A DNA stretch of 54,975 nucleotides from an uncultured Flavipsychrobacter sp. (GTDB lineage Bacteria; Bacteroidota; Bacteroidia; Chitinophagales; Chitinophagaceae). Location of the stretch: assembly GCA_964478855.1 (NCBI GenBank), contig CAYZKL010000003.1:19686-74660 (forward strand), read 5' to 3'. The notes beneath the pieces are model-generated. The model was not told where the DNA came from and searched no databases. It was given only the letters and a program-made list of their open reading frames with translations. Below are positions 1 to 54,975 of this stretch, one piece after another (position 1 is the first letter of the stretch; each line of letters opens with the position of its first letter). Both the position numbers and the translations under genes were made by a program.

Positions 1-488
1 AAATTGTACACCTTTGGTTTGCCGAGCGATCCTGAATAACGGATGTACCTGCGAACGGGTTCGGGGAGGTCTTGTATATCTGCCTCCGTGAGGTCGGCAT
101 GAATATCACTTTGGTGCTTTATGTTCTGTACCACGTCCCGCTTGTACCGGGCAGCGTAGTTCCATGTGGCGTAGCCGGTGATGCAGGCCAGCAGCATGAT
201 AACATTGGCGATGGTGCCCCAACTGGCATCGGTCCAACTGGTGAATACCAGGTACTGGGAAATGAGTATGCCGGTAAAGCAATACATCCACCACTGCTCC
301 TTACCAAAGAAGTAAAGAACAGATGAGAGCGCAAACAGCAATGTAGCTACCAGCCAGAGTGAGCCATTGACAGGAGTTATATCCTGCTTCAGCAGCTGAG
401 CGAATGGACCGAGATTGAACGCCTTAACAAAGCCTAACAGGTGCACGAGCCCGTGCAATAAAATAACTACAGCTAGTACCGGCCTCAT
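1..488 (-). CDS. DUF6544-like membrane-anchored protein, 3' end runs off the window
   Basis: Hand translation from ATG at 488: MRPVLAVVILLHGLVHLLGFVKAF...LTEADIQDLPEPVRRYIRYSGSLGKPKVYNF. N-terminal TM helices followed by an LPEPVRRY motif. Not in the ORF track because it is truncated. Confidence 0.7.
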   Translation of the reverse strand, partial: MRPVLAVVILLHGLVHLLGFVKAFNLGPFAQLLKQDITPVNGSLWLVATLLFALSSVLYFFGKEQWWMYCFTGILISQYLVFTSWTDASWGTIANVIMLLACITGYATWNYAARYKRDVVQNIKHQSDIHADLTEADIQDLPEPVRRYIRYSGSLGKPKVYN

Positions 489-584
489 GCGGAAAAATTT
501 ATAGTGATATTCATTATGCAATGAAACGACTATAATTGCCCGCAGGAAATGACAACGGTTAAAGAAAGGGATGATACTGGTCAG

Positions 585-995
585 CTATTGGGCCAAAGGC
601 ACCATGCAGCGCACGTCTTTATCGCTGAGGTACCACTCCAGGCAGTAGCCATTGGCAAGGTCTATACCCGGGTATGCCAGCAACTGCTGAAACGCATTGC
701 CGATGCCTTGCAAATCCTTCATGTAATCGGTGATGATGATGCTGATGTATTCGCCCTGTGCTATGGTAAAGCGTTCGATGCCTTCCACTGCTTCGGCCGA
801 TGATAGTTCTTCGGCAGCAGCTTTGTAGATGATGCTTCCACCACCTTCGGGACGGGAAAGGCCGAAATACCTGCGGTCTTTAGAGAACGGTATCATAGCA
901 TGCAGTTGCTTGTGTGCCGCCATGATACCGGCAGGAAATGATGATGCAGTAACACACAGCACATGAATATCGCCGGTTAAAGTATACTTTTCCAT
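585..995 (-). CDS. GyrI-like small-molecule-binding domain protein
   Basis: 136 aa; SFPAGI..AH..L, YFGLS, GEYIS, CLEWY pattern; last gene of the VOC/SRPBCC operon. Confidence 0.65.
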   Translation of the reverse strand: MEKYTLTGDIHVLCVTASSFPAGIMAAHKQLHAMIPFSKDRRYFGLSRPEGGGSIIYKAAAEELSSAEAVEGIERFTIAQGEYISIIITDYMKDLQGIGNAFQQLLAYPGIDLANGYCLEWYLSDKDVRCMVPLAQ

Positions 996-1002
996 AATTC
1001 TG

Positions 1003-1218
1003 TTATTTAGCGGTGGGATCTATACCATCTTTAAACACCTTGTATATTGCCATAGCATGGCCATGACCTAATTCGAAATCTTCTTTGAGCCATGCAACGA
1101 TCTCGCCAGCCTTTACGCCGGGTTTCAGCAGGCCTTTCTTTTCTGCCAGTTTCTTAAAATCAGCAGGTGTCTTACCTGTTTTGGCTTTTATGTTATTGAT
1201 GTACGCTTCGAAAGACAT
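1003..1218 (-). CDS. DUF4287 family protein
   Basis: MSFEAYINNIKAKTGKT...WLKEDFELGHGHAMAI motif. Confidence 0.85.
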   Translation of the reverse strand: MSFEAYINNIKAKTGKTPADFKKLAEKKGLLKPGVKAGEIVAWLKEDFELGHGHAMAIYKVFKDGIDPTAK

Positions 1219-1220
1219 GG

Positions 1221-1760
1221 TTATTTTTTTTCGAGGATATTTTTAAGATTGTTCAGGCTGATCTCCAGGTCTTTGCCCAGGACCTTTTCAAGACCGAATA
1301 ATACCAGCATGATATTCATAGGATACTTCATGCTGCTGTTCATGCCCCAGTGTACATTGGTCTGCTGAGCAGAGATTGACCTGAGCGTAACGGGAGTGCG
1401 TGCGGTAGCCGGCATCGGCTTTTCGAAACGTACTTCCACATCCACCAGTTCGCTATCCATCAGTTTTACTATCTCCTGCTCGCCTTTGCCTGCCTGGCTA
1501 TTACCATCCCATGCATATACAAAACCGACCTGGCCATCTGTACCCCTGAATGAAACTTTCTTGCCCGGATCAGTCATCACCCATTTGCTGTAATGGTCCT
1601 GGTTCTTCATAAACCTGACATATTCATACACCTCGGCAACAGGGCGGTTGATGACAATCTCACGGAATACGGAGTATTGTTTTTTTGTAAAGAGCGCAAT
1701 TATCAGCAGTAAGCCTATAATGGCTCCAAGTCCTATCAGTATATTTATCAGGATACCCAT
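1221..1760 (-). CDS. SRPBCC/polyketide cyclase-like protein with N-terminal membrane anchor
   Basis: TM helix, then REIVINRP..EVYEY, GTDGQVGFVYAWDGN..AGKGEQEI. Confidence 0.85.
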   Translation of the reverse strand: MGILINILIGLGAIIGLLLIIALFTKKQYSVFREIVINRPVAEVYEYVRFMKNQDHYSKWVMTDPGKKVSFRGTDGQVGFVYAWDGNSQAGKGEQEIVKLMDSELVDVEVRFEKPMPATARTPVTLRSISAQQTNVHWGMNSSMKYPMNIMLVLFGLEKVLGKDLEISLNNLKNILEKK

Positions 1761-1788
1761 GTTGTATATTTTTAAAAGTGAAGATAAA

Positions 1789-2214
1789 TTATTGAGCGTA
1801 AGTATAGTTGATCATCCATAATACACCATACCTGTCTTTGCACATACCGAAGTATGCGCCCCAGAATGTTTTATTGAGCGGCATTTCTATAGTACCACCT
1901 TCGGACAGTGAATTAAACAGTTTATCTGCCTCGGTCTCGCTTTCTGCCTGTATGCAGATATGGTAGTTATTGCCAAAATTAAGTTGCTGGCCCATAGACT
2001 CCAGTGCATCGGTGGCCATGATGGTTACCCCATTGGGTATGACCAAAGAAATGTGCATGAACTTTTCCTGGTCCTCTGCAGACATTTTCTCCCCACCGGG
2101 TACACTTTTAAATCTTTCGTAGATGGTAAACTCGCCACCAAAAACCGACTTATAAAAGTTCATTGCATCGCCTGTATTACCCATAAAATTGAGGTACGGG
2201 TCCATCTTTATCAT
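1789..2214 (-). CDS. VOC family (PhnB-like) protein
   Basis: PYLNF.GN..AM.FY.SVFGG; FWGAYFGMCKDRYGVLWMI. Confidence 0.9.
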   Translation of the reverse strand: MIKMDPYLNFMGNTGDAMNFYKSVFGGEFTIYERFKSVPGGEKMSAEDQEKFMHISLVIPNGVTIMATDALESMGQQLNFGNNYHICIQAESETEADKLFNSLSEGGTIEMPLNKTFWGAYFGMCKDRYGVLWMINYTYAQ

Positions 2215-2236
2215 TGGTTCATCGTTTATTGAGCAA

Positions 2237-2304
2237 CAAATGTATATAAGAAAGGCACATCCCTAACTATGTAAATGCGACATTATCAAGGGGCGATCAC
2301 GACA
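2237..2304 (-). promoter_or_regulatory. Putative AraC-activated leftward promoter (CGACA direct repeat plus -7 TACATTTG)
   Basis: CGACA at 2278-2282 and 2300-2304; -7 motif on the minus strand at 2237-2244. The same arrangement recurs at 8929-8996. Confidence 0.6.
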
Positions 2305-2327
2305 AAATGTTTATTTAGATTTGCCAC

Positions 2328-3311
2328 ATGGTTCATGTATCCATCTTAGCCTTAAAAAACGCAGTATTGGCATCTATCGCTGATGCTCGGTATGTGTTTA
2401 CAATGGTGAATGAGTTTATGCGGCAGGCAGGTAAAGAGCCATTGTTTGAAGTACAGGTAGTGGGTATGTACAAAAAGACAGAACTGGAGCAGGGGTTATT
2501 TACTATGGTGCCGGACGAGCTGACCGATAATATAGAACACACCAACCTGATCATCATACCATCAATGACGGGTAATATGATCAGCTCTACCCACCTGAAT
2601 AAAGACTATGTGCTATGGATAGGTCGACAATATAAGAACGGTGCTGAAGTAGCCAGCCTGTGTACCGGGGCATTTCTGCTGGCATTCTCCGGACTGCTGA
2701 AGGATAAGCAATGCACCACGCACTGGCTGTATGCAAAAGAACTGCGATACTTCTACCCTTCGGTAAAAGTAGTGGATGATAAAGTGATCACTGATCAGCA
2801 GGGGCTATATACCAGCGGTGGGAATAATGCCTACTGGAACCTGCTGCTGCACCTGGTAGAAAAATATACCGACAGGGAAACTGCGATACTCACCGCCAAG
2901 TACTTTGTAATAGACCTGGGGCGCAGTGTGCAGTCGCCGTTCATCATCTTTCACGGGCTTAAAGACCATGAAGATGAAGCAGTGCTGAATGCGCAGGAAT
3001 ATATAGAACACAACTACCCCGACAAACTGACCGTGGACGAGCTGGCTGAACGGCTGAATATTACCAGGAGGACATTTGAACGGAGATTTAAAAAAGCTAC
3101 ACGGCATACAGTAGTAGAATACATTCAGCTGGTACGAACAGAAGCCGCAAAAAAACAACTGGAAACGGGTAGAAAAACCATTAATGAGGTGATGTATGAT
3201 GTGGGCTATACGGATATCAAATCCTTCAGGGATGTGTTTAAAAAGATAGCTGGCATGTCGCCGGTGGAATACAGGAACAGGTATAATAAAGAATCGCAGC
3301 CCAACCGGTGA
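2328..3311 (+). CDS. GlxA-family transcriptional regulator (DJ-1/PfpI plus AraC HTH)
   Basis: SLCTGAFLLA, TTHW, RTFERRFKKAT, VGY.D..SFR..FKK..G.SP.EYR. Confidence 0.95.
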   Translation: MVHVSILALKNAVLASIADARYVFTMVNEFMRQAGKEPLFEVQVVGMYKKTELEQGLFTMVPDELTDNIEHTNLIIIPSMTGNMISSTHLNKDYVLWIGRQYKNGAEVASLCTGAFLLAFSGLLKDKQCTTHWLYAKELRYFYPSVKVVDDKVITDQQGLYTSGGNNAYWNLLLHLVEKYTDRETAILTAKYFVIDLGRSVQSPFIIFHGLKDHEDEAVLNAQEYIEHNYPDKLTVDELAERLNITRRTFERRFKKATRHTVVEYIQLVRTEAAKKQLETGRKTINEVMYDVGYTDIKSFRDVFKKIAGMSPVEYRNRYNKESQPNR

Positions 3312-3384
3312 TATGACCATGGTCATTGCTTGTCATACCAACACTATTTATCTTTGTGCTCTAAACCATTCTTAATTGATAGTT

Positions 3385-3855
3385 ATGAAAACAAACACCG
3401 GATTAAGTGAAAAGAACACAAAGGCAGTAGCCACCCAACTGGGTAAGTTGCTGGCAGATGAGTACCTGCTGTACACCAAAACACGCAACGCACACTGGAA
3501 CGTAGAGGGGCCAGACTTCTATGCAATGCACAAGTATTTTGAAGCACAGTATGAAGAAATTGATGAATCAATAGACAGCATTGCCGAGCGTATCAGGTCA
3601 ATAGGCCACTACGCACCTGCAACATTAAAAGAGTTCCTGCAACTGACGCACCTATCGGAAAAAAGAGGATCGAAGAATGATAGTGCAAGTTATATAAAAG
3701 ACCTGCTTGCAGACCATGAGCAGATCATCAGTTTTATAAGGGAAAATATAAACCCGATAGCCAATGACCATAACGATGCAGGTACAAGTGACTTCCTGAC
3801 CGGACTTATGGAACAGCATGAAAAGATGAGCTGGATGCTGCGCTCTCATTTATAA
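3385..3855 (+). CDS. dps: Dps ferritin-like DNA-protection protein
   Basis: LYTKTRNAHWNVEG..F..MH..FE.QY, D.IAERIR, HEKMSWML; TATCTTTG -7 motif at 3349-3356. Confidence 0.95.
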   Translation: MKTNTGLSEKNTKAVATQLGKLLADEYLLYTKTRNAHWNVEGPDFYAMHKYFEAQYEEIDESIDSIAERIRSIGHYAPATLKEFLQLTHLSEKRGSKNDSASYIKDLLADHEQIISFIRENINPIANDHNDAGTSDFLTGLMEQHEKMSWMLRSHL

Positions 3856-3869
3856 AAAACAATACAAAA

Positions 3870-3906
3870 AATAATAGCCGTGGATGTTCTATCCACGGCT
3901 ATTATT
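3870..3906. terminator. Bidirectional intrinsic terminator
   Basis: AATAATAGCCGTGGAT-gttct-ATCCACGGCTATTATT between convergent genes. Confidence 0.85.
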
Positions 3907-3920
3907 ATAATTATATCATC

Positions 3921-4355
3921 TTATACTTGCAATGCCGCAATGCGATCCAGGCCACGTTTGAGAGCGTCTTTTGTCATATTGCCGAGTTTGTCATCAGGCA
4001 AAAGTGACACCTTCTCTGCACCCAGCAAATAATACTTCTTTGCATCCTCATACTCTCCCATATCTTCATATGACTTACCGACATTCAGATATAGGGAAGG
4101 GTAAAAAGCTGCGATAAGATCATCAGTAACCTGATCTGCATGAAACAATGCAGTTTTATTCCAATGCAATGCCTGAGCAACATCACTCTGCACCCGGGCC
4201 ACATAATGGGCTGCGATACAGGATTCATTATCATTGGTGCGGCTGTCCCATGCCTGCATATACAGATCAGAGGCATCAGTTACTTTGCCGTGCATCTCTG
4301 CCTGCACACCCTGTGCGCATAATTTCACTACGGGATTATTCGGATCAATACTCAT
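3921..4355 (-). CDS. TPR-like conserved hypothetical protein
   Basis: DPNNPVVKLCAQG, CIAAHYVAR, YPSLYLNVGKSYE; helical-repeat pattern. Confidence 0.7.
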   Translation of the reverse strand: MSIDPNNPVVKLCAQGVQAEMHGKVTDASDLYMQAWDSRTNDNESCIAAHYVARVQSDVAQALHWNKTALFHADQVTDDLIAAFYPSLYLNVGKSYEDMGEYEDAKKYYLLGAEKVSLLPDDKLGNMTKDALKRGLDRIAALQV

Positions 4356-4388
4356 TTCTCAAAGATAGAAATTATAAACCGTGCCTTA

Positions 4389-4925
4389 TCAAGCCATTAA
4401 TGCCTTAGTCTTAAAAATCGGATCAGGATTCTTTAATGCCTGGTAGTCTGCCAGACTTTTTGCAAAGGTGGTCCATAATACAAGCGGCAAAAAGTTGAGT
4501 GCATTCTTCTTATCATTCCTTAAACTAATAAGCATACTTGCTACGGCAAAAATATTGTCAGACATGGTCCATATAGCTGCGAGGATCGGGCTTTTCTTAC
4601 GGAAATACACATAGTTGAACGTAAAGAATACAAGCCATATCCCTGCCTGCAATAACAACAATTTCCTCTTGTCAGGAATGTCTTTTGCCAGTATGCGCTG
4701 TAATGCTCTTACGAGAAAGAAATTATTGACCGCCCATGCCGGGCCAAAAACTGCAGGTGGCGGAGCCCACGGCGCCTGCTTCAATTTGGTATCATATAGT
4801 TTCCGTTGTTCTTTTTTGGGGCGCAAAGCAGATAAACTGCTTAACGCAGTTGCTGCCACTGAGATCAATGCCACCTGCCACCATTTGAGCCTCGCTGCTT
4901 TTGCGGCTATATCCTGTACTGTCAT
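4389..4925 (-). CDS. tspO: TspO/MBR family tryptophan-rich sensory protein
   Basis: LKQAPWAPP..VFGPAW, P.VLWTTFA; multi-TM. Confidence 0.85.
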   Translation of the reverse strand: MTVQDIAAKAARLKWWQVALISVAATALSSLSALRPKKEQRKLYDTKLKQAPWAPPPAVFGPAWAVNNFFLVRALQRILAKDIPDKRKLLLLQAGIWLVFFTFNYVYFRKKSPILAAIWTMSDNIFAVASMLISLRNDKKNALNFLPLVLWTTFAKSLADYQALKNPDPIFKTKALMA

Positions 4926-4971
4926 AGCTTTTTTTATGTGAACAGCTAAAAAACAGTGCCAGAGGGCTATG

Positions 4972-6393
4972 TTATACCTCTATGCTTTTCCATTTTCCCC
5001 TGCGGAACAGGATGAATACTGTGATGGACATCAACGTCTCGGCAACAGGTACCGCAACGAGAATACCTGAGATCCCCATAGCGGTATATTTATGCAACAG
5101 GTATGCGAAAGGCACCTGGAATATCCAGAACCCGAAAAAATATACCCATGTAGGTGTGCGGGTGTCGCCGGCACCATTAAACGCCTGCGTGATGACCATA
5201 CCTAGACCATAAAATATGTAGCCGGAACTGAGGAGCTGCAATGAAAGCACCGCATACTTTATCTGCTCTACCTGTGCAGGCGTAATAAATATGGCCACTA
5301 ACGTATATGTAAAGAAGATGAAAACGACAGTAACTATTGCCATAAATATAGCATTGTAGCGTGCGGTGATCTTTACACTTTCTTCCGCACGTTCGGGGAG
5401 TTTAGCACCGAGGTTCTGCCCTACCAGTGTGGCAACGGCATTGCTCATACCCCAGGCCGGCAAGATAAAGAATACCACCAGCCTGATAGCGGTCTGATAG
5501 CCCGCAGATGCAGCACTACCGTATTCTGCCACCATGGAAGCAAGGAATATCCAGCTTGCAGAAGCAATGATGAACTGGAAAGTGGCAGGTGATGCTATGC
5601 CTAACAACCCCTTGATCACCTTTACATCGGGCCGGAAATGGTGGAGTTTCATTTTGAGTGCACCTGATGAGCGCCACAGATGATATACCTGGTAGAGCAC
5701 GCCAATAGTGCGGCCGGTAGTGGTAGCGATAGCGGCACCCTTGACCCCGAACTCGGGGAAGAAGCCAATGCCGAATATGAGGAGCGGATCGAGCAGGATA
5801 TTGAAGATATTGCCTATCCACAAACTCTTCATGGCAATGGAGGCATTACCTGCACCACGGAAGATACCATTGATGAGGAACAGTAGGATAATGACCGCAT
5901 TGCCTGCCAGCATGATACGGGCATAGTCTAAACCCTCTGCAATAGCGGCGGGCTCAGCGCCCATGAGCCGCAAAATATCATCAGCGAAAATGAAACCGGG
6001 AACACCCAATACCAATGATGCCAGTAATGCCAATATAATGGACTGCGCACCTGCATGTGCAGCAGCCTCATTGTTCTTCTCGCCGACACGGCGCGCTACC
6101 ATGGCAGTGGCAGCAGCACTAAGCCCGATGCCCACAGAATAGACTATAGTAATAACAGACTCCGTAAGGCCAACAATAGAAACGGCATGCACACCGATCC
6201 TGTTGACAAAATAAATATCGACTACGGCGAATACCGATTCTAATGCAAGTTCCAGCATCATAGGTATAGCGAGCAGAATAACTGCCTTGCGCAGATCGAT
6301 AGTAGTAAAGTCCTGTTCATCGCCACGGATAGCGGAGCTGATTACCCGGTAATAGCGTGCGAATTTGCCTTCGGCTATAACGTCATTCTTCAT
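4972..6393 (-). CDS. MATE family efflux transporter
   Basis: LAIPMMLE, NILLDPLLIFG, GVKGAAIAT, LVGQNLGA, GAGDTRTP. Confidence 0.95.
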   Translation of the reverse strand: MKNDVIAEGKFARYYRVISSAIRGDEQDFTTIDLRKAVILLAIPMMLELALESVFAVVDIYFVNRIGVHAVSIVGLTESVITIVYSVGIGLSAAATAMVARRVGEKNNEAAAHAGAQSIILALLASLVLGVPGFIFADDILRLMGAEPAAIAEGLDYARIMLAGNAVIILLFLINGIFRGAGNASIAMKSLWIGNIFNILLDPLLIFGIGFFPEFGVKGAAIATTTGRTIGVLYQVYHLWRSSGALKMKLHHFRPDVKVIKGLLGIASPATFQFIIASASWIFLASMVAEYGSAASAGYQTAIRLVVFFILPAWGMSNAVATLVGQNLGAKLPERAEESVKITARYNAIFMAIVTVVFIFFTYTLVAIFITPAQVEQIKYAVLSLQLLSSGYIFYGLGMVITQAFNGAGDTRTPTWVYFFGFWIFQVPFAYLLHKYTAMGISGILVAVPVAETLMSITVFILFRRGKWKSIEV

Positions 6394-6415
6394 TGGTATT
6401 ATTTAAAACAAGTAA

Positions 6416-6441
6416 GGTTCGGCTGTAATATAAGCCGAACC
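6416..6441 (-). terminator. Hairpin between doxX and the MATE gene
   Basis: GGTTCGGCT-gtaatata-AGCCGAACC. Confidence 0.5.
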
Positions 6442-6469
6442 GTTTAATTTTTACCCGCAGGATGGTTAG

Positions 6470-6853
6470 CTATTCTTTATCAATACCCCACTTTACCGCA
6501 CCACGGCATGCAATGTAGAGGAACAGGAAGCAATATAGTGCAGCAAGTTCTCCCTTATTGACAGCAGGGAAGAAACTGGCGCCGAACTGTAACTGCCAGT
6601 GAAACTGTATATAGGCAACCGCCATAGTGCCGCTGGCCAGGAAAGCAGCCCAGCGTGTGAGTAGCCCGATTACGATCATGATACCACAAACCAGTTCTAT
6701 AAGCCCTCCGATCCATATTTGTGAACCTACGGGAGGCTGATGGTCTGTAAGAATACCGAATATCTTTTGCACACCATGAAAGGTGAACATAAGACCGGCC
6801 ATGATGCGTAATATGGCATAAACACTGTTGCTATATTGACTGAGCTGTTTCAT
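6470..6853 (-). CDS. DoxX family membrane protein
   Basis: LRIMAGLMF.FHG.QK.FG, GLLTRWAAFLASG.MAVAY, N.GELAALY. Confidence 0.9.
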   Translation of the reverse strand: MKQLSQYSNSVYAILRIMAGLMFTFHGVQKIFGILTDHQPPVGSQIWIGGLIELVCGIMIVIGLLTRWAAFLASGTMAVAYIQFHWQLQFGASFFPAVNKGELAALYCFLFLYIACRGAVKWGIDKE

Positions 6854-6920
6854 ATACTATAGTTTTCATTAATTGAGTAAAAACTATACCACAAAACATG
6901 CTCTGCAGAAAACAGTTGCA

Positions 6921-7130
6921 TTATTCCATTACCGAGCAATCAAAACCATGCTGATTAACAAGGTCCACGACTTTGCCGCAATGAATGTTATCTCCTTCAA
7001 TCCGAAGCACTCTGTCACAGTCATCGAGGTCGAAATTGATGCGGCTGCCGGGGAAGTGCCTTAGCAATACCCCGGCCAGCTCATCAGCATGACCATTGTG
7101 ATCGACATTTGTGATAAAGACCTCTATCAT
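6921..7130 (-). CDS. Small ferredoxin-fold/HMA-like hypothetical protein
   Basis: MIEVFITNV...INFDLDDCDRVLRIEG; start placed at ATG 7130, just after the previous stop. Confidence 0.7.
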   Translation of the reverse strand: MIEVFITNVDHNGHADELAGVLLRHFPGSRINFDLDDCDRVLRIEGDNIHCGKVVDLVNQHGFDCSVME

Positions 7131-7137
7131 ACAAGTA

Positions 7138-7515
7138 TTATGCAGCAGCCAATGCTTTTTGCCTTTTATGAAACCATATATACGAAACAACACCCGGCAA
7201 TATCCATAAAAGCATGAAGGTCATCATAGGATCAAAACCGGCGACCGCCACATTGGAGTAAATAGCACCGATAAGATCGAACGCAAGACCCGCATAAGCC
7301 CATTCCTTAATCCGCGGGAAACCTGGGATCAACAGAGCAATGGAACCAAGCACCTTAGCTATACCGATGAAACGAACGAAATATACAGGGTATCCCAGTT
7401 GTGCCATAAAGGCAACAGCGTCAGGCTGTAACACCACATCGCCAATTGCTGAAAAAATCATTAATCCTGCAAATACGATCGTTGCTATCCAGTAAATCAC
7501 GTTGATCTTTTTCAT
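7138..7515 (-). CDS. DoxX-like family membrane protein
   Basis: IYWIAT, LGYPVYF, RIKEWAYAG. Confidence 0.9.
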   Translation of the reverse strand: MKKINVIYWIATIVFAGLMIFSAIGDVVLQPDAVAFMAQLGYPVYFVRFIGIAKVLGSIALLIPGFPRIKEWAYAGLAFDLIGAIYSNVAVAGFDPMMTFMLLWILPGVVSYIWFHKRQKALAAA

Positions 7516-7534
7516 AACAGGTTGTTTTTATTGT

Positions 7535-8449
7535 TTAGGAATTTGGTGTGTTTTCTAAATAGTTCTTTAATGACCTACCGATTATATCATTCCATCCTGC
7601 CACAAAACTCTTCTTCGCAAAATCAGGATTACTTGCAGGGAAGGTATGCAGGCCAGCATGAGTGAGCATCAGCCTTGTCTTATCTCCTTCGGGAAACAAT
7701 TCAAACGTAACAAATGAATTACCCTCATACCCTTCGTAACGCCAGCTGTAGGTCAGCTTGTTGCCCGGTACCACTTCAGTAACCTTGCACTTATGCAGAT
7801 ACACATTCTCCTCATCCGAACATCCGCTGAACTCGAACTCAAAACCTACTTCTGCCCTGAACTCTGCCAGGTCGAAGTACCATTGCTTCATCTCGTTCTT
7901 ATCAGTAATCGCATTCCATACCTTATCCGCAGTGGCATTATATGTACGCTCCATTACAAAATCATTTTCACCAGACATTGCCGCAAGGTGATTTTCAAAG
8001 CGGTTGAACGTTTGAATAGCCCCTTCTATAGCACCCACTTCCTCCACTATCCGATCGCGCTCGGCAGCTGTATCAAATATAGTGCGCATGGTCAGTTTTG
8101 TTTTATCTCCTTGTGCCTCGAATGTTACCGTAACATTAAATATCAACGGATCGTTTTCATCATCAGAGCCGTGTGTATATACTAAGCGTTCAGGCTCTAT
8201 CACTTCGCTAAACACGATCTTATTAGGGTAGTCGATACCATCTGGACCGTGCATCATAAACCGCCATACACCGCCGGGCTTTACCTCCATTTCGTAAATG
8301 GTGTTGGTAAAGCCATTCGGCCCCCACCATTCGGCGACATGCTCAGGGTCGGTCCATACTTTGAATACCAGTTCTCTTGGCACATTCAGTAGTCTTGTTG
8401 TCACGATCTCGCGATCAGCAGTATTGTTCGGGTCATTTATCTTTTCCAT
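7535..8449 (-). CDS. Tandem SRPBCC (AHSA1-like) domain protein
   Basis: Two AHSA1 domains: PRELVFKVWTDP..WWGP and ADKVWNAITD..MKQWYF. Confidence 0.9.
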   Translation of the reverse strand: MEKINDPNNTADREIVTTRLLNVPRELVFKVWTDPEHVAEWWGPNGFTNTIYEMEVKPGGVWRFMMHGPDGIDYPNKIVFSEVIEPERLVYTHGSDDENDPLIFNVTVTFEAQGDKTKLTMRTIFDTAAERDRIVEEVGAIEGAIQTFNRFENHLAAMSGENDFVMERTYNATADKVWNAITDKNEMKQWYFDLAEFRAEVGFEFEFSGCSDEENVYLHKCKVTEVVPGNKLTYSWRYEGYEGNSFVTFELFPEGDKTRLMLTHAGLHTFPASNPDFAKKSFVAGWNDIIGRSLKNYLENTPNS

Positions 8450-8789
8450 GTTTTTTCTTTTTAGGTTTTATTTCAGAATCAGTTTGCAATTTGTTCAGGT
8501 AAAGTTCCAAAGCATCCAACCTTTGTTCCCAGAACTGCTTGTATTGGGCCACCCAATCAGATACATCGCCGAGGCGTGCCAGTTTAGCTTCGCAATAACG
8601 TTCCCTGCCCTGCTGCTTCACATCTATCAGCCCGCACTCCGTAAGTATCTTGATGTGCTTATAGATAGCAGCACGGCTCACATCAAAATGCTCTGTCACC
8701 GAATTAATGTTGAGCGACTTGTGTGCCAGCATATTGATGATCTCTCTGCGTGTAGGGTCTGCGATAGCCTGGAATACATCTCTCCTCAT
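8433..8789 (-). CDS. ArsR/SmtB family transcriptional repressor
   Basis: DVFQAIADPTRREI, SRAAIYKHIKIL.ECGL, GRERYC. Confidence 0.95.
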   Translation of the reverse strand: MRRDVFQAIADPTRREIINMLAHKSLNINSVTEHFDVSRAAIYKHIKILTECGLIDVKQQGRERYCEAKLARLGDVSDWVAQYKQFWEQRLDALELYLNKLQTDSEIKPKKKKHGKDK

Positions 8790-8793
8790 AATA

Positions 8794-8837
8794 TGAAACC
8801 TTTAGGTTGCAAATATAAATGCAACCTTTTGGTTTCA
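8794..8837. promoter_or_regulatory. Double inverted-repeat ArsR operator overlapping a -7 promoter element
   Basis: TGAAACCtttaGGTTGCA (8794-8811) and TGCAACCttttGGTTTCA (8820-8837); minus-strand TATATTTG at 8810-8817. Confidence 0.75.
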
Positions 8838-8928
8838 CAAAATAAACCTGAACATTTTTTTCAAAGAACTTCATCAACCAGATAAAACCTAGAAGAAACA
8901 GCTGTACTAACCCGTATAAATTACACAG

Positions 8929-8996
8929 CAAAAGTATGTCGGGACAGGCATCTTTAAGCCGTGTAAAAACGACAATCTGAGTGGGCGAATGCGACT
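8929..8996 (-). promoter_or_regulatory. Second copy of the putative AraC-activated leftward promoter
   Basis: CGACA 8970-8974 and CGACT 8992-8996; minus-strand TACTTTTG at 8929-8936; spacing identical to 2237-2304. Confidence 0.6.
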
Positions 8997-9017
8997 TATT
9001 TCATTAACTTTGGTTTT

Positions 9018-9998
9018 ATGAAGCATGTATCTATCCTGGTGCCTGAAATGAGTGTATTAGCGAGTATTGACGACCCGCGCTATATGTTTACCGCAGCCAA
9101 TGACTTCCTGCGGTCGGTGGGTAAGCCGGAGCTTTTCAAAGTGCAACTGGTGGGGCTTAAGAAGGATGTGCAGCTGCACAACGGCTCATTCACCGTACAT
9201 ACAGATGTGCTGCTGAAAGAAGTAAAGAAGACCGACATCATCATACTGCCCGCACTGGCCAGCGATATTAATGCAGCATTAAAAAAATGCGAAGAATTCA
9301 TTCCGTGGATAACCAAGCAATATGCAACCGGAGCCGAAGTAGTGAGCCTGTGCTCAGGCGCATTCTTCCTGGCCAATACCGGATTACTTAGTGGCAAACA
9401 ATGCTCAACCCACTGGATGCATACCAATAGTTTCAGGGCAATGTTCCCAGACGTGACACTGGTAGAGGGTATCATCATTACCGAGCAGCAAGGTATCTAT
9501 ACTAGTGGTGGAGCAACATCATACTGGAACCTTCTACTGCACCTGCTGGAGAAATATACAGACCGGGCAATAGCAATAATGGCCGCCAAATACTTCGTGA
9601 TAGATATAGACCGTAATTCGCAGTCACCTTTCACCATATTCAAAGGACAAAGCGAACATAATGACGAACCTGTGAAGAAAGCGCAGGAATTCATAGAGCA
9701 TAACTTCCAGGAGAAAATAACTGTGGACCAGTTGTCCTCACTGTCGGCAATGGGCAGGAGGAGCCTGGAGCGGCGATTTAAAAAAGCGACATGCAATACC
9801 GTAGCAGAATACATACAGCGAGTGAAAGTAGAGGCTGCTAAAAAGAGCTTTGAGACCACCCGTAAAAATATAAAGGAAGTAATGTATGAAGTAGGCTACA
9901 GCGACATACAGGCATTCAGAACTATATTCAGAAAATTCACAGGCCTGTCTCCGCTTGAGTACAGGAACAAGTATAATAAAGATAAAGCAGCAGCCTGA
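9018..9998 (+). CDS. GlxA-family transcriptional regulator (paralog of 2328-3311)
   Basis: SLCSGAFFLA, STHW, YWNLLLHLLEKYTDR shared with the first copy; AraC HTH. Confidence 0.95.
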   Translation: MKHVSILVPEMSVLASIDDPRYMFTAANDFLRSVGKPELFKVQLVGLKKDVQLHNGSFTVHTDVLLKEVKKTDIIILPALASDINAALKKCEEFIPWITKQYATGAEVVSLCSGAFFLANTGLLSGKQCSTHWMHTNSFRAMFPDVTLVEGIIITEQQGIYTSGGATSYWNLLLHLLEKYTDRAIAIMAAKYFVIDIDRNSQSPFTIFKGQSEHNDEPVKKAQEFIEHNFQEKITVDQLSSLSAMGRRSLERRFKKATCNTVAEYIQRVKVEAAKKSFETTRKNIKEVMYEVGYSDIQAFRTIFRKFTGLSPLEYRNKYNKDKAAA

Positions 9999-10003
9999 TC
10001 AAT

Positions 10004-10528
10004 ATGTTATCCGTACGGGAAATACAGCAAGAAGATATAGATCTTATCATTGCCTACTGGCTGGAGTCGGACAGGGCCTTTATGGAAGGGATGGGCGTGG
10101 ATATGGACAAAATGCCATCCCGCAAGGAATGGAACGATATGTTGCAGGCACAACTGCGGACACCTCCTGAGCAAAAAAAATCTTACGCAATGATATGGCT
10201 GTATGACAATAAGCCGATAGGACATTGCAACATCAATAAAATAGCATGGCAGCAGGAAGCCCATATGCACCTGCACCTGTGGAATAAGGATGTGCGGCAA
10301 CGAGGTATGGGCACAGAACTTGTAAAAATGACCATACCCCACTTTTTCGAAAAATTCGGGCTGAAGACATTGTACTGTGAGCCATATGCGCTAAACCCTG
10401 CACCTAATAAAACACTGGCCAAAGCAGGCTTTGAACTGGTGCGGACCTATACTACTATACCAGGCATGCTGCACTTTGAGCAGCAGGTGAACCTGTGGCA
10501 AATAAGTTTGGAAAAACAAACATTATAA
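10004..10528 (+). CDS. GNAT (RimJ/RimL-like) N-acetyltransferase
   Basis: RQRGMGT acetyl-CoA motif; N.APNKTL.KAGF. Confidence 0.85.
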   Translation: MLSVREIQQEDIDLIIAYWLESDRAFMEGMGVDMDKMPSRKEWNDMLQAQLRTPPEQKKSYAMIWLYDNKPIGHCNINKIAWQQEAHMHLHLWNKDVRQRGMGTELVKMTIPHFFEKFGLKTLYCEPYALNPAPNKTLAKAGFELVRTYTTIPGMLHFEQQVNLWQISLEKQTL

Positions 10529-10603
10529 TTGTACATTTAACCCAAGGAGCTACCCTTGTGAGTATGGCATTGTGTGCATGAAAAGCAGCTACAAATACCA
10601 GCA

Positions 10604-11539
10604 ATGAAAAAAATCTTAGTAGCAATACTGCTTATACTATCCACGGGAGCCAATGCCCAGAAAGGCTGGGTATTCAGCGGTGGTTTCAACTTTGGCGCCA
10701 ACCTGAACCTGGTATATGGCAAGGGCCAGAAATTTCCGGGATATAAGTTATTTGCAGGCTTTATAGCCAACGGCGTATATAAAAACAGGCTGATCGTTAA
10801 TTATGGCCCGTCATTCGCTATCTACACCAAAGGGATAGGCGCTAACCTAAACCCGATGGTGAATGACATACAACTGGACCTGATCAATTCATTCAGTTTT
10901 GGCGCAGGCGGCAACGACCTCAACTACTATAAGTATATACGTACTGTGGGCAATGCACCCTATTATAATGTAATGATGAAGCAGAACTGGGTGGGGCTGC
11001 TCTCTACCAACTTTATACTGAACAATCACCACCATAACCAGGTGAATGGTAGCGTTACCATATCATCGCCGTGGGCCACGCTTACTTACTATAATGACGG
11101 CGCACCTCCATTCACCATCTTCCCGCTGGCAGATAATTTTGACAGGTACTGGACAGGAGGTATATGCCTGTATGTACACAACAAGCAAGGCTATAATGAT
11201 ATGGAACTGAGCTTTGACCAGTTTACAGGGTATGTGCCGCTGCTGTATGAAATGGCCACAAAGCTAGGCATCAACATTCCAAACTATAATGTGAATGAAG
11301 ATGAGAAGGTGCCGCCGGATTTCAATACATCGGCACTGAACCTGAGGATATTCCCGATGCAGGGATTTGGTATAGATGCAGGCATACTGGGCGCACTGAA
11401 AAGCAATAACGGCCGGAGTTTTGGACTGCAGGAGATCATACACACACTCGGCAACTATGCGATGCACCCTAACAACGATGTGACGAGATACTATATTGGT
11501 GGCACTTATAACAACATGAACAATGTCAGATTCAAATAA
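10604..11539 (+). CDS. Secreted protein with a polymorphic toxin type 23 (Ntox23)-like domain
   Basis: Signal peptide MKKILVAILL..ANAQ; YYNDG, ADNFDRYWTGG and LQEIIH motifs (ND, DxxR-like, His); beta-rich. Confidence 0.6.
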   Translation: MKKILVAILLILSTGANAQKGWVFSGGFNFGANLNLVYGKGQKFPGYKLFAGFIANGVYKNRLIVNYGPSFAIYTKGIGANLNPMVNDIQLDLINSFSFGAGGNDLNYYKYIRTVGNAPYYNVMMKQNWVGLLSTNFILNNHHHNQVNGSVTISSPWATLTYYNDGAPPFTIFPLADNFDRYWTGGICLYVHNKQGYNDMELSFDQFTGYVPLLYEMATKLGINIPNYNVNEDEKVPPDFNTSALNLRIFPMQGFGIDAGILGALKSNNGRSFGLQEIIHTLGNYAMHPNNDVTRYYIGGTYNNMNNVRFK

Positions 11540-12218
11540 AGCAATACTAACCATTGCATCTTTGTTGCTGCTGCTGGCCAGTTGTTTGCCACCAAAGCGC
11601 CTGAGAGATTTCAATGAGCAAAGCATAAAGCAATCAACTTTCTTTACCGATATACCGGAACTGGCCGAAAAGCATTTTGACCGAGTGGTCATTTACAGAA
11701 CCACCTTTGGCGAGGGTTATGTGGAGAACAGGAGCGCACTGGACTTTGCCTTGCTGAATGATTCAGGCAGAAAGGGTGTATCGTATCTGAAAATGTATGG
11801 CGATACACAACAGATCTATCTTATATCCCTGCAAAAGAAAGGTGATACCGCAAGCACATTCATATACCTGCCGGTAAAGTACAGCCCGGGATTTGGCTGT
11901 GTAGGTATCGGACCTGCTTACCTGGGGACTTATGGCACATTACAGGACGTGATCACCTTTACCTCATTAGTGAACGTAAAGAAAACCAATGGTGAGTACC
12001 GGCTGGGAAAGACCAGTACAGCGAAAGAACTGATATTTGTGCCTGCTGAAGAAATAACACCTGCCACACAACAAATAAGAATAGCGAAACTGGTACTGGG
12101 CAATGAAAATAAGATAGCGGGTAAAAGACCTGCTGTACTGAATGTGGCAGAACTGATGAAGCCAATAGGCCTGCAGTACCTGTACTTTGACAAGATACAC
12201 ACATACAAACTGAACTAA
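11523..12218 (+). CDS. Putative lipoprotein, possible immunity or partner protein
   Basis: Lipobox LLLASC; overlaps the upstream stop by 17 nt. Confidence 0.65.
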   Translation: MSDSNKAILTIASLLLLLASCLPPKRLRDFNEQSIKQSTFFTDIPELAEKHFDRVVIYRTTFGEGYVENRSALDFALLNDSGRKGVSYLKMYGDTQQIYLISLQKKGDTASTFIYLPVKYSPGFGCVGIGPAYLGTYGTLQDVITFTSLVNVKKTNGEYRLGKTSTAKELIFVPAEEITPATQQIRIAKLVLGNENKIAGKRPAVLNVAELMKPIGLQYLYFDKIHTYKLN

Positions 12219-12219
12219 C

Positions 12220-12411
12220 ATGCCGCCGAAAAACAACATATTCACCAAAGCGAAGCAGGCATTAGGCCTGGGACCTAAAAAATGTATCTGTAAGCAGGAA
12301 GCAGATGGTAAATTCTACTGCTACAAAATGGATAGCGGCAAGCTGGTGCAGTGCATAGGCAAAGGCCCCTTCAACACCTTGCAGGAGTGCCAGCAGTCCA
12401 ATTCAAACTAA
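12220..12411 (+). CDS. Small cysteine-rich hypothetical protein
   Basis: 63 aa, 5 Cys, starts 1 nt after the upstream stop. Confidence 0.55.
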   Translation: MPPKNNIFTKAKQALGLGPKKCICKQEADGKFYCYKMDSGKLVQCIGKGPFNTLQECQQSNSN

Positions 12412-12416
12412 GGGGA

Positions 12417-13268
12417 TTACCCTACATTATCCTTTGCAATAACGGTCCACTCGCTCTTACCAACGCCCATTTTTATCCACCGATCCATCTCAGAAGCAAT
12501 AGCAGGGAGGACAGCAAGCGATACGCCATTATTAGCAGCCTCTTCCATCATCAGGCGGGCATCCTTACGGGCCATATTCAATTCCCAGGATGGCTCATCG
12601 AACTTCGCCTTTATGATCTTCTTCAATCTTGCAGGTGCGAGTGCGCCGGGATTCCAGGCTTCGAAGAGTGATGTTACCTCTGCATTGGAAACATCCATAG
12701 CCTGGGCGAGTGCCAGCATATCAGAGAAACCACTGGTAAGGAACATAAGGAATGAATTACCCAACAGTTTTATACCGGCAGCCTTTCCCGGTTCAGTACC
12801 GTAATTGAGGAGTTTGCCTGTCATGGCAGCCAATTCAGGCTCTATTTTCTTTATCACTTCCTGATCACCGGACACCATCATGTAGCCTGAGCAATCGAGT
12901 GCATTTGGCGGCCCCATGAAAACGGGTGCGTGAATGTAGGAAAAGCCCCTATCCTCCCACAAAGCAGCTCTTTTCATAGCGCCTTGTGCGGTAGTAGTAG
13001 TATGATCTATAATGATAACGCCATGTTTGAATCCTGACCTTGCACGATCAAGTACTTCGTCCACAGCGGCATCGTCAGATAGTGTTAAGTGTATCCTGTC
13101 GGCACCTTCCACAGCATCAGCAGGATCTTCGAAAAATGCAGCACCATCTGCTTCCAGTGCTTTAGCCTTGGCCTCTGTCCTGTTCCATACATTCACCTGC
13201 TTGCCGTTCCTGAGCAATGCTTTTACAAAATTTGCCCCCAGAAGTCCTGTACCCAAATATGCTATCAT
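12417..13268 (-). CDS. NAD(P)-dependent oxidoreductase, 3-hydroxyisobutyrate/6PGD family
   Basis: GTGLLG Rossmann motif, VWNRT, APVFMG, catalytic K in AAGIKLLGN, ARKDARL. Confidence 0.9.
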   Translation of the reverse strand: MIAYLGTGLLGANFVKALLRNGKQVNVWNRTEAKAKALEADGAAFFEDPADAVEGADRIHLTLSDDAAVDEVLDRARSGFKHGVIIIDHTTTTAQGAMKRAALWEDRGFSYIHAPVFMGPPNALDCSGYMMVSGDQEVIKKIEPELAAMTGKLLNYGTEPGKAAGIKLLGNSFLMFLTSGFSDMLALAQAMDVSNAEVTSLFEAWNPGALAPARLKKIIKAKFDEPSWELNMARKDARLMMEEAANNGVSLAVLPAIASEMDRWIKMGVGKSEWTVIAKDNVG

Positions 13269-13319
13269 TGATATGTAGTATTAGCGAATTATTATTATTA
13301 CTTTTCAGTATCTAAAGTT

Positions 13320-13727
13320 ATGACCAAAATTACTGTAATGGCGGAAAAACATTTTTATAATACTGTGCCTTTCCTTCCGGTGGCAAACTTAAAAGAAACA
13401 TTACAATTCTACAAAGACCAACTGGGCTTTTCGGGTGAGTGGATAGATGAACCAAGGGGAATAGTAGGCGGCGTCAGGCGTGACGAGCTAAGTATGCTCT
13501 TTCAGCAGCACCCCGTGTACCTGAATATGATCAATGTGGAGACAGAATCATTTGAACTACTGTTCTTTGTAAGCAATATAGCAGAGATATATGAAGAATA
13601 TAAAGGAAAGGGTGTGGAAATGGTGAGTGAGCTAGTGGTGAGGCCCTGGGGAGTGACTGAGTTTATAGTTAAAGACCTGAACGGATACTGGCTAAGAATA
13701 ACAGAAGGTAAGCACAAGGCGAAATAG
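13320..13727 (+). CDS. VOC/glyoxalase/bleomycin-resistance family protein
   Basis: VPFLPVANLKETLQFYKDQLGF; RPWGVTEFIVKDLNG. Confidence 0.85.
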   Translation: MTKITVMAEKHFYNTVPFLPVANLKETLQFYKDQLGFSGEWIDEPRGIVGGVRRDELSMLFQQHPVYLNMINVETESFELLFFVSNIAEIYEEYKGKGVEMVSELVVRPWGVTEFIVKDLNGYWLRITEGKHKAK

Positions 13728-13743
13728 CCGATGCTTACCTTCT
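13703..13743. terminator. Long hairpin between convergent genes
   Basis: AGAAGGTAAGCA...TGCTTACCTTCT overlapping the VOC stop codon. Confidence 0.6.
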
Positions 13744-13762
13744 TAAGTTATACTAAGGAGTA

Positions 13763-14551
13763 TTAAAAACGGTCACCGTCGAGCAGATTGCCGAGGCCTC
13801 CTAACACGCTACCCTCTTCCTTTCTTTTGAAACCACCGTAGCTGATGATGCGGCTGGCGAGCCTGCTGATAGGCAATGTTTGTATCCATACAGTGCCGGG
13901 GCCCTGCAGTGTGGCAAAGAAAACGCCCTCGCCGCCAAATAATGTATTCTTGATACCACCTACAAACTGGATATCGTAATTGACATTGCTTGTAAATGCG
14001 ACGATACAACCGGTATCTACCTTCAGCGTTTCGCCGGGACGGAGATCGCGCTGCAAAACGTGGCCACCCGCATGAACAAATGCCATACCATCACCTTCCA
14101 GCTTTTCCATGATGAAACCTTCGCCACCGAACAGGCCTGTTCCCAGCTTCTTCTGAAATTCTATACCTATGGCGACACCCTTGGCAGCGCATAAGAAAGC
14201 ATCCTTCTGACAGATGACCTTGCCACCAAGGCGGATAAGATCGAGCGCAATTATCTTGCCCGGGTAAGGAGCCGCAAATGACACTTTTTTCTTGCCCGCA
14301 CCAACATTAGTATAAGCCGTCATGAACAAGCTCTCGCCAACCAATAAACGCTTGCCGGCAGAGAACAGTTTGCCCATAATACCTGTCTGCTGCTGGCTGC
14401 CATCGCCAAAAATGGTCTGCATCTGGATGCCGTCATCCATCATCATAAAGCTGCCGGCTTCAGCAATGGCGGTTTCATTGGGATCCAGCTCCACTTCAAC
14501 ATACTGCATTTCTTCACCAATGATATTGTAGTCTATTTCATGGTTTTGCAT
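13763..14551 (-). CDS. TIGR00266/AIM24 family protein
   Basis: AEAGSFMMM, GESLFMT, CQKDAFLCAAKG, FGGEGF, LQGPGTVWIQTLP. Confidence 0.9.
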   Translation of the reverse strand: MQNHEIDYNIIGEEMQYVEVELDPNETAIAEAGSFMMMDDGIQMQTIFGDGSQQQTGIMGKLFSAGKRLLVGESLFMTAYTNVGAGKKKVSFAAPYPGKIIALDLIRLGGKVICQKDAFLCAAKGVAIGIEFQKKLGTGLFGGEGFIMEKLEGDGMAFVHAGGHVLQRDLRPGETLKVDTGCIVAFTSNVNYDIQFVGGIKNTLFGGEGVFFATLQGPGTVWIQTLPISRLASRIISYGGFKRKEEGSVLGGLGNLLDGDRF

Positions 14552-14704
14552 AATTCCTGTTTTTTGATAAAAATACTGCTTATTCCAATTGCTGATGAAA
14601 AGGCGGGGCTGATTTCACCGATTTTCACATAATTTTATTCAAATCCAAGGGCTTACCATCCGGATAAAATAACGACCTTTACCATATAAGAAACCATAGT
14701 TTTA

Positions 14705-15605
14705 GTGTTGACAGATAATCATGGCAGGGCGATCAATTATTTACGGCTGGCTGTTACCGACAGGTGCAACCTGCGCTGTTTTTATTGTATGCCCGAAGAA
14801 GGGATAGACTGGCTGTCGAGGAAGGAACTGATGAGCTATGAGGAAATGTACCGTGTTTGCTCTGTGCTGGTAAAGGCGGGTATAGAAAAAATACGCATTA
14901 CGGGGGGTGAGCCATTTGTACGTAAGGATACCCGACCTGAAAAAGATGGGCATACGGTCGATGAACCTGAGCCTAGACACACTGGACAAGAACCGATTTT
15001 TTGCGATCACCCACCGGGATGAATTTCCGGCAGTGATGGATACACTGGGGCAACTACTGCACCATGGCATGGAAGTGAAAATAAATGCGGTAGTGATGGA
15101 CGGGAAGAACATACAGGATATACTACCACTTGTGGACCTGACCAAAGAGCTACCTGTAAGTATACGGTTTATAGAAGAAATGCCATTCAATGGCGGAGAT
15201 AGCCACTATACCACACTTAAGTGGGATCATGTGCAGATACTGGAAACTATAAAAGCACACTATCCGACCATTGAAAAAATAGCAGACCCTGCGTACTCTA
15301 CTTCTTATAACTACCAGATACCGGGACATAAAGGTAATGTGGGCATCATAGCGGCTTATACCCGCTCATTCTGCGGTACTTGCAACCGAATAAGGATAAC
15401 ACCGCAAGGTATAATGAAGACCTGCCTTTATGGCGATGGTGTGCTGAATATAAGAGACCTGATGCGTGACGGAGCAACAGATGAGCAGATAAGATCAGCA
15501 TTCACTGACACCCTGGGCCACAGGGCAAAAGACGGTTGGGAAGCAGAGCGAAGCAGGAAAGCAACTACAGGCATACATGAATCAATGGCTGCAATAGGCG
15601 GGTAA
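14705..15605 (+). pseudogene. moaA: GTP 3',8-cyclase MoaA, disrupted by an internal deletion and frameshift near 14928
   Basis: N-half (TDRCNLRCFYCMP, ITGGEPFVRKD) and C-half (NLSLDTL, RFIEEMP, FCGTCNRIR..KTCL, ESMAAIGG) lie in different frames; the intervening TTNG segment is absent. Confidence 0.85.
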
Positions 15606-15618
15606 AACAAATACCAAG

Positions 15619-16809
15619 ATGATAACCGTAGCAGAAGCAGAACAAATAATACTGTCACAAAAAAGGGAATACGGAACAGAGTACGTTCCTTTTGAACAAG
15701 CTGTGGGCCGTGTGCTTGCAGAAGATATCTATGTCGACCGTGACCTGCCGCCCTATGACAGGATAACCATGGATGGCATAGCATTCAGCTATGATGCTTA
15801 TGATAAGGGTATTCGTACTTTCCGCATTAAAGCTACACAGGCCGCCGGAGATATACCGGTAGATATAACCGACGAATCTGAATGTATAGAAATAATGACC
15901 GGGGCAGCACTACCACCATCTGTGGATACTATAGTGCGCTACGAGGACCTGGAGGTAAAAAACGGAACAGCAACTATACTCACAGATAAAGTAAAACAAG
16001 GCCAGAACATACACCGCAAAGGTAAAGACCGCAAACTGGGTGACATAGTTATACAATCAAATGAAGTGCTTACCCCTGCACACATAGCACTGGCTGCTAC
16101 GGTGGGTAAAACAACCATAGCTGTAAAGAAGTTGCCGAGGGTCGTCATCATATCTACTGGTGATGAGCTTGTGGCTATACATGAGCAACCAACACCCTAC
16201 CAGGTACGGCGATCGAACAGCTATACGATAAAGGCAGCCCTAGAGCAATACTGCATAAAAGCAGACCTTCGTCACCTGCCTGAAGATGCCGACATAACAA
16301 AAACTGAACTGGCCGTATTCTTAAAAGAATATGATGTAATAATATTGAGTGGTGGCGTATCGATGGGTAAGTTTGACCATCTACCACATGTGCTGGAAGA
16401 ACTGGGCGTGAACAAATTATTCCACAAAGTGCAACAGCGGCCGGGCAAACCCTTCTGGTTTGGCACACATGCAGGCGGTGCATTAGTGTTCGCATTCCCG
16501 GGCAATCCTGTATCTACGTTCCTGTGCCTGTACAGGTACTTTATACCATGGCTTACCGGAAAACAAAATATCACCTACGCTATACTTGATGAAGACGTTA
16601 CGTTCACACCTCCACTGCAATACTATATGCAGGTGCGGGTGTACTTAGATGAACACGGCAAACTGCTAGCATCTCCGGATGAAGGAAACGGATCAGGCGA
16701 CTTTGCGAACCTGGTAAATACCAACTCATTCATGGAATTGCCGAAGGAAGAAAGTAATTTTAAAAAAGGAGCCATATACCGGATATGGCCATTCAAACAA
16801 ATCATATAA
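15619..16809 (+). CDS. moeA: Molybdopterin molybdotransferase
   Basis: GRVLAED, PPYDRITMDG, IMTGAALP, STGDEL, SGGVSMG, RPGKP, PGNPVS. Confidence 0.95.
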   Translation: MITVAEAEQIILSQKREYGTEYVPFEQAVGRVLAEDIYVDRDLPPYDRITMDGIAFSYDAYDKGIRTFRIKATQAAGDIPVDITDESECIEIMTGAALPPSVDTIVRYEDLEVKNGTATILTDKVKQGQNIHRKGKDRKLGDIVIQSNEVLTPAHIALAATVGKTTIAVKKLPRVVIISTGDELVAIHEQPTPYQVRRSNSYTIKAALEQYCIKADLRHLPEDADITKTELAVFLKEYDVIILSGGVSMGKFDHLPHVLEELGVNKLFHKVQQRPGKPFWFGTHAGGALVFAFPGNPVSTFLCLYRYFIPWLTGKQNITYAILDEDVTFTPPLQYYMQVRVYLDEHGKLLASPDEGNGSGDFANLVNTNSFMELPKEESNFKKGAIYRIWPFKQII

Positions 16810-16811
16810 CG

Positions 16812-17291
16812 ATGAGCAATTTTACCCACTTAGATGAAAAAGGGCATCCTGCAATGGTAGATGTAAGCGCAAAGCAGGTAACACTGCGCAGCGCAACCGC
16901 CAGAAGCATTGTGGTAATGCCGGCAGAGGTGATCGCACAATTCACTGACGGCGACATAAAAAGCAAGAAAGGATCTGTTTTTCAAACAGCGATAATAGCG
17001 GGTATCATGGCATCAAAGAAGACAGGTGAGCTGATACCACTATGCCATCCGCTGGGCCTGGACAACTGCAAAGTGAATATACACATCAACGAGCAACAGG
17101 AAGTGGTGATAGACTGCACCACCAGTATTACAGCCAAAACGGGGATAGAACTGGAAGCACTGGTAGGTGCCAGTATTGCCGCACTGACGGTGTATGATAT
17201 GTGCAAGGCACTGAGCCATGACATAGTGATCAAAGAAACGAAGCTGATGGAAAAAACAGGAGGCAAAAGTGATTTCAGGCGTGCAGAATAA
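16812..17291 (+). CDS. moaC: Cyclic pyranopterin monophosphate synthase
   Basis: FTHLD..G...MVDVS.K, LIPLCHP, YDMCKA, KTGGKS. Confidence 0.95.
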   Translation: MSNFTHLDEKGHPAMVDVSAKQVTLRSATARSIVVMPAEVIAQFTDGDIKSKKGSVFQTAIIAGIMASKKTGELIPLCHPLGLDNCKVNIHINEQQEVVIDCTTSITAKTGIELEALVGASIAALTVYDMCKALSHDIVIKETKLMEKTGGKSDFRRAE

Positions 17292-17889
17292 TATAGCACC
17301 TGTACTTAACGGGCTGGTACTGGCCGGTGGCAAGAGCATGCGCATGGGCCATGACAAGGGCGCTATAGCATGGCATGGCAAGCCACAACGTTACTATATG
17401 GCCGACCTGCTGCAACAACTTTGCGCAGATGTATTCATATCGTGCAGGTCAGAGCAAGAGGATGAAATTGATACGAATTACCAAGTGCTGCCTGACTCGT
17501 TCGCCGCAGCGGGTCCATTGGCAGGGATATTATCGGCTATTACTACACAGCCAAATGTTGCATGGCTCGTAACGGCTTGTGACCTTCCGCTGCTGGACCT
17601 GACCACGCTGCAATACCTTATTGACAACAGGGATACGAGCGCTATTGCAACAACGTATAAAAGTCCGTTTGACGGACTACCTGAACCACTGATCACTATA
17701 TGGGAGCCAACGGCATACCCGGTATTGCTATCATTTTTAGAAGAAGGATTCAGCTGCCCTAGAAAGGCGCTGATACGGAATGCAGATCGGGTTCATATCA
17801 TTGAGCCCAAAGACCCGGATGCGCTGATGAACACCAATACACCTGAAGATGCAACACAGGTAAACAATATCTTAAAGCAAAGAAATTAA
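17269..17889 (+). CDS. mobA: Molybdenum cofactor guanylyltransferase
   Basis: LVLAGGKSMRMG.DK, GPLAGI, ACDLP, NTNTPED. Confidence 0.9.
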   Translation: MISGVQNNIAPVLNGLVLAGGKSMRMGHDKGAIAWHGKPQRYYMADLLQQLCADVFISCRSEQEDEIDTNYQVLPDSFAAAGPLAGILSAITTQPNVAWLVTACDLPLLDLTTLQYLIDNRDTSAIATTYKSPFDGLPEPLITIWEPTAYPVLLSFLEEGFSCPRKALIRNADRVHIIEPKDPDALMNTNTPEDATQVNNILKQRN

Positions 17890-17892
17890 CTA

Positions 17893-18309
17893 CTAAGGGT
17901 GGGCGGCTACCCATATCTCACCATCTTCAAACACTTCTTTCTTCCAGATAGGCACGGTCTGCTTCAACGTATCAATAATATAACGGCAGGCATCGAATGC
18001 GGCAGCACGGTGAGCCGCAGATACAGCAATCACTACAGGAACCTCGCCCACCTGCAATACCCCTACCCTGTGATGTATGACCACGGCGTGCAGTGCCCAC
18101 TTATCAAAAGCAGCCTTTGCAATCTTATCCATTTCGCTTAGTGCCATAGATTCATAGGCTTCAAACTCAAGGCGCAGCACGGATTTGCCTTTGGTACTAT
18201 CTCTTACAGTACCGATGAACACATCTATACCCCCGCTGCCCGGCGACATTACCATGTCGATACAGGAGTTTATGTCCAGCGGTTCAGATGATATATGGAG
18301 ATGGATCAT
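17893..18309 (-). CDS. moaE: Molybdopterin synthase catalytic subunit
   Basis: F.GTVR, LEFEAY, HRVG.L.VGE, AHR..AF, LKQTVPIWKKE. Confidence 0.95.
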   Translation of the reverse strand: MIHLHISSEPLDINSCIDMVMSPGSGGIDVFIGTVRDSTKGKSVLRLEFEAYESMALSEMDKIAKAAFDKWALHAVVIHHRVGVLQVGEVPVVIAVSAAHRAAAFDACRYIIDTLKQTVPIWKKEVFEDGEIWVAAHP

Positions 18310-18323
18310 TGGTCTTAAAAGTA

Positions 18324-18569
18324 TTAGCCGCCGCTTACAGGTGGAATAATAGCAACCTCGTCACCGGGTTGTATTATCATGCCTGCTGCAGCATATGAAT
18401 TATTTACCGCGATCATAACTGTACTCAGCTTCTTCAGCCCCGGGTACTGTACCTCCAGTTGGTGTTTCAGCGCATCGGCACTTGCACCGTCTTCCAGCAC
18501 TACACTTACCGAGTTGCCACCCAGTATCTCCTTCGCTATGCCAAATGCCAGTACATTGATCGTCATCAT
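18324..18569 (-). CDS. moaD: Molybdopterin synthase sulfur carrier subunit
   Basis: IAVNN.Y, GDEVAIIPPVSGG C-terminal diglycine. Confidence 0.95.
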   Translation of the reverse strand: MMTINVLAFGIAKEILGGNSVSVVLEDGASADALKHQLEVQYPGLKKLSTVMIAVNNSYAAAGMIIQPGDEVAIIPPVSGG

Positions 18570-18572
18570 TAT

Positions 18573-19331
18573 TTATTTAAACCAGGGTAAATGTTTATGC
18601 AGCACTTCTGCACCTGCCACAAATACTACTGCTGCTGTTATCCGTTTTACTGTAAGCTGATCGAATTTCATGTTGCTCATACGGGAGCCTACCTGACCAC
18701 CTATGAATACAGCAGCGCAAAGTAAGCCGATCCGGGTATAATTGACATCCGCAGGTATAACAGATAACTGGCCCGCAATGCCTGAGATTGAATTTACCAG
18801 TATGAACAAGCTGGCAATAGCAGCTATTTTTTTGGGGTTGTCCCACTTCATCAGGTTAAGGATGGGGGATAGAAAGATACCGCCACCAATACCTACCATA
18901 CCGGATAAAAAACCGATAGCACCACCAAGCAATACTTCTTTGAGATAATCGGGCCTGGACGATGCCACCTCCTCCTTTATTCTCTTTGTCTTTAACCACA
19001 GTAATACCGAGGCAACTATAAGTGAGCAGCCCAGTAGTATTAAGAAAGTATCCTGGCTCAACTTCATTTTTGCGCCTACGAATGCCATAGGCACACTTGC
19101 AAGCACCAGCGGGATGACTTTCCTAAAGTTTACCTGCCCGTTTCGGATAAAAATGATCGTCCCCCCTGTTACTACTATGATGTTGCATATCAGCGCAGTG
19201 AGCTTCATCTCCTGGAAAGGCAATGCATAAAATGCAAGAATGGCTAGATAGCTGGATCCTCCACCAAAACCGACAGAGGCATATACAAACGCTATGATCA
19301 GGAAAAATACCAGTAACTCCCAGTGCTGCAT
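18573..19331 (-). CDS. Sulfite exporter TauE/SafE family
   Basis: YASVGFGGGSSY, SGMVGIGGGIFLSP, FILVNS. Confidence 0.9.
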   Translation of the reverse strand: MQHWELLVFFLIIAFVYASVGFGGGSSYLAILAFYALPFQEMKLTALICNIIVVTGGTIIFIRNGQVNFRKVIPLVLASVPMAFVGAKMKLSQDTFLILLGCSLIVASVLLWLKTKRIKEEVASSRPDYLKEVLLGGAIGFLSGMVGIGGGIFLSPILNLMKWDNPKKIAAIASLFILVNSISGIAGQLSVIPADVNYTRIGLLCAAVFIGGQVGSRMSNMKFDQLTVKRITAAVVFVAGAEVLHKHLPWFK

Positions 19332-19373
19332 GGGTTCAAATTTATAGCATATTGCCGGTTATCAGGCAGCCAC

Positions 19374-19553
19374 TTATTCTATGAACGAATAAGTAATACA
19401 TACCGAATAAACGATACATTCCTTTTTTGGGTTCCATACTGATGAAAAAGACATGCCGGTGACCTGTACATCATTATCTATCAGGAAATCATTTACCTGC
19501 TTGTTGAGCCCTTCGTGGGTCTCGCTGTCCCATGATGATATTCTGTAGTTCAT
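19374..19553 (-). CDS. 59-aa hypothetical protein, Cse60/DUF2758-like pattern
   Basis: Hand translation MNYRISSWDSETHEGLNKQVNDFLIDNDVQVTGMSFSSVWNPKKECIVYSVCITYSFIE; below the ORF-track size cutoff. Confidence 0.55.
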   Translation of the reverse strand: MNYRISSWDSETHEGLNKQVNDFLIDNDVQVTGMSFSSVWNPKKECIVYSVCITYSFIE

Positions 19554-19637
19554 AGCACGTATTTTTTACAAAGTTAATTATCTGCACAGCAAAGAGAAAA
19601 AAGAAAAAATGTACTTTTAGCCATTATTGACAAAAAG

Positions 19638-20264
19638 ATGGGTAAGAACTTATTTATAGCACTGGAAGGTATAGATGGCAGTGGCAAAAGCAGCCAGGTG
19701 AAACTGCTGGCGGAAAGGCTTAAAGAAGCCGGGCATAAAGTACACGCCACATTTGAACCAACGGACAGGTTCATAGGTGTTATGGTGCGCAATATACTGA
19801 GAGGAAACATAAAGGCAGATCACAAAACCATTGCAGGGCTGTTCCTGTCGGACAGACTGGACCACCTGCTTAACGAGGAGAACGGACTGGTGCAGAAGAT
19901 GAAAGAAGGTTGTACAGTGATCACAGACAGGTACTATTTTTCGTCCTACGCCTACCACAGCACCCATGTAGATATGGACTGGGTCATATCATCCAACAGC
20001 ATCTGTGCGGATATACTGCGGCCCGACCTTAATATCTTCATTGATCTTCCTCCTGAGGAATCAATGAAGCGGATCAACGCCAACAGGGAATCAGCAGAAT
20101 TATTTGAAACCCTGGATACACTGAAGCTTGTTAGGGGTAATTACATGAAAGCCTTCGACAAGCTTAAAGACAAGGAACAAATTGAAATAATAGACGGTAA
20201 CAGATCCATTGAAGCAATTGCGGATAATATCTGGAATATCTGCTCCACAGCGTTGGCTATCTGA
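19638..20264 (+). CDS. tmk: Thymidylate kinase
   Basis: FIALEGIDGSGKSSQ P-loop, TFEP, VITDRY, PDL.IFIDL. Confidence 0.95.
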   Translation: MGKNLFIALEGIDGSGKSSQVKLLAERLKEAGHKVHATFEPTDRFIGVMVRNILRGNIKADHKTIAGLFLSDRLDHLLNEENGLVQKMKEGCTVITDRYYFSSYAYHSTHVDMDWVISSNSICADILRPDLNIFIDLPPEESMKRINANRESAELFETLDTLKLVRGNYMKAFDKLKDKEQIEIIDGNRSIEAIADNIWNICSTALAI

Positions 20265-20279
20265 TACTTTCAATTACCT

Positions 20280-20317
20280 AATAATAAAGGCGCCCGAATC
20301 GGGGCGCCTTTATTATT
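20280..20317. terminator. Bidirectional terminator, AAAGGCGC family copy 1
   Basis: AATAATAAAGGCGCCC-gaatcg-GGGCGCCTTTATTATT. Confidence 0.85.
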
Positions 20318-20333
20318 TCAATCATGTATGGTA

Positions 20334-23300
20334 TTACCTGTTTACAACGATATGGAAGACAACGTGATCCTCTCCTGATGTAACGGTAACAAGGTATGTG
20401 CCTGAAGCAAGGTTATTACCTAGCTTTACCTGCTCATCTATACGGCCATTAGCGGCAGTTACACTCTTAGTAAACACAGTTTGTCCTATCACATTTGTCA
20501 CACGTATATTTACCTTATTTTCTATCGTATTGGTCAATGTGCCTGAGATCGTAAACTCGCCCTTGTTAGGGTTAGGCAACAATGTGAAATTATTAGCATT
20601 GCCGATTGCTTTCACACCGGTAGGCGCTACAGTCATTTTTAAACCACTGCTTATCGCTGTCTTTGGTGCAACGCAATCTCCGCTGCTGGTAACGGCACAT
20701 TTTACAACCTGTCCGTCATGCAATGAATCTGTTACATAAACAGTACTGTTTGCACCCGGAACCGGAGTACTGTTGAGGTACCATTGATATACAGGTGAAG
20801 TACCCGCAAAAGGCGCAACGGCAGTAAATGTAACAACGCTGCCACTTGTGACAAGCGATTCTGAAACTGTAACACTGATTGTATTAACTGAAGGATTTTT
20901 CACATGTTCGATCAGCGGTGTACTTCCGGCTAATGAAGATGTGATACAAGGGTAATTGCTGGTCATGGTACAAATGATCATATCTCCGTTATTAGGAGAA
21001 TACATAAACGATGCGCCTGATGCTATAGTAGTACCATTCTTTGTCCAGGTATAAGAAGGAAGTGTACCACCGTAAACCGGTACTGCCATAAAGGTAGCCG
21101 GTGTGCCCCTGCATATGGTATCGGCAGGTACTACTGATATACTTACCGCAGGTGTCTGCAGCGGGCTGATGGTCATGGTTGTAGCTGCTGATGCAGAAAG
21201 CGGGAATGCACATGCGTGACTGCTTGTAAGCTGACAAGAAACTACATCTCCAGTTGCCGGACTATAAGTATAAGATGAACCCACACCTGCAGGTACGCCA
21301 TTCACACTCCATTGATATACAGGCAGCGAGCCTCCGTTTACTGCTGTTGCGGTAAGTGTAACCGGAGCAGAAACCAGGCAAAGTACTGTACCCGGAGTAG
21401 CAGAGATAGATACCGATGGTACAACAATTGGCGACGGATTAACGGTAACAGCAACCGGGGTAGAAATGCCGGGGCAGCCGCCGGATGAAGCAAGAACGGT
21501 ATAACTACCCGTAGTCGTGGTAGTGAAAGTGGTATTTGTAGCTCCGGATATATTCACTCCACCCAACTGCCATTGGTATGTCAAGCCGGTGCCTGAAACT
21601 GCACTAAGTGTAACGGAACCACCTGTACAGAAAGATGTGGGGCCGGAAGGTGTAACAGATACTGCAGGTCCGGCTATCGTAGTGATCGTTTCAGATGAGG
21701 AAGTAGCACCGCAACCACCTATTGAGGTTATTACCGTATAACTACCTGCAAGAGTAGCCGTATAGGACGCATTTGTAGCACCGCTGATCGGTGTGCCTCC
21801 TGATTGCCATTGGTAGGTATAGCCTGTACCTGTAGTTGCATTAAGCATTACACTGCTGCCGGTGCAGAATGTAGTTGGTCCACCGGCAGTTATTGCGGCG
21901 ACAGGAGGTGCAGTAACCCCTACCGTAGTGATAGCAGATGAACCGACGCAAGCGCCGTCTGTTACGCGTATTGTATAAGTGCCTGCAGATGTTGCAGTAA
22001 AAGTTGAATTGGTCTCACCAACAATATCAATACCACCGGACGCCCACTGGTAAGTAAAGCCACCACCTGTAGCAGTACTCAGCGCCACACTGCCGCCAGT
22101 ACAAAAAGTTGTAGGGCCGGCCGCGGTTACTGAAGGCGTTGGGGAACTAAGAACAGTAATAATTTCTGCAGTTGATATTGCCGAACAACCTGCGAGAGAA
22201 GTAACTACAGTATAACTTCCTCCCAACGTTGCAGTATATGTTGCTGCGGTCGCACCCGGGATATTGGTACCACCAAGCTGCCATTGATAACTGTAGCCAC
22301 CGCCTGTTGTTGCGTTAAGCGTCACATTGCTGCCACTACAGAATGTAGTTGGCCCGGCAGGTGTTATGGCTGCAATAGGCAATGGATTAACGCCTACAGA
22401 TACCGGTACAGATGCACAGGTACCTAAAGAATAATCAATCGTTGTGGTACCAGGGATATTTGCAGTCACTAAACCTGATACAGAACCGACAGATGCCACT
22501 CCGGGAGTGCTACTGGTCCAGATACCACCGGGTATAGACGCTATTAATGTAGTTGTTCCACCCTCACATATTGTAGAAGACAATGGAGATAAGTTAGCCG
22601 GGCCGGTAGTCAATAATACAGGTGCGGAGGGATTACCATTCGCTACCACTTCTACCGCATAGGTACCGTTTGGCAAACCCAACGGAAGTGTAAAGTATGT
22701 AGTGTCAGGAGCAGAGCCTCTCATTAAGCCAGTGCTGTTCCAGATGTAAGAGCGGGCATAATATACATTTGGGCCTGAAGAAAGACGAATGATCGGATAG
22801 TTAGTGTTCATCTGCCAGTCATCGCCGTAATTAGCCCCTTCAGTTATACCATTGAACAGAGTACCTGTGATACGGAACGTAGTACAGGTAAGTTCTGTGA
22901 TGTTGCTGATAGTTGGTTGGCCTGAAAGCAGAGGAGTGCCGTCCGGTACATATTCGTAATACTGATCATCACCCATACTTACATACATGATATGACCATT
23001 GGGGAGGCACAGCATATTAGAGTAATAGCATGGAGAAGGTAAAGAGGTGCCACCTGTAGGAGTAGTAATCGGCGTGATCGTATTTGCAACATAGTCGTAC
23101 TCATAAAAAGACATTGGTGTAGGAAAGTGATCTGCGGGTATAGGCGGTGGCGATACCGTAAAAATAATCTTACCATTCACCATCATTGCAGCCGCGGCAT
23201 CAGGAGCTCCCTGTCCGCCGGGAATTGCCGGACCTGCAACCCAACTGCCAGGAGCGGTACTGCCCGAAGGCGTATATAGGGCAGTGGTACCGGCAGCACC

Positions 23301-24092
23301 AATAAAGAATGCGCGGCCATCAGGCAGGAGGAATGCACCACCTGTTTCATAACCGTAAGCATCATAAAGCAATACCGGCACGTTGGCATCATGTACCCAA
23401 GTGTTTGTTGCCGGTATGTAGCGCTCAGAGTTGGTAGAGTATATATCAACAAACAGGATACTGTTATCAGGCAGCTTCACCCATGCAGATTCATTATGAC
23501 TGCCAAAGCTAGGAGTACCTGTAGTATATGTATTGGCGACAGGGTTGTATATGTACATCCGACGAGAGCCACTGCCTACTATTGCCTGAAGTATCTTCCC
23601 ATCGGGTAGTATTTCCGAGTTCGCATCTGAGATAAATTCGCCACCAGATAGCGCGGGACACATGGTCCATGTATTGGCAATAGGGTCATATACTTCACCG
23701 GCATAACCCCCTGTACCATACTCGCCACCTGCTACATAAACCCTGCCATCCATCAATACCTGGGATGAAAAATACAGCCTTGTATTGAACATAGGCGGCA
23801 GACTGCTCCATGTGCCATTGATGTAACTACCGTTGGCATCAGGCGTCAGTTTATCCCATACATTGCCCAACGCATCAGGCCCGGATGATGTTTTGGCTAT
23901 CACAGTGCCGTCACTGAGCAGCATCATTTCACCTTCGTTATAATGGGGAGCCGCATTTGCAACCGGAACCCAAGTGCCCTGTGCATAGGTTGTTGCTGAA
24001 CTTACCAACAAACCCATAACAAGTGCGGTGAGCACACTACCGTTCTTTACCATATGCCTGGCCTTACAAAACAAACCGAACGTACTGATCAT
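20334..24092 (-). CDS. T9SS-secreted protein: kelch/galactose-oxidase-like beta-propeller, Ig-like repeats, type A CTD
   Basis: LMDGRVYVAGGE and LPDG/LPNG kelch motifs; four PxGPTTFC..YQWQ repeats; C-terminal LLPNPNKGEF..NVIGQ..GTYLV. Confidence 0.85.
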   Translation of the reverse strand: MISTFGLFCKARHMVKNGSVLTALVMGLLVSSATTYAQGTWVPVANAAPHYNEGEMMLLSDGTVIAKTSSGPDALGNVWDKLTPDANGSYINGTWSSLPPMFNTRLYFSSQVLMDGRVYVAGGEYGTGGYAGEVYDPIANTWTMCPALSGGEFISDANSEILPDGKILQAIVGSGSRRMYIYNPVANTYTTGTPSFGSHNESAWVKLPDNSILFVDIYSTNSERYIPATNTWVHDANVPVLLYDAYGYETGGAFLLPDGRAFFIGAAGTTALYTPSGSTAPGSWVAGPAIPGGQGAPDAAAAMMVNGKIIFTVSPPPIPADHFPTPMSFYEYDYVANTITPITTPTGGTSLPSPCYYSNMLCLPNGHIMYVSMGDDQYYEYVPDGTPLLSGQPTISNITELTCTTFRITGTLFNGITEGANYGDDWQMNTNYPIIRLSSGPNVYYARSYIWNSTGLMRGSAPDTTYFTLPLGLPNGTYAVEVVANGNPSAPVLLTTGPANLSPLSSTICEGGTTTLIASIPGGIWTSSTPGVASVGSVSGLVTANIPGTTTIDYSLGTCASVPVSVGVNPLPIAAITPAGPTTFCSGSNVTLNATTGGGYSYQWQLGGTNIPGATAATYTATLGGSYTVVTSLAGCSAISTAEIITVLSSPTPSVTAAGPTTFCTGGSVALSTATGGGFTYQWASGGIDIVGETNSTFTATSAGTYTIRVTDGACVGSSAITTVGVTAPPVAAITAGGPTTFCTGSSVMLNATTGTGYTYQWQSGGTPISGATNASYTATLAGSYTVITSIGGCGATSSSETITTIAGPAVSVTPSGPTSFCTGGSVTLSAVSGTGLTYQWQLGGVNISGATNTTFTTTTTGSYTVLASSGGCPGISTPVAVTVNPSPIVVPSVSISATPGTVLCLVSAPVTLTATAVNGGSLPVYQWSVNGVPAGVGSSYTYSPATGDVVSCQLTSSHACAFPLSASAATTMTISPLQTPAVSISVVPADTICRGTPATFMAVPVYGGTLPSYTWTKNGTTIASGASFMYSPNNGDMIICTMTSNYPCITSSLAGSTPLIEHVKNPSVNTISVTVSESLVTSGSVVTFTAVAPFAGTSPVYQWYLNSTPVPGANSTVYVTDSLHDGQVVKCAVTSSGDCVAPKTAISSGLKMTVAPTGVKAIGNANNFTLLPNPNKGEFTISGTLTNTIENKVNIRVTNVIGQTVFTKSVTAANGRIDEQVKLGNNLASGTYLVTVTSGEDHVVFHIVVNR

Positions 24093-24281
24093 ATTATGTA
24101 GCAGATTTACTTTTTATACTCAACCGCATAGCCAGTGTAACGTGCTATGCCCTAATAAAAATAATCAAATACTTTAAATTAAAGGCATGTATTTTATCAA
24201 AACTCACTGAAAATGAACAAATCACACTTTACACTTCTTCATTATTGAAATAATCAATACCTTTAAAAAAATCACTTTGCT

Positions 24282-24821
24282 ATGACGTCGAGTTTTCTCT
24301 TCCTCTTTAATTTCCTGTTCCTGTTTTCACCACAGCAACAGGCTATCCCTGCAAGTATCTATGATTTTAAGGTAGATGCGCTGGATGGCAGCACGATAGA
24401 TATGGGGACATACAAAGGCAAGAAGATACTCATCGTTAATACGACTGCAGCTAATGGATATACCTACCGCTATGCAGAGCTGGAGGAACTTTCTAAGAAA
24501 TACAAAGACAAGCTTGTTATCATCGGCTTCCCCGTTGATGATTTCGGGCAGGAACCGGGCTCTAACAGGCAACTGGAATACTTCCGTGAAAAACATTATG
24601 ATGTAACTTTTCCGCTGGCCGCTAAAACTTCTGTGAGAGGTCAGACGATGGCACCGGTTTATCAATGGCTCACCCAGAAGAAATACAACAGGCTTAAAGA
24701 CTCCGAAGTAAAGTGGGATTTTCAGCGATACCTTATCAATGAAAAAGGGGAACTGGTTGCGATATTCGATCCTAAAGTAAAAACAAATGATCCGGCAATT
24801 ATTGCAGCAATAGAACAATAG
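24282..24821 (+). CDS. Glutathione peroxidase (Gpx/BtuE)-fold protein lacking all cysteines
   Basis: SIYDF, YKGKKILIVN, IIGFP..FGQEPG, VTFPL, VKWDFQRYLI; signal-peptide-like N-terminus; no Cys. Confidence 0.85.
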   Translation: MTSSFLFLFNFLFLFSPQQQAIPASIYDFKVDALDGSTIDMGTYKGKKILIVNTTAANGYTYRYAELEELSKKYKDKLVIIGFPVDDFGQEPGSNRQLEYFREKHYDVTFPLAAKTSVRGQTMAPVYQWLTQKKYNRLKDSEVKWDFQRYLINEKGELVAIFDPKVKTNDPAIIAAIEQ

Positions 24822-24833
24822 ATAACTACAATA

Positions 24834-24879
24834 TCATAAATAATAAAGGCGCCCGAAAGAGCGCCTTTATTATTTATGA
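24834..24879. terminator. Bidirectional terminator, AAAGGCGC family copy 2
   Basis: TCATAAATAATAAAGGCGC-ccgaaaga-GCGCCTTTATTATTTATGA. Confidence 0.85.
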
Positions 24880-24889
24880 AAAGTCTCTA

Positions 24890-27800
24890 CTACCTGTTTA
24901 CTACCACGTGGAATACCACATGATCTTCACCGGCTGTAACCGTTACTATGTAAGTTCCGTTTGCAACAGAGCTGGCCAGTTTTATCGGCTCAGCTATCTT
25001 TCCGTTACTTGCGGTGATCTTTTTGCTATAGACAGTCTGGCCAACTACATTGGTAACTATTATGTCTACCAATTCATTAGACCTGTTGGTAAGTATGCCA
25101 TTGACCGTAAACTCACCCTTGTTAGGGTTGGGTAATAATGTAAAGTTATTTTCGTTGTGTACCGCAGTAATACCAGTAGGAGCCACAGACATTTTAATGC
25201 CGCTACTCATCACGCTTTTCGGGCTTACACAATCTTCATTGCTGGTGACAGCACAGGTGACAGTCTGACCATCGAGTAAAGCATCGGTTACGAAGGTTGC
25301 ACTATTAGCACCGGGCACCGCAATACCATTGATATACCACTGGTACAACGGAGACGGACCCGCATTAGGTGCCACTGCTGTAAAAGTAACGAAGCTGCCA
25401 CTGCTCACTAATGTCTGCGAAACTGAGATAGAAATTGTATTCACTACCGGATTTTTCACATATTCCATGAATGGAGCGCTAACTGCTGTGATTGTTGCAA
25501 GACAAGGATAGTTACTGGTCAAAGTACACATCACCATATCTCCTGAGTTAGGCACATAAGTATATGTAGGACCGGTAGCAATACTTGTTCCGTTCAATGT
25601 CCATAAATATGCAGGCGCTGAACCACCGAATACCGGTACTGCAGAATAAGTAACCGCTGTACCCTTACAAACCGAATCATTTGGTGAAACCGAAATGCTT
25701 ACAGCCGGTGTTTCCAATGCGCTTATGGTCATGGTAAGGCTTGAAGCAACCGATACAGGGAATGCGCAAACATCGCTGCTGGTAAGCTGGCAGGCCACTA
25801 TATCACCTGATGCAGGAGTATAAGAATAAGAAGGGCCTGAAGCTACCGGAACACCATTAACACTCCACTGGAAGAATGGGAAAGAGCCACCGTTCACGGG
25901 AGTTGCAGCATATGACACAGGAGATGACACCAGGCAAAGCGTGGTACCCGGAGTTGCAGCAATGCTTACAGAAGGCACAACAATAGGCGATGGATTTACC
26001 GTAACCACCACAGCCGGCGAAGTTGCATTACAACCACCACCTGCAGTGATGATGACCGTATAGCTACCCGATGTGATGGTAGTTAGCGATGGAGATACCG
26101 CACCAGCAATATTGACGCCACCTAACTGCCATTGATAACTAAGGCCTGTTCCTGTAGGAGCACTCAGCGTTACAGATGCACCGGTACAGAATGTTGTAGG
26201 GCCTGAAGGAGTAATCACCGCAACAACAGGAGATGTAACGCTGAATGTAACTACTGCATGAGCAGTACATCCGGCAACATTGGTAACCGAGTAGCTGACA
26301 GCTGAAGTACCCGCCGTCAAACCATTTACGATACCAGTAGTAGCACCTATAGACGCTACTGAAGGACTACCGCTGCTCCAAACACCTGATGGAGTAGCAT
26401 TGGCCAGTGTAGTAGTTCCACCGGTACATACACTTGTGGAGCCAGTAATAGCTGCAACAGATGGCAGCGCATCAACCGTGATCGTAGTAGTAGTGGATGC
26501 CGGCCCGCAAGCGGTAACAGCAGCATATGTAATGGTAACAGTACCTGCGGCAACACCCGAAACCACACCACCTGTACTTACAGTAGCGATAAGCGGAGCA
26601 CTGCTGGTCCAGGTACCACCCGGATCAGTATCTGAAAGTGTTATGTTCTGGCCAACGCACACATTAGACAACCCTGTTATAGGCGCAACTGTAGCGGGCA
26701 AAATAGTAATAGTAGTTACGGGAGATGTAACAACGCAAGTACCGAATGTAGTGATAAGCGTATAGTTACCTCCTGCCGTAGCTGTAAGGCTGCTGTTTGT
26801 AGCACCTGATATTGGTGTTCCACCAAGCTGCCACTGGTAGCTAAGGCCACCACCGGGAGTGCCATTAAGTACTACACTGCCACCTGAGCAGAAACTGGTA
26901 GGGCCGGCCGGCGTGATAGAAGAACCGGGACCCGGAGTAATAACTACCGTTGTGATACCCGATGTATTGCTACAGCCTGAATTATTAACTACAACTGTGT
27001 AGTTGCCTGCCAGTGTAGCTGTGTGCGATGAATTGGTCTCACCTGTAATGTCAGTACCGCCAAGTTTCCATTGGTAAGTATAGCCTATGCCGGTAGATGC
27101 ATTAAGTACCACATTACCACCTGTGCAGAAGGTTGTTGGTCCGGCCGGAGTGATGACTGCAGATGGCACAGCGCTTACGGTAACTACTATAGGAGTAGAT
27201 GTAGCACTGCAACCCATATCTGTAACTACTACCCTATAACTACCGCTTGCATTAGCTGTATATGAAAAGTTAGTAGCACCGGAGATCGGTGTACCGCCAT
27301 TTTCCCACTGGAAAGTATAACCAACGCCGGTTACTGCATTCAGCACCACACTCCCACCGGTACAAAAACCAGTAGGGCCTGCAGCACCGATAGCGGCAGT
27401 AGGAGCCGAAGCTGTTGTTACTGTAGCACTTCCGCTCATATTACTGGTGCATGCAGTTGTTGTATTGGTTGCGACTACTGTATATGTACCCGCACCGGTT
27501 ATAAAACCAAAGTCGATAGAAGAACCGGTACCTGCCAATGGTGAGCCAACCGGCGTACCACCTAAATAAAGCTGGTAACTGATACCGACATTGGAATTGG
27601 CAACACCGATATGCACGCCCGGTCCGCCGGAGCAATATGCACCACCACCGGTAACAGCATATACTAACGGAGCAGAATTGACAGTAACCACTGCGCTACC
27701 AGACATGTTGCGACTACAACCCGCAGTAGCATTAGTAGCTACCACAGTATAAGTACCTGCGGCAGTCATAAGGCCAAAGTTGAGTGCAAGCGTAGTACCA

Positions 27801-29734
27801 GCAACCGGGCCACCAACAGGCGAACCACCATTGAATAACTGATAGTTGACACCAACAGACGAGCTGCTAAGGCCAACACTGACGCCGGTACCACCTGCGC
27901 AAAAACTACCACCTCCCGTAACCGCGAATACTGACGGCAATGCATTTACTGTAAGTGTTGCAGTAACGGTGCAAGCTGTAGCATCTATATAAGAAATGAC
28001 CGTAGTGCCTGCACCTGCTGCATTAACGATACCTGTAAGAGAACCAATGGTAGCAACCCCTGTATTACTGCTGCTCCATGTACCACCCGGAGTAGTATTA
28101 CTCATTGTAGCCACATCGCCTATACACAGGGCTGTAGGCCCTGTAATAGCAGCAGTATTGCATATCTTCACATGTGCCCACCAAGTATCCCACCTGTTTG
28201 CCGGAGAACCACTTGCTTCCTGGATTGTCCAGAAGTCAAGCTGGTTAACAGGGTCAAGTGCAGTACCTGAGTAATCGCCCCACCTGTTCTTGGTACCTGT
28301 GAATGTTTTGTAGTATGATGCCTGTCCGTGCCTGTAAACATGCACCGGCCTAATAGAATCTATAGGATCTGTATGGTAACGCATTGCATATGCTGCACTA
28401 GGGTAAGTAGTACCTGAAAAAGTAGAGAACCCGATCAATGCGTCATTAGACGTGTTGACCGTAATACATGGGAACACATAAAAATTAGTGTTGGTAGGGT
28501 CATCGATCCTGCCTATTTGTATCGGGTTTGCCAATGTATCGATCTCCCACCATTGCACTGAACATCTTGTAGGATTGACACTAGTACTATATGGCAGGAA
28601 TGCATTGTGTGCAAACCATAAGCGGTTATTCATAAATACACACTGTGTAACCCTGTCATCGTTTGTCTGTACCAAGTTGGCAGTACCAGCCTGCGGTGCA
28701 AAATCAGCACCTGAAGTACCTGAAAAGGTAAAAGAAGAGTTCTGCCACCTTGCTGCTGATGTAGGGAAACCTACCGAAGTCATTGTTTCTGCACCCACAT
28801 TACCTGAGATCTTCCAGAGTCTCATCTGTCCGGCATAACCATTCCATGATTCTACCATGAACATGTTCTTCAGTGTAGGATCATAAGTGAGGGCAGGGCA
28901 AATAGTAGAAGACGATGTGCGGAGGAAGCTGGTATAAGGGGCTCCGGCACCTGATAAAAGGCTGGCTTTATCGAAAACAAAAACCTTGGCACCACCATAA
29001 GGCCCACCTGTATTAGAGAACATGTTACCGCTGACAGTGATCCATTTATCATTGAATCCAACATCAGGATAGTCAAACCAGTCAACACCTGTACCGTCGG
29101 CAAGTATCTTGTATGTCCACCATGCACCTGTAGGATTGCTTGTTTGCGATACCGCTATCAGGATCGAAGACGCAGGATCGAATGCGTCTGCTACAGCCAC
29201 AATGATCCACCTGTTGGTATACGGATCATAATGTACGCGAGGGTCAAAAGACCCGCCACCCGGCAATACTGAAGTCCAGAAGGCATTGAGCGTAACACTT
29301 GACACTGCACCACCTGTTCGGTTCTGAATCTTCACAGTTGTATTTATGGTAGTTACGCAATAGTTGCCATCTACCGCTCCATGCGTATCCGGCGGGATCG
29401 ATGTGCCGGGATCATAAGTGGACTGAAAAGTATCCGTAGGATCAGGAGATGGCGGCAGCAACATTAACGGCGAAAATATGCCTGTTGTTGCGGGCCTTAA
29501 ATGAATATATGTAGAATCGGTCTCCGGCAAACGACGAGGCACTTCATCATCCTCTTCATTTTCAGGCTGACGCATCACAAAGGGCTCAGGATGAGTAGCG
29601 AGATACAGAGCGGTAGCAGAAAAGTCTAAGGTTCCTCTCATTACTTCTCGCCCTGTATCTACTGTTTGCCCGTTCGAGCTCGTGGTAACTAATGAGACGC
29701 CAATAAGAAACAGATAAAATATAATTCTTTTCAT
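24890..29734 (-). CDS. T9SS-secreted protein: uncharacterised beta-propeller-like head, Ig-like repeats, type A CTD
   Basis: Signal peptide MKRIIFYLF (ATG 29734); PPDTHGAV, FDPRVHYD, DYPDVG, RWGDYS; Ig repeats; LLPNPNKGEF CTD. Confidence 0.85.
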   Translation of the reverse strand: MKRIIFYLFLIGVSLVTTSSNGQTVDTGREVMRGTLDFSATALYLATHPEPFVMRQPENEEDDEVPRRLPETDSTYIHLRPATTGIFSPLMLLPPSPDPTDTFQSTYDPGTSIPPDTHGAVDGNYCVTTINTTVKIQNRTGGAVSSVTLNAFWTSVLPGGGSFDPRVHYDPYTNRWIIVAVADAFDPASSILIAVSQTSNPTGAWWTYKILADGTGVDWFDYPDVGFNDKWITVSGNMFSNTGGPYGGAKVFVFDKASLLSGAGAPYTSFLRTSSSTICPALTYDPTLKNMFMVESWNGYAGQMRLWKISGNVGAETMTSVGFPTSAARWQNSSFTFSGTSGADFAPQAGTANLVQTNDDRVTQCVFMNNRLWFAHNAFLPYSTSVNPTRCSVQWWEIDTLANPIQIGRIDDPTNTNFYVFPCITVNTSNDALIGFSTFSGTTYPSAAYAMRYHTDPIDSIRPVHVYRHGQASYYKTFTGTKNRWGDYSGTALDPVNQLDFWTIQEASGSPANRWDTWWAHVKICNTAAITGPTALCIGDVATMSNTTPGGTWSSSNTGVATIGSLTGIVNAAGAGTTVISYIDATACTVTATLTVNALPSVFAVTGGGSFCAGGTGVSVGLSSSSVGVNYQLFNGGSPVGGPVAGTTLALNFGLMTAAGTYTVVATNATAGCSRNMSGSAVVTVNSAPLVYAVTGGGAYCSGGPGVHIGVANSNVGISYQLYLGGTPVGSPLAGTGSSIDFGFITGAGTYTVVATNTTTACTSNMSGSATVTTASAPTAAIGAAGPTGFCTGGSVVLNAVTGVGYTFQWENGGTPISGATNFSYTANASGSYRVVVTDMGCSATSTPIVVTVSAVPSAVITPAGPTTFCTGGNVVLNASTGIGYTYQWKLGGTDITGETNSSHTATLAGNYTVVVNNSGCSNTSGITTVVITPGPGSSITPAGPTSFCSGGSVVLNGTPGGGLSYQWQLGGTPISGATNSSLTATAGGNYTLITTFGTCVVTSPVTTITILPATVAPITGLSNVCVGQNITLSDTDPGGTWTSSAPLIATVSTGGVVSGVAAGTVTITYAAVTACGPASTTTTITVDALPSVAAITGSTSVCTGGTTTLANATPSGVWSSGSPSVASIGATTGIVNGLTAGTSAVSYSVTNVAGCTAHAVVTFSVTSPVVAVITPSGPTTFCTGASVTLSAPTGTGLSYQWQLGGVNIAGAVSPSLTTITSGSYTVIITAGGGCNATSPAVVVTVNPSPIVVPSVSIAATPGTTLCLVSSPVSYAATPVNGGSFPFFQWSVNGVPVASGPSYSYTPASGDIVACQLTSSDVCAFPVSVASSLTMTISALETPAVSISVSPNDSVCKGTAVTYSAVPVFGGSAPAYLWTLNGTSIATGPTYTYVPNSGDMVMCTLTSNYPCLATITAVSAPFMEYVKNPVVNTISISVSQTLVSSGSFVTFTAVAPNAGPSPLYQWYINGIAVPGANSATFVTDALLDGQTVTCAVTSNEDCVSPKSVMSSGIKMSVAPTGITAVHNENNFTLLPNPNKGEFTVNGILTNRSNELVDIIVTNVVGQTVYSKKITASNGKIAEPIKLASSVANGTYIVTVTAGEDHVVFHVVVNR

Positions 29735-29853
29735 TATAATAAATTTGCTCAAAAATAAAAAAAATACCCTTAATATGATAAATATTTGCAAAATATTTAT
29801 ACAATGGCATTAATGCAATAAATGGGATATCACTATGCTGTATATCCTGCAAC

Positions 29854-29883
29854 AAAAAAGGCGCCCTGATAAAGGGCGCCTTT
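29854..29883 (-). terminator. Terminator, AAAGGCGC family copy 3
   Basis: AAAAAAGGCGCCCT-gataa-AGGGCGCCTTT, with the U-tract on the minus strand. Confidence 0.8.
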
Positions 29884-29904
29884 ATATAGGATCAAACCAA
29901 TAAC

Positions 29905-32900
29905 TTATTTATCAATCACTACATGGAATACTTCATGATCTTCGCCTGATGTGATATTGACCAGATAAACGCCGCTTGCAATTGAGTTGCCCAGCACAAT
30001 ATGTTCGTTCATCCTTCCATTCTGCACCTCAGCAGCATTTTTATATACCACCTGGCCCAGCATATTTGTGATCTCAATATTCACAGTCGCATTCAGATTA
30101 TTGCGTAACATGCCCTTAATAGTAAATGAGCCGTTGTTCGGGTTAGGCAACAGTGTGAAGATACTTGCACCGTTTACACTTTTTACGCCTGAAGGAGCTA
30201 CACCGATCACCAGGCCTGAACTCATTACGCTACGCGGGCTTACGCAGTCTTCGCTGCTTATCACAGAGCAAGTAACTACCTCGCCATTGTGCAATGTGTC
30301 AGTGATATATGTAGCGCCGGTAGCACCAGCTACAGGTAAGCCATTAATGTACCACTGATATATAGCACCGGAACCACCATATGGTGCTGATGCAAAGAAA
30401 GTAACAGATGTACCTGTACTGATAAGCGTTTGTGATGCTGTAACACTTATAGTATTAGCCGAAGGATTCTTAACATACTCCATGAACGGTGCACTTACAC
30501 CTGTTGCAGTGGCAAGGCATGGATAGTTGCTGGTCAATGTACAGATCAGCATATCGCCGTTATTAGGATAATAAGAGAAGCTTGGACCAGTACCTACATT
30601 AGTACCATTCAATGTCCATAAGTAATCAGGCAATGTACCACCAAATACAGGGATAGCTGTAAATGTAGCAGATGCGCCTTTACATACCGTATCGTTCGGC
30701 GCTACTGTAATGCTAACTGCAGGAGTTTCCAATGCACTGATAGTCATTGTCTGACTAGCTGATGTAACGGCAGGCACAGCGCATACATCGCTGCTTGTCA
30801 TCTGGCAGGCTACGATGTCGCCAGAAGCAGGAGTATAGCTATATATTGATCCGCCACCGGCAGGTACACCATTTACCGTCCACTGAAAACCGGGGAAAGA
30901 ACCGCCGTTAACAGGAACAGCCGTGAATGTAACAGGTGAAGATACAAGACAAAGGATAGTACCCGGAGTAGCTGTAATGCTAACAGACGGAGCTACCACA
31001 GGAGAAGGATTAACTGTTACCACCACCGCGGCAGAAGTAACGATACAGCCGGTACCCGTTGATATCTCCACTGTATAGCTGCCACTGGTAATCGTTGTTA
31101 ATGCCGAAGAAGTAGCACCTGCGATATTAACACCTCCCAGTTTCCACTGGTATGCAAATCCTGTGCCTGAAGTACCATTAAGCGTTACAGAAGAACCTGT
31201 ACAGAATGTAATAGGTCCTGAAGGAGTGATCGTAGCACCAGGGCCAGGAGTCACTGTAACAGTTTCTATTAATGATGTTGTAATGCAACCGCCAATAGAA
31301 GTGACAACTGTATAGTTGCCGCCGGTTGTTGCAGTATATGAAGTATTGGTAGCACCACCTATAGGTGATCCGCCAAGCTGCCACTGGTAAGTATAACCTG
31401 TACCTGTTGTAGCATTAAGTACAACGCTGCTGCCCGTGCAGAATGTAGTAGGACCAGCAGGTGTGATCGCAGATACAGGAGGAGCTACTATAGAAACTGA
31501 TGTAACAGCTGATAAACCGACACAAACCCCGTTGGTAACACGTACGCTATAATTACCTGCTGAAGTAGCGGTGTAAGAAGAGTTGGTTTCACCGGTGATG
31601 TCTGTACCACCGATTCTCCACTGATAGGTAAAGCCACCGCCTGTAGCAGTGCTTAACAATACGCTACCGCCTGTGCAGAAAGTAGTAGCCCCGCCTGCAG
31701 TAATTACAGGAGTTGGCGTAGGTGTAACTACCACAAGCTCAGCCGGAGATAATGAAGAACAGCTACCTATTGATGTAACTACTGTATAGTTACCGCCAGC
31801 GGTAGCAGTATAGGATGCATTTGTAGCACCTGCAATATTTGAGCCTCCTAACTGCCACTGGTAGTTATAACCGCCGCCTGTAGTAGCATTAAGCACTACG
31901 CTGCCGCCGCTACAGAAAGTAGTAGCACCTGCCGGAGTAACTGCTGCAACAGGTGGAGCTACATCAGAAACTGTAGTAGTAGCTGAGGTGGCATTACACG
32001 TACCATCTGATACAACCACTGTGTAGTTGCCTGTAAGGTTTGCTATGTATGTAGCATTGGTCTCACCAACAATATCAGAACCGCCAAGCTGCCACTGGTA
32101 AGTGTAACCTGCGCCGGTAGTTGCGCTGAGTGTTATGGTGCCACCAGAACACTTTACAGCAGCACCTGATGGGGTGATCGCTGCGGTTGGCAATGGATTA
32201 ACCGTAATATTAGTGGCAGCAGACCAGGCCTGGCATCCTGTAAGATTTCTTACACGAACCGTATAACTGCCTGCTGCGCTTGCAGTATAATTGATATTGG
32301 TTGCACCTGCGATAGCAGATCCACCAAGCTCCCATTGATAGGTGAAACCTGCACCGGGATTTGCATTCAATACCACACTGCCACCAGTACATAAAGCAGT
32401 AGAACCCGACGGAGTGATCGTAGCAGCAGGTGGTGTACATAAAGGCCCATCGATCAGGAAGAACCTCGAATTGGCAGTAAGACCGGTAAATGTACCCCTG
32501 AAGCCTACAAAGTTACCACCGGTGAACAGTGTTGGTGTTACCACTGTCGAGTTCACAGTACTTACAGTTGCATCGGTAGGTGCATCGGTCTTTATGAGCA
32601 ATAATGTAGCAGGTGGAACTGCCGCAAGCTCTGTATTTGTAAGATAAATAGTTGCATCGTAAGTAGTAATTGCACCGTTTATTGTAGGCACTATGGTTAC
32701 TTCTTTAAGCGACCTGTTGATAGGTGAGAAAGATGCAGGAGTAAACCCTACACCTGCACCTGTAAGTGCAGCAGATACACAACCAAGGTTATTGGTCACG
32801 TTCCTCATGCCCGCTATCAGGTTGCCACCTGCCGGATTGTAAAAATATACTTCCTGTCCGGCATGAACATCCCATGTGCGGTTGCTTGCCAATACCGTTT

Positions 32901-35592
32901 CGATAGCAGTAGGCGGAACTACCTGCCTGAAACGCATTACCGGCCTTGCAGGATTCAGGTTTGTACCAAAGAACAGCGTACAACCTGTACCTGAACCGGA
33001 ATTTGTCCTTTCGTAATCTGTTGCCGTGAAAGAGGTCTGAATACCGTCCATCTGGTCGTTTGCACCACCGGGAGCAGCAGGGCTGCCATAACATATTTCA
33101 ACTGCTACATTGCTGGTACCATCCCAGGTAAATGTAGAAGTAAATACTATGGAGTCAAGGCCTAAGTTAGTAGTATGGTTTGCACTGAAAACTGTAGTAA
33201 AGCCTGCAGTTTCCGGAGTAGATTCATCCGCTATAAGCGTATTGGCCATGCGGACTGTATAATTCACAAACGGAGCGGCTGAACTCTTTGATGTGATGTT
33301 AAATGCCAGTTGCGAGATAGGAACACCCGGGCGAACACCTGCAGTTCTCAGTTCTGCTGCCGATAACAGGAATTGAGAACGAGCTCTTTTCCATGAAGCA
33401 GGGAAGGCTGAAGTGTTGTTACTGGTGACAGCAGTACCTGCATTAAGCGTATGGTACTCTACCCCACCGGCCAATACCGTACTGTCATTATTGTATAGGT
33501 TAATGACCATAGTATCATACACAGTAGAAATAACAGCATCGCTACCCATAGGAGCCAATGTAAATGCCAGCCTGATGGTTTTATTATCATTTATTGCACC
33601 ATTGTCCAATATATTAAGTGTGATGAATTGAGGCGTTGTGCTGCCAACCGGGAAGGTAAGACTGGTTCCGCTCAATGTATAATCAACACCAAAAACCGCA
33701 GTACCACCTGCAGGTACAACATTAATAACAGGATTACCACCTGTGAATGCGAGACCATGAGGTTGAAGGCTGATAAGATGAGCAGTGCTTGCAGGACAAG
33801 CAGTAGAAGCAGACAATTCGCTAAGGTCTGCGCTGGTTGTAGTAAACCCAATTGCCGGAGTACAAGGATTAAATGCAGGGCCAACACCTACTGCATACCA
33901 TGCGTTAGTTACCGTTTGTACTTCAGGTGAGCAAGGGCCATATAATATTGTTGCGGCATTTATAGAGGCTATACGACAGTCTGCATACGTAGCAGTGCTT
34001 GTCAGAGCCAGTTCAGTCTGGTATAAGATATCGGGGGCTATTGTCCAGCCGAGGCCGGTAACAGAATAGAAATCGCCATTGTCATTCGTAGCAGAGCCGC
34101 CTTGAGTTATCAGGAAGTACCATTTGTTCAATACTCCGCTATTAGTATGTACACCACATTGGTCATTGCCACCACCCGGTACACATGCCACAACATTAAA
34201 CCAGTTGATACCACCATAACAATCAGGATCACCCTTCAGCTTTGGGAAGTCCATACGACGGAGCGGATTGCCGGCACCTATCTCTTCACCAAGCATCCAT
34301 ACACTTTTAGCAATGGCATCTGCTTCGAAAGGGTTAGCAAAGCGCTCGATAGTAGCACCCCAGCAATCGCTGAAGCCTTCATTCATAGCTCCTGATTCCA
34401 GTTCATACACCAGGTTTGCAGTGGCCTGACATACACCATGGCCAATTTCGTGAGCAGCAACATCAAGGCAAGCCAACGGATCAAATCCACCTGAGCCTGA
34501 ACCCGAACCATCACCATAGGTCATTTCCACTCCATCCCAGTAGGCATTATCAAAACCTACATCGTAGTGTACATAACTAAGCAGTATACCATCCAGGTCA
34601 TCCCAGCTAAGGCGGCCGTGATTGATGGAGAAGTAATCATATACCATTTCTGATCCCCAATGCGCATCTATGGCTACCCGGTCAACAGGAGCACCGGGCC
34701 ATGTATTGGTAGGGCTTACAAAATCAGTGGCCGCACCATATGATGTACCATTGTTCATGTTCAGCGTATAAACACCATTACCTCTTGTTGAATCGTATAA
34801 AAGGTAAGTACCCAAAGTGTTTGCCGTGCGGATCGGCACATTACCACTGTACAAAGAAGTACCGGTTGCGGCTGTATGCTTGATCAGGGAGTTAGAGAAC
34901 AATATCTTGCCTGTTTGTGCATCCACAAATACCTGTTGGCGGCTCAATGGCTTTTGTGCATAAATATCAAAAGAGTAAGCCAGGTGCATCTGCCTGTCTC
35001 TCTGCAGTGTACTCATATCTTCGATCCACACCAATTCTGCGTGTGGCAGATAAGATGTATCCTGTTTGTGGTACAGCTTTTTGATGTGTGCCTCTTCTTC
35101 AGGTATCTGCCATTTATATTTTTCTGCACCTACAAAATCAGTAGCCAAGGCAAATGCCTTGCCTTCGCTGATACCTGGACGTGTAGATGGCTTATTGGAA
35201 AAAGTAAAATAGTTGCTGGTAACATAATTAACGATTCCATCCTTTACTACAAGTGTAGCACCACCATACTCCACTTTTATTCCCTTATAGAATTCTGTAT
35301 ATCGTACTGTACTGATATTCTTTTTGGTTGTGGTGGTATGCTTGTGCACCATTACATTGTCGCCACCCAAGCCCAGGTATTTGCTGAATATTTCATCCGG
35401 CTTACCGGCAGGGATACGCGCCGCAGGCGAAAAAGACAATGACTTAATTGTATTATCCGTCTTATTCCGGTCCGTGGAAAGAACTGATTGTACATTGGCC
35501 TGCTGTGCAAAAGCGGCCTGGCTGAATAATACGCTGCAAGCAAAAAACAAAGAACCCGCATTGCGAATTAATCGCTTTGTAGATAAGATCAT
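29905..35592 (-). CDS. T9SS-secreted M4 (thermolysin-like) metallopeptidase with propeptide, Calx-beta-like and Ig-like repeats
   Basis: NAYWDG..MTYGDG, HEIGH, GAMNEGFSD, GVHTNSGV; FTP/PepSY-like FVDAQTGKI; CTD LLPNPNNG. Confidence 0.92.
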   Translation of the reverse strand: MILSTKRLIRNAGSLFFACSVLFSQAAFAQQANVQSVLSTDRNKTDNTIKSLSFSPAARIPAGKPDEIFSKYLGLGGDNVMVHKHTTTTKKNISTVRYTEFYKGIKVEYGGATLVVKDGIVNYVTSNYFTFSNKPSTRPGISEGKAFALATDFVGAEKYKWQIPEEEAHIKKLYHKQDTSYLPHAELVWIEDMSTLQRDRQMHLAYSFDIYAQKPLSRQQVFVDAQTGKILFSNSLIKHTAATGTSLYSGNVPIRTANTLGTYLLYDSTRGNGVYTLNMNNGTSYGAATDFVSPTNTWPGAPVDRVAIDAHWGSEMVYDYFSINHGRLSWDDLDGILLSYVHYDVGFDNAYWDGVEMTYGDGSGSGSGGFDPLACLDVAAHEIGHGVCQATANLVYELESGAMNEGFSDCWGATIERFANPFEADAIAKSVWMLGEEIGAGNPLRRMDFPKLKGDPDCYGGINWFNVVACVPGGGNDQCGVHTNSGVLNKWYFLITQGGSATNDNGDFYSVTGLGWTIAPDILYQTELALTSTATYADCRIASINAATILYGPCSPEVQTVTNAWYAVGVGPAFNPCTPAIGFTTTSADLSELSASTACPASTAHLISLQPHGLAFTGGNPVINVVPAGGTAVFGVDYTLSGTSLTFPVGSTTPQFITLNILDNGAINDNKTIRLAFTLAPMGSDAVISTVYDTMVINLYNNDSTVLAGGVEYHTLNAGTAVTSNNTSAFPASWKRARSQFLLSAAELRTAGVRPGVPISQLAFNITSKSSAAPFVNYTVRMANTLIADESTPETAGFTTVFSANHTTNLGLDSIVFTSTFTWDGTSNVAVEICYGSPAAPGGANDQMDGIQTSFTATDYERTNSGSGTGCTLFFGTNLNPARPVMRFRQVVPPTAIETVLASNRTWDVHAGQEVYFYNPAGGNLIAGMRNVTNNLGCVSAALTGAGVGFTPASFSPINRSLKEVTIVPTINGAITTYDATIYLTNTELAAVPPATLLLIKTDAPTDATVSTVNSTVVTPTLFTGGNFVGFRGTFTGLTANSRFFLIDGPLCTPPAATITPSGSTALCTGGSVVLNANPGAGFTYQWELGGSAIAGATNINYTASAAGSYTVRVRNLTGCQAWSAATNITVNPLPTAAITPSGAAVKCSGGTITLSATTGAGYTYQWQLGGSDIVGETNATYIANLTGNYTVVVSDGTCNATSATTTVSDVAPPVAAVTPAGATTFCSGGSVVLNATTGGGYNYQWQLGGSNIAGATNASYTATAGGNYTVVTSIGSCSSLSPAELVVVTPTPTPVITAGGATTFCTGGSVLLSTATGGGFTYQWRIGGTDITGETNSSYTATSAGNYSVRVTNGVCVGLSAVTSVSIVAPPVSAITPAGPTTFCTGSSVVLNATTGTGYTYQWQLGGSPIGGATNTSYTATTGGNYTVVTSIGGCITTSLIETVTVTPGPGATITPSGPITFCTGSSVTLNGTSGTGFAYQWKLGGVNIAGATSSALTTITSGSYTVEISTGTGCIVTSAAVVVTVNPSPVVAPSVSITATPGTILCLVSSPVTFTAVPVNGGSFPGFQWTVNGVPAGGGSIYSYTPASGDIVACQMTSSDVCAVPAVTSASQTMTISALETPAVSITVAPNDTVCKGASATFTAIPVFGGTLPDYLWTLNGTNVGTGPSFSYYPNNGDMLICTLTSNYPCLATATGVSAPFMEYVKNPSANTISVTASQTLISTGTSVTFFASAPYGGSGAIYQWYINGLPVAGATGATYITDTLHNGEVVTCSVISSEDCVSPRSVMSSGLVIGVAPSGVKSVNGASIFTLLPNPNNGSFTIKGMLRNNLNATVNIEITNMLGQVVYKNAAEVQNGRMNEHIVLGNSIASGVYLVNITSGEDHEVFHVVIDK

Positions 35593-35716
35593 ACCTGGTA
35601 TGTTATAATTAAGAATGAATGAAGATGCAATTTAATGATTTTTAGCTATATATAAGGGGGGCATTAAAATATATTCAATAAATTAATATTTAAAAGAGGG
35701 ATGTGGCAGGAAAAAT

Positions 35717-35743
35717 AAAAACCCGCTAAGAAAGCGGGTTTTT
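35717..35743 (-). terminator. Intrinsic terminator directly downstream (minus strand) of the tRNA 3' fragment
   Basis: AAAAACCCGCT-aagaa-AGCGGGTTTTT. Confidence 0.8.
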
Positions 35744-35765
35744 GAGGTCGAAAGCGGACATGAAC
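35744..35765 (-). other. att site: displaced 3' fragment of a tRNA, probably tRNA-Cys
   Basis: Minus strand reads GTTCatgTCCGCTTTCGACCTC, compared with the tRNA 3' half GTTCGAATCCGCTTTCGACC-T-C (T-arm, acceptor strand, U73). No 5' half follows, and it lies next to an integrase. Confidence 0.7.
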
Positions 35766-35883
35766 TTGCTTTAGCATACCTTTCTTTACTTTACCTTAGT
35801 TATTTGCAGAATAAGCCACCACAAAGTATTTCAAGCGACAATATCATATCATTGAATAAATTTGATATGGTAAAATAAAAATG

Positions 35884-35908
35884 TACCGTACCCCATTACC
35901 GTACCCCA
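35884..35908 (+). repeat. Tandem 12-bp direct repeat, candidate integrase arm-type sites
   Basis: TACCGTACCCCA at 35884-35895 and 35897-35908, between att and int. Confidence 0.6.
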
Positions 35909-35954
35909 GTTATTAGCAGTAACTTTGTGATTCATTCCCAAATTATAGAAATTC

Positions 35955-37295
35955 ATGACCATTTCTTTTTATCTAAAGCGTCCGAATAGTGATAATCCTA
36001 CAATTATTTTTGCCCGTATTTATTATGGCAGTTATGAAACTAAGTGTTATACAAATAAGAGTATTCATCCTGACTTTTGGAACAAGAAGACCAAAAGAGC
36101 CAGGGAAACAAAGAAATTTCCACAATATCCTGAGTTTAATACTGGCCTAAATAAGATAGCCGATAGCATCGAAGCAATAATATTGAATTACCAGAATGAA
36201 AATAACGGATTCTACCCTACGCCGGAAAAGCTAAAGCCGTTAATGGATGCAGAAATAAGAAAGGTTGGCATTCCTACCAAACTTACTTTTATAGAGTTTT
36301 TTAATGATTTCATTTCAAGATGTGAAAATGGTACAAGGCTACACCCTAAAACGGGTCATCCAATCACAACTGGTACAATTAAAACCTATAAGACAACTTT
36401 GGAGTGTATAAAAAACTACGAAATCCACAGGAAGAAAAAAGTAGATTTCGAAATTATTGACATGCCGTTCTATTCTGATTTCACAAAATATCTTACCCTA
36501 ACAGCAAAGCAATCTACAAATTACATCGGGAAGAGCATCAAAGTATTAAAAACTGTTCTTCAGGATGCTACTGAATTGGGAGTAAATAAAAATATGGCAT
36601 TTAGGAGCAAGGGATTTACAACAATAAGCGAAGAGGCTGATACAGTGTATTTAAGCGAATTGGAACTTGATGAAATCAAGGAATTAGATCTTTCACATAG
36701 CCCAACCTTAGATTCACTTCGTGATCTATTTTTGGTTGGATGCCATACAGGATTACGGTTTTCAGATCTATCCTCTCTTAGTCCTTCTCAAATTTCAGGG
36801 GATTTGATTACACTAACTCAAATTAAAACGAAAAAAGCAGTTGTAATACCTGTACATGATACAATAAAGGAAATATTGAAAAAATACAATGGCAAACTCC
36901 CTCAAGCTTTAAGCAACCAAAAAAGTAATGAGTATCTTAAGGATATATGTAAAATGGATAATTTACCTTTATTGAAGACAACAGTAACGTTTTCCAGGAC
37001 AAAAGCCGGTGAAAGAAAAGTTCAAAGTTTAGAAAAATGGAATTTAGTTACAACCCATACAGCACGGAGGTCCTTTGCAACGAATGAGTATTTAGCTGGC
37101 ACCCCTACACTAACCATTATGGCGATAACAGGGCATAAAACAGAGAAAGCATTTCTGAAGTACATTAAAGTTACTCCAGATCAACATGCAAAGATTTTAC
37201 AAGGTCTTTGGTCGGAAAGAAAGAAGAAAAAAGATGAGGTAGAATCCAGCAAAATAAAAAAGACAACAAAAGTTACATTTAATGCGGATCAATAA
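35955..37295 (+). CDS. int: Tyrosine recombinase/integrase (Bacteroidota type, with arm-binding and SAM-like domains)
   Basis: ISFYLK N-terminus, TGLRFSD, QIKTKK, HTARRSFAT, TGHKTEKAFLKY; TAACTTTG -7 at 35920-35927. Confidence 0.95.
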   Translation: MTISFYLKRPNSDNPTIIFARIYYGSYETKCYTNKSIHPDFWNKKTKRARETKKFPQYPEFNTGLNKIADSIEAIILNYQNENNGFYPTPEKLKPLMDAEIRKVGIPTKLTFIEFFNDFISRCENGTRLHPKTGHPITTGTIKTYKTTLECIKNYEIHRKKKVDFEIIDMPFYSDFTKYLTLTAKQSTNYIGKSIKVLKTVLQDATELGVNKNMAFRSKGFTTISEEADTVYLSELELDEIKELDLSHSPTLDSLRDLFLVGCHTGLRFSDLSSLSPSQISGDLITLTQIKTKKAVVIPVHDTIKEILKKYNGKLPQALSNQKSNEYLKDICKMDNLPLLKTTVTFSRTKAGERKVQSLEKWNLVTTHTARRSFATNEYLAGTPTLTIMAITGHKTEKAFLKYIKVTPDQHAKILQGLWSERKKKKDEVESSKIKKTTKVTFNADQ

Positions 37296-38157
37296 AAAAC
37301 TAAGGATTCTAAATGTATATCCAAATAAAGGATACACAACTTGTAATTTTAATTACATTTCGATTGAAAACCTGTTTTGGGGTCAGCTAAAAGACCATTT
37401 GATTTCATTTTCGTTTAATCAACTTTCATCCAATCTCCATTTTACAATTGCTTTTAATCAGAATAGCAATAAAATAAACCTTCATCTTACAAAGAATGTA
37501 AAAGATCCCCTTAATAAACCGAAAATCACTATTCTAAACATTACTAAAGAACTACTCATCAAAGTAGAACCTTATTTTTTAAATGCAATAGTTAAATCAT
37601 TTTTCGAACCTATAGATATTAATACTTTAGGGAACAAGACTGAAATAATATTCTTACCTTCTAAAAAAGCCAATAGCGGTAAAAAGTCAAAATTATTAAT
37701 GACTAAGTTGGTCGCTCACCTCGAACCAATTATAAGAATTAAAAGCCAAAGGTTAAAAGTAATTGGCAGTATAGAAAAGCAGCTTGAAATATTTTACAAA
37801 AATCAAGAGGACACTTTATTAAGATCAATTCAATTTACTAAAACTAACTTCCAAAATTCAAATTCAGCAGTTGCAAAGGCTGATGATGCAATTTTATTTT
37901 TATCAAAAATAAATGGGCGATGGTTTAAGTTAACAAATAAAAGTCTTCAAGAAATAATGGACTCCGTCCTTGGCGAAGATCTACATAAAATGATTAACTG
38001 TTCAATAAAAAGAGCCATTATAATATTGAAAACCGCAACAACGGAAAAAGAAACACACCATTTCAAAAGAACAATAACTATAGTCAGAAACCCAAATATC
38101 ACAAATGAAGTAAATCAACTTTGGAACTTCATAAAACCAATTTATGTCGAGCAATAA
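37282..38157 (+). CDS. Hypothetical protein
   Basis: 291-aa ORF overlapping the int stop; no motif recognised. Confidence 0.6.
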   Translation: MRINKKLRILNVYPNKGYTTCNFNYISIENLFWGQLKDHLISFSFNQLSSNLHFTIAFNQNSNKINLHLTKNVKDPLNKPKITILNITKELLIKVEPYFLNAIVKSFFEPIDINTLGNKTEIIFLPSKKANSGKKSKLLMTKLVAHLEPIIRIKSQRLKVIGSIEKQLEIFYKNQEDTLLRSIQFTKTNFQNSNSAVAKADDAILFLSKINGRWFKLTNKSLQEIMDSVLGEDLHKMINCSIKRAIIILKTATTEKETHHFKRTITIVRNPNITNEVNQLWNFIKPIYVEQ

Positions 38158-38380
38158 ACAATAAATATTAAAGTAGGTTTTTACTTTGAAAACAGTTTAA
38201 AGACTCTAATTAATAACATACAAAAGAGAAAGCTAAATAAATATCCGTACATTTGTTTCGGATTTAATTCCGAACCGTGCAGTGTATTCAACACATCCTT
38301 GTTAATGCTTATCGCTTTTAATTAACGGGCAAATCGCTTTATTTTTTCACACCTCAACCTTTGAGGAATAATAGAGCATT

Positions 38381-38683
38381 ATGATAGAGACATCAGGTAT
38401 TTTATTCTGTCCAGTTAGCCTTTCTTCTTTAGAAGAACTAATTGAGAAATCAGTGTCCAATGGCATTGCAAAACAATTAGCCATTTCACCTCCAATAGAA
38501 ATTTCAAAAGACCAAGAAAATCAATTTTTAACTAGGAGAGAGGCCGCAAAGTATCTTGGCATATCACTTGTAACTCTAAGTGATTGGAGCAAGTCCGGAG
38601 TAGTCACTGGATATAGGATTGCATCCAGAGTCCGTTATAAAAGAAACGAACTTGAGAATTCGCTAAAGAAAATGAAAGTTTAG
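38381..38683 (+). CDS. Excisionase-like HTH (HTH_17/MerR-like) protein
   Basis: FLTRREAAKYLGISLVTLSDWSKSG...YRIASRVRYKR.EL. Confidence 0.85.
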   Translation: MIETSGILFCPVSLSSLEELIEKSVSNGIAKQLAISPPIEISKDQENQFLTRREAAKYLGISLVTLSDWSKSGVVTGYRIASRVRYKRNELENSLKKMKV

Positions 38684-39068
38684 CCTGACCCTTAAGCAGG
38701 CTGCATTACAAACCTTCACAAAGGCATTATATCTCCTCAAATTTAGGCTTTACACTTCCAAAGCATGGAAGGGCCTGAGTTGAGAAATTTGGTTGGCAAT
38801 ACTAAGGTTAAACCTAATTATTAAAAATTCTCAAAGGATTAAGGCAGATAAGCAATTTGCAAAATTGCTCTTTATCTTATAAACAACGCAGTTGTTTATT
38901 AAGTTATAATATTTGTTCTATAGTATGTTTATCTTATTGTATAGTTAACCTATTGTATAGTTATATAAGATTTGGTCGAAAATGACAAAAATGAATTAAT
39001 CAGATCTGATGATATCAATTTAATCAATAATGAGGAAATTGATTTAGTCAATATTGACAAAATTGAAA

Positions 39069-39560
39069 ATGAGTAAAGAGTCTATAGTAGCAACAGATAG
39101 CAGAAAGGACAATAATTTTCTCAGAGTAAATAGAACTCTGAGGAAATTGTATGGTAATGACATCGCAAATTTAATTGCATCGCTAAAAGAGCATATTGAC
39201 AACTTAGAAGATAAAGAAGCCAAAGGCAACCTAATGGGGCGTATACGTGATGGTGGCTTTGTATATTTTGACAGGTTAAAATTAGCTGATAAAGAAGCAA
39301 TCAATGTAACTACTCTTGATAAATACATTAAGGTCCTTGTCGATGTCTTCAAACTATTTAAGAAAGAATTGCACGACACACCACCCAAAATTTACATAGC
39401 ATTAGACAGGGACGTGTATGCTGCATTATGTGATGGAACTTTAATCATCGAGTCCGAGCTCAATGATTATCAAAAAAATAAACGTGGGTTGAACAAGAAA
39501 AAAACAAAATGGGATAACCCTGATTTTCGAAAACAATTTGCAGCTAAAGGATCAAAGTAA
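39069..39560 (+). CDS. Phage replication-initiator-like winged-helix protein
   Basis: FLRVNRTLRKLYG..A.LI..L...DGGFVYF..KLA......TLDKYIKVL......PPKIYI resembles the N-terminal wHTH of phage replisome-organiser proteins. Confidence 0.5.
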   Translation: MSKESIVATDSRKDNNFLRVNRTLRKLYGNDIANLIASLKEHIDNLEDKEAKGNLMGRIRDGGFVYFDRLKLADKEAINVTTLDKYIKVLVDVFKLFKKELHDTPPKIYIALDRDVYAALCDGTLIIESELNDYQKNKRGLNKKKTKWDNPDFRKQFAAKGSK

Positions 39561-39700
39561 GTTTATTCAAAAATGAAGTGGTTTAAAGATATTCTCCAAT
39601 AATCCTCAAAATCACCAATGAATAAATTGATAGATAAGGAGTTACATATTTCAGGCATAAAAAAAGCGATTTTCAATATTAAGGATTAAGGTCAAATTCT

Positions 39701-40357
39701 ATGGCAAAAAGTGAAGAAACAGCTAACGTACTGAAAATTTATGATGGGTATACCCTATCAATCGATAGCATCATTAAAAATGCAAATAGGTCCAAAACCG
39801 GTCCGACAGAGTCTCAATTTCACTGGTCATCTCCAAATAAAGATTTTCAAATTACCATGGATCTTTATTTAAATGGATTTGAAAAGTGGATGCAGGTTTC
39901 TCACTACAAATACAATACAGATACGCAAATTGAAAGCTATTGCATTCTCATCACTTCGGTCAAAAGTAACTTGGGGAGGGGAGATATACTCTACTGGCTG
40001 TGTCCAATAACATTGACGAGGTGCAAAATACTCCACCTTATAGGCGATACAGGCCCATTTAGGCATAGATCTGCTTACAGTCAACACGTATACTACCCTA
40101 CACAACTTTTGTCTAAAAAAGATAGAAAGGATTATACCTGGCAGGTTATTGAAAAGAAGATAGTACCTGAACTCGAAAAGCAAGTTGTCAAATCGCATTA
40201 CAGAAACAAAGAGACAAAGTTGCTTGCTCGCATTTCAAACTTGAAGAAAAAGGCTTTCAATTACAAATACGAAGAGCTTTTCAAACTTGAATACAAACGT
40301 CCTACTCTTACTCAAATAAAAAGTAAGTTCCCTGAACTAAGAGGTCTCCGAGTATGA
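39701..40357 (+). CDS. Hypothetical protein typical of Bacteroidota islands, with a CP..RC motif
   Basis: SNLGRGDILYWLCPITLTRCKILHL, F.HR.AY...YY..Q, K.HYR.K.TK. Confidence 0.65.
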   Translation: MAKSEETANVLKIYDGYTLSIDSIIKNANRSKTGPTESQFHWSSPNKDFQITMDLYLNGFEKWMQVSHYKYNTDTQIESYCILITSVKSNLGRGDILYWLCPITLTRCKILHLIGDTGPFRHRSAYSQHVYYPTQLLSKKDRKDYTWQVIEKKIVPELEKQVVKSHYRNKETKLLARISNLKKKAFNYKYEELFKLEYKRPTLTQIKSKFPELRGLRV

Positions 40358-40383
40358 ATAAAACCAATAAAACATTGAGGTAA

Positions 40384-41676
40384 CTAACTTTTTTTTGAAC
40401 CTTGCAATGGCTTTCGAACATTTACAATTAAAATAGCAGATGATCTTTTCCCATTTATTATAGTTGCTATTTCAAATCTTGTCGTCTTTTGTAGTGGGGG
40501 AGTATCAATTGTGTCACAGGCTTTTACCTGAAATGATTTCTCATTGTAGTCCAATGATACGTGAGCAATATTTTTCACTCGCCAATATATCTTTGTTGAT
40601 TCACCGTAATTTATCATTCGTCGCAAAGCATCAAAACTTACAATTTGGGGAGGGTTAATTTTTATATTTAGTTTCGAAGATTTGCCCACAATTCCATTTG
40701 ACGTAGTTAGTAAAAAAGTTGTTGAAGAAAATATGGGACCAGTAAATCTTGAACCTGAAGCTGGATAATTCCCAGCAATTTGTCCACCAGTAATAGATAT
40801 TGACTTACCTCCAATAACACTCCAATAAATCTTACAACTGTCACCTAAATCAACAGAATTTGGTTGAGCATAAAAAGTATCTATTCTAAAGTTAGTTTTG
40901 TTCGTTACATCATTACCCTTTTGTGCTTTAGGTAAACTAATAGGTAAAGAATTTGAGTTGGATTGTTGAGGGTTCATTTGTTTAAAGGAATCATCACTTT
41001 TATCAATTGTAATTGTTTTTTTTAAAACATCATTTCCATTGGGTACCATATGTCCTTGATATCGAAAAACGAATGTAATAACAAGAAGAAGAATTGTCAA
41101 TGCATAAATTGCAAAAGTTAGTGGTGTAACTCGAATTCGAATTTGTGCTTTATCAAACAGAGGTCTGAATTTTTTTTTCAATAAATTATCATAAGTGAAT
41201 GTATTAATGTCCTGAATTTTTATAAAAAACTCACCAATATTCTCATGTATTTTCTTGTATTTTAGTTTGTTGTGAAATGTATGAGAGTTCTCATGCTCCG
41301 ATAATAATTTAATTGCTTCCTGGTATTTTGATTTCCAAAAATCATAATACACTTGTTGACTTTCACCAGTGAAAATGTCTGCATTAGGTAATAATACCGG
41401 CAAAATTCTTTCTTCAAATTCATGTGAATTAATTAGCTCTTCAACCTCATACATGCAATTTGGACTTTTCAAATATTGATCACTTATAATAACTATTACA
41501 AAATCACTTTTGCCTATCCTATGCATAAATTCTTTTATGCTCTTAGCATAACCAATATCTCTTCGATCTATAAGTAAATCAACATCGTAATTTTCAAATG
41601 CGCTGGCTATAACATCAGCTTCGACCTGATTGGAATGGCAATATGAAAGAAATATTTTTCGTCTTTTTTTAAACAT
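40384..41676 (-). CDS. TIR-domain protein with one TM helix and two Ig-like C-terminal repeats
   Basis: IFLSYCH, SDFVIVIISDQYLKSPNCMYEV (catalytic Glu position); TM LTFAIYALTILLLVITFVF; repeats IDTFYA..GDSCKIYWSV and IVSFDA..GESTKIYWRV. Confidence 0.85.
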   Translation of the reverse strand: MFKKRRKIFLSYCHSNQVEADVIASAFENYDVDLLIDRRDIGYAKSIKEFMHRIGKSDFVIVIISDQYLKSPNCMYEVEELINSHEFEERILPVLLPNADIFTGESQQVYYDFWKSKYQEAIKLLSEHENSHTFHNKLKYKKIHENIGEFFIKIQDINTFTYDNLLKKKFRPLFDKAQIRIRVTPLTFAIYALTILLLVITFVFRYQGHMVPNGNDVLKKTITIDKSDDSFKQMNPQQSNSNSLPISLPKAQKGNDVTNKTNFRIDTFYAQPNSVDLGDSCKIYWSVIGGKSISITGGQIAGNYPASGSRFTGPIFSSTTFLLTTSNGIVGKSSKLNIKINPPQIVSFDALRRMINYGESTKIYWRVKNIAHVSLDYNEKSFQVKACDTIDTPPLQKTTRFEIATIINGKRSSAILIVNVRKPLQGSKKS

Positions 41677-41826
41677 AATTACGATCAAGTATTTGAAAAT
41701 ATGGATATTATTTATAAATCCATAATGCCTTCTGATAATGCAATAGGAATTCTATCAATCTATATAAACTAATCCATAATTATATTAACGTTTTATTTCA
41801 TTTATATAGATTAATTTTGTTTCTAT

Positions 41827-42030
41827 ATGATACAAGACAGCGATTTTGATTTCATTACCAGGCTGACATTGAAAAAACGGAAGATCGCAAGGAGAATAGG
41901 AATTAAGCCGCCATTGGCTGATCGTAAACTGAGTGACGTTGAGTCTCTTTACCGATTCACTCAGATGCAAACTGAAAAAATGATAGAAGTCCTCGAACAG
42001 ATCGCAGAAGAACTAAATTCATTTTATTAA
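41827..42030 (+). CDS. Small hypothetical protein, first gene of the tail module
   Basis: 67 aa; TAATTTTG -7 motif at 41812-41819; 17 nt upstream of the next ORF. Confidence 0.5.
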   Translation: MIQDSDFDFITRLTLKKRKIARRIGIKPPLADRKLSDVESLYRFTQMQTEKMIEVLEQIAEELNSFY

Positions 42031-42047
42031 TTAAAAATCAGAAAAAT

Positions 42048-42476
42048 ATGAGTACAGCTACTATTACTATTGCCGGCAAAAATTATGAAGTAGGAAAACC
42101 AAATGTAGAAGAGCTTCAGCGCATTTTAGAATTGAAAGCATTCTTGATGTCCAAGGAGTGTGGTAATGCGGACCCTGGCCTTAAGGAAAATTTCGCAACC
42201 GCCATATCAACATTTGAGATAATGCTGCCACAGCTAAAAATTGATCACAAGGTGCCTTGGTTGGTAATGCTGCCACAGGCCATTATCCTTGAAATGGTAC
42301 TGACATATTTTAACGACTACCTGCCATTTATCAACGATGTGACAGTTGAAGTCGCAATTGCTGATGCCTTTGGAGCATTCAATAGGAGCGTGTCTATTAT
42401 GCAAAAAACTTTTGTAGATGTGCTTCAACAAATAAGCGTTATAGTCAGCACCAATCAGCTGGGCTACAAATCATAA
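42048..42476 (+). CDS. Putative phage tail assembly chaperone-like protein (paralog A)
   Basis: ITIAGKNYEVGKPNV beta-start; AISTF shared with the next ORF; upstream of the tape-measure-like gene. Confidence 0.55.
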   Translation: MSTATITIAGKNYEVGKPNVEELQRILELKAFLMSKECGNADPGLKENFATAISTFEIMLPQLKIDHKVPWLVMLPQAIILEMVLTYFNDYLPFINDVTVEVAIADAFGAFNRSVSIMQKTFVDVLQQISVIVSTNQLGYKS

Positions 42477-42485
42477 TATTAGTGA

Positions 42486-42899
42486 ATGATAAAAAATAAA
42501 GAAATGAAAAACACTACCGATGTAAAAATGTTTGACAGAGCATTCGCAGTACCATTCCCGACTACAGGTCAGTTTCTTGATATCCAGGTTATCAAGGCAA
42601 AATTGACAGAAGAGCGATACTCTTCTTTCATCTCCCTTCAAAGGGATGGATTATTGGCAACAGTCATATGTGATGCTATTTCCACATTCAGTGTCCTAAT
42701 TGGTGAAGAACTAAGGGCTGCTATGAATGTAAAGTCATTGCTGGATCTACCGTTAGTAAATATCTTTGAGTTAACCTATGCTTTCAAAGATCAGTATTCC
42801 CCGTACTACGAAGAAATAATGATGGTTATTTCCAACCCCAAACAGCACATAGAGAATACTACTACCAAAGATCAAAAAGTCACAAATGCTGTTGTATAA
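42486..42899 (+). CDS. Putative phage tail assembly chaperone-like protein (paralog B)
   Basis: FPTTGQFLDIQVIKA.L...Y, DAISTFSVL, VKSLLDL; canonical chaperone position. Confidence 0.6.
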   Translation: MIKNKEMKNTTDVKMFDRAFAVPFPTTGQFLDIQVIKAKLTEERYSSFISLQRDGLLATVICDAISTFSVLIGEELRAAMNVKSLLDLPLVNIFELTYAFKDQYSPYYEEIMMVISNPKQHIENTTTKDQKVTNAVV

Positions 42900-43228
42900 T
42901 GTCTTTTATACAACATTCAAGAAATCTGGTTATTGATTTCAATAATCGGTTTCCATTTGATAAAATATGGCGAGAAAAGCATGGTGTTGCGTTATTTTCT
43001 GAAAAGCACTTAAAAACGTCCCAAATTGACATTTATCTTGAATGGCTGGAAGGACAATTGTTTGAAGAGTTCAAAAAGCAAATTTCTGATGAACGTCTGA
43101 TGAACGAAGAAGTTAAGAAAGGCAAGTACATCAAAGAGGCTGTAGAGTCAAAAGAGCAAGCAGACAAATTATTTTCACAACTTAAAAAAATTGATTTTGG
43201 TCAAATTAATATAAACATGTCGGAATAG
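42899..43228 (+). CDS. Putative second-type tail chaperone (GT-position protein)
   Basis: FNNRFPFDKIWREKHGVALFSEKH; TAATG-coupled to the previous gene and immediately before the TMP-like gene. Confidence 0.55.
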   Translation: MSFIQHSRNLVIDFNNRFPFDKIWREKHGVALFSEKHLKTSQIDIYLEWLEGQLFEEFKKQISDERLMNEEVKKGKYIKEAVESKEQADKLFSQLKKIDFGQININMSE

Positions 43229-43229
43229 A

Positions 43230-45311
43230 ATGAGTCAAAACAATGTAGTCACGTTTAAAGTAGCAGGTAACGATCTTCTATCTTACTTTGACCAGGTTAA
43301 AAAAAGAAGCAATGATCTAACTAATTCCCTGATATCCGGTGCGAAGCTTGAGGAAGGTGCATCAAAAAACCAAATCAAGTTAATTGAGCAACAGATTGCA
43401 GCGATTGAAAGGAAAAACAGATTGCAAAACCAACTTTCCGGATTAATTGGTATCGGCAATGCAACCCAAAGAATCGGTAACATAGAAAAAAGGGATGCCA
43501 CTCTTGATGCACTGTTCCAAAGCACAGAACAGAAGTATAAGAATAAAGACATAACCAAGTCTGACTATGAATCTCGTCTGTCAAGGCTTTCATCTCTATC
43601 AAATCAAAATTCACCAGATGCAATAACTGGTCAATTCAAAGAGTATTTCACTAAACAAAAGGAACAAAACCAACTTTTACTCCTTCAGACCAAATTATCA
43701 AAGGAGCAAATAATTACAGCAAAGGACACTTCCAGGGAGAATGTTCAAGCAATTATGAAAGGTGATCGCTCACTTGAGGATGTTATTCTTAAAGCCAGCA
43801 CTCCAGCGGAAAAGTTATCTGCTGAGATGACCAGGGATAGATTAAGTGAATTGCAGGGTGAAAAGAAGAAGGAAGAAAGTAATAATAATGACGGTTTTAA
43901 GTCATTAATAGGAGGGTATCTTGGTGTCAGCACAATAACAAGCCTTTTGAGTAATGCAGCTACACTTGGTGGTACAAAATCTGGTTTTGATGTAATTGGT
44001 AAAGTAGAACAACTAAAAGGCAGCATTGCCGGTACAGTGATCGGGACCGTACTTGGAGCAGTAGGAGGTTCATTTATTGGTGGTGCCGGGGCATTCGCAG
44101 GTGCAGCAGCGGGAGCTTCAGCCGGTAATGCCATAGGATCAGCTTTTGGAAGCACAGAGGGGGAATTCATACAAAGAAGGGCAATTTCTATGCAGGACTA
44201 CCTTGCAACAAGAAATGCATATTCAGCAACAACCGGCTATAACCAGAAGGACATTGCGAATCGCAACATGGAGGACTACGGCCTATCCGACAAAACCTTC
44301 ATTGATCTCATCCGCTCCGTATCAAGAACTACCGGCACAAATAAAAATGCTGATAGAGAGGCATCTTCCCAATACTATCTTGAAAAGGGGTATGGTGTTG
44401 ACTCAGGAACAACTAATTCTGTCCTTGAGCTTCTTAGAAGCAGCAAAGAGGCAAATAGGAACGTAGGTGCATTGGTAGCCGGAATACTTCAAAAGGGACA
44501 GGGCAATATTTTCAAAAATGGTGACAATTCTTTCTTAAATGAATTCCTTACCAAATTCACCTCACTTCAAAAGTCACTTTTACAGACCAGCAGGACTATT
44601 GATTCCGGCACTGCATTTGGGTTACTGAAGCAATTTGATTCCATTGGTGGTTATTTTTCTGCAAGGGATAGTAGATCAATGCCACTCATTAACCAGATAA
44701 ACAGTTCCCTTATCAATCCCCAAAGTGAAGGAGCAAAGGGATTATCATTCCTATCCTTGCGACAAGCTAATCCGGACATGAGTAGCTATGATCTGAGAAA
44801 AGAGCAGCAGAAGGGTTTAGGATCTGATAAATATTTCAATGCAGTAGTTACTTCTCTTGATAGATTAGGTGGTGATGAGAATTACAAGAAATTTCAGTTT
44901 GCATCAATGCTTGGTCTTGGTAACAACCTGGAAGCTGCTGAGGACTTATATAAGAACAGGCATAGTAAAGGTTGGAAGGAAAGGCTTGGTGGAATTGAAG
45001 ATTTTTCAGCCGATATCAGCACCAGGGCCAAGGACAATACCACTTTGATCGAGAAAGAGACAGCAAAGCTAAACAATGCACTATTAAAAACAGTTACAGA
45101 TAATGTAACTGAAATGAAAGATGCATTTAGTGAAGCGATGAGAGAGGTCGCAAGTAACTTTGTTGTAACAGAGGGAGTAGACAGAAGACTAAGACTGACA
45201 AATACACCTATTCAAAGAAACGTTACTAAAACACCATCTAAAACACAAAGGGAAAATGGATTAACCGCTGATGATAGGCCAAATCCAAGAAGTGCAATGA
45301 ATAGACTCTAA
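43230..45311 (+). CDS. Tape-measure-like protein
   Basis: 693 aa; N-terminal VTFKVAGNDL then coiled coil; central Gly/Ala zipper GTVIGTVLGAVGGSFIGGAGAFAGAAAGASAG; helical remainder; synteny with chaperones. Confidence 0.7.
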   Translation: MSQNNVVTFKVAGNDLLSYFDQVKKRSNDLTNSLISGAKLEEGASKNQIKLIEQQIAAIERKNRLQNQLSGLIGIGNATQRIGNIEKRDATLDALFQSTEQKYKNKDITKSDYESRLSRLSSLSNQNSPDAITGQFKEYFTKQKEQNQLLLLQTKLSKEQIITAKDTSRENVQAIMKGDRSLEDVILKASTPAEKLSAEMTRDRLSELQGEKKKEESNNNDGFKSLIGGYLGVSTITSLLSNAATLGGTKSGFDVIGKVEQLKGSIAGTVIGTVLGAVGGSFIGGAGAFAGAAAGASAGNAIGSAFGSTEGEFIQRRAISMQDYLATRNAYSATTGYNQKDIANRNMEDYGLSDKTFIDLIRSVSRTTGTNKNADREASSQYYLEKGYGVDSGTTNSVLELLRSSKEANRNVGALVAGILQKGQGNIFKNGDNSFLNEFLTKFTSLQKSLLQTSRTIDSGTAFGLLKQFDSIGGYFSARDSRSMPLINQINSSLINPQSEGAKGLSFLSLRQANPDMSSYDLRKEQQKGLGSDKYFNAVVTSLDRLGGDENYKKFQFASMLGLGNNLEAAEDLYKNRHSKGWKERLGGIEDFSADISTRAKDNTTLIEKETAKLNNALLKTVTDNVTEMKDAFSEAMREVASNFVVTEGVDRRLRLTNTPIQRNVTKTPSKTQRENGLTADDRPNPRSAMNRL

Positions 45312-45323
45312 ACTAACTTTAGT

Positions 45324-45680
45324 CTATTGATCTGTATCAGTCTCCTTGTACCTTTTATATTTAAAAGGATGGCCAATTATCTTTTCTTGTAAGAAAAATT
45401 CACCCATCAATTTCAGAATTAATTTCAACTCATCAATGTTCTTTGGATCGTTGTTTATTAATTGGCCTGCTTGCAGCATTGCAACTCTATATCCTTCAAT
45501 TTTTACAAAAGGAATAGAGTTATCAGAATCTGTACACTTAGTTACAAACTCTTCGTATAAAAGTTGATTTTCAAAATGTACCGTCTTGCCTATGTAAAAA
45601 GGTGGTTTAGTATAAAGAACAAGCCCTGCTATCTGCAAGGCTTGGTTATTACATAGGAGAAAATCAGGAAGTTTTTTCAT
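45324..45680 (-). CDS. Hypothetical protein
   Basis: 118 aa, MKKLPDFLLCNN...VLYTKPPFYIG; ATGA overlap with the upstream ORF. Confidence 0.65.
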   Translation of the reverse strand: MKKLPDFLLCNNQALQIAGLVLYTKPPFYIGKTVHFENQLLYEEFVTKCTDSDNSIPFVKIEGYRVAMLQAGQLINNDPKNIDELKLILKLMGEFFLQEKIIGHPFKYKRYKETDTDQ

Positions 45681-45904
45681 GCAGTAAACTTCTCAGAATT
45701 TGACCGGTATATGAATTCTGATTTGTCAGAAAATGTCAGGAGAACAAAATCGAACTTGTACTTGCTTATTTGTTCCAAGTTGATTCTTTCTTGTGGTAAT
45801 GGAGTAGAGAAAACTTTGTATTGCATTATCTGTGACTCTTCATTACAGAATATTGCAGATTCTACTTTTCTGGTTTCTTTGTTGACTGTGGCTGGAGTGT
45901 TCAT
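45677..45904 (-). CDS. Small hypothetical protein
   Basis: 75 aa, translationally coupled to 45324-45680. Confidence 0.5.
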   Translation of the reverse strand: MNTPATVNKETRKVESAIFCNEESQIMQYKVFSTPLPQERINLEQISKYKFDFVLLTFSDKSEFIYRSNSEKFTA

Positions 45905-46039
45905 TTTGTTAGTGCAACTGATATAGCGTTATGCATCGCTTTGAGATGCAAAGAAAATACAAAAATTCAATTCAAACGAATAAATTATATTACAATATGA
46001 CGTAATATGTTTATATTTGTGATAATATAATTTGTCTGA

Positions 46040-48514
46040 ATGTCGAACTTTAAATTTGTGCCTGAGTTGTTTGTAGAAGTGCGGGAATTGAATTTTATTT
46101 CAAAAACTGCGGACGAGTATGGATTTAGAAAAGCACTCCTCCATGATTCTGTAAATTATGGTTTGATAAAGTCAATATTGGACCCTTCATTTGACAATGG
46201 TCGTGTATCAAGGGATGTCGATTCTGGTACAGATAGAACTATTAAGATAAATCCTGTTCAAGGCATAGATAGCAGCGGCAATTTTATTCATTCACCATCC
46301 ATTATCAACCAAATACCAATAATTAACGATGGTAATTGGTATTGGGTTAAAATAAGGCATAGTTACACTAATCGTGAAAAAGGAACTGTATCAATAGCAA
46401 CCAATGGTGATCTTGTTGGTTCCGGCACTGAATTCACAAAAATACTCAGGGGCCAACCAAATTTCCCTTCCAAAATAAAACTAACTGATTCCACCTTCAA
46501 CACACTTGAATATCAAGTTTTAAGTGTCACAGATGACAATCATGCCATCCTTGCTAATCCTGCTGCAAACATAAGTGGTGTTGCTGAGTTCGTTTCTGAA
46601 ACTAACTTGCATTTTGCGGTTGTCGGCACATTTACTCCAGGTGTAGCGATTCCTCCAGGTGATAAGTATCCTTTCCAGTATGATTCAATGACCTACTCAA
46701 TAGAACTTGAAACTTCAACCAATACTCCACCAACCTATGTTCCTGGCCAAGAGTTCTATTTGGCCCGATTTACGGTTTCTGGAAGTGATGTTGTTATACA
46801 GGATGTAAGAAAAGACTATTACGAAACTAAAGGAAGTGAACTAATTACGACTATTGATAGATCTGCAAATCCATTAGTGGGTGTTGAATCTGTTAAATGG
46901 CAAACAAAAACCAATCCAGCATCTCAAAGCATAGTTGAAGTTGCTTGGGGTATGAGATCCGACAACTGGAGCATCAATTCAAGTCAGAATATAGTAACTC
47001 TTAATTCAGGATTGGGAGGAAAATACATAAACACTACCCTATTTACAGATGGAGATTTTAATGGATGGAGGCTATATACAGGAAATGGGAAATATAGCTA
47101 TGTGATATCCTCTATAAAAGCCGGAACTGCCATAAATTTATTCCTTGACACATTGCACGTTGATAATTATTCAACAGATGGAGGAACTACCCTGATAACA
47201 CAAACATTACTTGTTGTTCCAAATGCTGATACCATTGAATTCAAGTGTGAATCTGAACCAACTGATAGTGTTCCTTTAGTAAATAAGTTAGATTCGTTTG
47301 CAATAAATGATTTAACCGGCAAAGTTGAACTTGAAGTATATAAGCCAATATCAGTTTTCTATAATTTCCAGTACAGGTATAAACGTATTTGTGAATTTAC
47401 AGAATGGAGGACAATACCATCAGACAATTCAAACGGCTACTTAACAGAAGTTAGTTTTGATTCCGATGGAAATCTTATTTCTCCAGTAAGGCAAACATAT
47501 ACCCAAGACCCTGTTAATGGTTTTATAGAATTGACCGCTTGCCCTTGGTCTTACAGTGATTTTCAAAATAAAGTATTCAAAGGAGACAAAATAGGTGTCA
47601 ACATAATCACCTCGCTCACCTCCACAGTAACTTACAACCTTCAGGTAGGAGTTGATAAGAACTATCAATACATCGGAGGCGCACAATCCATAGCCTCAGA
47701 CACTATCTTCACCTTGTTAACCACTGGTGCAGTAGAAGGAAATGAATTCAGGATTCACTTTAATTGCTCATCACTTGGTTTATCCGGTCATAGCATTTTA
47801 ATCAAATCAGGGTCAACGGTTATCAAGACAATTGGAATTGGAGATGTCTATAGCATGTTAAACCAAGTTGGAGGAATAATCTTCACTTGTAAATATTCAG
47901 GAAGTGCCTGGTTAATATCACAGAATTACGATAATGGCATTCCAGGAAAGATCGAAGCAATTGATGGAGTGATAAGTGATCTCTTTGATATAACCGGAGG
48001 TGTAAATAATGCAAAAGGTAAAGTGATGGGGCTGTACGGTTATTCGCTCTGTAACGCATCCGGAACAGTAGATGGGGTAACAGTACCGAATCTTGCTTAT
48101 CGCTTCATTTTAGGGCAAGGAAATGACGGAGCGGGGCATATTGCATCAGTTGGGGATACAGGAGGTAATGTAGACATAAACCTTAGTACCGGACAATTAC
48201 CATCCCACAACCACTCAGCATCCCAGGGAAGCCATAGTCATACAGCAACAGCAAGTCCCCACGATCACCAAACACTTAACTCACTTGCGGATACCTCCCA
48301 AGGGGTAACAGGAGATGGGGGACGTGTGGCCACTGGAACTGAAACAGTGGAACCATCAGGTACGTTAAGTAGTAGAACAAGCTCGGAAACTGTCTCTGTT
48401 TCAATGTCAAGCGATTCAGCCGGTGCTATTACCATTGGAAATACCGGAAGTGGTGATGACATCAACATCCAAAACCAATATTATGCTATGATATATTGCA
48501 AGAAGCTTTATTAA
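46040..48514 (+). CDS. Phage tail fibre/baseplate-associated protein with C-terminal collar and HxH tip
   Basis: YLARF...IQDVR; LCN..G...VPNL..RFILG, TGG...NL...QLPSHNH, SHSH, HDH, QYYAMIYCKKL. Confidence 0.8.
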   Translation: MSNFKFVPELFVEVRELNFISKTADEYGFRKALLHDSVNYGLIKSILDPSFDNGRVSRDVDSGTDRTIKINPVQGIDSSGNFIHSPSIINQIPIINDGNWYWVKIRHSYTNREKGTVSIATNGDLVGSGTEFTKILRGQPNFPSKIKLTDSTFNTLEYQVLSVTDDNHAILANPAANISGVAEFVSETNLHFAVVGTFTPGVAIPPGDKYPFQYDSMTYSIELETSTNTPPTYVPGQEFYLARFTVSGSDVVIQDVRKDYYETKGSELITTIDRSANPLVGVESVKWQTKTNPASQSIVEVAWGMRSDNWSINSSQNIVTLNSGLGGKYINTTLFTDGDFNGWRLYTGNGKYSYVISSIKAGTAINLFLDTLHVDNYSTDGGTTLITQTLLVVPNADTIEFKCESEPTDSVPLVNKLDSFAINDLTGKVELEVYKPISVFYNFQYRYKRICEFTEWRTIPSDNSNGYLTEVSFDSDGNLISPVRQTYTQDPVNGFIELTACPWSYSDFQNKVFKGDKIGVNIITSLTSTVTYNLQVGVDKNYQYIGGAQSIASDTIFTLLTTGAVEGNEFRIHFNCSSLGLSGHSILIKSGSTVIKTIGIGDVYSMLNQVGGIIFTCKYSGSAWLISQNYDNGIPGKIEAIDGVISDLFDITGGVNNAKGKVMGLYGYSLCNASGTVDGVTVPNLAYRFILGQGNDGAGHIASVGDTGGNVDINLSTGQLPSHNHSASQGSHSHTATASPHDHQTLNSLADTSQGVTGDGGRVATGTETVEPSGTLSSRTSSETVSVSMSSDSAGAITIGNTGSGDDINIQNQYYAMIYCKKLY

Positions 48515-48550
48515 TTGAACAGAACTCGCAGGGAATAATTATCTGAATAA

Positions 48551-48982
48551 TTAGCTATTTAGATATTCTATGAATTCAGCTTCAACATTTTCGCTTAAAC
48601 AGACTGCATTTATTAAATCCTGGTAGTGATTTTCCGGCATGGGAATCTCGGTCCTGCGGAAGTCTCCTTTAATCAATTCCAACAGCCTTTTCTTGCTATA
48701 AGACTTAACAATATTACAGTCAAACCAGGATTCTTTTTTCAGCGGACAAAGCGGGTCCTTTTTTATATTGACAATTGTATCTGTTGAAAATTGTCTTGCT
48801 GCAACCCTTCTGTAGATCGACTCCTTTTGAGTACTGGCAATAACAAATTGGAATTCATCGTTAAAATTTCCAATACAGGTATACAAATGAGGATCGGTAG
48901 ATGACAATTCAGGATTTGCGGTAATAATTAAAACATCCTTTGGCCTTAGCGAGTCTATCATTACACTGGCAGGAAATTTCAT
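48551..48982 (-). CDS. Putative toxin, PemK/MazF-like fold, partner of the Panacea antitoxin
   Basis: Directly downstream of the Panacea gene; PHLY..I, IASTQ, PLKKESWFDCN pattern. Confidence 0.55.
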   Translation of the reverse strand: MKFPASVMIDSLRPKDVLIITANPELSSTDPHLYTCIGNFNDEFQFVIASTQKESIYRRVAARQFSTDTIVNIKKDPLCPLKKESWFDCNIVKSYSKKRLLELIKGDFRRTEIPMPENHYQDLINAVCLSENVEAEFIEYLNS

Positions 48983-48991
48983 AAGAGAATC

Positions 48992-49591
48992 TTACGATAA
49001 CGACTCTTTGTATATCTCTTTCACACACTCTAACACTTCAGTCGATTGATTAAAAACATGGTCGCCAAATGATGTTTCATTAAAAAAATCATCTGGGTTT
49101 ATTGTAAAACGACCATCAGGAGAAACTTCTAACTCATTTTTGAAACGCATCCATTCGTCAAACAAATGCGAATAGTCTGACAATTGCCATTTTGTCATAT
49201 TCGAAAATTTCTCAAAAACCTCTTCTAAAACCTTAATGTCCGTTTTAGAAAAAACTTTCAATTCAACAGGATTGGCAGAATTAAAGTTCCTATGGTATGT
49301 GTCAGTGGGAATAATATATTCAGCCGAATATTTAAAAGAGTCTTCTGGAAGAAATTCTGACTCTCTTTTAATCAAATTATATGTTGATGAAGCTACTGGG
49401 CCTAATTTCATCGCAAAATATTCGTCATTTGTTATCATACGCCCATATCTGCGCAGATGCAAACGATCAGCCAACCAAATCAATTTAACGGCCTTAAGCG
49501 TCTCAATGCTCCCACCTTCCTTTATTGCAAAAAGGTTTAAAGCTTGAGTAGCTTTCTTGTAATTAAATTGATTCATAATGATTGTGTGCAA
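48992..49591 (-). CDS. Panacea (DUF4065/SocA-like) antitoxin
   Basis: LKAVKLIWLADRLHLRRYGRMIT.D.Y.AMKLGPV.S, FS.MTKWQLSDYSH..EW. Confidence 0.85.
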   Translation of the reverse strand: MHTIIMNQFNYKKATQALNLFAIKEGGSIETLKAVKLIWLADRLHLRRYGRMITNDEYFAMKLGPVASSTYNLIKRESEFLPEDSFKYSAEYIIPTDTYHRNFNSANPVELKVFSKTDIKVLEEVFEKFSNMTKWQLSDYSHLFDEWMRFKNELEVSPDGRFTINPDDFFNETSFGDHVFNQSTEVLECVKEIYKESLS

Positions 49592-49733
49592 AATAACTGA
49601 TGCACAAAGTTAAAAAAGTTTTTAAGACTACCTAATCTAAGCAACTTATTATATTTTATTACCAAAATCGTGCCCAATTGATTGATGCAGTCGCTAATCT
49701 ACGTATAAACCTCTTAAACACTTATATATATAT

Positions 49734-50003
49734 TTAAATATTTGAATTACGAATAGCAAGGTACCCATTATAGTCAATCAAGACCCCAATTACCGGCACC
49801 TTACTCTTCAGGTGCTTGTATTCAAAAAGAAAAGAATAGACCTTATGTCTCTTCCATTTTTCTCTTTCCATGAATTCTGTAACTGTTAAAAATTCCCTCT
49901 TGGCAATACCATCTTTTTTTATTTTCGCAATAAGCTTTCCTTGAGCTTCCAACTTAATGGTTATGCTTTCTATCAGTATTGCAATTTCAGTATGTATATC
50001 CAT
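49734..50003 (-). CDS. Small HTH-like hypothetical protein (paralog 1)
   Basis: REFLTVTEF....KRHKVY..L...KSKVPVIGVLIDY. Confidence 0.55.
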   Translation of the reverse strand: MDIHTEIAILIESITIKLEAQGKLIAKIKKDGIAKREFLTVTEFMEREKWKRHKVYSFLFEYKHLKSKVPVIGVLIDYNGYLAIRNSNI

Positions 50004-50009
50004 GTTGTT

Positions 50010-50309
50010 TTAATTATACCGTTTAATTTTTAAGAATTCTTTGTAGTTAATCATTATCCCAAGTTTCTTTACTCGACTTGTTATATAACGATGCTCACGG
50101 AGGATTCTATACATTCGACTTTGTGTTTGTGAAGGAGATTCACCAGGTCTTTTGATAATTTCTTGAAATTCCTTCGTTGTTAGCATTTTCTTTGATCCAT
50201 CTTCACCTCTCAGTAAATCATTTAATATTTTGATCTGCCTCGATAGCTTAAGTTCTAATAATTTAAGATCTCTTTTGAATGAAATCAGTTCATTTGTATG
50301 ATTTGGCAT
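50010..50309 (-). CDS. Small HTH-like hypothetical protein (paralog 2)
   Basis: KKMLTTKEF...QSRMYRIL...TSRVKKLGIMINY; ATG at 50309 preferred as the start. Confidence 0.55.
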   Translation of the reverse strand: MPNHTNELISFKRDLKLLELKLSRQIKILNDLLRGEDGSKKMLTTKEFQEIIKRPGESPSQTQSRMYRILREHRYITSRVKKLGIMINYKEFLKIKRYN

Positions 50310-50601
50310 GCCTGATTTTTTTGACAAACCAAGCACTTACAATTCATTATTACAAAATCATTTTTTGCCCATAAAATCCTTGGAAAAAGAAAGAAAAATT
50401 AACTTGAAGACCAATATATAATCTGAAATGACGTATGGAAGCGGATGTATAAAATTGAATCGGTGTCAAGAATACTAAAAGTCATTAAAATTAAAAAATT
50501 TTACTCGACACATCCTAAGCTTCGGTTTGCCTACAAATTAATACAATTTATAACGCTTCCAATCCGGCAATATACATTTGTTACTACACAGTTGCTTTTA
50601 T

Positions 50602-50628
50602 AAAAAAAGGGACCAATTGGCCCCTCTT
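50602..50628 (-). terminator. Probable terminator
   Basis: AAAAAAAGGGACCAATTGGCCCCTCTT just downstream of 50632-51120. Confidence 0.55.
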
Positions 50629-50631
50629 ATA

Positions 50632-51120
50632 TTAATCAACAAACTTTCGTAGCTGATCTATTATTGTCTCAAACCATTGCCGGAAATCGAGACATTCTAT
50701 TATCTCAGAGTAATCATACCTCACTTCCATTGATAGGTACTTCCAAAATTCAGTGATCCCAAAACACTCCATTAGCAATTCATAGTTTGAATAACGTTGA
50801 TCGTCTTCCTTAGTAAAAGTAATTTTTCTGAAGATGGACATAAGTTCTGTCATATTGTTATGAGAAAGTGTTTTCTTATTCTTCATCGTTTTGCAAAATG
50901 AGAATAGTTCTTCTATTGCCTGGAAACCAAGGCATATGTTATACTTTTCGTCCTTGGTAAAATCTTCACCGAAATTCCCTCCCTGGTAGCCATAAATAAA
51001 TGCATTCTCTTTGACATCGACAAATGCATGTCCAAATGAATTTAGAGGTTCATTGTACTCTCTGATTAACCCTAATGTTTGTTGGTTTAGAATGTTGTTA
51101 ACTGCTATTTTACTTTCCAT
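50632..51120 (-). CDS. Hypothetical protein
   Basis: 162-aa ORF; no motif recognised. Confidence 0.6.
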   Translation of the reverse strand: MESKIAVNNILNQQTLGLIREYNEPLNSFGHAFVDVKENAFIYGYQGGNFGEDFTKDEKYNICLGFQAIEELFSFCKTMKNKKTLSHNNMTELMSIFRKITFTKEDDQRYSNYELLMECFGITEFWKYLSMEVRYDYSEIIECLDFRQWFETIIDQLRKFVD

Positions 51121-51152
51121 AAAAATTGATTTTAATTATTAATAATGATTGA

Positions 51153-51548
51153 TTACTTAACGAGAGGAACTAAAACAAAATCCATGTTGATACCCTCAAA
51201 TCTGAAGGTGGGTCGTACAGAATCAATATGTGGTTGCCGGTTGTAAATTTCTACTCTACCCTCTTCTGAGTTTATTATAGTTGACAACACTTCACATAAT
51301 GCTTGGCTGTCTTGATTGACTTGATACCATGAATCGAAATCGTTCGATATATGGGTACGGATATACTTAGAAAGCTTCCAAAAAGAAATAGCTTTTCTAA
51401 TAAAATACGGTTCGTTGACTTCAGGACAGTTAATGGTCTTGCAATAAGCCCACATAAAACATGACAATGATCCTGGAATAACCGCTTTTACTTCAAGCTT
51501 GAAATTCTGGTAAGTGTTCTGAAAGTGCATCGTTCTAATTTTCAACAA
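51153..51548 (-). CDS. Hypothetical protein
   Basis: 131-aa ORF in an operon with 50632-51120; start uncertain. Confidence 0.55.
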   Translation of the reverse strand: MLKIRTMHFQNTYQNFKLEVKAVIPGSLSCFMWAYCKTINCPEVNEPYFIRKAISFWKLSKYIRTHISNDFDSWYQVNQDSQALCEVLSTIINSEEGRVEIYNRQPHIDSVRPTFRFEGINMDFVLVPLVK

Positions 51549-51549
51549 A

Positions 51550-51614
51550 TATATACCGTATATACGGTATATACAAATGAAATAACTTTGTATATATTGT
51601 ATAGACGGTATATA
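51550..51614. promoter_or_regulatory. Perfect 24-bp palindrome plus a degenerate second copy (operators)
   Basis: TATATACCGTATATACGGTATATA at 51550-51573; TATATATTGTATAGACGGTATATA at 51591-51614 (3 mismatches). Confidence 0.75.
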
Positions 51615-51639
51615 TACATACTTTTACAAAAAATATACT

Positions 51640-51834
51640 ATGGCAACCGATAAAACATTCACAGGTTTTAAAATTCCAAATGAAGTCTTGGCCAAGGCAA
51701 AATATATTGCTTGGTTTGAGAGAGAGACATTAACTGCAAAAATTGTAGATTATCTCGATTCAGAGATTTTGAAGTTTGAAAAGAAGAATGGAGCAATTAC
51801 AGATGAGCAGATAAAAAAGTCAGCAAAGAAATAG
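51640..51834 (+). CDS. Ribbon-helix-helix-like small DNA-binding protein
   Basis: TFTGFKIPNEVLAKAKYIAWFERETLTAKIVDYL: beta-strand then two helices. Confidence 0.65.
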   Translation: MATDKTFTGFKIPNEVLAKAKYIAWFERETLTAKIVDYLDSEILKFEKKNGAITDEQIKKSAKK

Positions 51835-51844
51835 ATTTACTTAT

Positions 51845-52306
51845 CTAAAAATTGACTGCAACTTTAGCAGCCTCTTCAATACGCTGATTGGACTCTTCCT
51901 TATTGGCCTCAACAATAGATGTACAATAGAATATTTCCCCTGTATTGGCCTTTAAACTCCCATCTTCTTGAGTTTTGAGTATAAGAAGTAACTTTCTTTC
52001 CGGAATTTCAAAAATGCCATTCTTAAATGAATAATGAAGTAAGGTAGAATGATTCATTATCCCAGGATCATTTTTGTAATTTCTCATTTTTGCAGTTAGT
52101 TTAATGTAGGAAACGGTATTCCTCACTTCCACAACATCACTGGACTTGAACTCCAATTTATACTCAGCTATATTCTGGCTGATCATATTTACAGATAACA
52201 AATAGAATGTCTTGCCGGTTATTCCAGAGTTAGTACAGGAATTAATTGTCAAGCTGATAGCGAGCAGTAAACTTAGTTTTAGTCTTGCATACATATATGT
52301 ATGCAA
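51845..52306 (-). CDS. Putative lipoprotein
   Basis: LLLAISLTINSC lipobox-like sequence. Confidence 0.55.
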   Translation of the reverse strand: MHTYMYARLKLSLLLAISLTINSCTNSGITGKTFYLLSVNMISQNIAEYKLEFKSSDVVEVRNTVSYIKLTAKMRNYKNDPGIMNHSTLLHYSFKNGIFEIPERKLLLILKTQEDGSLKANTGEIFYCTSIVEANKEESNQRIEEAAKVAVNF

Positions 52307-52341
52307 TATTATGCAAACTAAATTGGATTTTTCCTACCTGA

Positions 52342-52560
52342 ATGGGGAAAACCGAAAAAGAAATATTATTGAAGAAGATCGCAACAAGAGTAAAACAGTT
52401 GCGAGCTGCCAAAGGTTTAACCCAACGGGACATTATCTATTCAACAGACATCAATATCATCAGAATAGAAAATGCAGAAATAAATGTAACTATATACACT
52501 ATCGAGAGGCTTTGTGAATACTTCGAAATAAGCCTTGGTGAATTCTTTAAAGACCTTTAG
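52342..52560 (+). CDS. XRE/Cro-like HTH regulator
   Basis: RVKQLRAAKGLTQ, RIENAEINVTIYTIERLC.YF.ISL.EFF. Confidence 0.9.
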   Translation: MGKTEKEILLKKIATRVKQLRAAKGLTQRDIIYSTDINIIRIENAEINVTIYTIERLCEYFEISLGEFFKDL

Positions 52561-52690
52561 TAAGTCTATCAAACTAACTTTTACTCTCACTTTTTGTCTT
52601 CAAGCTTCCGAATATGGTTAATTACACTCCTACGAGAGTGTTTAAATATACGTTTCACCTAACTTTTTATAATTTGTCATCTTAACTCTA

Positions 52691-53542
52691 ATGACAAATA
52701 TGGACTTCAAATTTCTTGAACCAGAAAAAGCATTTTTTAGAAATCCTTATTCTATAGCTCCTCCTGGCTATAATAGGCAATATGTAGCTCATCCAATTAA
52801 TGATGGGGGTTCTGTTGAAATTGCAATATTTCAGGAACATCGGTACGCATTCTATTCATGGTTAAAATGGACAAATGAAAAGAAAAAAGTACCAAGTTTA
52901 GTTACTCTTGATTGGCACCAAGACTTATTTGCTCCAGACTCTTTAGAGAAAGAATGGTTATTAGGCTTGAATCAAGGTGATGATGCAGAGGTTTCATTCT
53001 TTTGTTGGGCAAAACTTGCCGGTAATAATGATGGTCACATACTCAGTGCGGCCTTTCTAAATTTGATTGGGAATGTGTATGTTCATTGCAGGCAAGGACG
53101 CTTTGCGAAAAATATCGAGATTCGTGAATTAATAGATCATTTAGGTAACATCCACTTAATAAAAATATTCAAGGAGTATACTGACCTTGAAAATGAGCTA
53201 TTAAATTCAGAAGAAAATGCCGTGTATTTTGATATCGATTTAGATTATTTCACCCTTGAAAATAACACTTCAAACGACAAACAAAGATTTACATACCTAA
53301 CTACAAAACAAATCAATGAATTGCTTGCACCTTCACGACCTTTAATAAATTGGATATTTGAAAGGTTGGAAGGCATGACAATAGCTACTGAACCTAACTG
53401 TACTGGAGGGTTACTTAAATCGAATAAACTATTAGAGAAAATAAACAACATGTACTTCCATCCAGCGATCTTTAAGTATCAGTGTAATTGGAAATGGAAA
53501 AAAGCGATTATAATTTTTTCCATAACGGATATCTGCACATAA
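52691..53542 (+). CDS. UPF0489-family (arginase/deacetylase-like) protein
   Basis: QEHRYAFYSW, VTLDWHQDL, YFDIDLDYF, TIATEP.CTGG. Confidence 0.75.
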   Translation: MTNMDFKFLEPEKAFFRNPYSIAPPGYNRQYVAHPINDGGSVEIAIFQEHRYAFYSWLKWTNEKKKVPSLVTLDWHQDLFAPDSLEKEWLLGLNQGDDAEVSFFCWAKLAGNNDGHILSAAFLNLIGNVYVHCRQGRFAKNIEIRELIDHLGNIHLIKIFKEYTDLENELLNSEENAVYFDIDLDYFTLENNTSNDKQRFTYLTTKQINELLAPSRPLINWIFERLEGMTIATEPNCTGGLLKSNKLLEKINNMYFHPAIFKYQCNWKWKKAIIIFSITDICT

Positions 53543-53543
53543 A

Positions 53544-54560
53544 GTGAATGAAACAGCAATGGAAATATTGAGACTTATTTATGATGGGTATAATAAACAA
53601 AGCAACACTTATGCTAAGTGCATTTTATTGATTCAGAGGAGGCTATTCTCATATACTGTGGCCTATGACTTTACAGTAAAAAATGGATATCCTATTTGCT
53701 CAGAGGCACATATTGATATGCTGATTGAAGCATTATGTGAAAAAGAAGGTGGGGATTTATGGGATGCTTATTCACAGGCCAAAATAAATGGCTCCTATTT
53801 TATTCATTTTGCTAATAAGAATGTTTCCGGATGTAATCCTTTTAATGTACCTCGATTTTCAGAAAAGGACTTTCAAAATGTTATAACAGAATTAGGAGGA
53901 AACAAAATTCCTGAATCAACAATTAAGACACCGGATTTTCTTTTAAACAAAGTAATTTATGAATTGAAGGACATTCAAACGGATAGTCTTTTTAACAAAG
54001 ATCGTCAGAATAAAATTGGTGAAATTTTTAGAAACAATCCTAAGCATTTTATCGATCTAAATCCAGAGATTAATCATGGTCAAGAATCCTTAAAATATTA
54101 CCAAACGATCAAGAACACAATTCAAACTCACATAAAAAAAGCTTCTGAACAGATTAAAGCATATAAAACTCAGAATGAATTCAATTCTGCTGGATTAATT
54201 CTGCTGAACACTGGCATGTTTAGTTTGCCTCATAAATTATTTGTGAAGTTTGTAGAACAAAGTCTCAATAACACTAAAACGGTGGATTTTGTATACATAT
54301 TCTCTCAAAACATGCAAGGTTCGTGGTTTGACCTTTATGCTAACTATGCAAGTGACTTTATTGGAGCTTTACCTGATGGAGGTGATAAGTTAAAAAAGAA
54401 GGTTGGACAATTGATTAACTCAAAAATGACAGATATGGCAAGAGGGGGCCAATTTGAATCAATTATCGATCAAATGCACCCAATTTCATTTGAAGCAAAT
54501 AATCAAATCTTCTACTGGAATCCTGGTGCAATTCCCTCAACCTTACCTAAAACAAAGTAA
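53544..54560 (+). CDS. Hypothetical protein with a PD-(D/E)xK nuclease-like motif
   Basis: KTPDFLLNKVIYELKDI, then IKKASEQIK and GLILLN. Confidence 0.55.
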   Translation: MNETAMEILRLIYDGYNKQSNTYAKCILLIQRRLFSYTVAYDFTVKNGYPICSEAHIDMLIEALCEKEGGDLWDAYSQAKINGSYFIHFANKNVSGCNPFNVPRFSEKDFQNVITELGGNKIPESTIKTPDFLLNKVIYELKDIQTDSLFNKDRQNKIGEIFRNNPKHFIDLNPEINHGQESLKYYQTIKNTIQTHIKKASEQIKAYKTQNEFNSAGLILLNTGMFSLPHKLFVKFVEQSLNNTKTVDFVYIFSQNMQGSWFDLYANYASDFIGALPDGGDKLKKKVGQLINSKMTDMARGGQFESIIDQMHPISFEANNQIFYWNPGAIPSTLPKTK

Positions 54561-54975
54561 TGTCAACAATCGAGCTAAATTCAGATCAACAGGTCGCATT
54601 TGAGGGTCTTCAAGAGTTTTTAAAACATCCTACATCTGACACATTTGTATTGAAAGGTTATGCTGGTACAGGTAAGACTTTTCTAATGCAATATTTAGCA
54701 CAATGGTTAAAAGAAAATAGTCAAGATTTTAAACTACTTGCATCAACAGGAAGAGCAGCTTCTGTTTTAAGAGGAAAAACCGGATTTGAAGCAAAGACTG
54801 TACACGGAATAGTTTATAAATTCAGCAGAGTAAACGGGGACTTTGACGATATCCCTGATGATGCTCCAATTGATAAATTCGGTCAAATGACTTTACAGTT
54901 TACTTTGAAGCCACCGGAATCCAAACCAACTATCTATATTGTTGATGAAGCATCAATGCTTTCAAGTGAAATAAC
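54560..54975 (+). CDS. SF1B (RecD/Dda-like) ATP-dependent DNA helicase, truncated by the window end
   Basis: Hand translation from the TAATG overlap: MSTIELNSDQQVA...LKGYAGTGKT...LLASTGRAA...AKTVH...IVDEASML. Confidence 0.9.
   Translation, partial: MSTIELNSDQQVAFEGLQEFLKHPTSDTFVLKGYAGTGKTFLMQYLAQWLKENSQDFKLLASTGRAASVLRGKTGFEAKTVHGIVYKFSRVNGDFDDIPDDAPIDKFGQMTLQFTLKPPESKPTIYIVDEASMLSSEI

Follow-up and report, generated by a model that had tools for sequence, protein, structure and literature searches.

A tRNA-integrated element of Flavipsychrobacter with tail genes related to those of lytic myophages: a candidate tail-hijacking satellite

In the genome of an uncultured Flavipsychrobacter sp. 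(GCA_964478855.1), an element integrated at a tRNA-Cys gene carries a small set of tail genes related to those of lytic phages with contractile tails. With slightly better than even confidence, we regard it as a chimeric-tail satellite of MA9V-3-like lytic myophages. It begins within the analysed window (54,975 nucleotides of contig CAYZKL010000003.1) and extends about 16 kb past it (locus L002, to C3:90761). A preliminary description, for which the right end was out of sight, had proposed a new satellite class that hijacks helper tails and thus does the reverse of known satellites. Tail hijacking is retained as the best reading, whereas the new class and its reversed role are given up, because Vibrio PLEs already encode a tape measure protein (TMP), a tail assembly chaperone (TAC) and a baseplate hub and assemble chimeric tails, according to PMC12987554.

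The complete att-to-att sequence has now been obtained and comprises 35,334 bp with a GC content of 0.347 versus 0.441 for the genome. The attL core (35743..35758) consists of 16 bp with the same letters as the tRNA-Cys 3' end, and attR was located beyond the window (G000:C3:90746-90761) at the 3' end of tRNA-Cys(GCA), encoded on the minus strand (C3:90747-90818). Exactly two copies of this core exist in the whole genome. An arm-type repeat of 26 bp just inside the left end (35884..35909) is matched at 25 of 26 positions just inside the right end (C3:90678-90703). At two loci of the same genus (L084 and L085), tRNA-Cys adjoins lgt and this integrase is not found beside the tRNA; the other flank differs from that of the element's locus. 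Two DNA sequencing runs of one wastewater study, possibly its source, were listed with the element, and no RNA run was. Neither an excision joint nor a clear depth step was seen at either end in low-depth assembled contigs from this study, a result of little weight.

SOS-mutagenesis and defence cargo fills the right half, where the gene order is xseA, xseB, SRAP, dinB, dnaE2, HSP90-like ATPase, a second SRAP gene, DUF4297-HerA and a 377-aa ORF. Pfam assigns the genes from xseA to the second SRAP and HerA, and PADLOC names DUF4297-HerA. No head, terminase, sheath, tube or lysis gene was recognised from att to att, so that the reported lack of capsid, terminase and sheath genes also applies to the previously unseen part. 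Custom profiles, each built from 2–6 phage or island homologues, for MCP, portal, TerL, a TerS-like protein and its partner, sheath, tube, hub and wedge gave 0 matches (E<=0.05) in six frames of the element. AlpA, primase and TerS families were likewise not found by Pfam, PHROG and NCBIfam (the custom TerS-like profile was also empty), nor was an own major capsid gene, as expected of a cf-PICI or EPIP, by Pfam, PHROG and custom profiles. The lysin and the DNA polymerase module that a prophage of the MA9V-3-like family would carry were likewise not recognised.

All ORFs listed earlier are present and intact at their given coordinates, and the integrase, xis-like HTH, TIR, Panacea/SocA antitoxin, HTH regulator and Dda/RecD-like helicase assignments are supported by Pfam/PHROG. 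On the plus strand, the tyrosine integrase (35955..37295; Arm-DNA-bind_5, SAM_5, Phage_integrase) is followed by a 291-aa ORF of no family (37282..38157), an excisionase-like HTH_17 protein (38381..38683; Pfam/PHROG) and a possible replication or wHTH protein of 168 aa (39054..39560). The latter belongs to no family, which leaves its former label "rep-like" without family support, and matches an ORF of the G397 island weakly (28%, E about 6e-4). Next on the same strand is a 218-aa protein of unassigned function (39701..40357), a backbone marker by homology to other islands. It is common to the TMP-carrying islands G130, G397 and L032 and to 16 tail-less loci, and was not found in five phage records. 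Reading these 16 further loci with the marker, some of them truncated at contig ends, revealed no tail genes in any. Islands with this backbone form a widespread tRNA-associated family that mostly has no tail genes, which argues for capture of the tail genes and against decay of a prophage.

The tail cluster lies on the plus strand behind a TIR-domain protein with a transmembrane and an Ig-like C-terminal part (40384..41688, minus strand), a probable defence cargo. It starts with a 67-aa ORF of no family (41827..42030). Three ORFs called chaperone-like before can be specified from phage homology as a diverged TAC paralogue with a C-terminal extension (42048..42476; 20-29% to the TAC family), a TAC-like protein (42486..42899; 28-32% to the gene that follows the tail tube in each of four phages) and a second chaperone-position gene (42899..43228; 29-42% to the gene immediately preceding the TMP in four phages). 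For the TAC-like protein, a beta-hairpin with helices is predicted, and fold comparison gave weak resemblance to the HK97 TAC 2ob9 (Z 4.0, rmsd 3.7, 81 aligned, rank 3 of 48,161) and, at Z 3.1-3.2, to 5ir0 (PLE1 TAC, Z 3.1) and to 3fgx and 3klu, which we take to be TACs. The Atlas match was Phage_TAC_2 (0.91, also weak); Foldseek with the model returned no match at E<=0.001, and a PDB sequence search with the TAC alignment returned 0 matches.

The next gene (43230..45311) encodes a full-length tape-measure-like protein of 693 aa, with phage homologues of 680-697 aa and 27-32% identity. Its N half is coiled-coil, and a hydrophobic, Gly-rich stretch lies around residue 266. In all four phages with the region in view (L004, L006, L007 and MA9V-3, where the putative TMP is XQU63080), the homologue occupies the TMP position in a contractile tail operon, after the tube and two chaperones and before the hub. 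No library or solved-structure match named a TMP, and a PDB sequence search with the TMP alignment yielded coiled-coil noise alone. The earlier call of a tape measure is kept as probable from synteny and physical properties, although no library gives it a name. By eye, no upstream motif was common to island and phage tail genes, and the counts from promoter and terminator scans did not depart from chance (33 versus 40 expected and 7 versus 5.9 expected, respectively). Two small ORFs of 118 and 75 aa and no family follow on the minus strand (45324..45904).

The gene previously described as a tail fibre (46040..48514, plus strand) encodes, by homology and predicted structure, an 824-aa baseplate-anchored adsorption protein. 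Its tip is indeed fibre-like, but the whole is instead a multidomain protein with an N-terminal part resembling a phi812 baseplate chain (Z 12.1), an Ig-like middle, a domain similar to CBA120 TSP4 (Z 8.1) and a tail-fibre/collar-like C-terminus. The model is confident (pLDDT 86) and matches baseplate and tailspike docking domains. Identity is 46% to the MA9V-3 protein and 49% to P0162, a protein of phage contig L082. As the fibre clade includes this true phage protein, the closest relatives beyond those of known context (P0002, P0003, P0016 and P0019) may be borne by phages rather than islands. A fibre search was positive in two of 401 genomes, and genomic context for fibre P0205 was found in 0/7 and 0/3 cases in two genera.

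Chryseobacterium phage MA9V-3 (PV245944) is a 103-kb phage with a contractile tail, described as strictly lytic and without an integrase (PMC13120357). Its family is the source of TAC, second chaperone, TMP and fibre, and in contrast to the element it has a full virion module. Over the whole MA9V-3 genome, the only structural matches of the element are TAC (32%), second chaperone (29%), TMP (30%) and fibre (46%), with the dnaE2 cargo as one further match. In the phage, these tail genes lie directly after sheath (phrog_279, E 9e-29) and tube, and TMP and fibre are 12.7 kb apart with 11 genes between them. The element therefore does not qualify as a prophage of this family, since seven custom structural and packaging profiles gave no match in it and these four structural genes alone are kept. 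PF00589 integrases were found in none of five partial IMG/VR relatives of MA9V-3. A 3.5-kb contig in G200 carries the fibre in phage synteny, which means that the family may still have temperate members.

The same fragment would fit a remnant or a recent passive capture, in which pieces of a prophage or phage recombined into the island and have not yet been lost. We consider this improbable. It would account for two paralogous small proteins of 89 and 108 aa (49734..50336, minus strand) that are 28-30% identical to a 91-aa gene that L082 carries 1.6 kb downstream of its fibre gene, so that a single phage lineage contains close relatives of both the fibre and the 49734/50010 paralogues. The known donors are lytic, however, and no other MA9V-3-like structural gene was found in the host assembly (92.8% complete) among 216 queried proteins. 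Moreover, genes from two sites that lie 12.7 kb apart, four in all, were joined and a chaperone was duplicated with no broken frame, and the integrase is nearest to those of the tail-less islands L069 and L072 (49% and 46%, versus 33% to G130). A use of the tail genes by the host, or in a tailocin/eCIS-like injection particle with its other parts elsewhere in the genome, is highly improbable. TMP and fibre do also occur in contractile injection systems, but a matching sheath, tube or baseplate gene from the MA9V-3-like family is missing from the host assembly, and the nearest relatives of known context are phage genes.

Recurrence in other islands supports the satellite reading. The same TMP family was found in five other non-phage loci, three with TMP alone (two of them on short contigs), one with TMP and hub and one with TMP, hub, spike and a baseplate gene; same-family loci occur in Chitinophagaceae records. 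G130 is 13.2 kb from att to att at tRNA-Leu with a 27-bp repeat and the order integrase, xis, rep-like gene, marker and TMP. L032 contains integrase, xis, marker, TMP and hub, L031 an xis-like gene, TMP and cargo, and L030 a TMP and then cargo. G397 contains marker, TMP, hub, spike and baseplate gene; its longer baseplate run and a MuF-like gene, with no integrase or attR in the available part of the locus, would suit passive capture, as would broken TMP remnants adjoining broken integrases in G147 and G379. G130 and G397 also share a homologue of MA9V-3 XQU63014, for which the nearest named Atlas clusters are DUF2280; this presumably hints at a TerS-like role, as a lead only.

The island TMPs are full length (646-693 aa versus 680-697 aa in phages) and under purifying selection, with dN of 0.33-0.78 and dS saturated or about 2 and above among islands. 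The TMPs of four sister islands group together with 100% support and have diverged at length within this clade under such selection, contrary to passive capture. A single clade of all island TMPs was weakened, as its support dropped from 96 (FastTree) to 74 (IQ-TREE). With sister islands and dN below dS, the tail module is neither unique nor drifting neutrally. A class-wide TMP search was positive in one of 401 genomes, the host itself, and genus-level searches in 1/171 and 1/11 returned known loci alone. Weak family matches in G162 and G363 lay in the Gly-rich region. In viral contigs, a single-protein TMP scan confirmed 0/7 candidate stretches, and scans with three island-side TMP alignments found none, the known phage L006 alone and none; with patterns this narrow, the outcome carries little weight.

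As a tail-hijacking satellite, the element would excise and replicate upon infection by a cognate phage. Tails would then be chimeric, combining the island tape measure and adsorption protein with the tube, sheath, hub and head of the helper, and element DNA would be packaged into helper heads. Island TACs are expected to chaperone the island TMP, and the 824-aa protein, if built in at the baseplate, would alter receptor use. More speculatively, the diverged TAC paralogue (42048) might sequester the helper TMP so that the island TMP is used. The kept partners, chaperones or hub, are those of the PLE set (TAC, TMP, BhuB) and count for this reading. No TerS-like or capsid-remodelling gene, nor any other packaging gene, was found in the element, which leaves packaging unexplained and counts against it.

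EPIPs are tape-measure-encoding satellites with a capsid of their own. PLEs have capsid-remodelling, packaging and lysis functions, of which none of like kind was recognised in the element, and are about half its size, the difference being due to its cargo. PICIs share the integrase, whereas the element lacks an AlpA-type regulator, primase and TerS by search; cf-PICIs also encode a tape measure but have their own capsid, none of which was found here. PLE1, PLE4 and PLE11 are satellites of the lytic myophage ICP1 in Vibrio cholerae and encode TMP, TAC and hub (BhuB) for chimeric tails (Mathur et al. 2026, PMC12987554). Like them, the element is integrated, would confront a lytic phage with a contractile tail, has no recognised capsid, sheath or tube gene, and encodes a tape-measure-like and a TAC-like protein of its own, with about 20-41% identity to those of the helper. 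Only some PLEs have the hub, as among the islands G397 and L032 do. The element differs by its phylum (Bacteroidota), MA9V-3-like helper family and backbone, and adds a second chaperone type, the TAC paralogue and a complete adsorption protein, while for PLE11 the proposal is that its tail fibres come from ICP1 (PMC12987554); some sister islands, again unlike PLEs, carry TMP alone.

Another reading, which we find rather unlikely, is tail poisoning, where diverged tail proteins co-assemble with phage parts into non-infectious particles, and the population is protected while the island is not packaged and spreads otherwise. As 0/16 marker loci had tail genes, these may be ordinary defence cargo. 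The backbone normally carries defence cargo instead, this element has TIR, Panacea and DUF4297-HerA and no packaging gene was found in it, and G130 and L031 have TMP without chaperones. Interference with tail assembly is known from PICIs and P4-like elements (Tai, PMC11364771) and PLE11 (Rta, PMC12987554). Tai, Tab and Rta are, however, described as dedicated inhibitors (PMC11364771; PMC12987554), whereas the genes of the element are full-length homologues of phage structural proteins. Rta has 80 aa, without characterised homologues, and is not a full structural-gene copy (PMC12987554). To act as a decoy, an island would have no need of a full-length TMP, of chaperones, of an entire hub including its peptidase domain or of an entire adsorption protein. 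The kept set rather parallels the PLE chimeric-tail kit, in which tmp deletion lowers transduction by 96-99.9% (PMC12987554).

Tail building by a satellite was shown before only for Vibrio PLEs (PMC12987554), and no Bacteroidota satellite of this kind was found in the literature searched. New here are phylum, helper family, variable kit and island-encoded adsorption protein. It is possible, and is put forward tentatively, that Bacteroidota tRNA-integrated satellites captured a lytic-myophage tape measure more than once with variable partners, and that this member sets DNA-ejection conduit and receptor specificity and could reach hosts beyond those of its helper. According to the PLE paper, it is an open question what benefit exchanging the tape measure brings a satellite and by what means its own version is chosen (PMC12987554). 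With a cultured lytic phage type as counterpart, the islands supply an independent series from nature (TMP by itself; TMP and hub; TMP, hub and spike; chaperones, TMP and adsorption protein), through which this question becomes testable by comparison. Should particles incorporate the 824-aa protein, host range would be under satellite control, separate from the helper, with a bearing on the movement of defence and SOS-mutagenesis cassettes among Bacteroidota.

Further genes in the window are a Panacea/SocA antitoxin with a downstream 143-aa putative toxin, so called from position (48551..49591, minus strand), small ORFs without known function with an HTH_3 regulator at 52342-52560 (50632..52560), and a UPF0489/peptide-arginase-like gene followed by a 338-aa ORF and the first part of a Dda/RecD-like helicase (52691..54975, plus strand). 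At the PLE ratio of 95 aa for 10-15 nm (PMC12987554), a TMP of 697 aa would correspond to a tail of roughly 75-110 nm; as a point against the tape-measure call, the reported tail of MA9V-3 is longer, at 163.6 nm (PMC13120357).

The window covers C3:19686-74660 of the host genome, from an uncultured Flavipsychrobacter sp., and the contig runs on past its right end, so that the whole element could be read. It spans 35,334 bp, and the GC content drops from about 0.46 to 0.33 at 35.7 kb of the window and rises again near C3:91 kb. A 16-bp att core lies at 35743-35758, its one further copy in the genome being the 3' end of a tRNA-Cys(GCA) gene, and a 26-bp arm-type repeat was found inside each element end. 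The left part carries an integrase, an excisionase-like HTH gene, a TIR gene, the tail cluster, a Panacea antitoxin and small regulators, and the right half a Dda/RecD-like helicase, xseAB, SRAP-dinB-dnaE2, an HSP90-like ATPase and DUF4297-HerA. The absence of head, packaging, sheath and tube genes, asserted in the preliminary description for the visible part, was confirmed with the right part included: nine custom profiles (MCP, portal, TerL, a TerS-like protein and its partner, sheath, tube, hub, wedge) gave no match in six frames of the element. With 216 phage proteins as queries, the only structural matches in the host assembly (92.8% complete) were the element's own genes.

The ORF at 43230-45311, described earlier as a tape measure homologue, has full-length homologues at the tape measure position in phages, but no entry naming a tape measure was found for it in Pfam, PHROG, NCBIfam or PDB. 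Its family is large (603 clusters at E<=0.001). Three distinct IMG/VR contigs (L004, L006 and L007) and the isolated Chryseobacterium myophage MA9V-3 share a gene order in which sheath and tube are followed by genes of 120-146, 104-107 and 680-697 aa and by a hub-like gene of 955-1139 aa. The element's genes at 42486, 42899 and 43230 match the first, second and third gene after the phage tube at 28-32%, 29-42% and 27-32% (full length), respectively, and 43230-45311 is a putative tape measure protein (TMP) as defined by the position of its viral family members in the tail operon. A hydrophobic segment near residues 251-266 was present in six of seven TMPs examined. The predicted model of 42486, a tail assembly chaperone (TAC)-like protein, combines a beta-hairpin with helices (pLDDT 85) and matched the HK97 TAC weakly, at rank 3 (Z 4.0); 42048 is a diverged paralogue.

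The 824-aa protein (46040-48514) is 46% identical to XQU63068 of MA9V-3, the gene of which follows that of the TMP there at a distance of 11 genes (12.7 kb). In its model (pLDDT 86), residues 40-261 match a baseplate chain of phage 812 (Z 12.1, rmsd 2.0, 102 aligned), probably the trimeric tripod protein, and residues 517-630 match CBA120 TSP4 (Z 8.1); the C-terminus matches tail fibres. The tripod protein is described with putative receptor-binding domains (PMC13433997). A true phage fibre (P0162, contig L082) falls into the window's fibre clade as well, and just downstream of it lies a homologue of the element's paralogues 49734 and 50010. In phage contig L035, the fibre gene is split into ORFs of 342 and 453 aa (L035:10001-12397).

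The donor phages appear to be lytic. MA9V-3 was reported as strictly lytic and without integrase, with a tail of 163.6 nm (PMC13120357); as a discrepancy, this tail is long for a 697-aa TMP. PF00589, the tyrosine-type profile queried, was found in none of five related IMG/VR records (26-89% complete). Temperate members of the family are possible, given a 3.5-kb contig in genome G200 with the fibre in phage synteny. MA9V-3-like contigs (L004, L006, L039, L081) also carry repeated small proteins between structural genes that share a Gly/Lys-rich 'KIIGHTKSG'-type motif.

As to the recurrence of such loci in Bacteroidota, TMP islands do recur, but their tail kits differ (TMP alone; with hub; with hub and spike). 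The TMP profile matched seven of 401 same-family genomes, namely the host, two full-length loci, two weak matches and two truncated remnants beside broken integrases (G379:C1:2568976-2569653 and G147:C24:44561-45063), which represent the same island family in decayed form. The records with TMP loci are labelled Chitinophagaceae, and a class-wide search of 401 genomes matched the host alone. The island of G130 (13.2 kb, at tRNA-Leu, 27-bp att repeats) comprises an integrase, xis-like and rep-like genes, two genes common to G397, a 218-aa marker, a lone TMP and defence-like cargo. The G397 locus, after tRNA-Val, has the marker, TMP, a hub with M15 peptidase domain, a spike, a baseplate gene and a presumably MuF-like gene, assigned by motif; the portion examined held no integrase or attR. 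A metagenome scan added one phage and three non-phage loci: L032 (integrase, xis, marker, TMP, hub), L031 (8 kb; xis-like gene, TMP, cargo) and L030 (2.8 kb; TMP end, cargo). The gene pair common to G130 and G397 (L017:6904-8017 and L021:17488-L022:767) is a candidate packaging-redirection module. The shorter gene of the pair, a homologue of MA9V-3 XQU63014, is DUF2280-like and absent from the window's element, and offers a lead to a packaging protein. The longer partner also occurs in G186 (L076:1266-2024), in an operon truncated by the contig end at the point at which a TMP could come next.

The marker itself (39701-40357), a conserved family with an SNLGRG...CP motif and no name in Pfam, PHROG or NCBIfam, marks many small tRNA islands in the bacterial family; 16 of the 401 genomes carry it, at 19 loci in total. 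All 16 loci besides the three TMP islands were read over 9-20 kb apiece, with several truncated at contig ends, and none matched the phage structural proteins. Many of them are int-xis-rep islands at tRNAs with restriction or other cargo. Two tail-less loci have integrases 46-49% identical to the element's, and one carries the same SRAP-dinB-dnaE2 cassette (L002:5111-10048 in the element's right part; L077:4499-9709, next to the marker of an unrelated genome, at 50-53% identity), which suggests that marker islands spread SOS mutagenesis. Since marker islands usually lack tail genes and the marker was not found in the five phage records searched, an island lineage that already existed must have gained the tail genes. 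This argues against prophage decay, and it is quite improbable that they are passive remnants. The same pattern, tail genes on an otherwise tail-less backbone, would be expected just as much of defence cargo, and a tail-poisoning function, while unlikely, deserves more weight than passive remnants.

Pairwise comparison of five island TMPs, any time spent in phages included, gave dN of 0.33-0.78 with dS either saturated or from about 2 upwards, and conservation was far stronger at codon position 2 than at position 3. A FastTree of 59 rows, 49 of them without known context, separated six island from four phage TMPs by a branch at 96; with IQ-TREE on 19 chosen rows this split stood at 74. There, G130, L031, G397 and L032 formed a clade at 100, and the window's TMP grouped separately with P0002, P0003 and P0019. 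The contigs of these three and of P0016 equal in size (33-92 kb) those bearing fibres of the window's fibre clade. On the simplest reading, capture took place at least twice: once long ago, in the ancestry of the four-island clade, and once separately, when the window's element acquired its TMP, its chaperones, the adsorption protein and a small regulator-like gene, all from a single phage lineage.

The element was previously proposed as a new satellite class, a claim that is overtaken by the PLEs, Vibrio satellites of phage ICP1. PLEs were shown to carry genes for TMP and TAC and, in some cases, for a hub (Mathur et al. 2026, PMC12987554). In PLE11 virions, the satellite's own TMP and hub take the place of those of ICP1, deletion of tmp lowers transduction by 96-99.9%, and tmp genes are noted in other satellites. 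The islands described here keep the same kind of tail partners on an unrelated backbone, and these have diverged from a lytic myophage to a similar extent; the element would work like a PLE, yet is not one. For these reasons a chimeric-tail satellite is favoured, by a modest degree of confidence. Such a satellite would excise, be packaged and have its tail proteins incorporated into particles. Low-depth assembled contigs from one wastewater study showed no excision joint and no clear step in depth at the element's ends. No Bacteroidota satellite with tail genes was listed in literature searches; what sets the present case apart is that the tail kits form a graded series and that the satellite encodes an adsorption protein.

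A UPF0489/peptide-arginase-like gene (52691-53542; NF052474, below cut-off) heads an operon with the helicase, which matches PADLOC PDC-M16A, and xseAB; this is possibly an undescribed defence system. Left of attL, at 20334-35592 (minus strand), three very large secreted-type proteins (1252, 1633 and 1895 aa) lie in tandem; by eye, the last of them resembles an M4-type metallopeptidase bearing Ig-like repeats, and its C-terminus looks like the T9SS type.
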